Of a stretch of DNA of 60,879 nucleotides, positions 1 to 60,879 are shown piece by piece (the stretch's first letter is position 1; each line of letters starts with the position of its first letter). The notes under the pieces were generated by a model. It made no database searches. It was not told the origin of the DNA and worked only from the letters and a program-made list of their open reading frames with translations. The position numbers and the translations under genes were made by a program. The stretch comes from a virus (lineage: Duplodnaviria > Caudoviricetes). Where the stretch lies: the IMG/VR virus record IMGVR_UViG_3300021378_000024, positions 1 to 60,879 of that record; one strand, given 5' to 3'.

Positions 1-149
1 CAAGTCCGATACAATGAACCGCGTGATCCTCAACGCCGCCGACATTGCCCGCACCTACTACGAAGGTGCCTTTGACGCCGAGAACCCGTCCGCACCGGCC
101 TGCTGGTCGCTGGACACCCGTGCCCCTGCACCGGAGGTGCCGGAGGAAA
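1..149. repeat. Terminal direct repeat / circular assembly overlap (copy 1)
   Basis: 1-149 matches 60731-60879 except positions 21 and 148; it falls inside a CDS that reads through the junction. Confidence 0.95.
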
Positions 150-760
150 ACCGCAAGGCCGCCCGCTGCGCGGACTGCCCAATGAACGTGAAGGGTTCCG
201 GCCAAGGAGAGTCGCGTGCATGTCGGTTCTCACAGCGGCTTGCTGTTGCGTTGGAGGGTGAGCTGGATACTGTCTATCAGTTGCAGCTGCCTGCGACGTC
301 GATCTTCGGCGAGGCCAAGGGTAACGTGATGGGCCTGCAGGCGTACATCAAGTTCCTGTCGGCTCACAAGACCCCGGCTATCGCGGTCTTGACCGAGATG
401 CGGTTCGATGAGGACGCCACGGCCCCGAAGCTGTACTTCCGCCCGGTACGTGGTCTGGACGAAGCCGAGCTGAGAGAGGCACTTGAGTCGCGTGACAGCG
501 AAGAGGCAACCAAGGCAATCACGTTCACCGTGTCGCAGGTTGATGGCGTGAAGCCCAAGGAGGAGGCCCCCAAGGCCAAAGCCAAGCCCGCGCCCAAAGT
601 CGAGCCCAAGGCCGCTGAGGCCGACGAGCCCGACGAGCCCGATGAGGGCGAAGCCGAGGACGACGAGCCCAAGAAGGTCTCCAAGACCAAAGCCGAACCC
701 AAGGTCGAACCCAAGACCGCAGACAAGCTGGCGTCCATCATCGACGGATGGGACGACTAA
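1..760 (+). CDS. Putative ssDNA-binding/annealing protein, 3' part (true start 60561 across the circular junction)
   Basis: ORF 14..760 is in frame with ATG 60561 via the overlap; acidic/Pro-Lys-rich C-tail ending GWDD; lies between helicase and primase. Confidence 0.55.
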   Translation, partial: KSDTMNRVILNAADIARTYYEGAFDAENPSAPACWSLDTRAPAPEVPEENRKAARCADCPMNVKGSGQGESRACRFSQRLAVALEGELDTVYQLQLPATSIFGEAKGNVMGLQAYIKFLSAHKTPAIAVLTEMRFDEDATAPKLYFRPVRGLDEAELREALESRDSEEATKAITFTVSQVDGVKPKEEAPKAKAKPAPKVEPKAAEADEPDEPDEGEAEDDEPKKVSKTKAEPKVEPKTADKLASIIDGWDD

Positions 761-825
761 TCCGCCCATAACCACAACAGCAGCCCCGCACGTCGGGGCT
801 GCGCATAATATAAAAGTGGCGGACC

Positions 826-3672
826 ATGGAGACCAACTCATTCCTCAAGCAGGTGCTTGCGCAGGGCGACAGCTACTGCGTGTTCGCGGCTAAGCCCGAC
901 GGCGCCAAGACCCAGAAGTTCTACCCAACGATCGAGCGCCTTTTGGCCGCCGCCGATCAGTTTGACGACAGCGGTTACGACGTCTACTTCGGCCTCGCCA
1001 CGTTCGACGACACAGGCGAGCGCAAGGCAAAGTACGCCATGCACATGCGTTCTTTGTTCGTGGACTTGGACTGCGGCCCCACAAAGGATTACGACGACCA
1101 GAAACAAGCCCTTGATGCCCTGCAGAAGTTCTGCAAGTCCGTCGGTATGCCGAAACCCCTCATGGTATCGAGCGGCTACGGTATCCACGCATATTGGCCC
1201 CTGACCGACGATGTTGAGATTGCAGACTGGAAGCCGGTGGCCGAGGCGCTGAAGCGCACGTCAGTGGCCCGTGGCCTGTACATAGACACCAGCGTCACGG
1301 CCGATGCGGCTCGCATCCTGCGTATGCCGGGCACACGCAACCACAAGCGCGACACCCCCGTGCCGGTGGAGATGCTGGCCGGGGGCAAAGTTCAGGCCCA
1401 CCCGTTGTCGTTTTACGCAGACCTGCTGGCCGCCGAGGCCCCGGTGCCGAAACCGGCGGGGAAGCTGTTCGACAACATCACGATGAGTGCCGACGACGAC
1501 CCGGTGATGCAACGCCTGCTGCGGAACCGGGAGTCCTCGTTCAAGCAGATCATGGTCAAGACGGCAGCCGGGCACGGCTGTGCGCAGCTGGGCTATGCGG
1601 TGCAGAACCAAGCCGACGTCGACGAGCCGCTGTGGCGGGCGACGCTGTCCATCGCCAAGTTCTGCGCCGACGGCGACAAGGCTGCGCACAGGGTGTCGGC
1701 CGGGCACCCGGACTACAGCTCCGAGGCCACCGAGGCCAAGATGGTCGGCATCAAGGGGCCATACACCTGCGAGACGTTTGCCTCAACCCGCCCGGGTGGC
1801 TGTGACGACTGCCCACTGCGTGGCAAGATCACGTCGCCGATCCAGTTGGGCACGGTGATCCCCGAGGCCGAGACCGAGGAGGTCGAGGGCGCGGACGGCG
1901 AGCCGACAGTTGTGTATAAGGACACCGGCGGGCTGATCCCGCCGTATCCGCCCCCCTTCAAGCGGATGAGCTCCGGCGGCGTGGCCGTCAGGCAGAAGAA
2001 CGACGATGGGGACTACGAGGACGTCATGATCTACATGCACGACCTCTACTATACGAAGCGTGTGGTAGACCCAGAGGCAGGAGAGTGCATTATAGGTCGG
2101 CTTCACCTGCCCAACGACGGGGCACGTGAGTTCGCGGTTCCACTGGTTTCGGCGACGTCGAAAGAGGAACTTCGCAAGATACTATCGAAATACGGCGTCG
2201 CTGTTGGCGCAAAGAGATGGGAGCACATCATGGCATATACGCAAGCGTGGATTGAACAACTGCAGGTCACGACCATTGCAGACAACGCCCGGACGCAGTT
2301 CGGCTGGACTGACGACCAATTCACATCATACGTGGTTGGCGACCGCGAAATCTTCGCGGACCGTGTGGGCTATAACCCACCTTCGTCCAAGACGTCGTTC
2401 CTGTTCCCGGCATTCAAGCCGCGCGGCAGCCTTGAGGGCTGGGTTGAGCAGGCGAAGTTCTACAACCGGCCCGGGTTGGAGCCATATCAGTTTGTCGTCT
2501 GTCAGGCGCTTGCCGCCCCGCTCATGCGGTTCATGCCCGTGCATGCTGCGATCTTCGACTTCTACAGTGACGGGTCAGGTCATGGTAAATCTACCACCCA
2601 GAAGTTCGCCCTGACGGCCTACGGGGACCCGAGCGACCTCATTGTCGGGCCCAAGGACACGCTCAACGCCCGCATGAACCGCATGGAGCTTATGAAGGAC
2701 GTGGCGCTGCAGTTCGACGAGTTTACGGAGTTCCCGGCGGAGGACACCTCGGACCTCATATACGGCGCCACTGACGGCCGCCAGAAAGCCCGCATGGCTT
2801 CGGGGAGCAACGAAGAGCGGTACAGGGGTGACGCGTGGCACACGACGCTCACAGCCTCGTCGAACCACTCTATGCTGGCCAAGGTCTATGCCCGCAAGGC
2901 GACGCCGGAGGCGGAGGTGCAGCGGGTGCTGCGTTACCATGTACAGCCCCACAACTTCACGGACAAGCATGAGACGGACGTGTTCGCCAAGGGCGTCGGC
3001 AACAACTGCGGCCACGCCATCGAGGTGTTCGTGCAGCGCATCATGCAGGATGCGGAGACAACGCGGGAGCTGCTGAACACCATCCAAGCCAAGATCGACA
3101 GAGATTGCGACCTCACAATGAAGAACCGCTTCTGGTCCGTGCAGGGGGCTGTGGCTATGGCCGCACTCGTGCTGGCCCGGGACGCGGGACTGCTGACATA
3201 CGACCCGGCCGCGCTCTACAAGTGGATCATCGACCTCATCAAGGCGAACAAGGCGGACGCAAACAGCTCGGTGGTCTCGATCGACACCCTCGTCAACGAC
3301 TTCGTGCATGAAAACTACGGCAGCATCCTGTGGATCAAGAGCACCGAAGACCTGCGCGGTGGGAACAACGGCAACGGCCTAGACAGCCTCGTCGTCCCGG
3401 AGATGCAGCCCCGGGCCACGCTGGTGGCCCGCTATGAGACCGACATCAAGAAGCTCTACATCGCACTGAAGCCGCTCAAGTCGTGGTGTGTGAAGCAGCG
3501 GTTGAACTACGACTCGGTCGTGAAACAAATGGCGGAGAAATATGGTGCGCAGAAGATCAAGATACGCATGAGCAAGGGCACGAAGTTGAACCTGCCGACC
3601 GCCAGCGTCATCGCCATCGACTGCAGCGGTCTGGACCTACCGGAGGGGCCTGATGGAGGTGCTGAAACTTGA
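826..3672 (+). CDS. Primase-helicase (AEP/RepB-like primase, Cys cluster, DUF927-like region, P-loop NTPase)
   Basis: FVDLDC, SSGYGIHAYW and RILRMPGTRNHK primase motifs; CxxC cluster; Walker A GSGHGKST and Walker B QFDE. Confidence 0.85.
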   Translation: METNSFLKQVLAQGDSYCVFAAKPDGAKTQKFYPTIERLLAAADQFDDSGYDVYFGLATFDDTGERKAKYAMHMRSLFVDLDCGPTKDYDDQKQALDALQKFCKSVGMPKPLMVSSGYGIHAYWPLTDDVEIADWKPVAEALKRTSVARGLYIDTSVTADAARILRMPGTRNHKRDTPVPVEMLAGGKVQAHPLSFYADLLAAEAPVPKPAGKLFDNITMSADDDPVMQRLLRNRESSFKQIMVKTAAGHGCAQLGYAVQNQADVDEPLWRATLSIAKFCADGDKAAHRVSAGHPDYSSEATEAKMVGIKGPYTCETFASTRPGGCDDCPLRGKITSPIQLGTVIPEAETEEVEGADGEPTVVYKDTGGLIPPYPPPFKRMSSGGVAVRQKNDDGDYEDVMIYMHDLYYTKRVVDPEAGECIIGRLHLPNDGAREFAVPLVSATSKEELRKILSKYGVAVGAKRWEHIMAYTQAWIEQLQVTTIADNARTQFGWTDDQFTSYVVGDREIFADRVGYNPPSSKTSFLFPAFKPRGSLEGWVEQAKFYNRPGLEPYQFVVCQALAAPLMRFMPVHAAIFDFYSDGSGHGKSTTQKFALTAYGDPSDLIVGPKDTLNARMNRMELMKDVALQFDEFTEFPAEDTSDLIYGATDGRQKARMASGSNEERYRGDAWHTTLTASSNHSMLAKVYARKATPEAEVQRVLRYHVQPHNFTDKHETDVFAKGVGNNCGHAIEVFVQRIMQDAETTRELLNTIQAKIDRDCDLTMKNRFWSVQGAVAMAALVLARDAGLLTYDPAALYKWIIDLIKANKADANSSVVSIDTLVNDFVHENYGSILWIKSTEDLRGGNNGNGLDSLVVPEMQPRATLVARYETDIKKLYIALKPLKSWCVKQRLNYDSVVKQMAEKYGAQKIKIRMSKGTKLNLPTASVIAIDCSGLDLPEGPDGGAET

Positions 3673-3874
3673 CGACGTCGGGCCCGACGGGGTCCGCTTC
3701 GTTATCGACTGGGACCGGTTTCGTGTCGGCGACTCCGTATTTATACCGTGCGTGAACGTGAAGCTGGCACACAAGCAGGTGGTGGGGATATTTGAGCGCC
3801 ACGGGTGGTCACTGCGTATTCACGTGAGCACCGAACACAACATTTTGGGGGTTCGCATCTGGCGGACAGCATGA
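3653..3874 (+). CDS. Hypothetical protein
   Basis: 73-aa ORF overlapping primase stop; ends GVRIWR. Confidence 0.7.
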   Translation: MEVLKLDDVGPDGVRFVIDWDRFRVGDSVFIPCVNVKLAHKQVVGIFERHGWSLRIHVSTEHNILGVRIWRTA

Positions 3875-3924
3875 TATTGTGTGCTTGTCTGTGGGTGGTT
3901 CTCCACAACTTCACTGTCCAACTG

Positions 3925-3953
3925 GCCCCGCACGAAAGTGCGGGGCTTTTTTA
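3925..3953 (+). terminator. Rho-independent terminator between the convergent arms
   Basis: GCCCCGCAC-GAAA-GTGCGGGGC followed by TTTTTT. Confidence 0.9.
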
Positions 3954-6900
3954 TTGGAAGATGGAGGGCGGCCCGAACTGCTCCGTGAGTGAGCGAATGT
4001 ACGCCTCATTGCGCGGGCTGTACGAAACGCCGTGGTGGGTCCGTGCGGTTGTACGCAGGTGGCTTGTGAGCGAGTCTCTCAACGTATCGCCCGTAATGGC
4101 GTTACCCGGGTGACGCTGGTTAAACTCTCGGATATCGGCGTCAATTTCCCGTACCCGTTCGAAGTCTCCTTGGCGCATCGCAACGTAGCGCTGCTTAAGA
4201 AGCCGTGTGCGCTTTCCGTCGATCGCGTTGTTGACCCTCGTCCCGAGCGTATTTATCGCCAGCTGCTGTGCGTACTGCGCCGGCATGAAGCCGAGCGCCT
4301 GTGCAGCCACACTGAATGGGCCGATGTCGTCTATGATCGGATCGTACCGCATGGTGCGAATACCTTCGTCCCCGAACCGAACTGCGCGTGCCACGTTGGC
4401 GGCAGCCGAGGGCAGCATCGCTTCGAGCGCTCTCTGGTACTCTCCATCCGACAACAGTGACGGCACCCGGTCAAAGTACTTGAGCCCAAGACCGAGGACA
4501 GGCCCGCCGACCCCCTCCAGCACTTGGTAGGGCAGTGGTAGCTGGTCGGAGGCAAACCCCGGGCGGTAGATAGCACCGCCGAGACCGATACGCTCGGAGA
4601 TGCGGGTGTTTGTCAGGAAGTCCACCAGACCGTATGACCCTGCTTCTCCGAGGGTGGTGCGCACCACGGTCTCGAAGTCTGGCTCATCGTCGTCGGCCAG
4701 CAGAAGGTCATACAGCCAGCCAATCTGCTGCATGAGCGGTAAGCCCATGGCGCCGGCCATGAGGCTCATCATGCCCATCATGCCGCCCAACTGCCGCTGG
4801 GCGATGCGGCGGTCTTCGGGGTTGTTTGTGCCGAACGGGTTGGCACGCAGGGCTGTCTGCCCCACCAAGTTTAGCATGGACAGCGGGTGCCGCTTGAACA
4901 GGTAGAGGATAGCGCCGATGTCACTCTGCGACGCCATCGGACCTGCCGCGGCGTAGATCGGACCGTTTGTCTTCTCCGACGTGTTTACGGCGCTCTCGGC
5001 GGCCGCGCTGGCTTGTGCGGGTGTCGGCTTCAGCGTGCCGTCGCGGAGCTGTGCGATAAAGTCGCCGATGTTTTCGGTGTTCCCCATCTGGGACTGCAGG
5101 TCGAGGTGGTATGCCGACAGCAGGGCTGTCTCCCGCGAATAGCGTTCCGCATGGTGCTGCATGATGCCGGTGGCCGCGGAGATACGCTGGAACCGCGTTG
5201 GCTGCTCGCCGAGCAGCTCGTCCTGCAAGAGAGACCGGTTGAACACGCCGTTGCGTTTGGCCGTCTCGTGCAGCTGGGCGAGGTAGGCGTTGGTGGGGTC
5301 GCTGAGGTCGAGGTTGTCGACCGAGTAGTCCCAAATACGCACTGGCACCCGGACAGTCTCGATCTGTCCGTTTTCTCCGACACGTTCGATAGTGCGCTCC
5401 CGGCCCGTAGCCGTAAGGATGCGCTGCGCTGCGCCGATCGCGCCGAGAGTGTTGCGCATGCCGTAACGACCCGACAGGAACGGTGCCACGAAGAGTGGCA
5501 CCTGCGACATGGTGATGAGCGCGGTCGACACGTTGAAGCCTAGCGTCAGCATATAGGTGCCGCCGGTCAGGGCGCGGGACCACCCAGCACGCTGCTTGAA
5601 CGGCACTGTGGTGTAGTCGGACAGGAGATCGTGGTACCGCGCCACCTCCGCCCGCCGACTTGCGAGCTGCGCCTGCGTCAATGTGCGGTCCGGCTTCGCT
5701 TGGAACTCGTTGTACTCTCGTTCCAACTGCGTGCGTAGCCCGGAGAACTCCGCGCCATACTTGAGGTCAGCGGTCTGCCGCGCGATGCGCATACTGCTTT
5801 CCCGCAGGTTCTTAACCGTGTCACCTGCGGTGAGGCCCTTGGTAATTGGGGTGAAGTCTGCGATGAACCCGCGGACATTTGCACGGCGCCGGAAGGAGTT
5901 GACGAACGAGGTCTCCGGCAGGGTGTCGAACATGAGCTCGATCACCTGCCCTTTTACGCTCTCGTCCATGGTGTCGGACCCATCAATGGTGTCGAGCACT
6001 CGAGCTACGAACTCCATAGGCACGCGGGCCCGGGCCTTCATGCTGCCGACGTTCTGGTAGGACTCGATGTTGCGAATCTGCTGGTCTGCCGGAGCGGACT
6101 CCAACATCCGCACCGCCGCTGCCCGCTGCAGCTCACTGTCGAACGAGTGCTTGAACACCTCAGTGCGGCCGGTTTCTGGGTCGATCGCCTCGTAGGCTAA
6201 CCAGTATTCACCTGCACGACGCAGTGGCTGGTAGGGGTCGATCAGCTGGCCCGCGAGGATCTTTTCGTAGACAATGCCATAGACTTTGTCCTGCAGGGCT
6301 TTTTGGTTCGGGAGCAGGGCCTCCAACCGCGCACGGATGGCTTCCGTGAGCTCCTTGCCGAGTGCCACGGGCATCTCGAACGAACGGCCGACGGCCGACT
6401 TCACGTCTGCGGGGAGCGTGTCGTATACGGCTCTCAGACGGTCGTAGGTCTGTAGCTGTTCCGGGTCCGCTTCGAACCCGCGACGCGCCCGTGCTCGCGG
6501 CGGGGCGTCCGCCGGCAGCTTGCTGTTGTATGCCTGAAGGGCCACGTTGCGGTCCACCTCGGTCTTATACCGCTTGGACTCTTTCGTGGCGATGCGGTTC
6601 CCATCCGCGTCAAGGATAGCGTAGCGGTACGAGTAGCCCTCGTATGCTGAGCGGGGTTTGCGCACGTCGACTTCGTTGAGCGTGCCTTGGAAGAGCACAC
6701 GGTTGAAGTTGTCTATGACGTCTTGCTTGGTGCGGTACCCGGCGAGGTTTTTGGCAATAACCTCCGTCGTTTGCATGACAAGACTGCTGACGCGCTGGAT
6801 CTCAGCCTGATGGCCCATGATGGCGTCGTGCACGCGGCGGGCACTGGGTAGATACCTTGCAGCTGCGTCGGCCACGTAGTCAAGCGGCATGAACATGCGC

Positions 6901-9900
6901 ATGAACGTGTCTTTCCAGCTTGATGGGATGTTGGTGTCTCGCAGCACCCGGCGCGTCTGTTCGAGGTCGGCCTTTGTCGGTACGCGTACTTGGTTCGCGG
7001 CGTTACGCAGGACTTCGCGGGCGCCGCCCGGTGCAAACGAAGCGCCAAGTATCTCGCCGCTCTGCATCTCGTTCGGGTTCGCTGCCAGCACGGCGTCTAG
7101 CGCACGGTCAAGCGTGGTGAGGACGGCGTCTGGCTTGATGGGCGAGCGGCCCACGATGCTACGCAGGAAGTTCCGCATGATGTACTTGAACTCTTGCCAC
7201 GCCGGGTAGGACTTGCCCTCGGTGTTTACGCTGCTCAGGTTCCGGCGGAACACGGGGTTCGTCATGCCTTCGGTCAGCAGTTCTCGCACGTTGCTCAGGC
7301 CATACTCGTTGGCCGGCATGAACTTCAGCAGGTTGACTCGCAGCTTGTCCAGCTGACGCGACAGCGGGTGCGACGGGTTAGCCAGCGTGGCGTCGGCCAC
7401 GCGGTGCACGGCCTCGTGTAGCACCAGTTCCGGCGATATGGGTGACGTCTCGTTGAACAATATCTGGCCGCCGTACTGCTCGATCAGATCGGCCGCGGCG
7501 TCGTGGCCTTCCCGACGCATCGCAGCGATCTGGGCCTCGTTGCGTGGATGCACGTAGACGCCGGCCGGCGTTTCGACCCCGAGAGACGGTGTCTCCGGCG
7601 AGATCTCCGCACGGATGCTGTTCATGACCTCCGGTGCAACGACTTGGACCCGCGTGTCCGCGATCCGAGACATCAGCTTGCCCGCCAGCTGGCGGAGGGT
7701 GGCCGACGGTGCTGTGATAGCCAGACCTTGCAAGGCGCCCTTGAGGTCGCCTGCACGGATGAGCGCTTCGACTCGTGGGTGGGCACGGCCCGGCCACTCC
7801 ATAACGCCGGCGAAACTCGACAGGTCGTAGGCCCGGAGGTCTTCGGATGCGAAACCGAGATCAGCTGCAGTATCGGCATCGGCGGTCGTGTCGCCGTAAG
7901 TCTCGCGGATGATCTCGTTGACCTCGGACTCGCGCATCCGGGCCCGCTGGCGTCTTACGTCACGTGCCTCGGAGGCAGCCTCGTAATCCACTGGGCGGTA
8001 GTCGTTGAACGTATAGTCCGCCACGGTCTTGCGTGTCTGCTCGGACAGGTTGTCCCTGATCCAGCGTGCCGCACGGAGCGCCGCCTCAGTGCCAGTGCCC
8101 TTGTAGAACTCCGCTTCATCCGCTGTCTCGAACTCAGTCTCGCGGCGGAACGCCGACTCCCGCTGGTTCTTGTCCGCAATCATGTTCTGCGCTTGGTCGT
8201 ATGCGATCGCACGCAGGGCAAAGTCCGTGTCTGGGGACATACTAAAGTAGACGAACGCCGCACGTTCCGGCGTAATCTTACCCTTCGCCCGCTGCTTCGG
8301 AGCCTTCTGCAGGAGTGCTGCCACCCGCTCCATGTCGACCGCGGGCATCGGTGACGGCTCGACGTCGGTGCCGGCAATGCGGGCCCGTCCGGCAGCTTTC
8401 TCTGGCGATGCGTTGGTCTCATACCACGCAGCTATGGCGTCCTGAGCAGCGGCCTTGTCCTGCGCCTCCTGTGCGGCGATGGCCTGCGCTACATCGGGGT
8501 CAACCTCAACGCCCTCCGGCGTGATGCGGGGTGCAGGGGCAACTGGGGCAGGGATAACCTGACCGGTGTCAGACACCGTCATGCCCGGCTGCAGCGTGGT
8601 CGTAATTGGCGCCGCCGTGGCGGGGCGCTTTGGAGTGGTGGTTGCCGGTGGCACCGCCTCCGGCGTGGGCACATCCTCCGGCGTGGGCACATCCTCCGGC
8701 GTTGCCGCAGTCTCGGGAGCAATACGCGCAACAGGACCTTCCGCCAACTTACGTTTGTCTGGGAGCGTCTGGTGCCTGCGTACAGATTCGCCACGTGGGT
8801 CTGGCACCCACTGGCCTTCGACCCGCTTCACCGGCTCTACGGTAACGGACCAATCGCCATTGGGATCGACGTCAAAGGACAGCACGCGGTCATTGCCACC
8901 ATAGGACTCGACGATATTGCCCGGAGCGAAGTAGTCGCGCAGTGGCTCTAGCTGGCGTTCACGCTTGGCCGGCAGTGGCGTTGGCGTCAGTGCATCGGGC
9001 TGTGCTCCCTCTGCCACGCTAGGCTCAGGTGCGCCCAGAACAGCTCCTCCCACTGGTCCGAGCTCAGGTGCTTCAGCAGGGGTGGGCTCAGGTTCTCCGG
9101 CGACAGGTTCAGTGCTAGGCTGTTCGCTACCACGCTCAAACCCATCTCCACCTCGCTGTTCGTCAGGCTCGACAGGTCCACTTGGCGTAACTTCGGCATC
9201 GGCAGTCTCCTGTGTTATGGGCAGGTCGGGCTCCGCTTCGACCGGCGCAGGTTCTGCTGCCCGCTGCAGGTACTCGTTCACCGGCGCTGCACGCTCGGAC
9301 GTCGTCGCAGCGGCGAACTTGGCGAGACGTGCACGGAACGCTTCGGCGTCTTTGACAGCACCGGACTTCACAGCTTTGCGCACGGCGGCCGTTCGAGGCA
9401 CGCCAAGTTCGTCGAGAACCGCAGCGTAATCGACAGCGGCTGCCTCTGGCTCTTTTGGCGTTTGAGGGACGGTCGGCGTAGCCACCGTAGCCGGCAGCTC
9501 AGGCTGCCGTAGGTCCACGCCCATGTCTTCTGCATAGGCTTCCAGTGGCGGTGTGGGCGGGCCCATGTCGACCTCAACCGCCGTGCGGTTGCGCAGCGCA
9601 CGCACCAGAGGCCGGAACTTCTGCTGGTCGGCCAGACCCTCAGCGGCAAGGTATGCCAACGTCTCTCGTGCCGCCTGCGCCTCGGCCTGCTCGCGGGGCA
9701 GCTGTGCGCCTTCTTCGATGACGGCGGCACGTTCATCGAAATACGCACGGGCGTCTGCAATGTCGGGGTCGACACGTATGCCGCCCGGGGCCGCAGGTGC
9801 CGGTTCTTCTACACTGGGTGCAGGGAGGGCTAGCCGCGGTGCCTCTGGTTCTGCCTCTGCCGCAGGTACCGGCGCAGAAGAACGCCTGCGGCCGATGGCG

Positions 9901-10736
9901 AGGTCAAGCAACCCCTGCACGATGCCACCAACGCCGGCGCCGTAGCCGAACGCCTCGCCGGTGCCGGTGAAGGCACCTTGATCTGGGTCATAGATACCCT
10001 GCTGGATCAGGTTCTGGGCCACCTCGGTTGCGGCCTCCTGCGCACCTTCGACTCCACCCTGAGCAGCAATGCGACGGATACGACTGAGCATGGTCCCGGT
10101 AAAATCGGCACCGAGCACGCGCTCAAGCCTCTTCAATGGGATCAGTTCGAAGGCCCCAACGGGGGCACCAAGCAGCGCAGCGGCACTGCGTTCGTCTGGC
10201 GTCGCCCCGGCGGCCCGAGCCCGTTCGCTGGCCTCACCACTGCCGGCGCCGATTGCTAGGCCGGGCGCGAGGAACGCACCGCCCGGGAGAACCGAAGTCA
10301 GCGCAAGCGCACCGAACGACCCGAGGCCTTCGCTCAGCGTGCCGATACCTTCGGCCACAGGCCGACCCTCAAACCCGATGTCCGGCTGTAGGTTAGATTG
10401 CAGATAGCGAGACGCCCCAAGGATACCTTCACGCACCGGGGTTTCAAACCGCTCTGGCAGCAACGCTGCAGCACCGAGCGCCGCTTGCTGGCCAAGGCCG
10501 GCGCCGCCTCGCAGAATCCCCTTCGGTATCTCCCCGAGGTAGTCAAGGAAGCCTGAACCTTCGGCACCGGGGGCTTCCCGGTCCAAGGTGGTGCGGTATT
10601 CCTGCGCGTAGCCTGCCTCGCGCTGGCGGATCAGCGCATCAATGCGCTGCTGTTCATCCGCCGTCGGTCGGTCTCCCGCAATACGAAATCCATATTGCCG
10701 ACCACTGATCGTGCCCGGGATTACAACTTCGGCCAT
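3951..10736 (-). CDS. Large internal virion/ejection protein (polyvalent type) with zincin-like HExxH domain
   Basis: 2261 aa; last gene of the structural operon; LVLHEAVH...ELLTEG motif; Pro/Glu-rich linkers. Confidence 0.75.
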   Translation of the reverse strand: MAEVVIPGTISGRQYGFRIAGDRPTADEQQRIDALIRQREAGYAQEYRTTLDREAPGAEGSGFLDYLGEIPKGILRGGAGLGQQAALGAAALLPERFETPVREGILGASRYLQSNLQPDIGFEGRPVAEGIGTLSEGLGSFGALALTSVLPGGAFLAPGLAIGAGSGEASERARAAGATPDERSAAALLGAPVGAFELIPLKRLERVLGADFTGTMLSRIRRIAAQGGVEGAQEAATEVAQNLIQQGIYDPDQGAFTGTGEAFGYGAGVGGIVQGLLDLAIGRRRSSAPVPAAEAEPEAPRLALPAPSVEEPAPAAPGGIRVDPDIADARAYFDERAAVIEEGAQLPREQAEAQAARETLAYLAAEGLADQQKFRPLVRALRNRTAVEVDMGPPTPPLEAYAEDMGVDLRQPELPATVATPTVPQTPKEPEAAAVDYAAVLDELGVPRTAAVRKAVKSGAVKDAEAFRARLAKFAAATTSERAAPVNEYLQRAAEPAPVEAEPDLPITQETADAEVTPSGPVEPDEQRGGDGFERGSEQPSTEPVAGEPEPTPAEAPELGPVGGAVLGAPEPSVAEGAQPDALTPTPLPAKRERQLEPLRDYFAPGNIVESYGGNDRVLSFDVDPNGDWSVTVEPVKRVEGQWVPDPRGESVRRHQTLPDKRKLAEGPVARIAPETAATPEDVPTPEDVPTPEAVPPATTTPKRPATAAPITTTLQPGMTVSDTGQVIPAPVAPAPRITPEGVEVDPDVAQAIAAQEAQDKAAAQDAIAAWYETNASPEKAAGRARIAGTDVEPSPMPAVDMERVAALLQKAPKQRAKGKITPERAAFVYFSMSPDTDFALRAIAYDQAQNMIADKNQRESAFRRETEFETADEAEFYKGTGTEAALRAARWIRDNLSEQTRKTVADYTFNDYRPVDYEAASEARDVRRQRARMRESEVNEIIRETYGDTTADADTAADLGFASEDLRAYDLSSFAGVMEWPGRAHPRVEALIRAGDLKGALQGLAITAPSATLRQLAGKLMSRIADTRVQVVAPEVMNSIRAEISPETPSLGVETPAGVYVHPRNEAQIAAMRREGHDAAADLIEQYGGQILFNETSPISPELVLHEAVHRVADATLANPSHPLSRQLDKLRVNLLKFMPANEYGLSNVRELLTEGMTNPVFRRNLSSVNTEGKSYPAWQEFKYIMRNFLRSIVGRSPIKPDAVLTTLDRALDAVLAANPNEMQSGEILGASFAPGGAREVLRNAANQVRVPTKADLEQTRRVLRDTNIPSSWKDTFMRMFMPLDYVADAAARYLPSARRVHDAIMGHQAEIQRVSSLVMQTTEVIAKNLAGYRTKQDVIDNFNRVLFQGTLNEVDVRKPRSAYEGYSYRYAILDADGNRIATKESKRYKTEVDRNVALQAYNSKLPADAPPRARARRGFEADPEQLQTYDRLRAVYDTLPADVKSAVGRSFEMPVALGKELTEAIRARLEALLPNQKALQDKVYGIVYEKILAGQLIDPYQPLRRAGEYWLAYEAIDPETGRTEVFKHSFDSELQRAAAVRMLESAPADQQIRNIESYQNVGSMKARARVPMEFVARVLDTIDGSDTMDESVKGQVIELMFDTLPETSFVNSFRRRANVRGFIADFTPITKGLTAGDTVKNLRESSMRIARQTADLKYGAEFSGLRTQLEREYNEFQAKPDRTLTQAQLASRRAEVARYHDLLSDYTTVPFKQRAGWSRALTGGTYMLTLGFNVSTALITMSQVPLFVAPFLSGRYGMRNTLGAIGAAQRILTATGRERTIERVGENGQIETVRVPVRIWDYSVDNLDLSDPTNAYLAQLHETAKRNGVFNRSLLQDELLGEQPTRFQRISAATGIMQHHAERYSRETALLSAYHLDLQSQMGNTENIGDFIAQLRDGTLKPTPAQASAAAESAVNTSEKTNGPIYAAAGPMASQSDIGAILYLFKRHPLSMLNLVGQTALRANPFGTNNPEDRRIAQRQLGGMMGMMSLMAGAMGLPLMQQIGWLYDLLLADDDEPDFETVVRTTLGEAGSYGLVDFLTNTRISERIGLGGAIYRPGFASDQLPLPYQVLEGVGGPVLGLGLKYFDRVPSLLSDGEYQRALEAMLPSAAANVARAVRFGDEGIRTMRYDPIIDDIGPFSVAAQALGFMPAQYAQQLAINTLGTRVNNAIDGKRTRLLKQRYVAMRQGDFERVREIDADIREFNQRHPGNAITGDTLRDSLTSHLRTTARTHHGVSYSPRNEAYIRSLTEQFGPPSIFQ

Positions 10737-10756
10737 AGCAGGCTACCTCATGGTGA

Positions 10757-13108
10757 TTAGCGGACGTCATCCATACTGTACACGCCCGACCCGCTCCCGG
10801 CAACTGACACCGGAGGCAGGCCGCTACTCATGCGGAACAGCGCGTCTCTTTGGGCCGCGATCGCATCGCGCTGCGCCTTGGCGTCCAGTGCGTTTATAGT
10901 GCCGGCCATCTCGTCGGCATTTACCGCATCAATTAGCCCCTGCAGGTACTCCAACGACCGTTGAGTGTCAGTGTCTATGCCACCACCCGGCGCTGCTGTG
11001 CCTGCGCCAGAGCTGGCTCCGCGAGCCGCCGCTGCTTGCCGCCGGAGCGCAAGTTCCTCACGGCCAATGCGACTCTGCTCGATCTGACCGAGCAGTGCGA
11101 CGCGGTCTGCTTCCGATGTGGACTGGCCTTCGCGCAGGGCCCCGAGCCCTGCCTGACCGGCCTCACCAAGTGCCCCACCAAACGTCGGCTGGTTCGACGA
11201 CATCAACGCCATGCCCGCCTGTGCCAGCGCCAGCCACTTGTCCTGCTCAGCGCGTTTCTCCCGCGCCTGCAGCATGTTCAACAGCTCTTGCTCGTAGTCG
11301 GACGTGGCGCCCGACGCCGCGGCAATGCCGCCACCGCCACCGCCACCGCCACCGCCACCGCCACCGCCACCGGAAGGCTGCGCAGATGGAGCGCCTGTAT
11401 CGGGCGTAACGTCAGGCCCCACGGGGGGTTCCTCTGGCACCACGTCCGCCGGCATCCCGGCAGGGCCGGGTTCCACTGCTTCGCGCTGCGGGCCAGTTGG
11501 CAACATCGCAGGGTTAACCCCCATGAGGTCCGACAAGTCGAACTCTGGCTCGGCGAAGGGTTCCGCTGGAACCGCGTCCCGGGGCATCCCGGCAGGCCCG
11601 CTGCCCGGACCCTCGCGCCGTGGCCTCGACATGATGGTCTCAAACGGCGAGAAGTCGATACCTGCAACTGACGTAGGGCCCGCGTCGTATGCCGGCACTG
11701 CGTCTACCTCGGGGGATGGTGAAATCCGCTGCGGGGTACGGCTTTGCGCCAAGATTCTCGCGAGGCGTGGGTCCATAACCCCGGCACCGACATTCACGGA
11801 GGGTGCAGCTTCCGTAGCGGGTGCAGTGGGTTGGTCGGGCCCAGCGGCGTACCCAAGATTTAGATAGGGGTCGACTCCGCCCCGCAGGGGGACTCGTGCC
11901 TCGTCGGCCATCTGCCCCACACCCCGCGGGATGCCGTCAGGCATAGAGAGGTCGAAGTACGGCAGGCCGGACGGGTCTGTGCGGTCCACATCCCCAGAAG
12001 TGTATCCCCCGGGCAGCTCTGCCCGGTTCACGGCGCCGCCGGATAGCGGTATCTCGGGCGCTGCTACAACGTCGGACACAGATGGAGGTGCGGGGCGGTT
12101 GGCCGTGATGTAATCCATGAGGTCGCCGACCTCACCGATGCTCTGCGGACCTCTCGCCTCATCGCGGAACGTCTCAGGCAGGGGGTTCCCCGCGAGGTCT
12201 GTAAGCTCCCCCGTCTCGGGGTCCTCTCTGTAGGCAATGCCGTTTCTCACGACGATACCGCCCGGTGCATACCGGTCGACTTTGCCGCCGGCGTTCAGTT
12301 TTACGAGTCCGCCCTCCGCCATGCCCGTGCGACCAGAAAAATACTCCTGATACGACCGCAAAAGCTCCGACTCCTTCGGAGACAACGGCTCGCCGCTCAT
12401 CTCCTTGCGAGACAAGGCCCGCATCTCGCCAGCCCAAAGCTCCAAAATCGAAGCATCCGGAACCGCAGCGGAGTCCCTCCGCGTATCCGTATATCCGAAA
12501 GTGTCGGGCCCACTCATGCGTAACGAACCGTCGTTATCATACACGGCATTGTACGGGCTGTTGTTGAAAAAACGATCCATGTACACCGCATCGTCACGCC
12601 CACGAACCCCCTGCGTCGGGTGCTGGAGCCGCTTAACCTGCGCATCCGTCGACGAATAATCCCCCTCACCGGAGTCCCGCATAGCAGGAATGTCCAGAAT
12701 GTCCGCGTAATACGCGTCAACATTATCCTTCACGTTTCGGTCGACTTTGCCGCCGTCCTGCAGGGCCACGATACCGCCGCCCGCCATCTTCTGCGTCGGG
12801 GCTGGCATTGCGCTTTGCTGCGGGGCTGCCCCGCTGTTCGTCGCCATGTTGGTCTGGGGGGCCATCGTCCCGGCCATCTGACCAGCAAACGCAGGGGGCA
12901 TGCCGGCAGCCGCGACGGCTTCCTGCGCCACCGTGGTGGTGTCCTCTTTGTTCTGCTCCTGTGCGAAGGCGTCGCGCATAGTCTTGCGGCGCGTGAGTTC
13001 ACCCAGCACCAGAAACTGCGGCATCTGGCCGGTCGGCATCTGCATCGCCTGCACGAGCTGCTGCTCGGAGAGGTTCTTCAGCTTGTCTTGCAGGTCTAGG
13101 ATGTTCAC
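10757..13108 (-). CDS. Internal virion/ejection protein
   Basis: 783 aa; poly-Gly linker; repeated xxxGGxV motifs; synteny. Confidence 0.65.
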   Translation of the reverse strand: MNILDLQDKLKNLSEQQLVQAMQMPTGQMPQFLVLGELTRRKTMRDAFAQEQNKEDTTTVAQEAVAAAGMPPAFAGQMAGTMAPQTNMATNSGAAPQQSAMPAPTQKMAGGGIVALQDGGKVDRNVKDNVDAYYADILDIPAMRDSGEGDYSSTDAQVKRLQHPTQGVRGRDDAVYMDRFFNNSPYNAVYDNDGSLRMSGPDTFGYTDTRRDSAAVPDASILELWAGEMRALSRKEMSGEPLSPKESELLRSYQEYFSGRTGMAEGGLVKLNAGGKVDRYAPGGIVVRNGIAYREDPETGELTDLAGNPLPETFRDEARGPQSIGEVGDLMDYITANRPAPPSVSDVVAAPEIPLSGGAVNRAELPGGYTSGDVDRTDPSGLPYFDLSMPDGIPRGVGQMADEARVPLRGGVDPYLNLGYAAGPDQPTAPATEAAPSVNVGAGVMDPRLARILAQSRTPQRISPSPEVDAVPAYDAGPTSVAGIDFSPFETIMSRPRREGPGSGPAGMPRDAVPAEPFAEPEFDLSDLMGVNPAMLPTGPQREAVEPGPAGMPADVVPEEPPVGPDVTPDTGAPSAQPSGGGGGGGGGGGGGGGIAAASGATSDYEQELLNMLQAREKRAEQDKWLALAQAGMALMSSNQPTFGGALGEAGQAGLGALREGQSTSEADRVALLGQIEQSRIGREELALRRQAAAARGASSGAGTAAPGGGIDTDTQRSLEYLQGLIDAVNADEMAGTINALDAKAQRDAIAAQRDALFRMSSGLPPVSVAGSGSGVYSMDDVR
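11328..11371. repeat. (GCCACC)n microsatellite encoding a poly-Gly linker
   Basis: Tandem gccacc units on the + strand. Confidence 0.85.
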
Positions 13109-13110
13109 AG

Positions 13111-14745
13111 CTATCCCCTCATCGCGTTATAGAGGCCCGCCGCCGAGATCCCCGCACCCAGCGCTTGCTGCATCGGGTTGTACGGCTGCATTGTCGTTGT
13201 TGTGCCTGCGTCTCCGATCGGCAGCCCTTGCAGGATAGCGGCGTAGTCGGCGAGCTGCTGACGCGGGAAGTTCTGCTGCCGCAGGAAGTCCTCGTATCCG
13301 ACATCCAGTCCCGCCTGCTCGCGGGCCATGGCCCCCAATCCCTGCGCTTCTAGTAGCTGCGCTGCTTGGATATCCCCTGCACGGGCACGCTCGCCAAGGT
13401 TCGCGATTTCGCTGGCCATGTCGGCACTGAATCCCATGGTCTGCAGCTGGAACTCGCGCTGGCGCATCGCCTCGTCGGCCGTTGCTCCTTGCACTCGACC
13501 CTGCTCCGCAGCCTGTGCAGCCTGTACCCGTGCCGCTTCGTCGACGCTGATACCTTGAGTTCTTGCAAGCTCTGCAGCCCGGGCCTGTTGCACCCGCGCC
13601 GCCTCGTCGACGCTGATGCCTTGGGCCCGTGCGATCTCTGCCGCTTGAGCGGACTGCACTCGAGCAAATTCGTCTGCCGTCATGCCTTGCACTCGGGCCA
13701 GCTCCGCGGCCCGGGCCTCTTGTACCCTCGACGACTCGCCGATGTTGACGCCTTGGACCCTCGCGAGCTCCGCAGCTCGAGCCTGTTGCACTCTCGACGC
13801 CTCGTCGATACCAATCCCTTGGGTGCGGGCCAACTCTGCGGCTCGGGCCTCCTGCACTCGCCTAGCTTCGTCGATGCCGATACCTTGGACCCTTGCGAGC
13901 TCTTCGGCCTGCGCGGCCTGCTGCGACGTTTGCGCTGCACGATCCCGTTCAAACTGCTGCTGCGCCTGCTCAAAGGCACGTTGGGACCCGGTAGCCTGAA
14001 TGTCGCCGAGCTGGCGACCGAGGGCCTCTTCGGCAATGCCTTCTTGCACCGCTTGGCGGCTCCCACCAAACGCACCAGCCTGTACGGCGCCTGCGCTGCG
14101 TGCAGCTTGCTGCCGGCGAAACTGCTCTATGGCGTCTTCCTGCTGCCGGCCCACGACCGATTGCATGTACGGGTCCATATACTGCTGGGCCTCGGCCCCG
14201 CCGAACTGCCGCGCCGGATCGAACTGGAACGCATCCGCTTGACCTGCTTGGAACTCGGAGAAGGGCGTCGCCTGCCCGGCCGCAAATTCTGAAAACGGTA
14301 CCGCTTGGCCCTCGCGGAATCCGGTAAACACGTCCCCCACGTTGGCCTCAAACCCTGCGTAAGGCGTGGCGGCCGAGGCGTTAAACCCTGCATACGGTGC
14401 GGCCGCCGAGGCGTTAAACCCCGCATAGGGTTGGAACTGCCCTGCCTGTTGCTGACCCAGACCGCCAGCCATGGCGCCAAGGCCGCCCATGATACCCTGC
14501 GCCTGCCCGAGGCCGGGGATACCCTGCCCCGCTACGTTGCGGATCATCTGCTGCGACTGTGCGACGTCTCCCGTCTCACCTGCAACGCGTGGGAGATCGT
14601 ACGCCTTATACCCTTCTTGCGCGAGGCCTGCGGCAGCAGGCAGGAGGCCGAACGGGTCATCGGGAGTACCCGTATAGTATCCTTTCATCCACTCCGGGAC
14701 GTCTTGGATCGCCGTCTGCGTTGTCGTTTGGCCGCCTTTAGCCAT
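13111..14745 (-). CDS. Internal virion (DNA pilot/ejection-like) protein with 11- and 22-aa repeats
   Basis: Gln/Ala-rich; YMDPYMQSVV and GAFGGSRQ motifs; repeats ELARVQGIGIDEARRVQEARAA and PYAGFNASAA. Confidence 0.7.
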   Translation of the reverse strand: MAKGGQTTTQTAIQDVPEWMKGYYTGTPDDPFGLLPAAAGLAQEGYKAYDLPRVAGETGDVAQSQQMIRNVAGQGIPGLGQAQGIMGGLGAMAGGLGQQQAGQFQPYAGFNASAAAPYAGFNASAATPYAGFEANVGDVFTGFREGQAVPFSEFAAGQATPFSEFQAGQADAFQFDPARQFGGAEAQQYMDPYMQSVVGRQQEDAIEQFRRQQAARSAGAVQAGAFGGSRQAVQEGIAEEALGRQLGDIQATGSQRAFEQAQQQFERDRAAQTSQQAAQAEELARVQGIGIDEARRVQEARAAELARTQGIGIDEASRVQQARAAELARVQGVNIGESSRVQEARAAELARVQGMTADEFARVQSAQAAEIARAQGISVDEAARVQQARAAELARTQGISVDEAARVQAAQAAEQGRVQGATADEAMRQREFQLQTMGFSADMASEIANLGERARAGDIQAAQLLEAQGLGAMAREQAGLDVGYEDFLRQQNFPRQQLADYAAILQGLPIGDAGTTTTMQPYNPMQQALGAGISAAGLYNAMRG

Positions 14746-15169
14746 CGCTCAGTTCCTTTCTGTACGCAACGTATTCGGCGTTCCAGCCGCGCCGCGCCAA
14801 CACCGTCTTCCAGCCAAACCTACCACAAAACTCCAAGTGTTCGCACCTGTTCGTTTTTGCGTGGTCTTCCATCGTTTCCACTACCGCGTCCAGCCATGCT
14901 TCCATGTCGGACCCGCCGAGCCAGTCTATAACCATCGCGCGGCGGCTGGGGTAGTCGCTTATCCGAGTGGTGTAAAACGCTATCGGCGTTTTGTCCGACA
15001 GGACCATCCACAATACGAGCTCGCCCCGAAGAATCTCACCTTGCACATTATCTAACGTAAATCGTCCGTTGGACCGTTTAACCGCTGGCCCCAGCATCCG
15101 CACCACTTCCGGCCACACCACACCTATGAACTCAGGGCGGATCGGCGATATGCGGACGCCTGCCGTCAT
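14738..15169 (-). CDS. GNAT-fold (acetyltransferase-like) virion-module protein
   Basis: 143 aa; WLGG...W and GRFGW motifs; position among ejection genes. Confidence 0.55.
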   Translation of the reverse strand: MTAGVRISPIRPEFIGVVWPEVVRMLGPAVKRSNGRFTLDNVQGEILRGELVLWMVLSDKTPIAFYTTRISDYPSRRAMVIDWLGGSDMEAWLDAVVETMEDHAKTNRCEHLEFCGRFGWKTVLARRGWNAEYVAYRKELSDG

Positions 15170-16320
15170 GCGGGCATCATCTTATCCTGCGGCACCGCGG
15201 GGGCCTGCTGCTTTTGACCGGTGCGTGCCATACGCACCTTGTCGCGCATGGCGTCAAGGGCCTTTGCACCTGCATCGCTGGAGCCATTCCCTAAGCCACT
15301 GACGACGTCGGCGGGCACAATATACTCGCCGTCGCTGAGCAAGACGTCCTGTTGTCCGTCAATCGACGCAGGGATCATGTCGTTCATGCCGTCGCCGGGC
15401 CCGGCGACCTTACCCTCGCTCTCAGCCGCCGACTGGTCCATCTCACCAGACTGCACGCGGTCGACAAGGTCACGCAGGGCTTCCTCGCCGTATTGGGCCA
15501 AGAACGCGCCGAGCGCGACTTCGGGCTTGGGGTGCGAACCTTTGATGGCGGCCACGGCCGCCGAGATGATCTCACGTTCGTTGGGCTTCGCCGCGGCTGG
15601 CTCAGCGGACATCGCTCCGATGTTTGCGATACCACCCTCCTGCATCATGAGCGGCCCATGGTATGGATCGTTCCGCTGCATAACCATGCCACCGCGGGCC
15701 ATAGGCTGCGCTGCGTACTTCTTTGCATACTCCGCTGTGTAGGGCGTGCTGATGCCATAGTCGAACTCAGGCGATTGCCCGGGGACGTAGTCTGGGCCCG
15801 GCGTGCGGACTTGGCGTTGCATCGGGGGAATACGCGGGCCGGGTGCCGTGGTGCCCCCAGCGGGCGCAGTCGGTGCCGTCATACCCGCACCAATCGAACT
15901 GCCCAGCATCGAGCCGATACCTTGCGCAGACGAACCGAACTGCATGCCAGCACGGGCAACGTCTCTTATCCCGCCAGTGACCGCGGGTGGCATTAGCCCA
16001 GCCATATTCGGTGTGGCCTGCAGCGGGGTTCCCGTTGTCATCGCACCTGCGCCGGTGCCGACCGTGCTCTGCCCTGCGAGGGGGGCTCCCATGGCCCCGC
16101 CTGCTCCGCCCATCATGCCCCCAAGGAGCCGACCGCCAGCGAACGACCCGAGCCCGGCACCGATGCCCTTCTTGATATCGCCCGTCTCGATCGCGGTGCC
16201 GAGGCCAGAGCCGATAGCGCCCATAATAAGGGGGTTCGATAGGAACGACCCAGCAGCCCCAAGGACGCCAGCTTTTGCCAGCCCGGAGCCGAGGAAGCTG
16301 AGAAGAAGGGGTAAGGCCAT
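15166..16320 (-). CDS. Internal virion protein
   Basis: Gly/Ala-rich N-term; C-term GPGDGMNDMIPA..LSDGEYIVPADVV motif. Confidence 0.65.
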   Translation of the reverse strand: MALPLLLSFLGSGLAKAGVLGAAGSFLSNPLIMGAIGSGLGTAIETGDIKKGIGAGLGSFAGGRLLGGMMGGAGGAMGAPLAGQSTVGTGAGAMTTGTPLQATPNMAGLMPPAVTGGIRDVARAGMQFGSSAQGIGSMLGSSIGAGMTAPTAPAGGTTAPGPRIPPMQRQVRTPGPDYVPGQSPEFDYGISTPYTAEYAKKYAAQPMARGGMVMQRNDPYHGPLMMQEGGIANIGAMSAEPAAAKPNEREIISAAVAAIKGSHPKPEVALGAFLAQYGEEALRDLVDRVQSGEMDQSAAESEGKVAGPGDGMNDMIPASIDGQQDVLLSDGEYIVPADVVSGLGNGSSDAGAKALDAMRDKVRMARTGQKQQAPAVPQDKMMPA

Positions 16321-16371
16321 GGTCGTCTCCCGTGTCTACGCTGTAGTAATACCAAACTATGCCACAAATAG

Positions 16372-17472
16372 CTAGAGTTGAAGCTGTGTGACTGACACCA
16401 GAACCGCTGGCGCTGCAGGTGCGAAGTCCAAGGCGGCGATAGCATCGAGGGTCACGTTCGTATCGTTCGCCGCCCAGCACAGCTCGACGTAGTTGGACGC
16501 CTGCAGGGATATCGTATAGTTGAGTGCGATGAACCGGAGCCCGCCGTTGATGTCAACCGTCACGGCCCGGGTGGTTTCGGCCACGTTGGCTCCGTTCTTG
16601 CGCAGCCAAAAGTAGACGTTCTTGGCGCTGCTACTTCCCGACGTCAACTGCAGATTTGCGTTGATCTGATAGAACCCCGCCTGCGCCACCACCATCCGCG
16701 ATGTCGGTGTGCCCCGCGTCACGCCGTTAGACGACAGCGTGTTGTCCAGAGTAATCGGCGTGGCTGTATTTATCGCCGACAGCGTGCGGTCGGTTGTTGC
16801 ATCAAACGCGCCGTAGTCCAACCCTATGGGGATTGTCGGCCGCACCATGATCTCGCCGGCCGTGGCGTCGACGGAGAGCACCACGGCCACGGCAACCACC
16901 GTGCTCGGCGCGGTGGGGCGGACCTTCGTGAACGCACCTGCCGTACTGGGCGACGCATAGAGGGTATCGCCCACGGCCCATGTCTCCCCGACCGGGGTGC
17001 CCGTCGTGTTCATGCCGCGCACTTTGCCGTACAGCGTCACCGGCCCGGTATCGCCGTCGGCCATCTCGAAAGTGGTAACGCCGACAAAGTAGAGCTCCGG
17101 CACAGTGCCGTCTGCGATGTAGGGAGAGACCTTGATCTCGCCATTCACCCCGGCAAAGCCGACAACGCTGCCGTTGGGGATGGTCGCGCCGGTGTCGTTC
17201 GTGACCCGCATGTAGGTCTCGAACCCTATCTGCTGCACGACGCCGTTCAGGTGCTGCAGGTCAAACGTATCCTCGGCGTCGTTGTAGGACAGGATGCCGG
17301 TTTCGACATTCCCCGAGCTGGTGGTCAGCGTCAGACTTGTGGCCTGCTGTGGCCCGGGGACCTGACTCTGCTGAGCAAACACCGCAAAGGCCTGCACGAG
17401 CTGTGACATGTACGCCCGGTTGTAGGTCGCCGGCGGGTTCGGAAAATACGGGATGTTGAGGCCGCGGCTCAC
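16372..17472 (-). CDS. Tail-associated structural protein
   Basis: Directly follows the gp10-like tail gene; beta-rich C-term. Confidence 0.6.
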   Translation of the reverse strand: MSRGLNIPYFPNPPATYNRAYMSQLVQAFAVFAQQSQVPGPQQATSLTLTTSSGNVETGILSYNDAEDTFDLQHLNGVVQQIGFETYMRVTNDTGATIPNGSVVGFAGVNGEIKVSPYIADGTVPELYFVGVTTFEMADGDTGPVTLYGKVRGMNTTGTPVGETWAVGDTLYASPSTAGAFTKVRPTAPSTVVAVAVVLSVDATAGEIMVRPTIPIGLDYGAFDATTDRTLSAINTATPITLDNTLSSNGVTRGTPTSRMVVAQAGFYQINANLQLTSGSSSAKNVYFWLRKNGANVAETTRAVTVDINGGLRFIALNYTISLQASNYVELCWAANDTNVTLDAIAALDFAPAAPAVLVSVTQLQL

Positions 17473-19337
17473 GCTTTCCTCCCATCGGCCCGCAGATCAA
17501 TGCGCGGGCTCCCAAGGCGCCAAGCCGTGCACGTGCAGTTTGACTCGACGCGGAGCGACATGGCCCGGCCCCGCAGGCGCAAGTACACCTGATCGGTAAA
17601 CTGCTCGATCGGCACCGTCGCACTCTGCACGACAGAGCGCTCGTTTGTGCCGACATAGTCTCCCCCGGAGGAGTTCTGCATCTTGATCGTCATGGTGGCA
17701 TTGGGGGGCACCAGCCCGTTCGACCGCGCAAACGTCATGTCCGGTAGCATGCGGGAGATGAACATGAACCGTTCGCCGTCAGCGATGTCCACGGGGCTTG
17801 ACTCGATGTAGGCGCCGAGGGCCGCAGCAGGGTTGGACTCGCCATCAGTGATGCCTGTCTCGTGGTAGTATAGGTACCCGTCGGGCGCCGCCGCGATCGG
17901 CGTCGAGTAGATGCCCCGGTCTATCCACGCGGTGCGGGACATGGCACCATAGTACCACGCATCTTGCAGGTAGTTGTACACCACATACCGGTCGTTGCTC
18001 TGCGAGCCGGCGGAGGGGTAGAACCACCAGACCTCACCAAACGCACCGTTGTGGCCGCCATAGACCTTGGCGTACTGGGCGGCGTTGATGTTGTCGAAGA
18101 CATAGGCCTTCACGTCGCAGGGGATCTGCTGCACGATGCCGTTGAATCGGTAGAACTCTCCCTTGCCCATCCACAGGACGTCGTCGCCAATTGATACCGC
18201 CGCCTTGGGCCCTGCGATCGTGGTGCCGTAAGACACCTCATTCAGGCCGAAGGTAAATGGCGGGCCGATGAACTGCACGGAGTGCACTGAGACGTCCGTG
18301 ATGACCAGCGTCAACTGCTTTGTGGCCACGGCGGCGACGATCTCGCTCCCGGAGCTGATGCGCAGACTGCCCGCGGTGTTGTTGGGCCGCGTCTCCCAGT
18401 CAATAAGACTCTCTTGCGCCGAGAACCGAATGAGCAGGGGGTCGAGCACGCCGACGTTGAACTCGTCGTCGGTGCCAAAAACCAGAAGGTGCCGGTCGCG
18501 GTCGGACAAGAGCACGATGTTCGCGACGGTCGGCGCAGAGTTGGCACCCGAGAGAGCGGTGATGTTTACGCCCCGAGTCGCGAAGCCGGACGTCCGGTCC
18601 CAATAGTAGATAGCGCCGCCGCGCGGCGCAAAGACGAGATCTTCGCCGTAGTTCGTGTGGCTCCAGACACGCAGCTGGGCACCGGAGATCGACGTGTCCA
18701 CCGCTTCCCCCCAGCCGCCGACGCCCCAGCCACCGGCACCCCAGCCGTTACCTTCTACAGAAGTGTCGAGGCCGGTGTTGATCTGGTATGCGCCTACCAC
18801 TGACGCTCCGCCGTTGCCGGTGTCGCTCGCGTTTGCCGCGGTCGCCAGCACAATCTCGTAGGTGTCCGTGTCTAGGACGTTGGCGATCTGGTGCTCGGCG
18901 TTCAGTACCGGGGCCGTGACGGTCCCGCCAAGGGAAACAGCGCCAGAGAACGTGACAAAATCGTTGGCCAATGCGCCGTGGGACGTGTGCGTAACCGTGA
19001 GCGTCGTGCTGCCGTCGGTGGCAGCGAAAGTCACGGCCCCGGCAGTGGTCGTCAGACGCAGGGGGGTGAGGTCGACATATGCGCCACCTCGGTTGAGGTA
19101 GTACTTAAGCTCCGTCCCGACCCCGAGAAGCTGACCGCCGTCCAGTGTTCGCCACCCAATCAATGCACGGCATACCCCGAGAAACTGGGTCGTCGACGTC
19201 TTGGCCCAACCCCCGATCGTCTCGGGAGCACCCTCGCGAAACCGTATGCGATTGCAGTCAAACCAGCCTCCCTCATTCGAGTAGGCCGTGACCTCCCGGT
19301 TGATGCCGGGCCGGAACTGCATTTTGGTTAGCGCCAT
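17469..19337 (-). CDS. Tail tubular / packaged-DNA stabilisation protein (P22 gp10-like)
   Basis: 622 aa beta-rich; IRFSAQES, EVWWFYPS, YVVYNY motifs; synteny. Confidence 0.7.
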   Translation of the reverse strand: MALTKMQFRPGINREVTAYSNEGGWFDCNRIRFREGAPETIGGWAKTSTTQFLGVCRALIGWRTLDGGQLLGVGTELKYYLNRGGAYVDLTPLRLTTTAGAVTFAATDGSTTLTVTHTSHGALANDFVTFSGAVSLGGTVTAPVLNAEHQIANVLDTDTYEIVLATAANASDTGNGGASVVGAYQINTGLDTSVEGNGWGAGGWGVGGWGEAVDTSISGAQLRVWSHTNYGEDLVFAPRGGAIYYWDRTSGFATRGVNITALSGANSAPTVANIVLLSDRDRHLLVFGTDDEFNVGVLDPLLIRFSAQESLIDWETRPNNTAGSLRISSGSEIVAAVATKQLTLVITDVSVHSVQFIGPPFTFGLNEVSYGTTIAGPKAAVSIGDDVLWMGKGEFYRFNGIVQQIPCDVKAYVFDNINAAQYAKVYGGHNGAFGEVWWFYPSAGSQSNDRYVVYNYLQDAWYYGAMSRTAWIDRGIYSTPIAAAPDGYLYYHETGITDGESNPAAALGAYIESSPVDIADGERFMFISRMLPDMTFARSNGLVPPNATMTIKMQNSSGGDYVGTNERSVVQSATVPIEQFTDQVYLRLRGRAMSLRVESNCTCTAWRLGSPRIDLRADGRKA

Positions 19338-19359
19338 TTGCTACTCGCTCCGTTGACCG

Positions 19360-21089
19360 CTACCTCAGCACATTCCGGCGTGAGACCGTCCAAGCACCCA
19401 CAACCCTCCAGCGATGTCCTGCGGGGACAATGAAGCTTGCGTTCGCGTCACTGTCGTCGCCGTCATTGTCTAGGTTCAGGGTTTCTATCCAAGTAGTCCC
19501 GTTGGTCGAAAAGCCGATTGTTTTGGCGCCAGACCCGTTGAAGGATACCATGACTTGTATGGACCTGCCTGTGGTGTTTTGGTATACTGTACCAGACGCG
19601 ATGGCCCCGTCATTATACCATTGCTGGCCGTCACCAATGGCCCGGCTCTCAACTGCCGCCCGCACATTCGCAGGGCTGACGATTGTAGCGGTCGTGTTTG
19701 TCCCCGCTTCCCACACCGATGTCGCATGTGACGCTGTCGAGGCTTTGCCGTTCAACTGCGTCTGGATGTTACTGGTGACGCCGTCGGTGTAGTTCAGCTC
19801 GGCAGTGGTCGCTGTGAGGCCATCCAGTTTATCGAACTCGGCCGTCGTGACACCCGTCGCCCGCAGGTCCTTTGCGTAGTTCAGGTCCGCCACTACACCG
19901 GTGAATCCGTCGAGCTTGTTGAGCTCCGCCGCAGTGGACGTAACACCAAAAGTGCCCAAACTGAGCGTCGTAGACCCAAGGGCAGTGACGTGCCCGTAGG
20001 TGTCCAAGGTTACACCTTGGATGACCGTGGCACCGGAGTTGTTCACGGACCCCTGTGAGCTTGTATCCGCGTGGCTGATCGTGCGGTTAGCGGCGAGGCT
20101 GCCACCACCCGTAAGTCCTGCACCAGCAGATATGGTCGTCGCGGTGGCAGCCTTGCCGTTCAACTGCGTCTGGATATTACTGGTGACGCCGCCGGTGTAG
20201 TTCAGTTCGGCGGTAGTCGCTGTGACGCCGTCGAGGATGTTCAGCTCTGCCGCAGTGGCAGTGACGCCGTCGAGGATGTTGAGTTCCGCTGTCGTGGCCG
20301 TGACGCCGTCGAGGATGTTGAGTTCCGCTGTCGTAGCCGTGACGCCGTCGAGGATGTTCAGCTCTGCCGCAGTGGCAGTGACGCCGTACCACCGAGGCTT
20401 AGGTCAGCCGCACTAACGGTGCCGCTAAACGTGCCGGTCGTCCCGCTAATCGCCGCCGGGGTCGTCCCGCCGATCACAGCACCGTCGACGGTCCCGCCAT
20501 TGACGTCTGGGGACGTGAGGGTCTTGTTGGTCAGCGTCTGAGTGTTGCTGGCAGTGGTGATCGCCGCACCGCCAACCGTACCGGAAGTGGCCGTGATTGC
20601 ACCTGCCGAGAAGCCCCCGGAGCCGTCCCGCTGCACCACGGCGTTGGCCGTGTTCGCGCTGGTCGCGGTGTTCATGACAGCGGTGACGTCGAAGACAGCC
20701 GAGCTCGCACCCACGCCGGTGCAGACCACGACAGCGCTGCGCCCCGCAGCAATCGTCGCGTTGCCCCCGGACCCCTGCGTAATGACGACAGACTGGTCAG
20801 TAGAGTTCCGGATGAAGTAGGTCTTCTGCGCCGTGCTAGGGGCCACCGTCACCGTAGCGGTGCCGCCCGGGGTGCCCGTGAAAGTGACGGCCGCATACTG
20901 ACCCTCCGACAGCGTGCCGCCGGCCGTAGTGAGGGTATAGCTTGTCGACGTCAAGGCGATCGACGTGCTGCCGTTGAGGGCGCGGTCGATGATATCAGAG
21001 CTCAGGTTTACGGTATCGCCCCAAAGACCCGCCTGCTCGCCGTCACCGGGCTTCTCGATACCTGTATTCTGGGTAAACGTACTGGGCAT
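19360..21089 (-). CDS. Tail fibre protein, split by a single frameshift near 20383
   Basis: ORFs 20358..21089 and 19360..20163 are joined by the repeat frame VTATAAELNILDG if one base is restored. Confidence 0.7.
20205..20387. repeat. 39-bp tandem repeat (~5 units) encoding VTATxAELNILDG
   Basis: Recurring gtgacgccgtcgaggatgtt at 39-bp spacing. Confidence 0.9.
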
Positions 21090-21508
21090 CAGACGATCCT
21101 CACGATTGCGGATGCTGCCGTTGCAGCAGGAAATTGCACGGTAAATGTAGCGCCAACGGCAGAGCGATCAGCGCCGAAGTCCAGCACCGCCACGGCACGG
21201 TCCGACGACGAGCTGTTGTATATGAGCGCCCCGCGAGCCGTGAGCGTCGCCGCAGGCCACGCCGCGTCGGCGAAGTCAACAAGCGCGACCGTCCCGTCTA
21301 GGCTAGGTGCCACGGCAGACAGCGCCACACCCCCTGCGGTGTATCCGGTGCCGACAACCTCACCGGATGCCGTATACGCCGTCGTAGCCGGGCTCAAGTC
21401 AGCCGTGCTGGTATACAGCGCCAGCTTGAATGTGGCCGTATCGAAGTCATGCAGGGCCAGCATGAGCTCCCGCTTGAACGATGTGCACATCCCCTGAATG
21501 ATCGCCAT
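21089..21508 (-). CDS. Structural (tail-associated) protein
   Basis: True start MAIIQGMCTSFK at 21508; FKLALYTS and YTAGG motifs. Confidence 0.7.
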   Translation of the reverse strand: MAIIQGMCTSFKRELMLALHDFDTATFKLALYTSTADLSPATTAYTASGEVVGTGYTAGGVALSAVAPSLDGTVALVDFADAAWPAATLTARGALIYNSSSSDRAVAVLDFGADRSAVGATFTVQFPAATAASAIVRIV

Positions 21509-21509
21509 A

Positions 21510-22154
21510 TCAACCCCTCGCCCGGATCTGGCCGTCGCGGTAGTCGTCGCGCTTGGCACGCACGTCGATGCCGACCAGCTGCCGCATCGCTTCCTCGTAC
21601 TGCTGCCGGTACTGCGCCATGACGTCCGTCTCGCCCTTGAGGTAGGTGTAGGCCTCCACCAGAGAACCGTAGAGCAGAACGGTTTCGGCGTTGTCCCCAA
21701 GCCACGACGTGCTCGCGTCCACGATCGACGGCGGGTCGTAGTAATACTGGATCTCCACACTGTATATGGCGTCCGGCGTCGGCCCCAGAAGGAAGTTGCC
21801 TGTGCTGGCCGACACATCGCCGTCGAGCTGCGCGTAGAACCTCGGCAGTCCCTCGGTGCCGCTGGGATAGGCCTCGCGGATAAAGCTGGGGTCCTTGTCG
21901 TAGAGGAAGTGGTAGTCCCCGTAGCCGTCGATGACGGCAAGGGAGAACACCGCCAGCATGTCTGCCGGGCGGGCCAGTGTGGCAGTGGACGCAGTTGTGG
22001 CCAGCGTAGCGACCTTGCGGAGCTCGGGGAGCATGACAGTGCGATACACCCGCTGCTCCGTCTGGCGAACGAAGCGCGGAATGTTGGCCACGAACGTCGG
22101 TTCGCGGCTTTCGGTGTAGTCCTGTATCAGCTCCACGAGCTCGGCGTAGTTCAT
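21510..22154 (-). CDS. Head-tail adaptor / tail tubular protein
   Basis: MNYAEL, LGPTPD and LLYGSLVEAY motifs. Confidence 0.7.
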   Translation of the reverse strand: MNYAELVELIQDYTESREPTFVANIPRFVRQTEQRVYRTVMLPELRKVATLATTASTATLARPADMLAVFSLAVIDGYGDYHFLYDKDPSFIREAYPSGTEGLPRFYAQLDGDVSASTGNFLLGPTPDAIYSVEIQYYYDPPSIVDASTSWLGDNAETVLLYGSLVEAYTYLKGETDVMAQYRQQYEEAMRQLVGIDVRAKRDDYRDGQIRARG

Positions 22155-22157
22155 GGC

Positions 22158-22367
22158 TTACATTGCCTTGTATTTGCCGCCGCGAGTGGCCGCGCCCATG
22201 CCGCGGCACATGCCGCCCTTGGCCATCTTCTTTGGTGCAACAGCGTCACCGCGCTCGGCTTCAGGTGTCAAGTCCACCGGGCGGGCCCGGGGGCGCAGCG
22301 ACGTGAGTGGGGCTGAGGTGGGACGCGCACGAGGACGAGTCCGCTTCTTCGTTGTCTCTTTGGCCAT
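22158..22367 (-). CDS. Small basic protein
   Basis: K/R-rich; MAKGG...RGMGAATRG. Confidence 0.7.
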   Translation of the reverse strand: MAKETTKKRTRPRARPTSAPLTSLRPRARPVDLTPEAERGDAVAPKKMAKGGMCRGMGAATRGGKYKAM

Positions 22368-22368
22368 G

Positions 22369-22689
22369 TCAGTCTCCTGTGGCGACGGTTACGGTGCCGA
22401 CGGCACCAGTGAGGTGAGTGAGCGGGTGGCCCACGGGGTTCCACCCGAAAAGGCCTGTAACCTGAGCTTGGTCTGTCTCCGGGCGCGGGTCCCGCAGAGA
22501 CCGCGGATCAACGATACGCAGTCGACCCAAGAAGTTCTGGGGGTGGTCCGGATCAGCGACGTCGCGCCCGACACGCAGGCCGGTGCGGCGGCCGTTCTTG
22601 TACTCATAGACAAGGTCGGAGAGCTTGTAGCGGAACCCCGTCCTGTCGCAGATGCCAAGCGCTTTGGTACCTTTTGCGTACTGGGACAT
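22369..22689 (-). CDS. Hypothetical structural-module protein
   Basis: CDRTGFRYKL..DHPQ motifs; tight gene packing. Confidence 0.7.
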   Translation of the reverse strand: MSQYAKGTKALGICDRTGFRYKLSDLVYEYKNGRRTGLRVGRDVADPDHPQNFLGRLRIVDPRSLRDPRPETDQAQVTGLFGWNPVGHPLTHLTGAVGTVTVATGD

Positions 22690-23363
22690 CAGAAGCCCCC
22701 CGGGTAGAACGGTGCGAAGAAGGTCGACGACTTATCGCGGTCCTCGTCAGCAGCCCGCTGGAACTGCTCCTCGTAAATCTGCTTGAGCACCAACGCACGG
22801 TTGGCCGCCTCGGGCCGCTTCGACGCGATCTCATATGCAAGCCCCGCGACAAGCGCCGGGATAAACCGGGGTGGGATCGCCGCGGAGCCACCGGCGCCAG
22901 AAGCCACACCGTCGATACCCCGCAACCGGTAAAAGAACAGCGTGTAGCTCTGGGCCGCGTCGGGCACCGGCCACAGCGTAGCGGTAACGCTAGACGCACC
23001 GCGCGTGACGTAAACCTGCGTCGGGCGCCCCTGCAGTGCCTTGTTGGTCTGCGTGGCGTAAGTGGAGACACTGATGCGCTCCAGCGCCGTGTCGAGCTGG
23101 GCCTGCCCAGTGCCGGTGCGCAGTTGGTGCTCAATGAGGTCGATCGTGTCGTCAGGCATGGTGTATTCGGCCTGACCTGCGACCAGCGGCGTGGTGCCCG
23201 ACGCAATCGTGAAGAGATTCAGGCCGCGGTTCTGCCATTCCAGCGCCAGCAGGTTGAGACTGCGCCGCGCTGTGCGCATGTCATAGCCCGAACGCATCTC
23301 GAGGCCGGCACGTTCATATGCCTCCTCGAAAAGTTCAGCGATGTCGGGTACGACGACGGCCAT
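22689..23363 (-). CDS. Head-tail adaptor / tail tubular protein
   Basis: EEAYERAG, ARRSLNL..EWQNRG and LWPVPD motifs. Confidence 0.7.
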   Translation of the reverse strand: MAVVVPDIAELFEEAYERAGLEMRSGYDMRTARRSLNLLALEWQNRGLNLFTIASGTTPLVAGQAEYTMPDDTIDLIEHQLRTGTGQAQLDTALERISVSTYATQTNKALQGRPTQVYVTRGASSVTATLWPVPDAAQSYTLFFYRLRGIDGVASGAGGSAAIPPRFIPALVAGLAYEIASKRPEAANRALVLKQIYEEQFQRAADEDRDKSSTFFAPFYPGGF

Positions 23364-23366
23364 GTG

Positions 23367-23660
23367 TTATACCATCCTGCCCTTGGTACGGCCCTTGATG
23401 CACTTGCCGTCGCCACGCCCAACCTTCCCGCCTTCTTTCATGCGGGTGACGCCGGTTGGCGCAGACGGTCCGCTGGGGCCACCGGCATCGCTCGCGCGGC
23501 GCTTCTTCGCCCGGTTGGCTAGGGCCAAGACTGGGGAGATGCCAAACTCTAGGATGCCTTCCGGCTTGCCTGACTTCAGGCTCTGGGCGATAGCCACGGC
23601 CGGGCTGAGCATACCGAGTATCTCTCCGCCACCCTTACGTTTCTGCACTGGCTTTTTCAT
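23367..23660 (-). CDS. Small basic protein
   Basis: GGKVGRGDGKCIKGRTKGRMV C-terminus. Confidence 0.65.
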   Translation of the reverse strand: MKKPVQKRKGGGEILGMLSPAVAIAQSLKSGKPEGILEFGISPVLALANRAKKRRASDAGGPSGPSAPTGVTRMKEGGKVGRGDGKCIKGRTKGRMV

Positions 23661-23785
23661 GCTCTACTCCTCGCCGTCTTCTTCGGTTGTGCCACAAATT
23701 GCTTGCCTTTGCGAGTCCCTTCTCGCTTGGCACGTGTTGTAGCGGCGTATTCGGCAGGGCTCAGCGCCTCTCGGGCCTTGGCCAT
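23657..23785 (-). CDS. Small basic protein (42 aa)
   Basis: Read manually: MAKAREALSPAEYAATTRAKREGTRKGKQFVAQPKK..; below ORF-track cutoff; stop overlaps next ATG. Confidence 0.55.
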   Translation of the reverse strand: MAKAREALSPAEYAATTRAKREGTRKGKQFVAQPKKTARSRA

Positions 23786-23788
23786 GGG

Positions 23789-23938
23789 TTACTTCTTTCC
23801 GGACTTCTTCATGCATTTGCCCATGGCGCGGCACTTGGTGGGGTTCGGGCAGGATGCACAGGGCTTGAACTTCGGTGCAGGCTTCTTCATCGTGTTGCCT
23901 TTCAGCTGGCGGCCCATCTGGGCGCGGGAGATGGTCAC
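23789..23938 (-). CDS. Small basic Cys-containing protein (49 aa)
   Basis: Read manually: GTG start, TISRAQMG..KFKPCASCPNPTKCRAMGKCMKK. Confidence 0.6.
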   Translation of the reverse strand: MTISRAQMGRQLKGNTMKKPAPKFKPCASCPNPTKCRAMGKCMKKSGKK

Positions 23939-24087
23939 TTCGTCCTCTTGGCGGGTTTGCGCTTACGCGCCACGCCCCGGAGCGTGCCTTTGTTCTCTGC
24001 GGCGTAGAATACACGTTCTCCGCGATCTTTGCCATACTGGCGTTTCATGGCGGCTTTGATCTTCTTACCTTTGGCTGTCAGGGGCAT
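23935..24087 (-). CDS. Small basic protein
   Basis: MPLTAKGKKIKAAMKRQYG..VFYA; ATG overlaps the upstream stop. Confidence 0.7.
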   Translation of the reverse strand: MPLTAKGKKIKAAMKRQYGKDRGERVFYAAENKGTLRGVARKRKPAKRTK

Positions 24088-24338
24088 CAGCAGTTCCACG
24101 CACGTAGTGACAGCGCTTTGCGCGTCGGTTTGCCTTTTTTGTCCTTCATCGGGCCGGGCATACCGCCCATGCGGGCACAGAAACTCTTGCGGCGTGCCGC
24201 GTCTTTTTTGGTCTTCGGGTTCGGTGCCGGGGGCTTCAGGTTCATACCCTGCTTCTTGGCCGAGGCCCGCCCCTTGGCGTTCAATCCGCCCTTGGGGTTC
24301 TTGCCTTCCTTGCGCTGCCACGCTGGCGATTTAGCCAT
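24087..24338 (-). CDS. Small basic conserved phage protein
   Basis: MAKSPAWQRKEGKNPKGGLN..RRKSFCARM..SLRAWNC. Confidence 0.75.
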   Translation of the reverse strand: MAKSPAWQRKEGKNPKGGLNAKGRASAKKQGMNLKPPAPNPKTKKDAARRKSFCARMGGMPGPMKDKKGKPTRKALSLRAWNC

Positions 24339-24579
24339 TGCACCCAGCCTCCAGAGCCGTCAGCAGTTTGTCCCCTTTGATGAGCGCATTGTCGTCGGGG
24401 GTGACGGCCAGCGCCCGGGCGAGGTCCTGCCGCAGCAGTGCGGTGCCATCGCAGATCGCTAGGCTACTTGAGCCCGGCCCGGTCACGCATCCGCTGACGA
24501 GCAGCATCGAGGTCAGTAGCAGCGTTGGCGGCTTGAGCCTCGCGCATCCGCTTGAAAGTCTCGGCGTATTCCTGTGCAT
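24331..24579 (-). CDS. o-spanin (Rz1-like lipoprotein); start uncertain
   Basis: Lipobox LVSGC; overlaps the i-spanin in a shifted frame. Confidence 0.6.
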   Translation of the reverse strand: MHRNTPRLSSGCARLKPPTLLLTSMLLVSGCVTGPGSSSLAICDGTALLRQDLARALAVTPDDNALIKGDKLLTALEAGCNG

Positions 24580-24697
24580 CGTCTGCCTCCTGTTCCTTGC
24601 GGGCATCCTTCTTTGCGTCGTACCGGAACCACACAGTCGCGAGGCTAACGATCGCGGCCAACGCGATACCGATGATGGTCTCAATCCGCTTCAGCAT
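24464..24697 (-). CDS. i-spanin (Rz-like)
   Basis: N-terminal TM helix plus coiled coil; lysis cassette. Confidence 0.65.
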   Translation of the reverse strand: MLKRIETIIGIALAAIVSLATVWFRYDAKKDARKEQEADDAQEYAETFKRMREAQAANAATDLDAARQRMRDRAGLK

Positions 24698-24894
24698 CAG
24701 GTCATCCCACCCTTTGCCTTGGCGGCGCGGCTGGCCAAGAACGTGCCGAAGTACCCAGCCAACGCAGTGCCGATCACCAAAACGTCGTCTATCTGGAACG
24801 AGACCGTCCCGGTGCTGGCGTCAAAGAGGACCAGCCCCTGACCGGCCAGAACGCCGAACGCGAGGTACAGCCCCATGCGGATATACAAGCTCAT
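24697..24894 (-). CDS. Putative holin
   Basis: 65 aa, two hydrophobic segments and a basic C-tail; between endolysin and spanins. Confidence 0.6.
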   Translation of the reverse strand: MSLYIRMGLYLAFGVLAGQGLVLFDASTGTVSFQIDDVLVIGTALAGYFGTFLASRAAKAKGGMT

Positions 24895-24896
24895 GT

Positions 24897-25454
24897 CTAC
24901 GCCTCCGTAGCCGATGTTGCGCCCTCGATGGTCTGGGGCAGGGGGATACTTGTCTTGGGCACACCAGCGGGCCAGCGGAACGCGGTAAACTCCGACCGCT
25001 TGAACGCCGCGATACTGACTTTGTCGTTCTGGTTGCCGCCCAGCAGAAAGACCTGCGTGGCGTTTGCGCCAACCACAAAGCCGACATGCCCCTGCCAGCC
25101 CTTGCCGCCGGCCCGCTTCTTGACTCCGATGCATCCGTAGAGGGGCTCAGGCAGGCCGACGCCGTATCCCTCGAACGACCGGGCCGCTAGGTTGACGCCG
25201 TCGCGCCGGCCAACGCCCGCAAGGTACAGGACCGCCCCGACGAAGGCAGCGCACCACGGCGTCTCGTCATCCTTGATGCCAGAGAACCCCGACAGGGCAA
25301 ACATCTCGACGATATCCGGGTTGTGCTTTGCACCCTTGACCTCGGAAACGCCCCGGTAGGCCTCTGCCACCGCCATCCATGGGAGCTTTGTGACAGGCTG
25401 AGCCTTGGGGCGGAACAGGGCGGCGAGCGTTCCAAAGACAGGTGCAGTGCTCAT
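24897..25454 (-). CDS. Endolysin, TIGR02594-like (NlpC/P60/CHAP-type peptidase)
   Basis: DDETPWCAAFV, ARSF, GHVGFV and LGGNQ motifs. Confidence 0.85.
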   Translation of the reverse strand: MSTAPVFGTLAALFRPKAQPVTKLPWMAVAEAYRGVSEVKGAKHNPDIVEMFALSGFSGIKDDETPWCAAFVGAVLYLAGVGRRDGVNLAARSFEGYGVGLPEPLYGCIGVKKRAGGKGWQGHVGFVVGANATQVFLLGGNQNDKVSIAAFKRSEFTAFRWPAGVPKTSIPLPQTIEGATSATEA

Positions 25455-25687
25455 TTGCCTCCGACCTTTGCGATCAGAGCCTTGATGTCGTCGCGGATCT
25501 CTTTCAGCATCTGGTTGGTATCCTCACGCGCCTGCTTCGACGCATCGAGATCCTCCTTGCGCTGGTTCCACAGACGTTTGATCTCCTTCGTGTTATCCAC
25601 GCTCCTGCCCTCCAGACGGACCAGCCACACGATCAGCGAGATGAACCCGAGGACAACGGGCCAAAAGTTAAGCAGAATCTCGGTCAC
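25451..25687 (-). CDS. Small membrane protein (TM + coiled coil), possibly lysis-related
   Basis: N-terminal TM and coiled-coil C-term; adjacent to the endolysin. Confidence 0.6.
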   Translation of the reverse strand: MTEILLNFWPVVLGFISLIVWLVRLEGRSVDNTKEIKRLWNQRKEDLDASKQAREDTNQMLKEIRDDIKALIAKVGGK

Positions 25688-25716
25688 GTCCTAAATCTCC
25701 TTCGGCGCTCGGATCG

Positions 25717-26232
25717 TTACAGCAATACGTTTGACGGCGATGATACCGTCAACGGGTCGATCAGCTCAATGCCGCCGTACGCCACACCTTCTTCGGCGTT
25801 GTTCGGGTTCACCGGCTGGCCGTTCTGGGTCCAAGCAATACCCCACTGCTTCCACGCACCACGCTCCACACCGGCAGGGCCGATCCAGAAGTTTGCATGG
25901 TAGCGGTTGTCCATGACCGGCGGTGTGATCTCGGTGCCGTCCTCGGCGTATGTACCGGGCGTCAGGACCAGTGGACCGATCTCAGTGATGGTAACGCCGG
26001 GTGCAGGGATAAGCGGCCCAGAGGCTGGCACAGCGGGTGTCACCACGTTGCCCTCTTCGTCCAGCACCTCGTCCTGTGCGGGGTTGGTGTAGACCTTGAG
26101 TTTTACCGCGAGTGCCTGCGCGTCAAAGGTGGCCTGATCGGTAGCCCTGACCATGCAGGCCAGTACACCGCCGTTCAGCGCAGCGTAGACGCGGACGCCA
26201 TCAACTTCGAGGTGTTCCGGTTGTTCAGTCAT
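25717..26232 (-). CDS. Hypothetical protein associated with the fibre genes
   Basis: 171-aa ORF coupled to the upstream fibre gene. Confidence 0.65.
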   Translation of the reverse strand: MTEQPEHLEVDGVRVYAALNGGVLACMVRATDQATFDAQALAVKLKVYTNPAQDEVLDEEGNVVTPAVPASGPLIPAPGVTITEIGPLVLTPGTYAEDGTEITPPVMDNRYHANFWIGPAGVERGAWKQWGIAWTQNGQPVNPNNAEEGVAYGGIELIDPLTVSSPSNVLL

Positions 26233-27902
26233 GTTGTCAACTCCTGTAGTTGGGCGTTAGAGAGGCGGCGAGGGTAGTACTGGATGGACTTGATGTGGCC
26301 GTTGAGATAATTGTTTGCAAAGTTGCTTTGCGTGCCAATAGCAAGATGGTTTGCGGCTGCTGGCATGTCACCAGACGTATCTGTTTGAGTAGCCGCACCA
26401 GAAAGACTTGCCGCAAAACTATCTTTTTTAATAGCCACGGCGACTGTCTCGACTACATTCTCACTGATTGATCCAGACCAACCTGTCAAAGCAACGCCAG
26501 ACCCAGATTTGATTACTGCAACAGTTGTTGTGTTTGTTGGGTTGATTAAGAACCTTGTTAAGTCGGTTCCAGAAGTGTTCGAAAGGGCAAAAACTCTTGG
26601 GTAATCAGCCCCAGCAGACCCGTTACTATCAAACTCCACCACCACAGTCCCAGCCTTCTGGTTATACCCGAAGTCAGTCACAGGGATGGATGCAATGTCT
26701 GCGGCCCGTGTGACCGTGGAGCCAGACGTGGGGATGTAAGACGTCGGGAAGGAGCCAGCTTCGACTTGTGCGCCCCAAAAGTATACATCCTCATTTCCGT
26801 CTGGGTAAGGATCAAAGCTAATTTGGGAGCTGGAGCGGTTCGAAAAATTTATAAAATGATTGTTGACTGGATCAGACGCGGCACACGTGTAGGATATTGA
26901 GAACCTGTACCACCCACTTCCTTCGTCAGTCACTAGCGCCGTGTGATCCGCGTCGGCAGTTACTTCTAGCGTGTTTAGGTTTAGAAATGAGGCGCCTTGT
27001 GACTGGTCAGCGTAAAGGACTAAATAAACGTCTCTAGGCCCCTCAAGGTTGCTCGTTGCCACAATAGGCTTCACGTATACACTAAACGAAACCACGTCAC
27101 CGATAGTGGAGTTCACACCGGTATACAGCCTAAAAGTTTTAGCTGCGCCTCCGGGGTCTGGCTCAAAGATAGGGTTAAATCTTGTAGCCGTAAGCGCCCC
27201 GTCTGGCGCTGTCGCAAAGTTATAGGTGAAGGCGTCACCGTTTGTCTTAAGCCAACTCGCATCAGTGAAGTCCTGCGAATACGTCAGCAAATTCGTCCGC
27301 GCTTCTTCGATCAACAGACCCTTCACTGCACCGGCGGCATCATACTCAATGCGTGGGATTTCAGCAGGATGGTTGAACAACACAAGCGGGTCAGTAGCCC
27401 GGTCGAAGATGACTTCCTTGACGGAGATGTTGTCGAACTCTGCGTAACCACCTACATTATTATACGCCAAAAGCGTAATCCGTATAGAGTTTGTTGTGGC
27501 AGCATAAGTGATTGTTTTAGTTGTATTGGCATGACCTGAAATCACATCCTGCCGTGTTCCACCACTAGCGCTCCATGTAAAACCGCCTTTGTTGGCAATA
27601 ACAAATGAAGACGCTAAATTGGAAGAAAGAGCAGTTGCTGTAATTTCATAAAAAGCCCCAATCTCTGTTGGAAACTCCTGATACAATGATTGGGTAATGT
27701 AAGAAGAGTTTGTAACGGTTACGATGCCACTAGAGACTGACGCCGTTGCGTCTGCACCAAGCGTCCACCCACTAATATCAGTATCAAACGTCCCATTCGT
27801 CACCAACTCATCGCCATACCCAACCCTGCGAAGGGCAGTCCCCCTGCTTGTACGGGAGAACGTAATCAGGTCCAAAGCGTTGTCGAAGTTCTTGGTGCCC
27901 AT
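26229..27902 (-). CDS. Fibre/spike protein with carbohydrate-binding and LamG-like domains
   Basis: ELVTNGTF, FDNISVKE, GLLIEEARTNL, WGAQVEAGSFPTSYIPT and YYPRRLSNAQL motifs. Confidence 0.7.
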   Translation of the reverse strand: MGTKNFDNALDLITFSRTSRGTALRRVGYGDELVTNGTFDTDISGWTLGADATASVSSGIVTVTNSSYITQSLYQEFPTEIGAFYEITATALSSNLASSFVIANKGGFTWSASGGTRQDVISGHANTTKTITYAATTNSIRITLLAYNNVGGYAEFDNISVKEVIFDRATDPLVLFNHPAEIPRIEYDAAGAVKGLLIEEARTNLLTYSQDFTDASWLKTNGDAFTYNFATAPDGALTATRFNPIFEPDPGGAAKTFRLYTGVNSTIGDVVSFSVYVKPIVATSNLEGPRDVYLVLYADQSQGASFLNLNTLEVTADADHTALVTDEGSGWYRFSISYTCAASDPVNNHFINFSNRSSSQISFDPYPDGNEDVYFWGAQVEAGSFPTSYIPTSGSTVTRAADIASIPVTDFGYNQKAGTVVVEFDSNGSAGADYPRVFALSNTSGTDLTRFLINPTNTTTVAVIKSGSGVALTGWSGSISENVVETVAVAIKKDSFAASLSGAATQTDTSGDMPAAANHLAIGTQSNFANNYLNGHIKSIQYYPRRLSNAQLQELTT

Positions 27903-30205
27903 TATTCGCTCCAATCGCTGACGGTAAAGCTGCCTTCTGAACCGTCAAAGGTCAGGGACAGGCTAGGCTCAAGGCTAGGAGCAGTGGCAGTGACAAGCCC
28001 CGCGTCACCTAAGTCATCAGCCCAGATGCGGACCTGCCCGATGTTGCCCATGTAGGTAGACGCAATGCTCAAGTCAGTTGCTGACAGGTCAGGCAGTGCA
28101 GTGGGGGTTGTGTTGGCTGTGAGTGCCGTTCCGTCCACCGCGCCGTTGATGAAGGTAGAGCCGTGGCGTGATGCGATGTTGAATGGGACGTTGATGCCGG
28201 GGGAGTAGGAGCCGGGGGAAGGCTGCACCACTTGGTCACCTACACCAGAAGATGCCTGCCTAAACTCAACCGCACCTGTGCGCGCTGACCCCGTGTTGAG
28301 CCATGTATAAATTCTGTTTTGGTCATCAACACGCCAAGTGCCAAAGATAACCTCTTGTCCCGAGAACGTTTTCGCATAAGTCATCGTGCCATCCATCTGG
28401 ATGCTCACGGCGAGGGGGTTGATCTCGCGGACGGAGATGTTGTCGTATTCAGAGGTAAAGTTTGCTTGGTAAAACGTAACCCATGTTGTGGTAGAAGTCG
28501 CAACAAATCTTTTTGTTGTATTAGAGGAAGCGCCGCCACTGAAAATAGAAAAGCTGGCTACGGATGTTCCAATTCGCAACAAAGAGTTGCTAGTATTTCC
28601 AGACACAAAGTCGAAGTTTAACTCATATACCTTGCCAGCTTCTGTTGGGAAGCTTTGAGCGATATAGTCTCCGCCAGTGAGGTTCTTAGCTGTGCCAGAA
28701 GATATCTCTGCGGTGCCGTTCAGCGTCCAATCGCCATTGTCACCAAGTTCGAAATCCCCATTCGTCACCAACTCCTCGCCAATGACCACAGGCGAAGGCC
28801 ACGGCAGGTTAGCCGATGCGGCTGTCAGCGTATCCGCAGCGCGGGTGACTGTAGAGCCAGACGTGGGGATGTAGCTGGAGGGTGTGGAGCCTGCTTCTAG
28901 CTGGGGGGCCATAAAATACAGAGTGTCACCAACCGAAGCAGCTAAAGGTATAACGTACCCAACATGATTGGTTGCCGGACATACGGCTGTAACACTCGCC
29001 CGCACCCAGCCACTAGGATACACCTCTATGGTCGATGCAACAGCAGTAAAAGAGCCACTTTTGAGTGCAGCCGAAGTGATCGTTCCGGCCCCCATGTCAA
29101 CATCAGCGTATACGCCTGTGCCTGTCGATCCTGCCCCTATCTGAATCCTTGCGCCAGAAATTGTGCCAGACTTCAACCAGACCGAAAATGTTTTTGTACC
29201 CGCGTCAGAAAGAGTAACGCCGTAGGAATACACGGTGCCACCACCCGTCTTTGTAAGCAAACCCATTTGGTCAAAATCAGAACGGTCAGCGCCTTCTGCA
29301 ACAACAGTGCAGCCGGCTTCTCCGATAGTATAGTTCGACAAACTTTGTGATTGGGTCTCAAGATTCACCCGCGCAGGTGTCTCACTCTCGTGCAGATACC
29401 CCTCGTTGACCCAAGCGGACCCGTTCCACACATGGTTTCCACGCCGGGGCAAATACCGGGCGGCTGATGTCGTCGGGACGTAGCTGTCGCCTCGGTCTGG
29501 GTTGTCCACCATGCCGCCAAGGTCGGAGCGGTAGACGCGAGGTGCATATAAGTGTAACGTCCCTACATCGCTGCCTGAAATTCCGCGGGAGTCTGCAAAA
29601 AAGACTGCTCTACTAGTAGCAGTTGGTATTACTGTCCACCTAACAATCTTCCAACCGTCATCGTTATAATCTTCAACAGAAACTGAGTATCCCGGGGCTT
29701 CTGACACAACAGTATTTGTTTCAAGGTCCACTACATTGTAAAGATTGGACCCTGTTATATTGCCTCCCACTGTAATAGTAGAGGCAGTGCCTGCCTTTAA
29801 GATAGATACACAAGTATGTGGAACCCCCACAGTGAACAATGCAATACCTTCTTGTACTAGGCTGCTATTTGATGTGACCGCGTTGTTTCCTCCGTCTGGG
29901 TCTGGATACCCAGTTGTAAAGGTCCCTGAAAACCCAACAAAAGTAGTACTGTCTGGCACCAAGTTATGCGGTGCCCACTTCAGCAGCCCATCGCTGTCCA
30001 CCATCGTGGCATTGCCAGAACGGGCATGGGTCACAGCATCGTCAAACGTAGAGACAGAGCCGCCAGTGCGGTAGTAGTCGCCCGTGAAGTCAGCGACGAA
30101 GTCAGGGCTGAACCCTGCGACCGCATAGGCGTCAATGACGGCGACGCTGCCCATCAGCTCGTGCCAACGGGACAGGCCGGACCGGATGCCAAACGGGCTG
30201 CGCAT
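27902..30205 (-). CDS. Fibre/spike protein, paralog of the adjacent gene
   Basis: QLEAGSTPSSYIPTSGSTVTRAAD, ELVTNGDF and YDNISVRE motifs. Confidence 0.7.
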   Translation of the reverse strand: MRSPFGIRSGLSRWHELMGSVAVIDAYAVAGFSPDFVADFTGDYYRTGGSVSTFDDAVTHARSGNATMVDSDGLLKWAPHNLVPDSTTFVGFSGTFTTGYPDPDGGNNAVTSNSSLVQEGIALFTVGVPHTCVSILKAGTASTITVGGNITGSNLYNVVDLETNTVVSEAPGYSVSVEDYNDDGWKIVRWTVIPTATSRAVFFADSRGISGSDVGTLHLYAPRVYRSDLGGMVDNPDRGDSYVPTTSAARYLPRRGNHVWNGSAWVNEGYLHESETPARVNLETQSQSLSNYTIGEAGCTVVAEGADRSDFDQMGLLTKTGGGTVYSYGVTLSDAGTKTFSVWLKSGTISGARIQIGAGSTGTGVYADVDMGAGTITSAALKSGSFTAVASTIEVYPSGWVRASVTAVCPATNHVGYVIPLAASVGDTLYFMAPQLEAGSTPSSYIPTSGSTVTRAADTLTAASANLPWPSPVVIGEELVTNGDFELGDNGDWTLNGTAEISSGTAKNLTGGDYIAQSFPTEAGKVYELNFDFVSGNTSNSLLRIGTSVASFSIFSGGASSNTTKRFVATSTTTWVTFYQANFTSEYDNISVREINPLAVSIQMDGTMTYAKTFSGQEVIFGTWRVDDQNRIYTWLNTGSARTGAVEFRQASSGVGDQVVQPSPGSYSPGINVPFNIASRHGSTFINGAVDGTALTANTTPTALPDLSATDLSIASTYMGNIGQVRIWADDLGDAGLVTATAPSLEPSLSLTFDGSEGSFTVSDWSE

Positions 30206-30510
30206 CAGGCGTGGTCCACCGTAACCAGCGCCTTGCGGCCGTTCAGAGGTGTGGCGAAGACGCGATCGGCGCCCGACTCGGACGACAGGCTCGCGACCGC
30301 GATCCGGATCTCACCGTAGTTGTTCTCGCCGTCCGGCGTCGAGTGATACTCGTAGCCGCCGTCCGACAGCGCCGACGGAGCAGAGCCCGTCGTGCAACGC
30401 ACCTTGATGGCACCCGTGCGGACCTGAAACGTGATGCTTGTCGCGTCGCTGTTGGTCAGCTCCGTCCACACGCCGGGTGGGCACGTGATGGTTTCCTGAT
30501 TGCGGGCCAT
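30205..30510 (-). CDS. Hypothetical structural protein
   Basis: 101-aa ORF in the operon. Confidence 0.65.
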   Translation of the reverse strand: MARNQETITCPPGVWTELTNSDATSITFQVRTGAIKVRCTTGSAPSALSDGGYEYHSTPDGENNYGEIRIAVASLSSESGADRVFATPLNGRKALVTVDHA

Positions 30511-30513
30511 GGC

Positions 30514-30639
30514 TTAGTCCTTCTTGCGCTTGCGCTTGGGCTTGGGGGCCTCCTGCGCCTCCTCGGCGGCAGGCTCCTCCGCCACGGGCGTTATGCCGCG
30601 GCGTGCCAGCTCTTCCTCACTGGGCGGTTTCCATTTCAT
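30514..30639 (-). CDS. Small protein (41 aa)
   Basis: Read manually: MKWKPPSEEELARRGITP..KPKRKRKKD; SD GAGGTG upstream. Confidence 0.55.
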   Translation of the reverse strand: MKWKPPSEEELARRGITPVAEEPAAEEAQEAPKPKRKRKKD

Positions 30640-30647
30640 AGCTCACC

Positions 30648-30866
30648 TCACGAGTCTGCAATGGCGGTGCCGGCGGCAGAAATCCAGTCCGTACCGTCCG
30701 AGACAGCGACCGTGGGGGCGCCGGCCAGTCCGTTAGACACGTAGATGAGAGTGCCGGTCAAACCTGCCGCGGAGGGGGCAGTAGCGACCGTATAGGTGGG
30801 GAGCTTGATATCGCCAACAAAGCCGTTTGTCGACGTTACGGGCCCGGAAAAGGTGGTCGAAGCCAT
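30648..30866 (-). CDS. Small virion (head decoration-like) protein
   Basis: MASTTFSGPV; follows the MCP. Confidence 0.6.
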   Translation of the reverse strand: MASTTFSGPVTSTNGFVGDIKLPTYTVATAPSAAGLTGTLIYVSNGLAGAPTVAVSDGTDWISAAGTAIADS

Positions 30867-30977
30867 CGCTTAAGTCCTTCTACACAAGGTTTCGCCGTGC
30901 AGTCTGTGTAGCGTCAGGTAGGCGTCCTGTCTGCATGGCTAGATGTTGCCTGCGGCAAAGATAGCATGGTGCCGGAC

Positions 30978-31007
30978 AAAAAGAAAGGCCCGCCGAAGCG
31001 GGCCTTC
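30978..31007 (-). terminator. Rho-independent terminator after the major capsid gene
   Basis: Minus strand: AAGGCCCGC-TTCG-GCGGGCCTT then TCTTTTT. Confidence 0.85.
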
Positions 31008-31028
31008 CGTCTGTGGAGCCTGCGCAGA

Positions 31029-31937
31029 TTAGGCGCCCGGGCTGCCGTACATGCCCAGCGGATCAGAGGTCCCGAAGCTGTAACGCTCGCGAGCCTTGTA
31101 TCTGACGTTTCCGCTGTCGAAATCGCCTTCCATGGCAGTCTGCATTGCCACGCGGACAAAGTGCTTCATACCATTTGGAACGTCCGTCTTGATGAACCAT
31201 GCATCATTATCAGTCAGATAATGGTTCACGCTGTAGCCTTCCGGGATTGCCCCCATGACGCGCAGTGCGTTGGTGTCATTGTCGGCGGTGCCGGTCCGCA
31301 GCTGGGTCTCCAGCAGGCGGGTGGCCACAAACATCAGTGCCGGAGGCACGATCAGCTTGCGAGGACGTGCGGCGATCAGCAGGCCACGCTCGTCGGTGTG
31401 TGCCGCGATGTCAATGACAGACTGCTCGAGAGAGGTCTCGTTTAGGTCAGCATCAACAGCAGGGCGGTTCGAGTTCACGTTACCCGAGACCGTGGGGTGC
31501 GCAGTGCTAAACAGAGTCACGCCGTCACCAGAGGTGAACGTAATGAAACCTGTGTTCAGCAGCGACGCCGCCTTGACCTGCTTGGTGTACGCCATGGCAC
31601 GTGCGAGCGCCTTGGTGTAGCGGGCCGACAGAGAGTCGTAGAGGTTGTCCTCCATCGCCTCCTCGGTGATGGAGAAGCCCATGGCCACCGTCTCGTGGTT
31701 GTAACGAGCGGTGAAGGCTTCCTGAGCAGTGTCGTACTGAATGCTTGCGCCTTCAGACTTCACAGGTGCCGCGCCGAAGCCCGACAGCTTGACTTCCTCC
31801 TCGAAGCTGCGCTCCGAGTTCTCAGTGTCGTAGATTTCCGCGTGCTCGTCTTCGTACTTGTCGTACTCAAGGCCGAACAGCGCGTTGAGACCCGGCAGGA
31901 GTTCCTTGAGGGCCTGTGCGCGTGAAATAGTAGCCAT
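31029..31937 (-). CDS. Major capsid protein
   Basis: ISRAQALKELLPGLNALFGLEY..RYKARERYSFG; downstream of the scaffold and followed by a terminator. Confidence 0.9.
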   Translation of the reverse strand: MATISRAQALKELLPGLNALFGLEYDKYEDEHAEIYDTENSERSFEEEVKLSGFGAAPVKSEGASIQYDTAQEAFTARYNHETVAMGFSITEEAMEDNLYDSLSARYTKALARAMAYTKQVKAASLLNTGFITFTSGDGVTLFSTAHPTVSGNVNSNRPAVDADLNETSLEQSVIDIAAHTDERGLLIAARPRKLIVPPALMFVATRLLETQLRTGTADNDTNALRVMGAIPEGYSVNHYLTDNDAWFIKTDVPNGMKHFVRVAMQTAMEGDFDSGNVRYKARERYSFGTSDPLGMYGSPGA

Positions 31938-31949
31938 TGCTAGCCCTCC

Positions 31950-32612
31950 TTATACACCAAGCGAGTTGTCGTAGGCGTGAACCCCGACGTTTAGCTTGAC
32001 AATGAACTCCGGATACGTGTCGGACTCGGTGCCCTTCACAATATCGACGATGCGAACGGCCAACGTGGCCGTCGCCGCGAGGCTTGCACCATCGGTGCCG
32101 ACCACGAGGTTCACGCCAGAGTTACCGGTCGAGGTGCTGCCTGCAGTACCAAAGCCCAGAGCGGCGTTTTTGCCGATGGCGCCCGGCCAGCCAGAGCCAG
32201 CAGTGCCCGAGTTGAACGTGCCCAGCGCAGCGGTGCCCTTGACTTGGAACAGAGCTGCAGGGTCGTCCATCACCTTGACCCACACTTCGGTGGCGCCGCC
32301 GGTGACGAGGTTGGCCGGCAGGAAGTGATTTTCCGTGGGCTGACCTTCAGCGTTTACGTAGCGAGCGCCAACGCAAACACCTACGATACCCGGAGTCGCA
32401 TCCGCGGACGTGGTCGGGATTTTGATAGCGACGGGGGTTGTGCCGACAGCCGCAGGCTGCCCGGCAGAGCTAAGAACGACGAGATCACCGTTGAAAATGG
32501 CGGCGGAGTTGTTGGCCGACACCTTATATTCACGGATGGTTCCGCCGCTGAACGGACGGCCGCCGATCGCTTGGATCGCGCGGAGGCCGTAGGGAGTGGC
32601 AACAGTGGCCAT
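31950..32612 (-). CDS. Capsid decoration / minor capsid protein
   Basis: PYGLR..IFNGDLV..DDP motifs; immediately upstream of MCP. Confidence 0.6.
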   Translation of the reverse strand: MATVATPYGLRAIQAIGGRPFSGGTIREYKVSANNSAAIFNGDLVVLSSAGQPAAVGTTPVAIKIPTTSADATPGIVGVCVGARYVNAEGQPTENHFLPANLVTGGATEVWVKVMDDPAALFQVKGTAALGTFNSGTAGSGWPGAIGKNAALGFGTAGSTSTGNSGVNLVVGTDGASLAATATLAVRIVDIVKGTESDTYPEFIVKLNVGVHAYDNSLGV

Positions 32613-32649
32613 GTCTCTCTCCTAAGAACGGGTTTCAGGGTAGCAAGGG

Positions 32650-33096
32650 TTACTTGCCGAAGTTGGTCTGGCGAGTGGACCGCTCAGGACGGAGAACAGG
32701 CATGCGAGGGTCGGATTCACGCAGATAGTTGTTGTCCACGGCTTCCATCTGGGCTTGCGCCTCTTGGAGCTGACCTTGGATACGGTCATCTGCTACGTCC
32801 TCGGGGATACTGCACAGCAGCAAGCCCCCAACCTCGATGTTCCCCTTGAAGCGAGAACCCACATCGGAAAGAACTTTGAGCTCAGGAAACTCCTCGGCCT
32901 TGACCGGAACATACCCCTCGCGGAACCGCCGGGAGACGTTCATGTTATCCAAATTGCCCAGAGATGAGGTGCGAACCCAACGGAACTTGAGTCCATTGCG
33001 GGGTTCGGGGGCGGGGATAACGGATTGACGTTTCCACGTGGACTTGCGTTGCGCTGCCTCGCGCGTCGTTTGGGTGCGTGGAGTCCGATCAACCAT
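32650..33096 (-). CDS. Conserved head-module hypothetical protein
   Basis: FRWVR..REGY..VGGLLLC motifs. Confidence 0.7.
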   Translation of the reverse strand: MVDRTPRTQTTREAAQRKSTWKRQSVIPAPEPRNGLKFRWVRTSSLGNLDNMNVSRRFREGYVPVKAEEFPELKVLSDVGSRFKGNIEVGGLLLCSIPEDVADDRIQGQLQEAQAQMEAVDNNYLRESDPRMPVLRPERSTRQTNFGK

Positions 33097-34015
33097 TGGT
33101 CTTTTCCTTCATGAGCTGCGCCGCGTATTGTTCGGGGGTCAGTCCAAGGCGCTTGGCGAGAGCCACCGCGGACTGGGTGAGGACAACCTTGCGTGGCGAT
33201 TTCGACGAACGTGCCGCCGAGGCTACCACGGAGCCAGTCTGACGTGCCTGTGTCTTCACCTCTTGGTCAGGCTCGTCAAACTTATTTGGAAACACACGCC
33301 GCATGGCTGTGTCTATCTCGTTATAGTACGTTTCACTGTTTGGATCAACGCCGCTCTTTACGAGCCGTTCATGCACGCCAAACGCGTAGCCCGTCATCTC
33401 TTCGTCTTTCTGGAACCACGTGTTCTTTTGTGCCCAGTCCAGCGCACGCTGAGGTGGCCGCGGAACCTGCTGGGAGGTAGCAGGGGCAGTCGCCTGCGGC
33501 GCTGGACTGGACGCCGGTGCAGGCTGGGGCTTGTAGCTGGCCAGCCTGTACATCTCGTTTTGGAGCTCGGTGAGCTTTGTTTGGGCATCGAGCATGGCAT
33601 CGGCGTCGCCGGCCTCGTATGCCTGCTTGAACTTGGCCTTGGCGCTCTCCAGCTGCGTCTCGACCCGGGCCTTGGCCTGTGTGACCACGGCCCCCTGACC
33701 TTCGCTCAGGCGTTTGCGCAGGTCTTCGGCCTCGCGTTTCTGCGCCTGAGCGAACCGGATAGCCTCCTCACGGATGCGCTCTGCCTCTTCCTTGGCCCGG
33801 CGCTCCTCGTGGAACTCGTACTTGAGCTTGCTGATGCGCTTCTTTACGCCCTCGCTATAGCCCTCCAGCTCATCTTCGTTTGGGACGTCAGGCTCCGCGC
33901 CTTCAGGGCGCCGCGGCTTGCCGCGGTCCTCGGGTGGCGTATCGTCTTCGACCTCGATCTCGAACTTATCGTCGTCGACCTCGACTTCAAACTCGTCGTT
34001 TTGTGCTTTGTTCAT
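33089..34015 (-). CDS. Scaffolding protein
   Basis: Acidic N-term, coiled coil, C-term AKRLGLTPEQYA; synteny. Confidence 0.7.
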   Translation of the reverse strand: MNKAQNDEFEVEVDDDKFEIEVEDDTPPEDRGKPRRPEGAEPDVPNEDELEGYSEGVKKRISKLKYEFHEERRAKEEAERIREEAIRFAQAQKREAEDLRKRLSEGQGAVVTQAKARVETQLESAKAKFKQAYEAGDADAMLDAQTKLTELQNEMYRLASYKPQPAPASSPAPQATAPATSQQVPRPPQRALDWAQKNTWFQKDEEMTGYAFGVHERLVKSGVDPNSETYYNEIDTAMRRVFPNKFDEPDQEVKTQARQTGSVVASAARSSKSPRKVVLTQSAVALAKRLGLTPEQYAAQLMKEKTNG

Positions 34016-34380
34016 GCCCGGCTATACCCTCTCGGGTCCTCCACTACTGCTTCGACGGTGTCGTCATTGATGATGCGGAACTCTTTGCCCATGACCTTGA
34101 ACCGAGTGCCCGAGTACGACCTGAAGACCACGAAGTCGCCCTCCTTGCACCACGCGCCGTCGGGGAACCGTTCCGGGTCAGAGTAGGCAGTGGTGCCCAC
34201 CTTTATGACGTACCCGATGATCGACGCGGTCTCTTCCGCGGATTTCAGGTTCTCTGGCATGAATACGCCGCCGTCTGTCTTCTCGCTGACCTCCGGAACG
34301 GCGATCAGGAGCTTGTACCCGACAGGCTCCGGTAGTTTGGCTTTGAGGACCTCGTCCTCAACCTTGTTCGCTGTGTACAT
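34012..34380 (-). CDS. groES: GroES-like co-chaperonin
   Basis: PVGYKLL..EKTDGGVF..KVG..KEGDFV..YSGT..IINDDTVEAVV matches the Cpn10 pattern. Confidence 0.85.
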   Translation of the reverse strand: MYTANKVEDEVLKAKLPEPVGYKLLIAVPEVSEKTDGGVFMPENLKSAEETASIIGYVIKVGTTAYSDPERFPDGAWCKEGDFVVFRSYSGTRFKVMGKEFRIINDDTVEAVVEDPRGYSRA

Positions 34381-34446
34381 CTATACCTCTGCAGTGATGT
34401 GCGGCCCACCGATGCCGTGCGCGGACTATCCGCGATGTCGAGCAGC

Positions 34447-34638
34447 TTACTGATCCATAAACCGCTTTTCCAGCTCCTTTATGTCTTCCTCGACCGTAAG
34501 ATACGCTTCGTGTTGCGCCGCCGCCCGTGCGTATGCCACATAATCTGGGGCCCCGCCCTGCACCATGTAAGACGCTAGGTCCTCGCGACGCTCGGCAATA
34601 CGGCGGTACAGGACGCCAAAGACTGACTCTTCCATCAC
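34447..34638 (-). CDS. Hypothetical protein
   Basis: 63-aa ORF coupled to the portal stop. Confidence 0.65.
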   Translation of the reverse strand: MMEESVFGVLYRRIAERREDLASYMVQGGAPDYVAYARAAAQHEAYLTVEEDIKELEKRFMDQ

Positions 34639-37148
34639 TCACCCTGCCTGTTGTCTGTGCGTGTGGTCAGCCCCTGCACCGCGGCCTTGCTGAGTTCGGT
34701 GCCGGCCTTGATGGCCTCGCGGGTCTCTGCACTGTTGTTTGCCGCGATCTGTGTGGCGAGGCGCACGCCCACGCGGGCCCCTTCGCGCTCATCTTCCGAG
34801 GCGATGCGCTCGCGATCGACCTCGATCCGAGCGGTCTTGTCCGCCATGTCGATCTCGAGCTTGGCTTTGTCGAGCATCTTCTGGTGCTCCAGCTCCGCCT
34901 CCTTGAGCGCTTGTGCCCGCTCCTTGATCTCCAGCTCCTTCAGCTGAATCTGCGTCAGCGGGTTCTGCATCTCCTGCTGGGCTTGCTGCTGCGCCGCCTC
35001 GGCCTGATTGCGCTGTAGGAGTTTTCCGGCGGCCATGGCCGTCGCCTGCGACAGCTGCACCTCGATGTCCTCTGGCAGGGGCTCATTCTCCGGCGGCAGC
35101 GGCACGCCGAGCTGCTTCTCCAGCTCCTTGCGGTACTGGAACGCAACGTGCTCCGTGATGTGGGCTGCCATGGCGTTCTGGATAGCCGCGGCAAACGGTG
35201 ACTGGCCGACGATCTGCTGCAGTTTCGGGTCCTGCGCCGCCGCCATATGGACGGCAATGTGTGCATCGTGGTCCTGATACAGGAACGCTTTGATCGGCTC
35301 CTGCTTGAGCATCGCCATGTTCTCGCTGACGGGGTCTTTCGGCCCTATGTCGTCGGGGAGCTTGATGATCTCGTCCGCATCTTGGATGCCCATCACCTCC
35401 AGCATCTGCCGGTGGAGCTTGCCCATGTCGTATAGCTGGGGCGCCTGTTGAGCGAGCTGCAGGGCCGCCTGATACTGCACGATGCGCTGGGCCATGGTGG
35501 CCGCGTTGGGGTCCGACACCGGGATGACGTCGACCTTGGAGACGTCAAAATCATCCGTCCGGCTGAACTCCCCGCCCACCTCGTACTGATATTCCCCCGG
35601 CATGAAGTCGTGCACCACCCGGGCAAGGATGCGGAGCTCCTTGTGCATCGCGGCGTGCATGCGGGCTTGGACGCCCGACATGACCTTCATCGACCGCTCC
35701 ATCAGCGCCAGAGTGGTGCCCACGGGCGCGTTTGCGCTCATGTCGCCCACCTGAATGTCAGCCACGGAGCCGATGCGCCGACCCTCCTCGACGATATTTC
35801 CGAGCAGCTGGTAGAGCACGCTCGACGGCTCTTTGAACGGCAGGGGGAAGATATTGTCCCGGATCGTCCCGCCCGGGATGTCCACATCCCGGAACTCGCC
35901 CGGCGTGAGCGGGCCATTGTCGCCCTTGATACGCATCCCGCGAGCCTTGAGACCGGCTGGCAGGTTAGACAGCGTCCCGGCGTCCACCAGCTGACGCATG
36001 ATGGAGGTGGCCGACTTGGCCAGACCGCCGATCAGGTGGATGAGCCCCGTGCCGTAGAACCCGAGGCCCGGCAGGTAGGGGTAGTGCACGAAGTGCATGC
36101 GCTTGCGTTTCTTCGGGTCGTCATCGTACCAATTGCGGCGGATGGCCAAGATCGTGCGCGACGTGAGGTCGATTGTCACCACGTATGGCCGTGCGATGCC
36201 GTCTGCGTCTTCGAACGGCTCCGGCAGGTCGATGTCCACGTGCATCTCGATAAGCGTATGGCGGTCGTCGTCGGACAGCGCCACGTCGTTGCCTTCCAGC
36301 TCGTCGTACTTCTCCTGAATGTCACTGCGCTCGGCGGCTGGGGCTGGCAGCTCGACGTCTCGGTAGAAGCCAGACACCTGCAGTTTGCGGACCTCATTTG
36401 GGTCCTTCTTCATAACATGGCTATAGCGCGGGCAGGCCTCGATGCTCGACGCCCCGTAGGCGATGACGAAGTCCTCGGCCGGCACGAATACTGCGACCGG
36501 GCGCTCCATGAGCGGGTCATAGTAGATCTTCTTAAACGCAGAGCCCGCCAGCGGCAGCCGGAACGTCATCTGCTCCATTTCGTCGCGATACTCGACCATC
36601 TCCTCGGTGATGAGGTAGTTGAGCTCGCTCTTGACCCGCACAGACTGCTCGAACTTCTCGCGCGTCATCTTGCCGATGCTCTTCGTGTTGACCGGCCCGG
36701 CGGCTGGCAGCAGCTCGCTCATGGCCTGCGCTTGGAATCTCACCACGCTCTCGGCCAGCATCGGGTGGAACACCCCGGACGCCCCTTGCCACGGCTCTGC
36801 GCGGTCCTCGATCTTCATGCCCAGCAGGTCGAGGCCTTTTATATAAGTCTGCGCCCACTCCTTGCGGCTGCCGCGGTCCGTCATGAATGCGTCCACGAGG
36901 TCGGCAGCCAACGACTCCAGCTCGCCATCTTCGAGAATTTCGGCGAAATTCGTGTCGTGCTCGATATCGAGCGTTTCGACATCGTCGTCATTGGACAAGT
37001 TGTCGCCGAACTCGATGATGACTTCACCGTCCTCCGTGGCCATTGTGGTCACGTCGTCCATGTCCGGCATCTCGATTTCGAGCTCCATAAGGTCAGGATT
37101 CTCGCCAACGGCGAAATCTGACGGGGTCATGGTCTTGGTTACAGCCAT
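34635..37148 (-). CDS. Portal protein
   Basis: 837 aa after TerL; GSAFKK, GFYGTGLIH and KEPS motifs; coiled-coil C-term barrel. Confidence 0.85.
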   Translation of the reverse strand: MAVTKTMTPSDFAVGENPDLMELEIEMPDMDDVTTMATEDGEVIIEFGDNLSNDDDVETLDIEHDTNFAEILEDGELESLAADLVDAFMTDRGSRKEWAQTYIKGLDLLGMKIEDRAEPWQGASGVFHPMLAESVVRFQAQAMSELLPAAGPVNTKSIGKMTREKFEQSVRVKSELNYLITEEMVEYRDEMEQMTFRLPLAGSAFKKIYYDPLMERPVAVFVPAEDFVIAYGASSIEACPRYSHVMKKDPNEVRKLQVSGFYRDVELPAPAAERSDIQEKYDELEGNDVALSDDDRHTLIEMHVDIDLPEPFEDADGIARPYVVTIDLTSRTILAIRRNWYDDDPKKRKRMHFVHYPYLPGLGFYGTGLIHLIGGLAKSATSIMRQLVDAGTLSNLPAGLKARGMRIKGDNGPLTPGEFRDVDIPGGTIRDNIFPLPFKEPSSVLYQLLGNIVEEGRRIGSVADIQVGDMSANAPVGTTLALMERSMKVMSGVQARMHAAMHKELRILARVVHDFMPGEYQYEVGGEFSRTDDFDVSKVDVIPVSDPNAATMAQRIVQYQAALQLAQQAPQLYDMGKLHRQMLEVMGIQDADEIIKLPDDIGPKDPVSENMAMLKQEPIKAFLYQDHDAHIAVHMAAAQDPKLQQIVGQSPFAAAIQNAMAAHITEHVAFQYRKELEKQLGVPLPPENEPLPEDIEVQLSQATAMAAGKLLQRNQAEAAQQQAQQEMQNPLTQIQLKELEIKERAQALKEAELEHQKMLDKAKLEIDMADKTARIEVDRERIASEDEREGARVGVRLATQIAANNSAETREAIKAGTELSKAAVQGLTTRTDNRQGE

Positions 37149-37197
37149 TTCTGGGCCTCCTGTGCCGCGGTGGCGGCACTATAGCAGCGGTCAGGTG

Positions 37198-38745
37198 TCA
37201 ATAATAGCCCTCGCGCGGCGGGGCGTAGTCTGCGGAGTCATCTATCTCATCTGTGGGCAGCGCAAGGAAGCCGCCTTGGCGAAACCGCAGCAAGGCCTGC
37301 ACCGTCGAGTCGACGTGGTCGTCGTGGGGCCCGAACGGGAACGCAGCGATCTCCTCCACAACCTCTTCCGCCCAGCGCCGGTCCGGCACCCAGACAAGAC
37401 CAGAGGCGATTATGTCCGCCACGCTGTTGAGGCGGGCCATCTTGTCGCCCGTGCCCCGGTGGGGCGTATACTCCTGCACGGGGAGGCCCGTGCGTCGCAG
37501 TTCTTGGTACAGCGCCACGCCGGCAGACTTCTTCTCCACGATAAACCCGTCGGGCTCCCACCGGGCGTATTCCTCCAGCGCCATGCGCTTTAGCTCCGGG
37601 AACTCGAACCGATCCTTGACGGCATGCAGGAGGATCAGGTTGTGCGTGTCGTCCTCCTCGTTGAGGAACACCCCCCACACAGTGAGGGACGTGTAGTCCG
37701 CACGGTTGTGCGTTTCTGCGGCGGCGTCCAGTGACATAAGTATATAGTCGCACGGTGGGGGTTGGTCCCGCTCCCACTGACGCCACCATTCCCGCTTCAC
37801 GATCGCCGCTTCCTCAGCCGTGGGCTGCTGCTGGTACTGCGCATTCCACTGGAACACGGGCATGCTGGCCTTGGTGCGCAGCAGGGCGGGCACATCGAAG
37901 AACTCCGGCCACAGCGCCTTCTGTATGGGCTCCCCGGTGTCCGGGTCGTTTGCGTCGAGGAGAGCCGGGAACTCGAAGACCTCGTACTGGTCCGCACCCT
38001 CGTTCTTGGCCATGTCGCCGACCACGCGGCCGATCAGGTCCTGTGGTGCCCACCGGGTGTGCACGATCGCCACGGCCCCGTAGGGCATAAGGCGGGTCCG
38101 GGCGCCGAAGGTGAACCACTCGTAGGCTTTGTCAAACACGCCATAGTTGCCGTTCAGGATGTCCTGCTCGGAGTGCGGGTCGTCCACCAGCAGCAGGTGG
38201 GCACCACGGCCGGCCAAGGCCGAGCCCACACCCGCGGCGAAGAACTCTCCCCCTTGGTTTGTGTTCCACCGCCCGGCACTCTTGCTGTCGCTGGCCAGCT
38301 GCACGCCCGGGAAAACCTCTTGGTACGCAGTGGTGGAGATCAAGTTCCTGATTTTACGGCCAAAATCCACGGCGAGGTCCGTGGTGTGCGACACCAACAT
38401 CACCTTGTGGGACGGGTTCCTGCCCATATACCACGCAGCGTAGTAGATCGACACGAGCTGGGACTTGCCGTGCCGCGGCGGCACCGACACGCAAATGCGG
38501 TCTTTGCGCCGGGCCTCAATATCCTCGAGCAGGGCGGCCAGCCGCTTGTGGTGGGCACCGACCTTGTAATCCCCCTGTATATGGCAGCAGAAGGCGATGA
38601 GATCGTCACGTAGGGTTTGCACCCTCTGGCGCTCCGCCAGATCGCTGACGATTCCTTCGAGCTCCGTGAGCTCCTCCTCGTCAAGCTGGTCAATGTTCGA
38701 CAGGAGCAGGTTGATGTCCTCCGCCGAGAACCCAGAGTCAAGCAT
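37198..38745 (-). CDS. terL: Terminase large subunit
   Basis: PPRHGKS Walker A, LLVDDPH Walker B, TRW and FPFGPHDDHVDS nuclease motifs. Confidence 0.95.
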   Translation of the reverse strand: MLDSGFSAEDINLLLSNIDQLDEEELTELEGIVSDLAERQRVQTLRDDLIAFCCHIQGDYKVGAHHKRLAALLEDIEARRKDRICVSVPPRHGKSQLVSIYYAAWYMGRNPSHKVMLVSHTTDLAVDFGRKIRNLISTTAYQEVFPGVQLASDSKSAGRWNTNQGGEFFAAGVGSALAGRGAHLLLVDDPHSEQDILNGNYGVFDKAYEWFTFGARTRLMPYGAVAIVHTRWAPQDLIGRVVGDMAKNEGADQYEVFEFPALLDANDPDTGEPIQKALWPEFFDVPALLRTKASMPVFQWNAQYQQQPTAEEAAIVKREWWRQWERDQPPPCDYILMSLDAAAETHNRADYTSLTVWGVFLNEEDDTHNLILLHAVKDRFEFPELKRMALEEYARWEPDGFIVEKKSAGVALYQELRRTGLPVQEYTPHRGTGDKMARLNSVADIIASGLVWVPDRRWAEEVVEEIAAFPFGPHDDHVDSTVQALLRFRQGGFLALPTDEIDDSADYAPPREGYY

Positions 38746-39313
38746 CAGAAGACTCAGCGTCAATAATGTCGTCCCCCGCAGGGGGTGGTGTCACATCACG
38801 GAGCCGTGATAGCTTCTCGCGCAGCTTGGCACGCAGGTCGTCTGTGGTCTGGTGTGTTACCGTGACCTCGCTGCGCTCCGTGAAGAGCCCCACGTCCGTT
38901 ATTTTGCCCAAGAGTTCTAACGCTCTGATCCTGATGCGCGGGTCCGGGTTGTCCGTCTCCTGCACCAGCTTGTTCATCACCAAATGGCGCACCTGAACGG
39001 CGTCCTTTACGATCTCGTGGCCGAAATCGCTGAGAATCTCCGCCGTGAGCAGCACCGCGGCCGGTGGCATGGCGCCGAGACGGGCGGGCGTGGCCGCCGC
39101 CGACGCCAATAATGGGTCCGTTGCGTAAGCAGTGGCCAGCGAAGCGGCCATTCTCTTATCTTCGGGGGTGGGGTCTAGCTCCAACCCATGCTCCGCCAGC
39201 AGGCGTGCGGCGTTCGCAGCAGCCTTTGCATTGCGGATGAGGTCCTCGTGGCCCGCAAGATCGTCTTTGGCGGGCACTGGGACGCCGGAATCTATGTCTA
39301 GGTGCAGTGCCAT
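38738..39313 (-). CDS. terS: Terminase small subunit (putative)
   Basis: Upstream of TerL; RALELLGK..VGLF motif. Confidence 0.65.
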   Translation of the reverse strand: MALHLDIDSGVPVPAKDDLAGHEDLIRNAKAAANAARLLAEHGLELDPTPEDKRMAASLATAYATDPLLASAAATPARLGAMPPAAVLLTAEILSDFGHEIVKDAVQVRHLVMNKLVQETDNPDPRIRIRALELLGKITDVGLFTERSEVTVTHQTTDDLRAKLREKLSRLRDVTPPPAGDDIIDAESSDA

Positions 39314-39697
39314 AGCTACATGGTAACATGCAGTGCAGTGGCGCGCAATATACTACCCATATAGGCAGTTCTGGGTCCCATATGCCCTATTTTGCATATT
39401 TGAGGGGGTGGGGGGACCCCCCGGGGGGTCTTTTTATCGAAGGGGGTGGGGCTATGCCCGACCGAAATAGTCGGAAATGTGGCGTTGTTTGGCTGGGTTA
39501 ATATGTATACAGAGCGCGGGGCCGCCGGTCGTCTGCGGGGGTACCCCTCCGGTGGGGTCTGGCCAGACTGGGTTTCGTTATGCGTGGCGCATAATCGCGC
39601 GCCAATATGCGGCCATGCGCTGACAGACACGTTTGACCGTGATATAAGTGTCTTATCGAATCAGCAATAACGCTGACGATGTAACCGGAGCACTATC

Positions 39698-40219
39698 ATG
39701 ACTAACTCAATCGCTAATAACCCCGCAATCGCTGACGCAATCATTGCCACCGGCAAGGCTGAGGGCGGCGCCACCAAGGCCCACGCCGCTTTCTATGACA
39801 CGTGCGAGACATTGCACGGCCTCAATGTTATGGCCGACGACCTCAAGAGCGGCGGCCGTTACTATCAAATGGCATATGACCTGCTAGCAGAGTCGCGTTT
39901 GAACAAGACTGAGCTGGACACGTTGCGCGCTGAAGGCCCGATGAAGGCTGGCACGCCTAAGCACAAGATCGGCAACAAGATCGGCGCCGTTATGCGTAAC
40001 ATACGCAACAACCTGCGCAAGATCGAGGGAGCCGTCGCGGGCAAGCCAAAAGGCGAACCGGCCGGTTTCGTGGATCTTTGCATGAAGGACCTACAGGCGT
40101 CCTATGCTAGGGCCATGAAGGACCGGACAGGCGAACCGGCCGCAATCGACCATGCCGCCTTCATGGCGCACATCCAAGCCGCTGCCGACGTTCTGGGCAA
40201 GGCGCTTAAGGACAAGTAA
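39698..40219 (+). CDS. Hypothetical early protein
   Basis: 173 aa; GGAG SD; own terminator. Confidence 0.75.
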   Translation: MTNSIANNPAIADAIIATGKAEGGATKAHAAFYDTCETLHGLNVMADDLKSGGRYYQMAYDLLAESRLNKTELDTLRAEGPMKAGTPKHKIGNKIGAVMRNIRNNLRKIEGAVAGKPKGEPAGFVDLCMKDLQASYARAMKDRTGEPAAIDHAAFMAHIQAAADVLGKALKDK

Positions 40220-40226
40220 CGACACT

Positions 40227-40257
40227 GGGCGGCACCTTCGGGTGCCGCCCTTTTTTT
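40227..40257 (+). terminator. Rho-independent terminator
   Basis: GGGCGGCACC-TTCG-GGTGCCGCCC + T7. Confidence 0.9.
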
Positions 40258-40321
40258 GTGCCTTGGCGCGTCGCACCAGTTCCCCAGCATCAGGCACAGC
40301 GTGCGGCACGGGGCCGGTCTG

Positions 40322-40683
40322 ACCAGTTCCATCCACAGCATGAGGCACGTCGCACGGCCCGAAATCGGCCACAACCACAGCGCGAATCGCGTCTGGCGGC
40401 GTTATGCGCGGCGCATAACGAAAAAATTCCGGAAAAAATGTCGCCGCAAAACTAAGCTCCCTGCGCTTGCTAACGCTGCTTTGCTGCGTAGCGACGCTTA
40501 GGAGCTTACCAAGATTTTCAAATCTGTCAACCCCCCAAACCGCAAAATCTCACCAGTTCCATCCACAGCATGAGGCACGTTGACTGTTATGCGCCGCGCA
40601 TAACGACGGGAACATCCTAACCCATTGTATCTACGTAATGTTCTCAGATCCATGACCAGTTCCAGCCACAGCGTGAGGCCCGT
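40322..40683 (+). repeat. 29-bp direct repeats ACCAGTTCCATCCACAGCATGAGGCACGT
   Basis: Exact at 40322-40350 and 40552-40580; 26/29 at 40655-40683; partial at 40275. Confidence 0.9.
40503..40530 (-). promoter_or_regulatory. Possible leftward sigma70 promoter
   Basis: Minus strand TTGACA-N16-TAAGCT. Confidence 0.4.
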
Positions 40684-41152
40684 AAGCCGTTGATACTAAA
40701 CGAAAGTTCCCGAGTTTGCCCGAATGTTCTCGGCTCGGGAACATTTAAGTTATTGAAATCATTGGGAACAATAGCAATTGTTCCAATGTTCCCGGATTCC
40801 GAAGGTATACCCCAAGAAAAGTAAAAACGGAGTTCTGTATAAATGGTTATACACAGACGTTCGAAGCAAAAAAAGTCCGGATAACTTCGGAAAATGGGTA
40901 TTTTTGGAACAAAAGAACATTATGCAATATCAAGGACTTAGCATGACTCTATTATTATTATTATTATTCAAATACTTAACTACTACTACTACCATAACGT
41001 GCATAAAAAATCCTTTGTTTTCAATGCCCCCCAAATGTTCCCGGCCCCAAGAACAATCAGAACAATGCCCGGAACAATGCCATATTATGCGCCGAGCATA
41101 ATGTTACCACGTAAAATCTCACTTCCTATGTCAAATATCCTCCAGCTACATC

Positions 41153-41181
41153 TTGACATATAACGTGTTATATGATACACT
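41153..41181 (+). promoter_or_regulatory. Sigma70-type early promoter with an overlapping inverted repeat
   Basis: TTGACA-N17-TACACT; CATATAAC-GT-GTTATATG at 41157-41174. Confidence 0.75.
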
Positions 41182-41832
41182 CGAAGAGTGTTGTGTTTGA
41201 TGGGCTTGGTCGCCCGTGCTATTTGACATTGCTGCTCGCATTCTGCCTTGTCCGCCTCGCGCGGCATCGCGGTTTGCCCCTCTGCTAGGCTTCCATTATG
41301 CGTCCCGCATAACCCCGCCGATCATGCTAGACGACCTGCCGACCTATTGCCTCGGGGTGACGAAAAAATCCCGCTGCGTTGTGCGTCACGTCTCACAAGA
41401 TGAGCCCCCTGCTTCCTTGCCGCCTTCCACAAGCGGCCCGGTTCACCACCTATTATGCTCCGTGCATAATGGTTGGCTTACGCCGAGCACAATGCCCGGC
41501 GCCGCACCGGTGCGAAGTAAGCGCCAGACTTGCCTAAGAAGCTGTGTGTCCCCAAGGACAAAGACGTGCCGCCCCCAACCCGCGCCATGCGCGGGACGGA
41601 CAACCGACAAGATGCAAGACGGACCCGAAACACGGGCACGGACCCTCGCGATGCGAGGCCCGAACGAACATACAAAGCAGGCGTTCAACGAAACACTGCA
41701 CCATGCGGACTGACAACCCGCGCGGTGCTCGGGACAACACAACCCAACGCCGAGCATTATGCTCGCCCCTGCATAGCAGGGGACAACCACACCACGCCGA
41801 GCATTATGCTCAGCGCATAATAGGAGACCACC

Positions 41833-42129
41833 ATGACTACATTTGAAACGATCACCCTTTCCCTGCCTGCACACTGGCTTTGCCCTATCCTTTACGGCGA
41901 CACCAGCGGCCTTGACGAGGCCGAGGATCGTGCCTTTTCACGATGGCTGGACGACACCATCCGCGACATTGGTCACGGCACCCTGCCGACGATCGGCACC
42001 ATCAAGGACGACCCCTACTTCGCCCGGTATCACGACGCTGCCGAATACGGTGTGCTGGCGTGTGACTGCTACGACGTCGAGCTGTGTGTGCCTGCAACAC
42101 CAACGCCGATCGTTATGCGCGACGCATAA
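41833..42129 (+). CDS. Hypothetical early protein
   Basis: Palindrome + AGGAG upstream. Confidence 0.75.
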   Translation: MTTFETITLSLPAHWLCPILYGDTSGLDEAEDRAFSRWLDDTIRDIGHGTLPTIGTIKDDPYFARYHDAAEYGVLACDCYDVELCVPATPTPIVMRDA

Positions 42130-42142
42130 TAGGAGACTGACC

Positions 42143-42448
42143 ATGACGACCACTATAACAACTGCGGACGAGTTCTTTGATACCTACGTGCGCGACGGCG
42201 CATATGACCGCGAGGGCGGCCATGCCGCCCTGCAAAAGCTGCACAACACCGACCGCGGGGCGTTCTACCGCCTGATGACAAGCCCTGAATTTGTAGCGCG
42301 GGCTGTCGCAAACGCCCATGCCTTCGGCATTGTCGATGAGGTGCATGACAACGACGCGGAGATCGACGAGCTCATTGCCGAGGCCGAAGAGCTCGAAGAG
42401 CGTGCCGCCCACCTTCGTGCCTCCGCGGACGCGCTACGCGATGCGTAG
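42143..42448 (+). CDS. Hypothetical early protein
   Basis: ATG 42143 after palindrome + AGGAG. Confidence 0.75.
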   Translation: MTTTITTADEFFDTYVRDGAYDREGGHAALQKLHNTDRGAFYRLMTSPEFVARAVANAHAFGIVDEVHDNDAEIDELIAEAEELEERAAHLRASADALRDA

Positions 42449-42644
42449 GGCCACATGCGTCGACTGCGGCGATACATTCCCCCGGCGCCGTGCGGCGCTG
42501 GGCTACACCACATGCCTGTCGTGCGGCGATGCCGAAGCCGTTGCAGCCCGTGCGACATGGGCTGTCGTTCCCCTGCCCAAGCAGGGTTACACGCGCATCA
42601 CGCGCAAAGAAGAACTGCACCACCTCAACCAGAAGCCGCGCTGA
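42441..42644 (+). CDS. DksA/TraR-like C4 zinc-finger protein
   Basis: CVDCGDTFPRRRAALGYTTCLSC. Confidence 0.7.
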   Translation: MRRATCVDCGDTFPRRRAALGYTTCLSCGDAEAVAARATWAVVPLPKQGYTRITRKEELHHLNQKPR

Positions 42645-42717
42645 TTATGCGCCCCCCTGCATAGCAGGGGACACCACCACGCCGGGCATTATGCGCGGCG
42701 TATAATAGGAGCCCAAC

Positions 42718-43029
42718 ATGACTACACCATCCCACGTCCGCAAGTTTCTGGACATATCGACCGCACACATCACCGAAAACACTGCGGGGATGCTTGACGA
42801 CTCCGTGCATCAGTTCCTCGGGACTGCGCCGTGCATAGCCTACCCCCTAGGGGACACAGGCTGGCTTGTGTATGTGCCGTCTGATGACAGCCCGAACACC
42901 AATACACTCGCTGAGTTTCACCCAGACCTGCTGACCTGCATGGAATACGCCCGCCAGCACAACTGCGACTACATCATGTTCGATCAGGACGGCACCGTGA
43001 TCGACGACCTCCCTGCATATGATTGGTAA
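42718..43029 (+). CDS. Hypothetical protein (DUF5983-like)
   Basis: LDISTAHIT..GWLVYV..IMFDQDG..LPAYDW. Confidence 0.7.
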   Translation: MTTPSHVRKFLDISTAHITENTAGMLDDSVHQFLGTAPCIAYPLGDTGWLVYVPSDDSPNTNTLAEFHPDLLTCMEYARQHNCDYIMFDQDGTVIDDLPAYDW

Positions 43030-43072
43030 CGGCACTGATGAGACAGGCCAACCTTCAAGAAGGACTGAGAGA

Positions 43073-43315
43073 ATGGAATGGGATTTCCGCTTTGTGAACA
43101 TGCCGTCCGGCAACGGCGGTGATGACTGGATCGAACTGCGTGAGGTCTACTACAGCGACGACGGTAGCCTCATGGGTCACTCTAACCCATGCCCCGGCAG
43201 CGAGACTGTCGAGGGCATCAAGCAACTGGCGCAGTGGTGGCTGCGGGCAAGTGAGTTGCCCGTGCTGCACGAGAAGGACTTCCCGTCCGACTTTGAACCT
43301 GAAGCCAATTACTGA
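43073..43315 (+). CDS. Hypothetical protein
   Basis: MEWDFRFV..LREVYY; AAGGA SD. Confidence 0.7.
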   Translation: MEWDFRFVNMPSGNGGDDWIELREVYYSDDGSLMGHSNPCPGSETVEGIKQLAQWWLRASELPVLHEKDFPSDFEPEANY

Positions 43316-43328
43316 AAGGACTGAGAGC

Positions 43329-43541
43329 ATGAGCAAGTTTATTCTGTTTAGCCACCATACCTACTACCCCTACGGAGGGATGGGCGACTGCGAGGGTGTG
43401 TTCGACACCCTGCAAGATGCGCTGGCAGCGCCTCGTTTCGGGCCCAACTTCGAGGTGCTGCAAGTGCCTGAAATGATCGTCCACGAGCAAGACGGGCGAG
43501 CGATACCCATAACCGATTACATCAAACGCGAGGAGGAGTAA
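43329..43541 (+). CDS. Hypothetical protein
   Basis: YYPYGGMGD motif; AAGGA SD. Confidence 0.7.
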   Translation: MSKFILFSHHTYYPYGGMGDCEGVFDTLQDALAAPRFGPNFEVLQVPEMIVHEQDGRAIPITDYIKREEE

Positions 43542-43545
43542 CACC

Positions 43546-43914
43546 ATGAGCACCAAACGTATCACTCACGCCGACATCGTTGCCGACGATGCATTCCGCA
43601 AGGCCTTCTCGGCTATATGCCGACGCGCCCTGCCTTACATGGCTGAGGATGCCTACCACATGGACCTGATATTCGACGCCGAACAAGCCACACGGCTCAA
43701 CCCCGGCGACCGCTTCTACCTGCTGGTGCGTAAGCTGGGGACCAACAACTTCGGATACCCGGACGACGCCGTGCGGCACTGCGACCCGGCTATGAGTGAC
43801 GGGCAGGCTGTCCTGCGTGTCATGCGTGGCTCATACGACACCTTCACCGTCACCGTGCACTACGACAGGAAGCGCGGGCATTATGCTCAGCGCATAACAG
43901 GAGAACCGCTATGA
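43546..43914 (+). CDS. Hypothetical protein
   Basis: GGAGGAG SD; 122 aa. Confidence 0.7.
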   Translation: MSTKRITHADIVADDAFRKAFSAICRRALPYMAEDAYHMDLIFDAEQATRLNPGDRFYLLVRKLGTNNFGYPDDAVRHCDPAMSDGQAVLRVMRGSYDTFTVTVHYDRKRGHYAQRITGEPL

Positions 43915-44135
43915 TCGGCCACGACGTTGGCCATGGCCGTGCCAGCGGCGCTGGCCGTGGCAACGGCAACGGCAACGGCTTCGGCAAAGGTGCCGGAGAC
44001 GGCGACGGCTATGGCGTTGGCATCGGTAACGACAGCGGCTTCGGCAACGGCAGCGGCCGTGGCGATGGCAACGGCTCCGGTGACGGCATGGCCCCCGGCT
44101 ATGGCGACGGCGCCGGATACGGAGAAGCACTATGA
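43911..44135 (+). CDS. Gly-rich (G-x repeat) protein
   Basis: GNGNGNGFGKGAGDGDGYG; palindrome + AGGAG upstream. Confidence 0.6.
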   Translation: MIGHDVGHGRASGAGRGNGNGNGFGKGAGDGDGYGVGIGNDSGFGNGSGRGDGNGSGDGMAPGYGDGAGYGEAL

Positions 44136-44359
44136 TCGACAACGGCGACGGCAGCGGCAAAGGCACCGCCAACGGCGCTGGCGACGGATACGGCGGCGGG
44201 TATGGCACCGGCAGTGCCAGCGGCTATGGCGATGGATACCACCGATGCGGTCGCGGCACCGGCTACGGCCACGAAGAAACAGCATTACACATACGCATGA
44301 AGGAGACACAGCGTGTTCGACACACTCATAAACACCCCAGTAATCATCCGTTCAAATGA
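44132..44359 (+). CDS. Second Gly-rich protein
   Basis: GDGSG..GDGYGGGYGTG; ATGA coupling. Confidence 0.5.
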   Translation: MIDNGDGSGKGTANGAGDGYGGGYGTGSASGYGDGYHRCGRGTGYGHEETALHIRMKETQRVRHTHKHPSNHPFK

Positions 44360-44621
44360 CAGTGGGGTGCATTACGGCTACCTCGCCGAAGTCATCGACA
44401 GCGGGCGGACTGTCCGGCTCACCAACAGCCGTCGCTTGTGGAAGTGGAAGGTTGCCGGAAACGGCATATCCCTGAGCGAGGTTGCTATCACAGGAATCGA
44501 CCACAGCGAGTCGCGCATCACCATGCCGCTGCCCAACCTTGTGGTTGTGGGCGTGTGCGAGATCATCCCCGCGCACGGCATGGCGACAGCCACAATCGAA
44601 GGTGCCCCCGTGGCATCATAA
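44313..44621 (+). CDS. DUF6948-like protein
   Basis: VIIRS..SGVHYG..SRRLWKW..SLSEVA..G..EIIP. Confidence 0.7.
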   Translation: MFDTLINTPVIIRSNDSGVHYGYLAEVIDSGRTVRLTNSRRLWKWKVAGNGISLSEVAITGIDHSESRITMPLPNLVVVGVCEIIPAHGMATATIEGAPVAS

Positions 44622-44672
44622 GCTACACCAATGCCGGGCATTATGCTCGGCGCATAACTACGGAGAACCACT

Positions 44673-45767
44673 ATGACTAACCAAGCACATGCAATGTATA
44701 ACGTCGACCTCGATCAGGCGACGCAGATGATCGCCACCATGGGCCACAAGCGCACCATTCTGGTGCAGGGCCACATGGGCACCGGCAAGTCCAGCATGCT
44801 CAAGACGCTGGCGGATATGTTTCCCAACCATATCCCCTGCTACTTCGACGCCACGACCAAGGACCTCGGCGACCTGATGCTGCCGCGCATCGCCGAACTC
44901 GATGCAGGTGCAAGCTATGTCAGCTACGCACCCAACGAAGAGCTGGGCATCCACCACAGTCGGCCTGTGATCGTCATGCTGGACGAGTATGGCAAGGCCA
45001 ACCCCGCCGTGAAGCAGGGTCTAACTGCCTTCATGCTGGAGCGTCGCATGGGCAACCTCAAGCTGCACCCGGACAGCATTGTGTTTGCCACGACAAACCT
45101 CGGCGGCGAGGGCGTGGGCGACATGCTGGTGGCGCACCAGCGCAACCGCATCACCGTGGTGACGCTGAAGAAGCCCGACTATATGAACTACATCGAGTGG
45201 GGTATCAACAACGGCATCGACCACACCCTGCTCGGATGGGTCAAGGACAACCCCCATGTGTTCCAGTCCTTCGAGGATGTGCAGAACCCCGAAGACAACC
45301 CCTACATCTTCCACCCTCGCTCGCAGCGGGCGGCCTTCGTCACGCCACGGTCGCTCGAAGCTGCATCGGACTGGCTAAAGGTAAGGGACCGCCTCGACGA
45401 CATGAGCCTCACCGCGGCGCTGATCGGCACGGTGGGCGACCGGGCGGCCATGGACCTCATGGCCTTCGTGCGTCTGTCCAACGACCTGCCGACACTCAAG
45501 TCGATCAAGGAGACCCCCGAGACGGCCAAGGTGCCAGAGTCCGCCGCAGCCGTGTGCATGGTGGTCTATCGCACACTGGCCAGCATCGAGGCCGATTGGC
45601 TTGACGCGTGGATGACATACCTAAACCGGCTGCCTGCCGAGGCGCAGGGCCTGTTCGCTAACGGCGTGCGGGCACCGAAGTATGCCAAGCAGGGCCTTGT
45701 CATGACAAACAAGGCCTTCACTCAGTGGGCTCGGGCAAAAAGTCACTTGTTCGCCGCGGATGTGTAA
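44673..45767 (+). CDS. MoxR-like AAA+ ATPase
   Basis: GHMGTGKS, MLDE, ATTN, RNR and TPRSL motifs. Confidence 0.85.
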   Translation: MTNQAHAMYNVDLDQATQMIATMGHKRTILVQGHMGTGKSSMLKTLADMFPNHIPCYFDATTKDLGDLMLPRIAELDAGASYVSYAPNEELGIHHSRPVIVMLDEYGKANPAVKQGLTAFMLERRMGNLKLHPDSIVFATTNLGGEGVGDMLVAHQRNRITVVTLKKPDYMNYIEWGINNGIDHTLLGWVKDNPHVFQSFEDVQNPEDNPYIFHPRSQRAAFVTPRSLEAASDWLKVRDRLDDMSLTAALIGTVGDRAAMDLMAFVRLSNDLPTLKSIKETPETAKVPESAAAVCMVVYRTLASIEADWLDAWMTYLNRLPAEAQGLFANGVRAPKYAKQGLVMTNKAFTQWARAKSHLFAADV

Positions 45768-45790
45768 CTGGTCATAAATCGCCAAAATTT

Positions 45791-45826
45791 TTACGGCGAT
45801 TTAACGGCGATTTAACGGCGATTTAA
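45791..45826. repeat. 11-bp tandem repeat (TTAACGGCGAT) x~3
   Basis: ttacggcgat ttaacggcga tttaacggcg atttaa. Confidence 0.85.
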
Positions 45827-45875
45827 CCCGCCCGGCGCCTTATGCGCCGGGCATAACAACCTGAAAGGTAATACA

Positions 45876-46772
45876 ATGGACTTTATCAACAACACCCCCA
45901 ACGTCTCGGCCCCGTCGATCTCTTCGGCATCCATGCTGGTGGAGCTCGGCATCAGCATCTGGACCGGGCGCAAGAAGGACAAGGCAGCCTCGGCCGACGT
46001 CACCGCCCTGAACGCCGCACACACCGGCGTGGCATCGGTGAACAAGAAGCTGTTGGGTGACTGCGAGGAGCTGACCGCACTGCAGAAGTTCGCTGGCAAC
46101 GTGCGGACCATGCACTACAGCATGACAATGCCGTGGTCAGACAGTGGCATGCGCTTGCTGCCGACGTCGGTGTATTTCAAGTATCACCAGCAGATGACTT
46201 CCCTGCAGCAAGAGTTTGACCGGCTCGTGCAGGTGTTCCTCGACGCCTACGACTGGGAGGTCGTGCAAGCACAGGTCAAGCTGGGCAACCTGTTTCACCG
46301 TGACGAGTATCCAACTGTGGACAGCCTGCGTGACAAGTTTGGGTTCCGCATGTCCTACATCCCCCTGCCCGACGCCGGTGACTGGCGTGTGGACATGGAG
46401 CGGGACGCTCAGAACACCCTGCGCGATCAGTACGCGGACTTCTACCGCAAGCAGGTGGAGGGTGCGATGCGTGACGTATGGGAGCGGCTGCATACCGAGA
46501 TCACCCGGTTCATCAAGCAGCTGGACGTCGACGCCGAAGGCCGCAAGGGTAAGATCTACGACAGCACCATGGAGCACGTGCTGCACCTGACGGACATGAT
46601 GGAGGCAGCCAACTTCACCAACGACCCCAACCTGCAGCTGGCGCAGCACAAGATCCGCGCAGCGCTGGAGGGCGTCGAGCGCATGGACCTCGTGCGTAAC
46701 GACAACTTCCGGTCCAACACCAAGCGAGCCATGGAGGAAGCCATCGCAGCCCTGCCCGGTCTGGGGATGTGA
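45876..46772 (+). CDS. DUF3150-like helical protein
   Basis: WTGRKKD..TMPWSD..RLLP..YP motifs; between the AAA and vWA genes. Confidence 0.6.
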   Translation: MDFINNTPNVSAPSISSASMLVELGISIWTGRKKDKAASADVTALNAAHTGVASVNKKLLGDCEELTALQKFAGNVRTMHYSMTMPWSDSGMRLLPTSVYFKYHQQMTSLQQEFDRLVQVFLDAYDWEVVQAQVKLGNLFHRDEYPTVDSLRDKFGFRMSYIPLPDAGDWRVDMERDAQNTLRDQYADFYRKQVEGAMRDVWERLHTEITRFIKQLDVDAEGRKGKIYDSTMEHVLHLTDMMEAANFTNDPNLQLAQHKIRAALEGVERMDLVRNDNFRSNTKRAMEEAIAALPGLGM

Positions 46773-46834
46773 CCAAACGCAGACACCAACCAGCGGGGCG
46801 CATTATGCGCCCCGCATAATTACAGGAGAACAAC

Positions 46835-48043
46835 ATGTTACACGTTAAACTTTCAGCCGAACAACGGCTTGAGAAAGCCGTGATCGCAATCATGGCGGAG
46901 CCCAAGTATGTCGCCCTCGCCGGTGTCTTGATGATCGGCAAGCGCACAGTGTCCGACACAGTGCCGACTGCCTGCACCAACGGGCGCGACGAGTTCTATG
47001 GGCGGGCCTTCGTCGACAGCCTCAACGACAAGCAGCTGCGGTTCCTCGTGCTGCACGAGGTGTATCACAAGCTGTATCGCCACCTGACCACGTGGCGCTG
47101 GATGTATGACGAGAACCCGCAGCTGGCCAACATGGCGTGCGACTATGTCATCAACACTCAGCTGGTCGCCGACAACAAGGACAAGTTCGCCACGATGGAC
47201 GGTCCCCTGTCCGCCGGGTGCTACGACGACAAGTATATCGGCTGGGACAGTGCCATGGTCTTCGCCGACCTCAAGAAGCGGGGGAAGGGCCAGCAGAGCG
47301 GACAGGGCCAGCCCGGCGACGGGCAGGGTAACGAGCAGGGCTTCGACGAGCACGACTGGGATGGCGCCAAGGAGATGTCGGAGTCCGAGAAGCAGGCGCT
47401 TGCGCGGGATATCGACGAGGCGGTGCGCCAAGGTGCCTTGGCTGCGGGCAAGATGGGGTCGGGCGGGGCCCGGACATTCGCCGAGCTGCTGCAACCACAA
47501 CAGGACTGGCGGGCTGCCCTGCGTGACTTTGTTACGGCAACCTGTGCCGGCCGCGACTATTCCACGTGGAAGAAGCCAAACCGCCGCTACATCGGCGCGG
47601 GTATCTACATGCCGTCCGGCATCAGCGAGCAGATCGGTGAGATCGTCATCGCCCCGGACATGTCTGGGTCGATCGGAGCAACAGAGATCCAGCGCATGCT
47701 GTCCGAGGTCAAAGGCATCGCCGATACCGTTCATCCCGAGGCGGTGCGGTTGCTATACTGGGACACCAAGGTCTGTGCCGACGAGCGGTATGAATCGCAT
47801 GAGCTTGACACGCTGACGCAGACAACCAAACCTGCGGGGGGTGGAGGCACAATGGTGGAGTGCGTGCCCGCACATATGGGCGAGCATGGCATCAAGGCCC
47901 AGTGCGCGGTTGTGTTTACCGATGGCTGGCTTGGCGGCACGTGGGGTGAGTGGCCCTGCCCGGTGCTCTGGGTCATCGTCGACAACAAGGGCTGCAACCC
48001 GCCGTTCGGCACCACGGTGCACGTGACGGCACGTGATCTGTAA
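46835..48043 (+). CDS. DUF2201-like metallopeptidase + vWA domain protein
   Basis: TACTNG, LHEVYH, DMSGS (MIDAS), GGGGT and FTDG motifs. Confidence 0.85.
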   Translation: MLHVKLSAEQRLEKAVIAIMAEPKYVALAGVLMIGKRTVSDTVPTACTNGRDEFYGRAFVDSLNDKQLRFLVLHEVYHKLYRHLTTWRWMYDENPQLANMACDYVINTQLVADNKDKFATMDGPLSAGCYDDKYIGWDSAMVFADLKKRGKGQQSGQGQPGDGQGNEQGFDEHDWDGAKEMSESEKQALARDIDEAVRQGALAAGKMGSGGARTFAELLQPQQDWRAALRDFVTATCAGRDYSTWKKPNRRYIGAGIYMPSGISEQIGEIVIAPDMSGSIGATEIQRMLSEVKGIADTVHPEAVRLLYWDTKVCADERYESHELDTLTQTTKPAGGGGTMVECVPAHMGEHGIKAQCAVVFTDGWLGGTWGEWPCPVLWVIVDNKGCNPPFGTTVHVTARDL

Positions 48044-48085
48044 CGACGCCGGGCGTTATGCCCGGCACATAATAGGAGAGAAGAT

Positions 48086-48499
48086 ATGGGATATAGAAGT
48101 GACGTGGTTCTGGTGGCGGTGTTCGCCAACGCAGAGCAGCATGACGAGGTGATGTCTGTCTACCGCATGGACCCCAACGTGCAGAAGCACGGCCTTGAGG
48201 CGGCGTGGCGACGTGTCGACTTCAACAAGGGCGAGGTGGCCCGCATCTACGAGGGCAACAACGTCAAGTGGTATGAGTCATACGAAGACGTGCAGGCCCT
48301 ATGCCGCTTGGCCAGCCTGTTGGCTGACTTCCACGAGGACCGCAAGTTTGACTACGCGTGGGGTGAAGGCCGCGTCGGCGAAGAAGAGGCCGATATTGTT
48401 TACGACGTGACCAGCGGGTCGACAGACAGGTCAGAAGACCTACGCGACATTATCTACGACGGGCTTCGAATCGAACGCCGCGTCTACGTTGGATTTTAA
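48086..48499 (+). CDS. Hypothetical protein
   Basis: MGYRSDV..VKWY..RVGEE; SD. Confidence 0.75.
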   Translation: MGYRSDVVLVAVFANAEQHDEVMSVYRMDPNVQKHGLEAAWRRVDFNKGEVARIYEGNNVKWYESYEDVQALCRLASLLADFHEDRKFDYAWGEGRVGEEEADIVYDVTSGSTDRSEDLRDIIYDGLRIERRVYVGF

Positions 48500-48510
48500 G
48501 GAGAGAAGAT

Positions 48511-49122
48511 ATGGCACAGAAATACAGCGCGGCGTTCATCGAAGCGCATCGTGACTTCAACGTCGACCACCGGTGGTGGGAGAGCATATACGAAGACTTC
48601 TATCGCATCTGCACGATCCTCGGCATCGAGCTGAACAAGAACGAGCCGAACTTCTCGGGCTTCTGGTCGCAGGGTGACGGCGCCTCGTGGGCCGGGCGAT
48701 ACAGGTCCCGTGCGCTTAGTCTTAATACGCGAAGCGGATATGCCCCAACATACGACCTAGCACCTGCACAGATACGCGAGCACGCGCCGCAGGACGAAGA
48801 ACTCCACCGTATCGCAGATGAGCTGTGCTTGCTGGCCCGCATCTACGGGCCGACCTACGCCGTCGTGGGTCGCAGCTCCAGCCACTACGTGCACTCAAAC
48901 ACCATGTGCATCAACGAGTGGGAGTATGACGACGACCGGGACAGTGATGACGTCGACGGGGTGATCCTCGACCACATCGAAGAGGCCCTGCTTGCTACGT
49001 TTACGGCGCTGGCAGAGTGGCTCTACACGTCGCTGGATGCAGAATACGAGTACCTGATAAGTGACGAAGCCGTGATCGAGACACTGGAAGCTAACGATAT
49101 TGAAGAGGAAGCGGTTGCGTAA
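48511..49122 (+). CDS. Hypothetical protein
   Basis: FSGFWSQGDGAS..EYEYL motifs. Confidence 0.75.
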   Translation: MAQKYSAAFIEAHRDFNVDHRWWESIYEDFYRICTILGIELNKNEPNFSGFWSQGDGASWAGRYRSRALSLNTRSGYAPTYDLAPAQIREHAPQDEELHRIADELCLLARIYGPTYAVVGRSSSHYVHSNTMCINEWEYDDDRDSDDVDGVILDHIEEALLATFTALAEWLYTSLDAEYEYLISDEAVIETLEANDIEEEAVA

Positions 49123-49154
49123 TTATGCGCCCCGCATAACAGGAGAGAAGTGAA

Positions 49155-49910
49155 ATGGGTTTTGTATTGAATATGTATGATGTCCCGTATGTAACGTCCT
49201 ACGCGGAAGCTGTGGCGTTCTATGAGCGCAGCGTGCCGTGGCGCAACGGCGGAGAGGATCGCCCGCTGGTGAACAAGCGCCACCGTGGTATGGGCGTGCG
49301 GCTCGTCGGGGACGCCGTTGTGTTCCGCTACCACACCACTGACGTGGTTAGCTGGGGGCCAGACGGCTCCTACGAGATCGACAACGGTCGCTACTACAGC
49401 AGGTCCACCTGCGAGTTTGCGAACAACTTCATGCCGCGCATGCACTGGCTCATGAGCGAGACGAAGCACCTGCGTATTAATGACCACATCCACCCCATAT
49501 GGGACTGCCGTCGGTTGCTGGTGTCCGCCGATGGCGTTGTATCTGGGCCCGGCCTCGGGCGCTTCATGAAGCGCACCGTCAACCGCAAGCAGGCTCGCAC
49601 CCTGCTCAAGGCACTGGGCTACTACGAGTATCTCGACTGGCACAAGGCGATGTATCCCATGGTGCAGGACACCATGCCACCCCGCTGGAAACGTGAGCAT
49701 GTGCGCGTCGACCAGATTGTCGAACTCTTAGCGCAGGGTGTCTACGCATACTACCAGCTCATGATGTCAAACGGGGGCGAGCCCGATACGGTCCGCGAGG
49801 TGCTGTATGCGGCCTTCGGCGATGCACGCAATGTGTGGGATGCAGCATACCACGACCGACTGCCAAGCGCCACTAACCTCCGTGGCTACGACGTTGTTAT
49901 GAAAGGATAA
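49155..49910 (+). CDS. Hypothetical protein
   Basis: 251 aa; palindrome + AGGAG upstream. Confidence 0.75.
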   Translation: MGFVLNMYDVPYVTSYAEAVAFYERSVPWRNGGEDRPLVNKRHRGMGVRLVGDAVVFRYHTTDVVSWGPDGSYEIDNGRYYSRSTCEFANNFMPRMHWLMSETKHLRINDHIHPIWDCRRLLVSADGVVSGPGLGRFMKRTVNRKQARTLLKALGYYEYLDWHKAMYPMVQDTMPPRWKREHVRVDQIVELLAQGVYAYYQLMMSNGGEPDTVREVLYAAFGDARNVWDAAYHDRLPSATNLRGYDVVMKG

Positions 49911-49979
49911 CTTATGAGTAAACCAAGCCGACCCTGCTCGACACCCGAGCAGCTTCCACAACAAGAAGGAGACCAACTG

Positions 49980-50372
49980 ATGGACCTGAAGACCAAAGCA
50001 ATAGAGAAGATCGCCCGCCAGCTCAAGATCTTGGGCTGTGATTACATGATCGTGCCAGACGGTGACGCCGACAAGGCGATCATCAACGGCAACTTCACGC
50101 ACCACAAGCGGACGAAGCGTGGTGAGTGCACCAAGCACATAGCCAGCTATGCCGCCAACCTACAGCCGGGTGAGAGCGTCACCATACCTGTCGGCGAGTT
50201 CTCACTGGATACCCTCCAGAGTGCGGTGTCGGCCTATGCCTTCCGCACCTTCGGTAAGGGTAACTACATGTCCGGCAGGACGCCGGATGAGACCGGTGTC
50301 GAGCTCCTCTGCCTCGGCCAGCCCGAGGACACAGACGAGCCAACAGACGAACACGTTATGCGGGAGGAATAA
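49980..50372 (+). CDS. Hypothetical protein
   Basis: AGGAG before ATG 49980. Confidence 0.65.
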   Translation: MDLKTKAIEKIARQLKILGCDYMIVPDGDADKAIINGNFTHHKRTKRGECTKHIASYAANLQPGESVTIPVGEFSLDTLQSAVSAYAFRTFGKGNYMSGRTPDETGVELLCLGQPEDTDEPTDEHVMREE

Positions 50373-50740
50373 TGGATGTAACCGTGGACTGTAGCTACCT
50401 CGCCTGCGACCTCGAGATGGTGATTTCACTACTTCGGGGCGTCGCGCCATACGCGCTGACTGCCGAGATGGTGTTGGACATGACCAAGTCGGACACCGAT
50501 GCAGTGTGGCGCGTCGAAGAACTCCACGATGGGCGAGTCGAAACCACATACATCGGCTTTTATCCCATTGACTATGACCGCGTAATATACTACGAAGACA
50601 GTTCAAAGCTACCCGAGTGGATTAACGATCGTGTAGCTGTATTACGTATGATGCCGTGTAATCCAACCACAAGTATAGTGTTTGGTGTCGGCAGGCGGAT
50701 ATCAGAGTCCGTCTTTTGGGTAGTTAAGGGGGATAACTAA
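50372..50740 (+). CDS. Hypothetical protein
   Basis: LPEW..VAVL..GVGRRIS..FWV. Confidence 0.65.
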   Translation: MDVTVDCSYLACDLEMVISLLRGVAPYALTAEMVLDMTKSDTDAVWRVEELHDGRVETTYIGFYPIDYDRVIYYEDSSKLPEWINDRVAVLRMMPCNPTTSIVFGVGRRISESVFWVVKGDN

Positions 50741-51024
50741 TGGCAATGACTCCGGAGGCAAAAGTAAAGAAGCGTGTGGTCGCCTTACTCAAGGCGGCCG
50801 GTGCCTACTACTTCTACCCAGTGACGGGCGGCTTCGGCGCCTCCGGGGTTCCAGACATCATCGTGTGTCACAAGGGCAGGTTCATCGGCATCGAGTGCAA
50901 GGCCGGCAAGAACAAGCCCACAAAACTACAGCAGAAAAACCTCGCCGATATCGCCGCAGCTGGCGGTATCTCGCTCGTTGTAAACGAGCTTAACATTCAC
51001 GAGGTCGAAGACCTCATTACCTGA
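50740..51024 (+). CDS. VRR-NUC domain nuclease (Holliday junction resolvase-like)
   Basis: TPEAKVK..GVPDII..IECKA..LQ. Confidence 0.9.
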   Translation: MAMTPEAKVKKRVVALLKAAGAYYFYPVTGGFGASGVPDIIVCHKGRFIGIECKAGKNKPTKLQQKNLADIAAAGGISLVVNELNIHEVEDLIT

Positions 51025-51036
51025 AAGGATAATAAA

Positions 51037-51279
51037 ATGACTGACTATCAACCGACATTCGGACCGGTAGTGATCGAATGGGACGACAACCCCGGAACGC
51101 TGGTGGCCAAGTGCCAGAGCGGACGGTTTGATTGCAGAGGGCGCATCGGTGGGGCGTGCGTTTGGCATGAGCACGAAGACGGCGAGGCGAGAAAACTGCC
51201 CGACGACATGCTGACACCTAACTGGTGCGAATATAAGGCCGCCGCGCTGGCTGACGCCGAGGAGATGAACAATGGCTAA
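51037..51279 (+). CDS. Hypothetical Cys-containing protein
   Basis: AAGGA SD; PNWC motif. Confidence 0.6.
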   Translation: MTDYQPTFGPVVIEWDDNPGTLVAKCQSGRFDCRGRIGGACVWHEHEDGEARKLPDDMLTPNWCEYKAAALADAEEMNNG

Positions 51280-51547
51280 TTGGTCAGACTTTGAAGTGCA
51301 CCCGATTGGGACAAGCGACCGGATCATGCAAGGGGCGCGTGGGCCGGGAGTCGGCCTCAATGATGACCCGCAAGCAGGGCTCCGTCGTGGGTACTGGATG
51401 GCCCACGACGGACCGATACACATGTCCAACATGTGCGACGAGCATGTCCTGAATGCGTACCGGACGTGCATTTGGCACGGCAACGACACCAAGGCAGACG
51501 AGCTACTGACTGAGCTCGAACACCGAGACCTAGACTGGAGAGTATGA
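51272..51547 (+). CDS. Hypothetical protein
   Basis: GGAG SD; coupled ORF. Confidence 0.6.
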   Translation: MANWSDFEVHPIGTSDRIMQGARGPGVGLNDDPQAGLRRGYWMAHDGPIHMSNMCDEHVLNAYRTCIWHGNDTKADELLTELEHRDLDWRV

Positions 51548-52068
51548 TGCCCGAGCACGAAGAACTTAGCGATATGGATGATATCGACGACGCGATTGCT
51601 GCGGTGACGCTAGGTATGGCGCTTATCGTCGCCGTGTTTGTCGCCGCTCTTTTTGTCCTCACCATGTTGACACCAACCGCAGCCACCGCCGGTCCTGACC
51701 GGGCTTATATCCTCGCAGGCTCAAAGCACCTTGGCACGGACCACGAGTTCAACGAGATCAACCCCGGTTTGTTCCTGACATGGGAACTGGATCGCTTCGA
51801 CGTCACCGTGGGGGCATATCACAACAGCTACGGCAGCGGGTCTCTTGCTGCCAGCGTGGCCTATCCCCTTGTCAGGGGCGAGGACTGGTCCGTGGACGCC
51901 TTCGCAGGGCTGGCGACATACTTCGGCACCACCAACCCCAACATCGTTCCTATGGCCGGTCTACAGGCCCGCTATGGGCCTGCGTTCGTCCAGTATGTCC
52001 CGGTGCCGGGTGGTCAGTATATGGACGGTCTTGTTTCGTTTGGCCTGACCTTTGAGGTTGGAGACTGA
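51544..52068 (+). CDS. Putative exported outer-membrane beta-barrel protein (PagP-like pattern)
   Basis: Signal/TM segment, then SKH..FNEINPGL..GAYHNSY and alternating beta strands ending FGLTFEV. Confidence 0.5.
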   Translation: MMPEHEELSDMDDIDDAIAAVTLGMALIVAVFVAALFVLTMLTPTAATAGPDRAYILAGSKHLGTDHEFNEINPGLFLTWELDRFDVTVGAYHNSYGSGSLAASVAYPLVRGEDWSVDAFAGLATYFGTTNPNIVPMAGLQARYGPAFVQYVPVPGGQYMDGLVSFGLTFEVGD

Positions 52069-52070
52069 CA

Positions 52071-52343
52071 ATGACCGACTTTGAAACCAACCCCGTTGGC
52101 ACAGGGGAGCGGATCGAGGAACTTGAGGCGAAGTTGGCGAAGGCGATTGCAGAAATGGAAAAGGCTGATGGATACCTTACACGCCTACAAACTCGTAACT
52201 CCGAACCTCTCAATAGTGTAAATGGCTGCGGCAGCAAAAAGGGACGCAGCCAATATACTGCAATGGTAAGAAACGAAGCCAGAGAATATTGGGCATCGTT
52301 AGGGAACACCCTCGCAGAACTGAAAGGACAAGACGATGAGTGA
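52071..52343 (+). CDS. Hypothetical coiled-coil protein
   Basis: RIEELEAKLAKA..LAELKGQDDE. Confidence 0.65.
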   Translation: MTDFETNPVGTGERIEELEAKLAKAIAEMEKADGYLTRLQTRNSEPLNSVNGCGSKKGRSQYTAMVRNEAREYWASLGNTLAELKGQDDE

Positions 52344-52616
52344 CAATCTCATAAACTTAGATGAACACCGCCCGCATATCACAGCATACGTCGCCTGCAT
52401 TGACTGCGCTAAGGACTGGATAGCTGTCGCACCCGCAGACACGCTTCACTTTAACTGCCCGGAGTGCGACAAACTTTCCGGTGTGGTTGTTGATCCTGCC
52501 AACCCTGAGTTTATCAACGACTTCATGCGGCCAGCCAAAAAGAAGGCAGAGAAACAGCGCCGCACAATGGTGATGCTAAACGCGGCCCGCATGATTGACG
52601 AGGGGGCTTTTGACTG

Positions 52617-52617
<1 letters not shown>
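52336..52617 (+). CDS. Zinc-ribbon protein
   Basis: CIDC..CPEC. Confidence 0.65.
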
Positions 52618-52858
<241 letters not shown>

Positions 52859-52862
<4 letters not shown>

Positions 52863-53158
52863 TGACTAAGTGGACACTACCAGAGGGGCGCAAGCCCCTC
52901 ACCGACGCCGACATTGCAGCACTGACGCGCCGTCTCGCTGGCACGGCTGTTGACTACAAGGAGCTGTATCAGGCTGCCAAGCGTGACGCAGAAGAGGCCG
53001 AGGCCTATGTCGCGGAACTGGAAGCCAAGCTGAAAGCCTCAGAGGACTTCGGTCTGCGTCTGGAGCGCTTTGCGGATCAAGCCGGAGATACATTTTTGTT
53101 GCAGAGGGCGCGTGAGTTCCTCGCAGAACTGAAAGGACAAGACGATGGAAGAAATTGA
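52859..53158 (+). CDS. Hypothetical coiled-coil protein
   Basis: ELEAKLKA..LAELKGQDD. Confidence 0.65.
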
Positions 53159-53618
53159 AGTGATGTGCACAACCGTGCTCGCCACAAACACGGCGTTTGC
53201 GGTGCGGGCCGACACAGGGGAGCAAGTGTTTGTCCCCTCTGCGGTAGCCCATGCCGCTCAGCTACAAGTCGGTGACATCGTGCGGGCGACCGTTGTGCCT
53301 AATACACACTACCCGGAAAAGACACCGTGGTTCGCCATTCGCGTCGAGCGGGACGCCCCCGTGCCAGCTTTGATCGCGCAGGATAGCCTCGACCAGCGCA
53401 TTGTCGAATACCTCGACGTACAACCGGCCTATGCCACCACGTCAGAGGTTGCAGAGGAGTTCAACGTAGACACGACGATCGCGGGCAATGCACTGAACCG
53501 CGTGTTCCGTCGGGGTCAAGCCGTGAGAGCCGATGTGTATTCCAAGCCGGATCAACAGCGGGCTTCGTTCTGTTTGTGGGCCGCCAACACAAGCAGGTTT
53601 GTGGAGGTCGATCTGTGA
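53145..53618 (+). CDS. OB-fold-like + winged-HTH protein
   Basis: GEQVFVP..GDIV N-term; TTSEVAEEF..GNALNR HTH-like C-term. Confidence 0.55.
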   Translation: MEEIEVMCTTVLATNTAFAVRADTGEQVFVPSAVAHAAQLQVGDIVRATVVPNTHYPEKTPWFAIRVERDAPVPALIAQDSLDQRIVEYLDVQPAYATTSEVAEEFNVDTTIAGNALNRVFRRGQAVRADVYSKPDQQRASFCLWAANTSRFVEVDL

Positions 53619-53842
53619 CCCCTGCAGCCAAGAGAGCCAAGGAGGCCAAGGACGAGTTCGACGCCATGGTCAAAGCAGCCGCCCCCGGAGAACGCATAAC
53701 CTACCACACAGGGGACCGCGCGGGGGGCCCGTACAAGTATGCGGCATACGCAGCATACGAGAGGGGCGACGTGTTGCTGGTGCAGCGTAGGGTCGGGGTA
53801 GCACTGTTCGACTACCTCGCTGTTCGGGTGAAGAAGAAATGA
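53615..53842 (+). CDS. Hypothetical protein
   Basis: GTG start; PGERITYHTG..LVQRR..FDYLA. Confidence 0.6.
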   Translation: MTPAAKRAKEAKDEFDAMVKAAAPGERITYHTGDRAGGPYKYAAYAAYERGDVLLVQRRVGVALFDYLAVRVKKK

Positions 53843-54099
53843 GGCGGCGTCCGATACCGCGCCGGAAACCGGCAACGAAGGCGACCGAGCGGCAGCGCGA
53901 CGAGCAGCTGGCCATGGTCATGCACCTGCGAGAGAACGAGGGGATGACGTTCGGGCAGATGGCCCCCCATGTGCACATGACACGGCACGCGTGCATCGGT
54001 GCCTACCATCGCCTGCGTGATGCCTATGAGGCGAGTTGCGAGTGCACTAAACCCGAAAACAAAGATGGCGGCATGGAGCCCCTATGGTGGAGGACCTGA
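53839..54099 (+). CDS. Small HTH-like protein (GcrA N-terminus-like)
   Basis: EGMTFGQMA..MTRHACIG..HRL. Confidence 0.5.
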   Translation: MRRRPIPRRKPATKATERQRDEQLAMVMHLRENEGMTFGQMAPHVHMTRHACIGAYHRLRDAYEASCECTKPENKDGGMEPLWWRT

Positions 54100-54100
54100 C

Positions 54101-54487
54101 ATGACACAGACTGAAGAAAGATGCTGGCAATACCTGCTGGCAAACCGGGATGCCACGACCGAAGACGTGGTGCTCAACTGCGATGTATCGCTGGGCTATG
54201 CCGAGGAGCTCATGGCTCGGATCAGCAGTCCCAACTGGCGTGAACCTGTCAGTGCCCTCGAAGGGCAGGTCGGCGGGTCCCACTACAAGGATATGGAGGT
54301 CCAGCCTTGGCAGGCCATGGAAGCGTGGCTCACTCCCGAAGAGTACCGAGGCTATCATAAGGGTGTAGCCATTGGCTACCTCGCACGGGAACGGCAAAAA
54401 GGGGGACTGCAGGATATCGAGAAGGCCATCCACCACCTGAACAGGCTTGTGGAGGTAGAACGTGACAGACCTACCAAAGCAGATTGA
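54101..54487 (+). CDS. DUF3310-like protein
   Basis: QVGGSHY..Y..R..KGGLQDIEKA. Confidence 0.8.
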   Translation: MTQTEERCWQYLLANRDATTEDVVLNCDVSLGYAEELMARISSPNWREPVSALEGQVGGSHYKDMEVQPWQAMEAWLTPEEYRGYHKGVAIGYLARERQKGGLQDIEKAIHHLNRLVEVERDRPTKAD

Positions 54488-54528
54488 AGGCAGCGCTTAT
54501 GCGCGGCGCATAACAAAGGAGAACCAAC

Positions 54529-55065
54529 ATGCACATCATGATCGACATTGAGACTATGGGCACGCGCCCAACTGCACCTATCGTATCGTTCGGGGCCGTG
54601 GCGTTCGACGCCGACGGCATCCACCATAAGTTCTACCGCGCGGTGGACCTCAACTCTGCCGTTGTCAGCGGTGCCGTCATCGAGCCCGGCACTGTACTGT
54701 GGTGGTTGGACCAGAGCGACGACGCCCGGGCAGCCCTGACTACCGACATCGTCGAGCCCATTGGCGACGTACTGGTGGCATTCCAAGAGTTTGTTGCAGG
54801 TCTACCGGGCGGGGTCGGCGCCCTGCGTGGCGTCTGGGGCAACGGTGCGACATTCGACAACGTGCTGGTTGCCGAGGCGTACAAGCGGTTGGACATGCTG
54901 GTGCCATGGCCATTCTGGAAGGACCGTTGCTATCGCACCGTGAGGACCATGTTTCCGGCGGTGGAACTGGTCAGAAATGGAACGCACCACCATGCGCTAG
55001 CCGACGCCGAGACGCAAGCGCAGCACCTGATCGCGATCAGCGAGAGTGCGGGCGGCCTGCTATGA
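54529..55065 (+). CDS. DEDDh 3'-5' exonuclease (exonuclease VIII-like/DUF5051)
   Basis: MIDIET, WGNGATFD and HHALADA motifs. Confidence 0.9.
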   Translation: MHIMIDIETMGTRPTAPIVSFGAVAFDADGIHHKFYRAVDLNSAVVSGAVIEPGTVLWWLDQSDDARAALTTDIVEPIGDVLVAFQEFVAGLPGGVGALRGVWGNGATFDNVLVAEAYKRLDMLVPWPFWKDRCYRTVRTMFPAVELVRNGTHHHALADAETQAQHLIAISESAGGLL

Positions 55066-55505
55066 ACCCGATAGATACACCCCGACTGCAAGAGTGGGCC
55101 ATCGACATGGCCAAGCACGTGGCCAAGTTGAGCAAGGACCCCTCCACGAAAGTGGGGGCGGTCATCTTCGACCCGAAGAGACGCATCGTCAGTGCGGGCT
55201 ACAACGGTTTCGCCCGAGGTGTGGATGACACGGCGGAGCGACTGACCAACCGCGACGCCAAGTTGAAGATGACACTGCACGCCGAGAAGAACGCCATCCT
55301 GTTCGCCACAGCTCCTCTGGACGGCTGCACAATGGCGGTCACTCACCCCTGTTGCGCGCAGTGTGCCGCGCAGGCTATTCAAGCGGGCATCAAGCACGTC
55401 GTGTGGCCGCGCCCCGCGCCAGAGTTCATGGCGCGTTGGGCCGAAGACTACAAGCTGAGCAAGGCGCAGTTCGCAGAGGTGGGCGTTACCGTGGAGGAAG
55501 TGTGA
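55062..55505 (+). CDS. dCMP deaminase
   Basis: SKDPSTKVGA, GYNGF, HAEKNA and PCCAQC motifs. Confidence 0.92.
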   Translation: MNPIDTPRLQEWAIDMAKHVAKLSKDPSTKVGAVIFDPKRRIVSAGYNGFARGVDDTAERLTNRDAKLKMTLHAEKNAILFATAPLDGCTMAVTHPCCAQCAAQAIQAGIKHVVWPRPAPEFMARWAEDYKLSKAQFAEVGVTVEEV

Positions 55506-57340
55506 TGGACACTATCGCATGCGACTTTGAGACGTTCTACTCCCGCGAGTATTCACTATCCAAGATGACCACCGAAGAGTATATCCGCGACCCGCGGTTT
55601 CAGGTGATCGGCGTCTCGGTAAAGGTCAATGAGGGCGATACCGGGTGGTTCTCCGGCACGGCCAAGGAGACCTTGGCATTCCTGCGCCAGTACGACTGGG
55701 AAAACAGCGCTATGATTGCGCACAACACGCTGTTCGACGGTGCGATCATGTCTTGGCGGTGCGGTATCAGGCCGAAAGTGCTGATCGACACACTGTCCAT
55801 GTCTCGGGCCATGTTTGGCGTCGACGCCGGGCACAGCCTCAAGGCACTGGCGGGTCGACTGGGCCTGCCGGCCAAAGGCGACGAAGTAACTCGCGCAATC
55901 GGCAAGCGCCGCGCCGATTTCACCGCGAGGGAGATGCACGACTACGGCGAATACTGCCGCCTCGACGTGCACCTGACATACGAAGCGTTCCGCAAGATGA
56001 CGCTCATGGGGTTCCCCAAGAGCGAGCTGAAGCTGATCGACCTTACGCTGAAGATGTTCACCGACCCTGCGCTGGAGCTCGACGTGCCGCACCTGCAGGG
56101 GCACCTGATACGGACGCAACGAGAGAAAGAGCAGATGCTCGCTGATGCGGGTATAGCCGACCGCAGGGACCTGCTGTCAAACCAGAAGTTCGCTGACCTG
56201 CTACGCGGCCTTGGTGTCGAGCCGCCGATGAAGACCAGCCCGGCAACGGGTAAGCCAACGTATGCATTTGCCAAGAACGACGAGAGCTTTCAGGCGTTGG
56301 CAGAGCACGACGACTTGCGGGTACAGACGCTTGTATCGGCGCGGCTGGGCACCAAGAGCACGCTAGAGGAAACGCGCACCGAACGGTTCATCTCCATCGG
56401 ACAGCGGGGCAAGTTCCCAGTGCCGCTGCGCTACTACGCCGCCCACACCGGGCGGTGGGGCGGCACTGACAAGATCAACATGCAGAACCTGCCGTCGCGT
56501 GGACCGAACGCCAAGCAGCTCAAGAAGGCCATCCGGGCCCCGGAGGGCTACATGCTGGTGGACTGCGACTCATCGCAGATCGAGGCCCGCGTGCTGGCAT
56601 GGCTGGCGGAGCAGGAAGATCTGGTGGCGGCGTTCGCCCGGGGCGAGGACGTCTACAAGATCATGGCGTCCAAAATATACGGCGTCGACGTCGCCGATAT
56701 CGACAAAGGCCAGAGGCAGGTGGGCAAGACCGTCATCCTCGGTGCCGGGTACGGCGTCGGCCACAACAAGCTGCAGCTATTCCTCAAGACGCAGGCGGGG
56801 GTAGACGTGGACCTCGACGAGGCCAAGCGCATCATCGACATTTACCGCCACTTAAACGCTCGCATCAGTGGGCTGTGGAAGTCAGCGCAACGCACCGTAG
56901 AATACCTCGAACGCGGTGACGCACTCGCTTTCGGCCGGCCCGGCGTGCTCGGCGTCGACGTTGACGACACAGCCATCGTACTGCCAAACGGATTACCTAT
57001 CCGATACGACGGACTGTTTGCTGAACAGGGGGAGAAGGGGTACGAGTATCAGTACAAAACGCGTCGCGGACCGAAGCGGCTATATGGTGGCGCGTGCGTC
57101 GAGAATGTAACCCAAGCACTTGCACGTATCGTGGTTGGCGAACAGATGCTTAAAATAGCGAAACGGTATCGCGTGGTGTTGACTGTGCATGACAGCGTGG
57201 TATCCTGTGTACCCGAGGCCGAGGTAGGCGAGGCGCGGGAGTATATCGAAACCTGCATGCGCTGGACCCCGGACTGGGCCGAAGGGCTACCCGTCAACTG
57301 CGAGTCTGGTGTTGGCGAGAGCTATGGAGATTGCGAATGA
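55505..57340 (+). CDS. DNA polymerase family A with 3'-5' exonuclease domain
   Basis: DFET, HNTLFD, HTGR, DSSQIEARV, RQVGKTVILGAGYG and TVHDS motifs. Confidence 0.95.
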   Translation: MDTIACDFETFYSREYSLSKMTTEEYIRDPRFQVIGVSVKVNEGDTGWFSGTAKETLAFLRQYDWENSAMIAHNTLFDGAIMSWRCGIRPKVLIDTLSMSRAMFGVDAGHSLKALAGRLGLPAKGDEVTRAIGKRRADFTAREMHDYGEYCRLDVHLTYEAFRKMTLMGFPKSELKLIDLTLKMFTDPALELDVPHLQGHLIRTQREKEQMLADAGIADRRDLLSNQKFADLLRGLGVEPPMKTSPATGKPTYAFAKNDESFQALAEHDDLRVQTLVSARLGTKSTLEETRTERFISIGQRGKFPVPLRYYAAHTGRWGGTDKINMQNLPSRGPNAKQLKKAIRAPEGYMLVDCDSSQIEARVLAWLAEQEDLVAAFARGEDVYKIMASKIYGVDVADIDKGQRQVGKTVILGAGYGVGHNKLQLFLKTQAGVDVDLDEAKRIIDIYRHLNARISGLWKSAQRTVEYLERGDALAFGRPGVLGVDVDDTAIVLPNGLPIRYDGLFAEQGEKGYEYQYKTRRGPKRLYGGACVENVTQALARIVVGEQMLKIAKRYRVVLTVHDSVVSCVPEAEVGEAREYIETCMRWTPDWAEGLPVNCESGVGESYGDCE

Positions 57341-58014
57341 GCAAGCCAGCATCCCCCGCACCGTGGTCGTTCAGCCGGATAAAGGCCTTTGAGACCTGCC
57401 CAAAGCAGTTCTATCACACAACAGTGCTCAAGCAGTTTCCCTATCAGGAAACAGAGGCGATGCGCTACGGCACCGAGTTTCACAAGGCGGCGGAAGACTT
57501 CATCCGTGACGGCACCCCGGTGCCTGAGCGGTTCGCCTTCGCCAAGCCCGCGCTTGATGCGCTGGCGGCCAAGCCGGGCGAGAAACTCTGTGAGCAAAAG
57601 CTGGGCATCACTGCCGGGCTCGAACCCTGCGGCTTCTTCGATAACGACGTCTGGTTCCGTGGCATCGTGGACTTGCTCATCATCGACGGCGACGAAGCGA
57701 CCATAGTAGATTATAAGACCGGCAAGTCCGCTCGCTACGCCGAAAAGGGCCAACTCGAGCTCATGGCGCTATCAGTGCTCCGCCACTTTCCGCAGGTGCA
57801 GAAAATCCGTGCTGGTCTGATCTTTGTCATCGCCAACGACTTCGTGAAGGCCAGCTATGAACGCACAGGACAGAAAGAACTGTGGAGGAAATGGCTCTCG
57901 AACTATGCTAGTATGGAGACGGCGTTCGAGAAGGGTGTGTGGAACCCCAAGCCGAGCGGACTGTGCAAACGGCACTGCCCCGTGCAGGAGTGCCCCCACA
58001 ATGGACTATACTGA
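57337..58014 (+). CDS. PD-(D/E)XK Cas4-like exonuclease
   Basis: WSFS..CP, GIVDL, DYKTGK, QL and C-terminal Cys cluster. Confidence 0.85.
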   Translation: MSKPASPAPWSFSRIKAFETCPKQFYHTTVLKQFPYQETEAMRYGTEFHKAAEDFIRDGTPVPERFAFAKPALDALAAKPGEKLCEQKLGITAGLEPCGFFDNDVWFRGIVDLLIIDGDEATIVDYKTGKSARYAEKGQLELMALSVLRHFPQVQKIRAGLIFVIANDFVKASYERTGQKELWRKWLSNYASMETAFEKGVWNPKPSGLCKRHCPVQECPHNGLY

Positions 58015-58280
58015 TGCCATACAAGAACAACGCAGACCGGCCATACGGTCGTGAATACCAGCTCCAGAAAGCTCGCGGTGAGCAAGAGGCCCGCAACGAG
58101 CGGGCCCGGGCCCGCTATGCGTTCGACAAGAAGAACGGCAAGGCAGCCCGCAAGGGCAAAGACCTTGCCCACAGCAAGCCACTGTCCCGGGGCGGGTCTA
58201 ACAAAGACGGCGTAAAGCTGCAGAGCCCAAGCAAGAACCGTGCCGGCGGAGGTCGCATCAGCAAGCCGCCCAAGAAATAA
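58014..58280 (+). CDS. Small HNH-like protein
   Basis: GKDLAHSKPLSRGGSN..SKNRA. Confidence 0.6.
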   Translation: MPYKNNADRPYGREYQLQKARGEQEARNERARARYAFDKKNGKAARKGKDLAHSKPLSRGGSNKDGVKLQSPSKNRAGGGRISKPPKK

Positions 58281-58309
58281 ATTATGCGCCACGCATAATA
58301 GGAGAACCC

Positions 58310-59845
58310 ATGAAGATCATCGACAACAAGGCGCTCGTACTGCGCCTGAAGAACCCTGCACCCGTGCTGACCGCGGCGCCCGACGCGCGCTCCATCGACG
58401 CCAACACCGTCGCCGTCAAGTGGGACATAGCCAACGTGCACGCCCTACGCGACCTCGGGCTCAACCCGCCCTCGCCGATCGAGCGGCGCTATGACTGGCC
58501 GGGCAAATTCAAACCTATGTCGCACCAACGCGAAACGGCAGCGTTCTTGACGATGCACCGTAAGGCGTTTTGTTTCAGTGACCCCGGCACCGGCAAGACT
58601 GCCAGTGCCATATGGGCCGCCGACTTCCTCATGAAGCAAGGTCTGGTCCGGCGCGTGCTGGTTGTCTGTCCAGTGTCGATCATGGACGCCGCGTGGCGCA
58701 ACGACCTGTTCACTTTTGCCATGCACCGCCGGGTCGACGTGGCATATGGCTCCGCTGCAAAACGCCGCAAGGTCATCGAGAGCGATGCCGAGTTCGTAAT
58801 CATTAACTTCGACGGCGTGAAGGTGATGGCGGACGACATCGCCGCTGGCGGCTTCGACCTGATCGTTGTCGACGAAGCGTCAAGCTACCAGAACGCGCAG
58901 ACCGCCCGGTGGAAGACGCTGAACAAGTTGGTCGGCCCCGACACGTGGCTCTGGATGATGACCGGCACCCCTGCAGCGCAAGGGCCGGACTACGCCTACG
59001 GCCTCGCCAAGCTGGTAAATCCGAATTCTGTCCCACGCCATTTCGGTGCATTCCGGGATATGGTGATGTACAAGATAACGCAATTCAAGTGGGCTGCCAA
59101 AGACACCGCGCCGGAGACTGTGCACCGAGTGCTCCAGCCCGCGGTACGCCACTCCAAGGAAGAGTGTCTCGACCTACCAGACCTCGTCTATGTATCGCGC
59201 ATGGTGGAGATGACCCCACAACAAAAGAAGTTCTATGAGCGGATGCGCAAGGACTTGCTGCTGCAGGCCGCAGGTGAGAACGTCACCGCCGGAACGGCCG
59301 CTGTCGCCATGACGAAGCTCCTGCAAATCAGCAGCGGATCAGTCTACACCGACGACCAGAACGCCTTGGTGTTCGACATAAGCAGCCGCTACCGCGTGCT
59401 CATGGAGGTGCTGGCCGAGACATCGAGCAAGGTGCTCGTGTTCGTACCGTTCCGCAACTCCATTGAACACCTGTCTGAGAAGCTGCGTGCCGACAAAGTC
59501 AGCTGTGAGGTTATCGACGGTGGGGTGCCTGCCGGCCAACGCACAGACATCTTCAACGCGTTCCAGAACCAGCCGGACCCACGTGTGCTGATTATCCAGC
59601 CACAGGCCGCTGCCCATGGTGTGACGCTGACCGCGGCCGCTACCGTCGTCTGGTGGGGCCCCACGGCGTCGCTGGAGATATACGAGCAGGCCAACGCGCG
59701 TATTCACCGCAAAGGGCAGACAAAGAAGTGCACGATCGTGCAGCTGGTCGGGTCGCCCGTGGAGCAGCGCGTCTACAAGATGCTTGACGACAAGATAGAC
59801 CTACACAGACAAGTAATTGATCTATACAAGAATGCGCTTGACTAA
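58310..59845 (+). CDS. SNF2-family helicase
   Basis: PGTGKT, VVDEA, MTGTP and QANARIHRKGQ motifs. Confidence 0.92.
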   Translation: MKIIDNKALVLRLKNPAPVLTAAPDARSIDANTVAVKWDIANVHALRDLGLNPPSPIERRYDWPGKFKPMSHQRETAAFLTMHRKAFCFSDPGTGKTASAIWAADFLMKQGLVRRVLVVCPVSIMDAAWRNDLFTFAMHRRVDVAYGSAAKRRKVIESDAEFVIINFDGVKVMADDIAAGGFDLIVVDEASSYQNAQTARWKTLNKLVGPDTWLWMMTGTPAAQGPDYAYGLAKLVNPNSVPRHFGAFRDMVMYKITQFKWAAKDTAPETVHRVLQPAVRHSKEECLDLPDLVYVSRMVEMTPQQKKFYERMRKDLLLQAAGENVTAGTAAVAMTKLLQISSGSVYTDDQNALVFDISSRYRVLMEVLAETSSKVLVFVPFRNSIEHLSEKLRADKVSCEVIDGGVPAGQRTDIFNAFQNQPDPRVLIIQPQAAAHGVTLTAAATVVWWGPTASLEIYEQANARIHRKGQTKKCTIVQLVGSPVEQRVYKMLDDKIDLHRQVIDLYKNALD

Positions 59846-59866
59846 ACGAGCGTGGTGACGTAAGAG
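59838..59866 (+). promoter_or_regulatory. Possible sigma70 promoter
   Basis: TTGACT-N17-TAAGAG. Confidence 0.35.
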
Positions 59867-59895
59867 TTCACTCAATAACACAAAAGGAGAACCAA

Positions 59896-60291
59896 ATGAC
59901 CACAGATGCACCGATCGAAAAGCTCACCCGGGTCTACATCAAGATCAGGGACACCAAAGCCAAGCTGTCTGCCGAGTTCAAGAAGAAGGACGACGAGCTC
60001 GCCGACCATCTGACCCAGATCAAGTCTGCCATCTTGGACTACTGCAAAGAGCAGGATGTCGAGAGTGTACGCACGGCCTCTGGGTTGGTATATCGCACAA
60101 TGAAGACGCGGTATTGGACGAGTGATTGGGAAGCGATGCACCGGTTTGTTGTCGAGCACAACGTGCCGGAGTTCCTCGAAAAGCGTCTGAACCAGACGGT
60201 CGTGAAGTCGTTCCTCGAGGAGAACCCCGAAACCGTACCTCCGGGCATCAACGCCGATTCGGAGTACACCGTCACCGTGAGGAAATCATGA
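59896..60291 (+). CDS. Conserved replication-module hypothetical protein
   Basis: YIKIRD..SVRT..DW..LEKR; AGGAG SD. Confidence 0.75.
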   Translation: MTTDAPIEKLTRVYIKIRDTKAKLSAEFKKKDDELADHLTQIKSAILDYCKEQDVESVRTASGLVYRTMKTRYWTSDWEAMHRFVVEHNVPEFLEKRLNQTVVKSFLEENPETVPPGINADSEYTVTVRKS

Positions 60292-60548
60292 CCACCAAAT
60301 ATGTCACCACTGGCGAACTAGCCGCCCACTTCAACGTCGCAAACGCGACGATCATGGCGATGTTGAAGTCCGGTGAAATCCCCGCCGGCACCTACATGCG
60401 GCTCGGCCGCGTCTTCCGCTTCGACCTCGAGAAGATCGAAGAGGCCCTCTTGACTCGTGCGGGTGCCACGGACGAAGCTGAACCCCCTGCCGAACCCGTG
60501 CAGTACGAGTTCGATTTTAACGACGAAGACGACACAGCCTACACATAA
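60288..60548 (+). CDS. Excisionase/MerR-like HTH DNA-binding protein
   Basis: VTTGELAAHFNV..TI..GEIP..RLGRVFRF. Confidence 0.8.
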   Translation: MTTKYVTTGELAAHFNVANATIMAMLKSGEIPAGTYMRLGRVFRFDLEKIEEALLTRAGATDEAEPPAEPVQYEFDFNDEDDTAYT

Positions 60549-60560
60549 GGAGAACCACCA

Positions 60561-60879
60561 ATGAGCGACCTCGACATCTTTAAGGGCAACGCACTCGTGA
60601 ACAGCGACCTGTTCCAGTCTCTGCTGGACATGAACAAGAAAATGGCCGGCGGAACGGCAAATGGCCGGCGGATCAGCATCCGCGGCAGCAAGTTCCGCAT
60701 GCTGGTTGGCGGCGAGCAGGTTTCGGTCAGCAAGTCCGATACAATGAACCTCGTGATCCTCAACGCCGCCGACATTGCCCGCACCTACTACGAAGGTGCC
60801 TTTGACGCCGAGAACCCGTCCGCACCGGCCTGCTGGTCGCTGGACACCCGTGCCCCTGCACCGGAGGTGCCGGAGGACA
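60561..60879 (+). CDS. 5' part of the putative ssDNA-binding protein (continues at 1..760)
   Basis: AGGAG SD and ATG 60561; RRISIRGSKFR; in frame with ATG 60744 (= position 14). Confidence 0.7.
   Translation, partial: MSDLDIFKGNALVNSDLFQSLLDMNKKMAGGTANGRRISIRGSKFRMLVGGEQVSVSKSDTMNLVILNAADIARTYYEGAFDAENPSAPACWSLDTRAPAPEVPED
60731..60879. repeat. Terminal direct repeat / circular overlap (copy 2)
   Basis: Matches 1-149. Confidence 0.95.

Follow-up and report, generated by a model that had tools for sequence, protein, structure and literature searches.

A fixed 17-base palindrome overlapping a variable hairpin marks most early-gene gaps in a phage and its relatives

Results

We analysed a 60,879-nt stretch of tailed-phage DNA (IMG/VR record IMGVR_UViG_3300021378_000024; the window), which consists of a 35-kb structural arm (3951-39313) and a plus-strand early/replication arm of ~25.5 kb. 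A first-pass annotation had reported 17 copies of a palindrome, TTATGC-N5-GCATAA, at gene starts of the early arm only. The exact sequence occurs 15 times in the window compared with a mean of 0.00 in 100 dinucleotide-preserving shuffles (Table 1). Allowing up to two mismatches, 18 matches were obtained while 1.10 +- 1.11 were expected (largest shuffle, 6), the three additional ones being the one-mismatch sites 42689, 48056 and 50356. The earlier count thus holds for sites, though as copies it comprises 15 exact and two one-mismatch ones. Site 50356, previously called degenerate, is the third one-mismatch site; it may be a chance or decayed copy. Half sites noted near 801, 41757 and 42645 were found as GCATAA at 803 and TTATGC at 41757 and 42645. 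All 18 sites lie within 39578-58298, and the 35-kb structural arm gave no match at up to two mismatches; both the arm restriction and the excess over shuffled sequence (~0 expected) were upheld. By simple arithmetic, 18 of 18 sites would fall in the early arm by chance with a probability of ~1.6e-7. Lone half sites, taken as a class, show no enrichment (late arm: GCATAA, 4 vs 3.8 expected; TTATGC, 2 vs 5.4 expected).

Each of the 11 sites from 41804 onward precedes, as had been claimed, a Shine-Dalgarno-like tract (GGAG, AGGAG or AAGG), often starting 1 nt past the palindrome, and an ATG 11-19 nt past the palindrome that opens an ORF of 74-511 codons. The downstream genes named by the first-pass annotation, encoding the AAA ATPase, the DUF3150 and DUF2201 peptidase/vWA proteins, the Rv2179c-like 3'-5' exonuclease and the SNF2 helicase, were all recovered. 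The six palindromes of the non-coding early region have neither a Shine-Dalgarno tract nor a hairpin arm; the one at 39578 folds, as RNA, into its own hairpin. Region 39457-39600 is 70-73% conserved in loci of four relatives, and the repeat-plus-palindrome module seen at 40587 is also present in L056 and L037. The sigma70-like promoter of this region is conserved as well, with bases 41150-41173 96% identical in L052 and 41153-41173 100% identical in L051. Judged by its sequence, it probably starts a long early transcript that crosses the junction cassettes.

Table 1. Palindromes, junction cassettes and promoter in the window
Feature	Position	Palindrome start	Strand	Basis and remarks
Variant junction before prim-pol gene 826: 8-bp hairpin, then right half site only	780-808		+	Sequence
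Palindrome, divergent control region, upstream of first plus-strand gene 39698	39578-39594	39578	.	Exact; no upstream hairpin arm
Palindrome, non-coding early region	40402-40418	40402	.	Exact
Palindrome right behind one copy of ~28-bp early-region repeat	40587-40603	40587	.	Exact
Palindrome ~52 bp upstream of -35 of conserved sigma70-like promoter	41085-41101	41085	.	Exact
Putative sigma70-like promoter, 10/12 consensus matches, with TG	41153-41181		+	Sequence
Palindrome ~110 nt downstream of the promoter	41296-41312	41296	.	Exact; position kept in relatives
Palindrome, early leader	41453-41469	41453	.	Exact
Junction cassette before gene 41833; hairpin 41795-41815 overlaps palindrome 41804-41820	41795-41820	41804	+	Exact
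Palindrome before gene 42143; no upstream arm	42113-42129	42113	.	Exact; TAA is stop of ORF 41833-42129
Junction cassette before gene 42718; palindrome 42689-42705	42681-42705	42689	+	One mismatch; arm hairpin -16.0 kcal/mol
Junction cassette before gene 43911, inside final 34 nt of ORF 43546-43914	43872-43897	43881	+	Exact
Junction cassette before AAA ATPase gene 44673	44633-44657	44641	+	Exact
Junction cassette before DUF3150 gene 45876	45830-45856	45840	+	Exact; perfect 9-bp arm pairing, -20.3 kcal/mol
Junction cassette before DUF2201 peptidase/vWA gene 46835	46793-46819	46803	+	Exact; perfect 10-bp arm pairing, -21.3 kcal/mol
Junction cassette before gene 48086; palindrome 48056-48072	48048-48072	48056	+	One mismatch; -16.4 kcal/mol
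Junction cassette before gene 49155	49111-49139	49123	+	Exact; stop codon of 48511-49122 adjoins palindrome
Palindrome across end of ORF 49914-50372	50356-50372	50356	.	One mismatch; N5 contains Shine-Dalgarno of gene 50372
Junction cassette before Rv2179c-like exonuclease gene 54529	54490-54513	54497	+	Exact
Palindrome before SNF2 helicase gene 58310; no upstream arm	58282-58298	58282	.	Exact

At the junctions the free N5 of the palindrome pairs with a variable, GC-rich upstream arm. The resulting hairpin is always located on the upstream side of the palindrome, often directly behind or spanning the upstream stop codon. Calculated folding energies at window junctions were -10 to -21 kcal/mol for this hairpin and -0.2 to -5.4 kcal/mol for the palindrome alone, and RNA folding indicated that 9 of the 11 window junctions would form the former at the expense of self-pairing by the palindrome. 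Self-pairing of the palindrome in RNA is not the conserved property. Using 55 sites (two L007 rows and window site 41296 left out), covariation of N5 and upstream arm was seen as a mean folding energy of -11.96 kcal/mol, where 200 permutations averaged -8.00 +- 0.35; the same test mirrored to the downstream side yielded -2.6. All five N5 bases are complementary to the arm in a fixed register at 29 of 95 oriented sites. This covariation shows that selection also acts on the same nucleotides in some single-stranded form. On the sense strand, G-U and A-C occur 15:32, which at a composition baseline of 0.35 amounts to no G-U enrichment. An Rfam search of the element returned no match, and the hairpins are not canonical terminators since they lack a U-tract. 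Two variant junctions, 780-808 and 41757, combine the hairpin with only one half site.

The palindrome consensus is TTATGCG-N3-CGCATAA, a 7-N3-7 geometry. TTAT and ATAA never vary among the 95 oriented sites; conservation is 91-95% at positions 5, 6, 12 and 13, 75% for G7 and 82% for C11, and the central bases are free. Sequence variants of the palindrome are symmetric. Across 31 sources (359 kb) we found 113 exact sites, 23 with a single mismatch and 14 symmetric compensated doubles; the remaining double mismatches were 3 uncompensated ones within the same pair and 8 others. For compensated versus all other doubles, the prior ratio is 18:576. One complete relative (G003) uses the symmetric variant TTATAC-N5-GTATAA, with 8 TTATAC/GTATAA sites, 2 TTATGC/GCATAA sites and 1 hybrid where simple arithmetic predicts ~4; this deficit would be explained equally well by intramolecular pairing, by spread through copying and by a dimer. 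Flanks are asymmetric, position 0 being A in 62% and position 18 C in 75% of the 95 oriented sites, and thus non-complementary, and single mismatches, as read from the site rows, may be uneven between the two halves. Neither feature is predicted by a purely symmetric dimer site.

A search of related phages showed that a family of uncultured phages (50-63 kb) shares the palindrome, which is confined to the early arm in every case (G001, 11/11 sites in 40470-57672; G002, 19/19 in 20347-40948; G003, 11/11 in 1662-19201; G005, 14/14 in 472-9966). In nine relatives one copy lies inside a gene, written as codons D-Y-A-Q-x-I-I, and the A/T-ending synonymous codons are fixed (GAT 8/8, TAT 9/9, ATA 9/9), all rare choices in the window's early genes (15%, 37% and 11% usage, respectively). 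This intragenic copy is kept by selection on synonymous sites. In G003 the DUF3150 and DUF2201 peptidase/vWA genes are swapped relative to the window and a 49155-like gene has moved before the AAA gene, the rearranged modules all being bounded by palindromes (3992, 5682, 6828, 8751 and 9703), and one L032 junction resembles a hybrid whose arm and core come from different types. The suggestion of a gene-junction element was hence borne out in a richer form, as the palindrome both overlaps a covarying hairpin and bounds shuffled gene modules. Some relatives' genes start 1-2 nt past the palindrome without a Shine-Dalgarno tract, and two sites carry this tract inside N5 (50356 in the window and 3138 in G003).

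The same palindrome occurs in the unrelated phages G004 and G006, giving three unrelated phage types with G+C contents of 36%, about 58% and 60%; this wide spread suggests that their hosts differ. Among the best 80 of at least 120 bacterial and archaeal loci, none has more than one distinct site. Overlap with a promoter was found in two genomes only. A TTGACA-N17-CATAAG promoter of G002, which drives a leftward HNH-like gene, has the palindrome lying across its 17-bp spacer and -10. In the provirus G004 the palindrome likewise lies over spacer and -10 of TTGACA-N17-CATAAT, with a CI-like HTH gene on one side and a divergent gene on the other, and two further palindromes precede a neighbouring gene. 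Within the family, such overlap, and likewise a good -35 at the right spacing, is seen in only 1 of 346 site orientations; the palindrome sites are not sigma70 promoters. Further, the 46-60.9 kb region shows no excess of sigma70-like promoters (5 vs 4.7 expected).

None of the three HTH genes previously proposed to encode the binder held up. Gene 53145 encodes a winged-helix protein, and its recognition helix is hypervariable between phages that have an identical motif; 53839 gave neither a family match nor, in the G001, G002, G003 and G005 stretches compared, a tblastn match at E<=1e-3; and 60288, a true HTH_17 protein present in relatives, has a helix whose changes do not follow the motif variant. 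In fact, all recognisable DNA-binding proteins encoded in the early arm have a variable recognition helix across phages sharing the invariant motif, which would not be expected if the phage itself encoded the reader of such a constant sequence. No T7-like RNA polymerase (PF00940 absent) emerged when G000, G001, G003 and G006 were searched in six frames, and the two-barrel DxDGD motif was absent from called genes except for one instance in a structural protein. With no phage RNA polymerase found, the host polymerase likely transcribes the early arm. A 2261-aa virion protein, which carries an HExxH motif, was rejected as an RNA polymerase since its profile matches an internal virion protein (PDB 9sfn_G, E 4.6e-8). 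In agreement with the first-pass annotation, the scanned ORFs gave no integrase, repressor or other sign of lysogeny, which counts against a silencing role of the palindromes.

Discussion

We tentatively favour the palindrome as a putative duplex-DNA operator for a dimeric regulator; its copies would make up an early-arm regulon of the stoperator type, joined to an intercistronic hairpin. Of the earlier proposal of one regulon bound by one dimeric protein, the regulon is the best-supported reading, based on dyad symmetry, the 7-N3-7 geometry, the synonymous-codon copy and the operator-like position over sigma70 promoters of one relative and an unrelated provirus, while its candidate binders fail. 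We infer that a protein binds, that it does so as a dimer, and how and in which direction it regulates, as follows. A sequence-specific, probably phage-encoded protein would read TTATGCG-N3-CGCATAA as a symmetric dimer, the half sites lying one helical turn apart, and all copies would constitute one regulon covering only the early/replication arm. Host RNA polymerase would transcribe this arm in long rightward transcripts from promoter 41153-41181, which would place most copies inside transcribed DNA, between blocks whose genes are translationally coupled. Operator occupancy might attenuate or shut the early arm block by block, as a stoperator-type roadblock or silencing complex, and copies over a promoter spacer and -10 would repress initiation directly. 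Junction operators would be fused to a second, separate element, the GC-rich hairpin of variable sequence, whose 3' arm would be formed by the operator's left half and the uncontacted spacer and which most likely acts on the RNA of the upstream cistron (3'-end protection or weak termination). Since all cassettes share the same 17 bp, they could double as exchange points for gene-module shuffling.

An element acting at the RNA level, which we consider doubtful, would be a sense transcript with two mutually exclusive hairpins, arm:TGC-N5-GC or the self-paired palindrome, with AU-rich invariant tetramers that occupy the loop and the 3' foot. An RNA-binding protein or a ribonuclease would use it to cut the polycistronic early RNA, shield cistron 3' ends or control how ribosomes reach the Shine-Dalgarno tract, which lies 1-19 nt downstream. 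The covariation of N5 with the upstream arm and its weaker downstream mirror, the sites fully complementary to the arm, the constant upstream placement with a Shine-Dalgarno tract close behind and asymmetric flanks, and the variant junctions that keep the hairpin with a single half site all point in this direction. However, at 9 of the 11 junctions in the window the invariant bases, which form a perfect dyad, cannot pair with each other as RNA, so that an RNA function leaves the reverse-complementary halves unexplained. Six window copies have neither arm nor Shine-Dalgarno tract, cleavage or ribosome gating makes little sense for the synonymous-site copy within a coding region, and the lack of G-U enrichment, U-tract and Rfam match also argues against it. 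It is improbable that the sites are recombination linkers or self-spreading junction repeats, 17 bp and hairpin persisting by PeSL-like cassette exchange among co-infecting relatives without a dedicated binding protein. The palindrome-bounded modules of G003, the hybrid-looking L032 junction and the occurrence of symmetric variants in batches per genome, as copying would give, agree with such spread. Homology-driven exchange does not need a palindrome though, and it explains neither the invariance of exactly 12-14 bases beside a freely changing arm, nor the intragenic synonymous-codon copy, nor reuse in the unrelated G004 and G006. A linker role is compatible with operator function, as a side effect rather than an alternative.

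Quite improbable, in our view, is a promoter role, in which transcription of each gene block would begin at the palindrome on its left. The palindrome would then be recognised either by host polymerase that an unrecognised phage factor redirects or in extruded form, as an N4-style hairpin (7-bp stem, 3-nt loop). Phage N4 has three early promoters of this kind, inverted repeats with a 5-7 bp stem and a 3-nt loop before early genes, which are read by its virion RNA polymerase. The 7-N3-7 geometry equals theirs, and position right before gene blocks combined with cross-phage invariance resembles phage-specific promoters. The DUF2201 peptidase/vWA protein also best matches, among phages, ~75-80 kb Acinetobacter and Vibrio phages (~31% identity), which we take to be N4-like; genes that start 1-2 nt past the palindrome would fit leaderless transcripts, and other promoters are not enriched. 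However, this phage has no detectable counterpart of the N4 virion polymerase, the giant virion protein matching an internal virion protein by profile. Where the Shine-Dalgarno tract lies 1 nt past the palindrome or inside N5, the palindrome must itself be transcribed, a perfect palindrome would fire in both directions, and overlap with a separate sigma70 promoter is the placement of an operator. A conserved host transcription factor whose binding site is exploited by the phages would account for a motif that is invariant while phage DNA-binding proteins vary, and for its presence in three unrelated phage types; this is highly improbable given the probable difference in hosts and the lack of multi-site bacterial or archaeal loci among those scanned, and we know of no host operator with the palindrome's sequence.

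The likeness to stoperators and PeSLs drawn in the first-pass annotation is apt as an analogy, although the element fails the defining features of both. Stoperators of Cluster A mycobacteriophages (L5 gp71-type repressors) are described as a short site present in more than 20 copies, some located in promoters and many within transcribed DNA, in the short gaps between genes, with a proposed role in stopping elongation (PMC9283540; PMC4557955). They share with the palindromes the multicopy short site in largely transcribed intergenic DNA, whereas they are asymmetric 13-mers bound by monomers in an orientation-dependent manner, and their phages are temperate and have a known repressor gene. The present site is a perfect 17-bp palindrome, confined to one arm and fused to a covarying hairpin, and no repressor or lysogeny gene was found in the scanned ORFs. 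T4-type PeSLs likewise are small composites of stem-loop and conserved motif, repeated before early genes and marking module-exchange points (PMC4122927), but their conserved part is a sigma70-type promoter (-35, N17, -10) instead of a palindrome overlapping the stem-loop. The phiC31 and L5 genomes are reported to hold 18-30 dispersed repressor sites (PMC4557955). Streptomyces phage phiC31 resembles the phage studied here in having many highly conserved inverted-repeat operators dispersed in intergenic DNA and differs in being temperate, with a known repressor and an unrelated site sequence. Its repressor sites are ~17-bp inverted repeats, and we know of no overlapping covarying hairpin at them. 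Lambda-type CI/Cro operators are also dyad-symmetric over 17 bp and have one helical turn between their half sites, and the palindrome in provirus G004 occupies exactly a lambda-type switch region. Those operators number 3-6 and are clustered at promoters, unlike the 11-19 copies in the window and family, mostly in transcribed intergenic DNA without promoters.

In conclusion, if the operator reading is true, the paired regulator would control the whole early half of the genome.

Distribution and symmetry of the palindrome

We found 15 exact copies of the 17-bp palindrome TTATGC-N5-GCATAA in the window, a record that is 99% complete (60,879 bp, 60% G+C), and none in 100 shuffles. The first-pass annotation had listed 17 copies and a degenerate site near 50356; a search allowing up to two mismatches returned 18 sites (1.1 expected), namely the 15 exact copies and those at 42689, 48056 and 50356 with one mismatch each, all within 39578-58298. 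Isolated half sites, which it had also recorded, are not enriched as a class. Its impression by eye that the structural arm lacks the motif was borne out, even at two mismatches. The early-arm genes encode an AAA ATPase, DUF3150, a DUF2201 peptidase/vWA protein, a 3'-5' exonuclease, PolA, another exonuclease, an SNF2 helicase and a DUF927 prim-pol, and include all those previously named as lying downstream of copies (AAA ATPase, DUF3150, vWA-peptidase, exonuclease, SNF2 helicase). As first described, a Shine-Dalgarno tract follows each of the 11 sites from 41804 onward; it lies in the 11-19 nt that separate the site from an ATG-led open reading frame (ORF; 74-511 codons). Based on a hand-made ORF list, 9 of 12 plus-strand gaps of at least 20 nt between 41.8 and 60.9 kb contain a site, the exceptions being 43315-43546, 55065-55502 and 59845-59896. 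At three sites the palindrome overlaps the end of an ORF. A 2.2-kb region holds the six sites from 39578 to 41453; it is conserved at the nucleotide level in all frames with relatives and gave no family matches, and is therefore probably non-coding.

Coordinates of features in the window and in other genomes carrying the motif (G001, G002, G003 and G005, relatives; G004, unrelated provirus; G006, unrelated phage; L numbers, loci carrying the motif)
Feature	Position	Strand	Description
Structural arm	3951-39313	minus	terminase, portal, capsid and tail genes, ejection proteins, 2261-aa internal virion protein
2261-aa protein	3951-10736	minus	HExxH motif at residues 1107-1111
Low-G+C segment	26000-30000		G+C 0.51-0.52 vs 0.60-0.66 around
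Two tail-protein genes	26229-30205
Early/replication arm	39698 through window end, on to 3672	plus
Canonical terminator	40227-40260
Direct repeats	40276-40690		about four copies of ~28 bp
Microsatellites	40940-41000		AT-rich trinucleotides (TTA, CTA runs)
Early promoter	41153-41181		sigma70-like, 10/12 consensus matches, with TG
Leader hairpin	41698-41728		within conserved block 41596-41762
Twin modules	41757-41790, 42645-42680		isolated left half site, then 7-bp hairpin with near right half site in its loop
Glycine-rich repeat genes	43911-44359		two adjoining small genes (G-N-G/G-Y-G units)
Winged-helix/DUF3310-type ortholog	54101-54487
Basic 113-aa protein	57939-58280		pI 10.8; degenerate HNH-like segment D-x-x-H ... 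G-G-x-N ... N
HTH_17 protein	60288-60548		conserved acidic tail Q-x-E-F/L-D-F/L
G001 (58.5 kb), sites	40470-57672		11 of 11
G002 (49.8 kb), sites	20347-40948		19 of 19
G003 (63 kb, terminal repeats), sites	1662-19201		11 of 11, adjoining left end
G005 (fragment), sites	472-9966		14 of 14; structural genes 10196-19442
G002 HNH-like gene	L052 2277-2937	leftward	205 aa, inserted in early region
G004 promoter region	L048 1290-2130		CI-like HTH gene 1750-2061, minus
G006 copies	L007 9226-11887

Searching IMG/VR for the motif in a 15-base form yielded 50 loci, many with several copies; by our count about 30 of them encode proteins 35-100% identical to window proteins. The search of related phages that had been proposed showed that the restriction to one arm recurs in whole records of relatives. 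No close relatives were found among deposited phages by megablast, and the nearest portal proteins (34-48% identity) come from phages of Roseobacter, Pelagibacter, Planktothrix and Caulobacter.

To build a logo, 95 sites were oriented by the downstream Shine-Dalgarno tract and start codon out of 173 unique sites from 31 sources, the remaining 78 being not orientable and excluded. TTAT and ATAA are invariant, positions 5, 6, 12 and 13 are 91-95% conserved, G7 and C11 reach 75% and 82%, and the central three bases are free. The site is thus a perfect 17-bp palindrome of 7-N3-7 architecture with half-site centers 11 bp apart. Variation is mostly symmetric as well, with 14 compensated doubles versus 3 uncompensated same-pair doubles and 8 others, whereas uncompensated doubles would a priori be about 30 times more numerous than compensated ones. 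The relative G003 mostly carries TTATAC-N5-GTATAA (8 sites; 2 further sites are standard and 1 is a hybrid). A mini-ORF of 4 codons, with ATG at positions 3-5 and TAA at 15-17, was rejected as 9 of the 11 G003 sites read ATA.

A hairpin overlapping the palindrome

At the junctions between early genes, the central five bases (N5), together with the TGC to their left and the GC to their right, are complementary to a GC-rich tract just upstream, and TTA(T) of the left half site forms the loop. We refer to the palindrome plus this hairpin as the junction cassette. For 55 sites, after dropping two rows from the unrelated phage G006 (L007) and the mis-oriented window site 41296, the upstream 20 nt and palindrome positions 1-13 folded with a mean energy of -11.96 kcal/mol, compared with -8.00 +- 0.35 kcal/mol when arms and cores were re-paired among sites (200 permutations, best -9.03) and -2.6 in the mirror-image test on the downstream side. 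All five N5 bases are complementary to the arm in 29 of 95 sites in a fixed register, and orthologous junctions differ in their stems with full compensation. As RNA, 9 of the 11 window junctions form stems of 6-10 pairs (-10 to -21 kcal/mol), which preclude the palindrome's own hairpin (-0.2 to -5.4). That hairpin is the sole possible fold at the arm-less sites 42113 and 58282 and at all six early-region copies.

The same 9 of 11 junctions share the GC-rich hairpin with intrinsic (Rho-independent) terminators, whose U-tract is missing here; CAUAA and then the Shine-Dalgarno tract follow instead. A sense-strand terminator scan returned no junction hairpin and found a canonical terminator elsewhere in the window, and Rfam 15 gave 0 matches at gathering score in the whole window. 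We also tried to derive the folding strand from wobble pairs, which proved uninformative, since G-U:A-C counts (15:32 overall and 5:18 within N5, composition baseline 0.35) do not tell sense from antisense. Folding energies are alike on both strands (antisense, -12.49 kcal/mol).

A full palindrome follows each twin module about 45 nt downstream. The leader hairpin lies in the ~640 nt that separate the early promoter from the first gene. Six phages retain it, and two of its pairs show compensatory changes (A-U to G-C and G-C to A-U). It is possibly a regulatory leader RNA and has no Rfam match.

Weighing the explanations

We tentatively read the palindrome as a duplex-DNA operator for a dimeric regulator, a reading to which we assign somewhat less than an even chance. 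An RNA element acting through its fold would account for the covarying hairpin. The symmetry is not explained by RNA folding, because the halves are exact reverse complements and yet unable to pair in the transcript at most junctions. Nine relatives additionally carry an intragenic copy in the gene for a winged-helix/DUF3310-type protein (L037 11507, L016 7457, L052 13525 and six more loci), four of them near-identical, leaving about five independent lineages. This copy is encoded as D-Y-A-Q-x-I-I with GAT in 8/8, TAT in 9/9 and ATA in 9/9 cases, codons used at 15%, 37% and 11% in the window's early genes, and it falls in the codons of the presumed recognition helix of the N-terminal winged-helix domain, which is fused to DUF3310-like or other enzyme domains. 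The site is thus retained at a place for which an account at the RNA level explains little. In the window ortholog the helix differs and the internal site is missing, and site 54497 lies just past the gene.

If the palindrome were itself a sigma70 promoter, -35 elements should accompany it. A -35 matching at least 5/6 positions at 16-18 bp from the CATAA(N) hexamer occurs in 1 of 346 site orientations, and matches of at least 4/6 are rarer at sites (16/346, 4.6%) than in shifted controls (155/1384, 11%), on which grounds we rejected this option. The sole family site with a good -35 is in the relative G002, where the palindrome spans the spacer and -10 of TTGACA-N17-CATAAG, the HNH-like gene's own consensus promoter. 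In the provirus G004, the identical palindrome covers the spacer and -10 of TTGACA-N17-CATAAT between the CI-like HTH gene and a divergent 102-aa gene, and two further copies 35 bp apart precede a small secreted-protein gene. Where a recognizable sigma70 promoter is present, the palindrome is placed as an operator would be. A third setting is the phage G006 (57 kb, 36% G+C, terminal repeats), which has three exact copies and one with one mismatch within 2.7 kb of its right-end terminal repeat. Two of these copies immediately precede the starts of small early genes. We detected no protein common to G006 and the window.

Hairpin promoters of the N4 type, inverted repeats that precede early genes and have a stem of 5-7 bp and a loop of 3 nt, offer another promoter model, and the 7-N3-7 consensus fits their inverted-repeat geometry. 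In contrast to the N4-type system with its virion-packaged single-subunit RNA polymerase, no virion or T7-like RNA polymerase was detected in the window, and PF00940 was absent from six-frame translations of the window, G001, G003 and G006. The 2261-aa protein and its 21-sequence profile gave no RNA polymerase match in PDB, although a very divergent enzyme might escape such searches; the sole match of the profile is an internal virion protein. Some homologs of the 2261-aa protein, all of them unnamed and 1376-2577 aa long, carry PF18858. The HExxH motif, invariant across 21 homologs, suggests a zinc peptidase module in an ejected virion protein. A promoter of a phage polymerase is thus unlikely.

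That the palindrome serves as a recombination linker is in keeping with the gene order of G003, in which the DUF3150 and DUF2201 peptidase/vWA genes are reversed relative to the window, G001 and G002, a 49155-like gene precedes the AAA gene, and each moved module is bounded by palindromes (3992, 5682, 6828, 8751, 9703). Such shuffling may also account for the batches of symmetric variants. Modules are likewise shuffled at repeated junction elements, the PeSLs, in T4-type phages (PMC4122927). As for a host factor that would recognize its own regulon, host or prophage copies were single sites only among the 80 matches listed.

The main weakness of the operator reading is an invariant site without an invariant reader, which is why the RNA, promoter, linker and host-factor explanations stay alive. 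None of the three helix-turn-helix genes initially proposed as binders held up. The 53145 winged-helix protein has a hypervariable recognition helix that differs in every relative while the motif is identical. The 60288 HTH_17 protein passes the Pfam threshold and is found in G001 (64% identity), G002 (53%, longer ORF) and G003 (35%); G004 and G006 lack it. There are at least four versions of its helix, which do not track the motif variant, the G003-type helix also being present in L035, a locus with TTATGC sites. Its acidic tail presumably resembles a sliding-clamp-binding motif. For 53839 there was no Pfam match and no tblastn match in the stretches compared of four relatives; its GcrA-like appearance by eye was dismissed, PF07750 matching nothing in the window. 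We further discarded the winged-helix/DUF3310 protein, whose window ortholog differs in the helix with the motif unchanged, and the CI-like and divergent proteins of G004, which have no significant match in the window.

Long rightward transcripts from the early promoter would cross the cassettes, and under the operator reading a protein bound there could form a roadblock or belong to a silencing complex. The copies at 41085 (about -95) and 41296 (about +116 of the promoter) could add looping. This promoter is the sole strong one found and is 96-100% conserved in two relatives; promoter-like sites beyond 46 kb are at chance level.

Comparison with known systems

The analogy to stoperators and PeSLs drawn in the first-pass annotation holds for intergenic copies and module boundaries and breaks down at the palindromic site and the missing sigma70 promoter. 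Like our palindrome, the stoperators of Cluster A mycobacteriophages occur in many copies in short intergenic gaps of transcribed DNA, but they are asymmetric ~13-bp sites bound by a monomer, active in one orientation, and belong to temperate phages that encode the cognate immunity repressor. The ORFs scanned, which covered part of those in the structural arm, yielded no integrase or CI-like family. PeSLs of T4-type phages, too, join a conserved motif to a stem-loop at module boundaries upstream of early genes; their motif, however, is a sigma70-type -35/N17/-10 promoter. The cassette lacks a defining feature of each known family that could be tested. Closest in working principle are stoperators (PMC9283540), the dispersed repressor sites of phiC31 (PMC4557955) and PeSLs. 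In mechanism the cassette is possibly, at somewhat under even chances, a variant of the multi-site phage operator. New relative to known multi-site operators would be the overlapping covarying hairpin, the early-arm restriction in an apparently lytic family and the intragenic copy under synonymous-site selection. A published description of the motif was not found in literature text, where logos in figures or supplements could be missed; among the matches listed its sequence gave primer-type coincidences only, and the main text of PMC9410906 contains neither half site.

Other features of the window

The ~28-bp repeats lie in the non-coding early region, one abutting palindrome 40587, and could be origin iterons or another protein's sites; the repeat-plus-palindrome module recurs three times in locus L056 and twice in L037. 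The microsatellites between these repeats and the early promoter have a local G+C far under the genome mean and look origin-like. The very basic 113-aa protein is 84-87% conserved in G001 and G002 and 56% in G003. Relatives encode several glycine-rich repeat genes, some starting 1-2 nt past a palindrome without a Shine-Dalgarno tract. The low G+C across the two tail-protein genes suggests recently acquired host-recognition genes.

Conclusions

To our knowledge, only a few temperate actinophages are documented to have multi-site operators that act within transcribed DNA. We describe a palindromic system in an apparently lytic, uncultured aquatic phage family, under a constraint strong enough to fix rare codons within a gene. 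A more far-reaching and rather improbable proposal is an undescribed kind of two-layer switch in which 13 nt are read twice, as duplex DNA by a dimeric protein and as the 3' hairpin arm (RNA or extruded DNA) by the cell, so that each early gene block would couple protein occupancy to hairpin formation, with the same 17 bp serving as module-exchange site. The structured leader would then possibly license read-through. If true, one factor would enable a lytic phage to time or meter roughly a dozen transcription units. That two unrelated phages carry the identical palindrome hints at a reader of wide occurrence, and the fixed junctions point to how gene modules shuffle. The system provides a testable handle on early-gene scheduling in phages without their own polymerase, as the 17-bp site could be used to fish out the factor.
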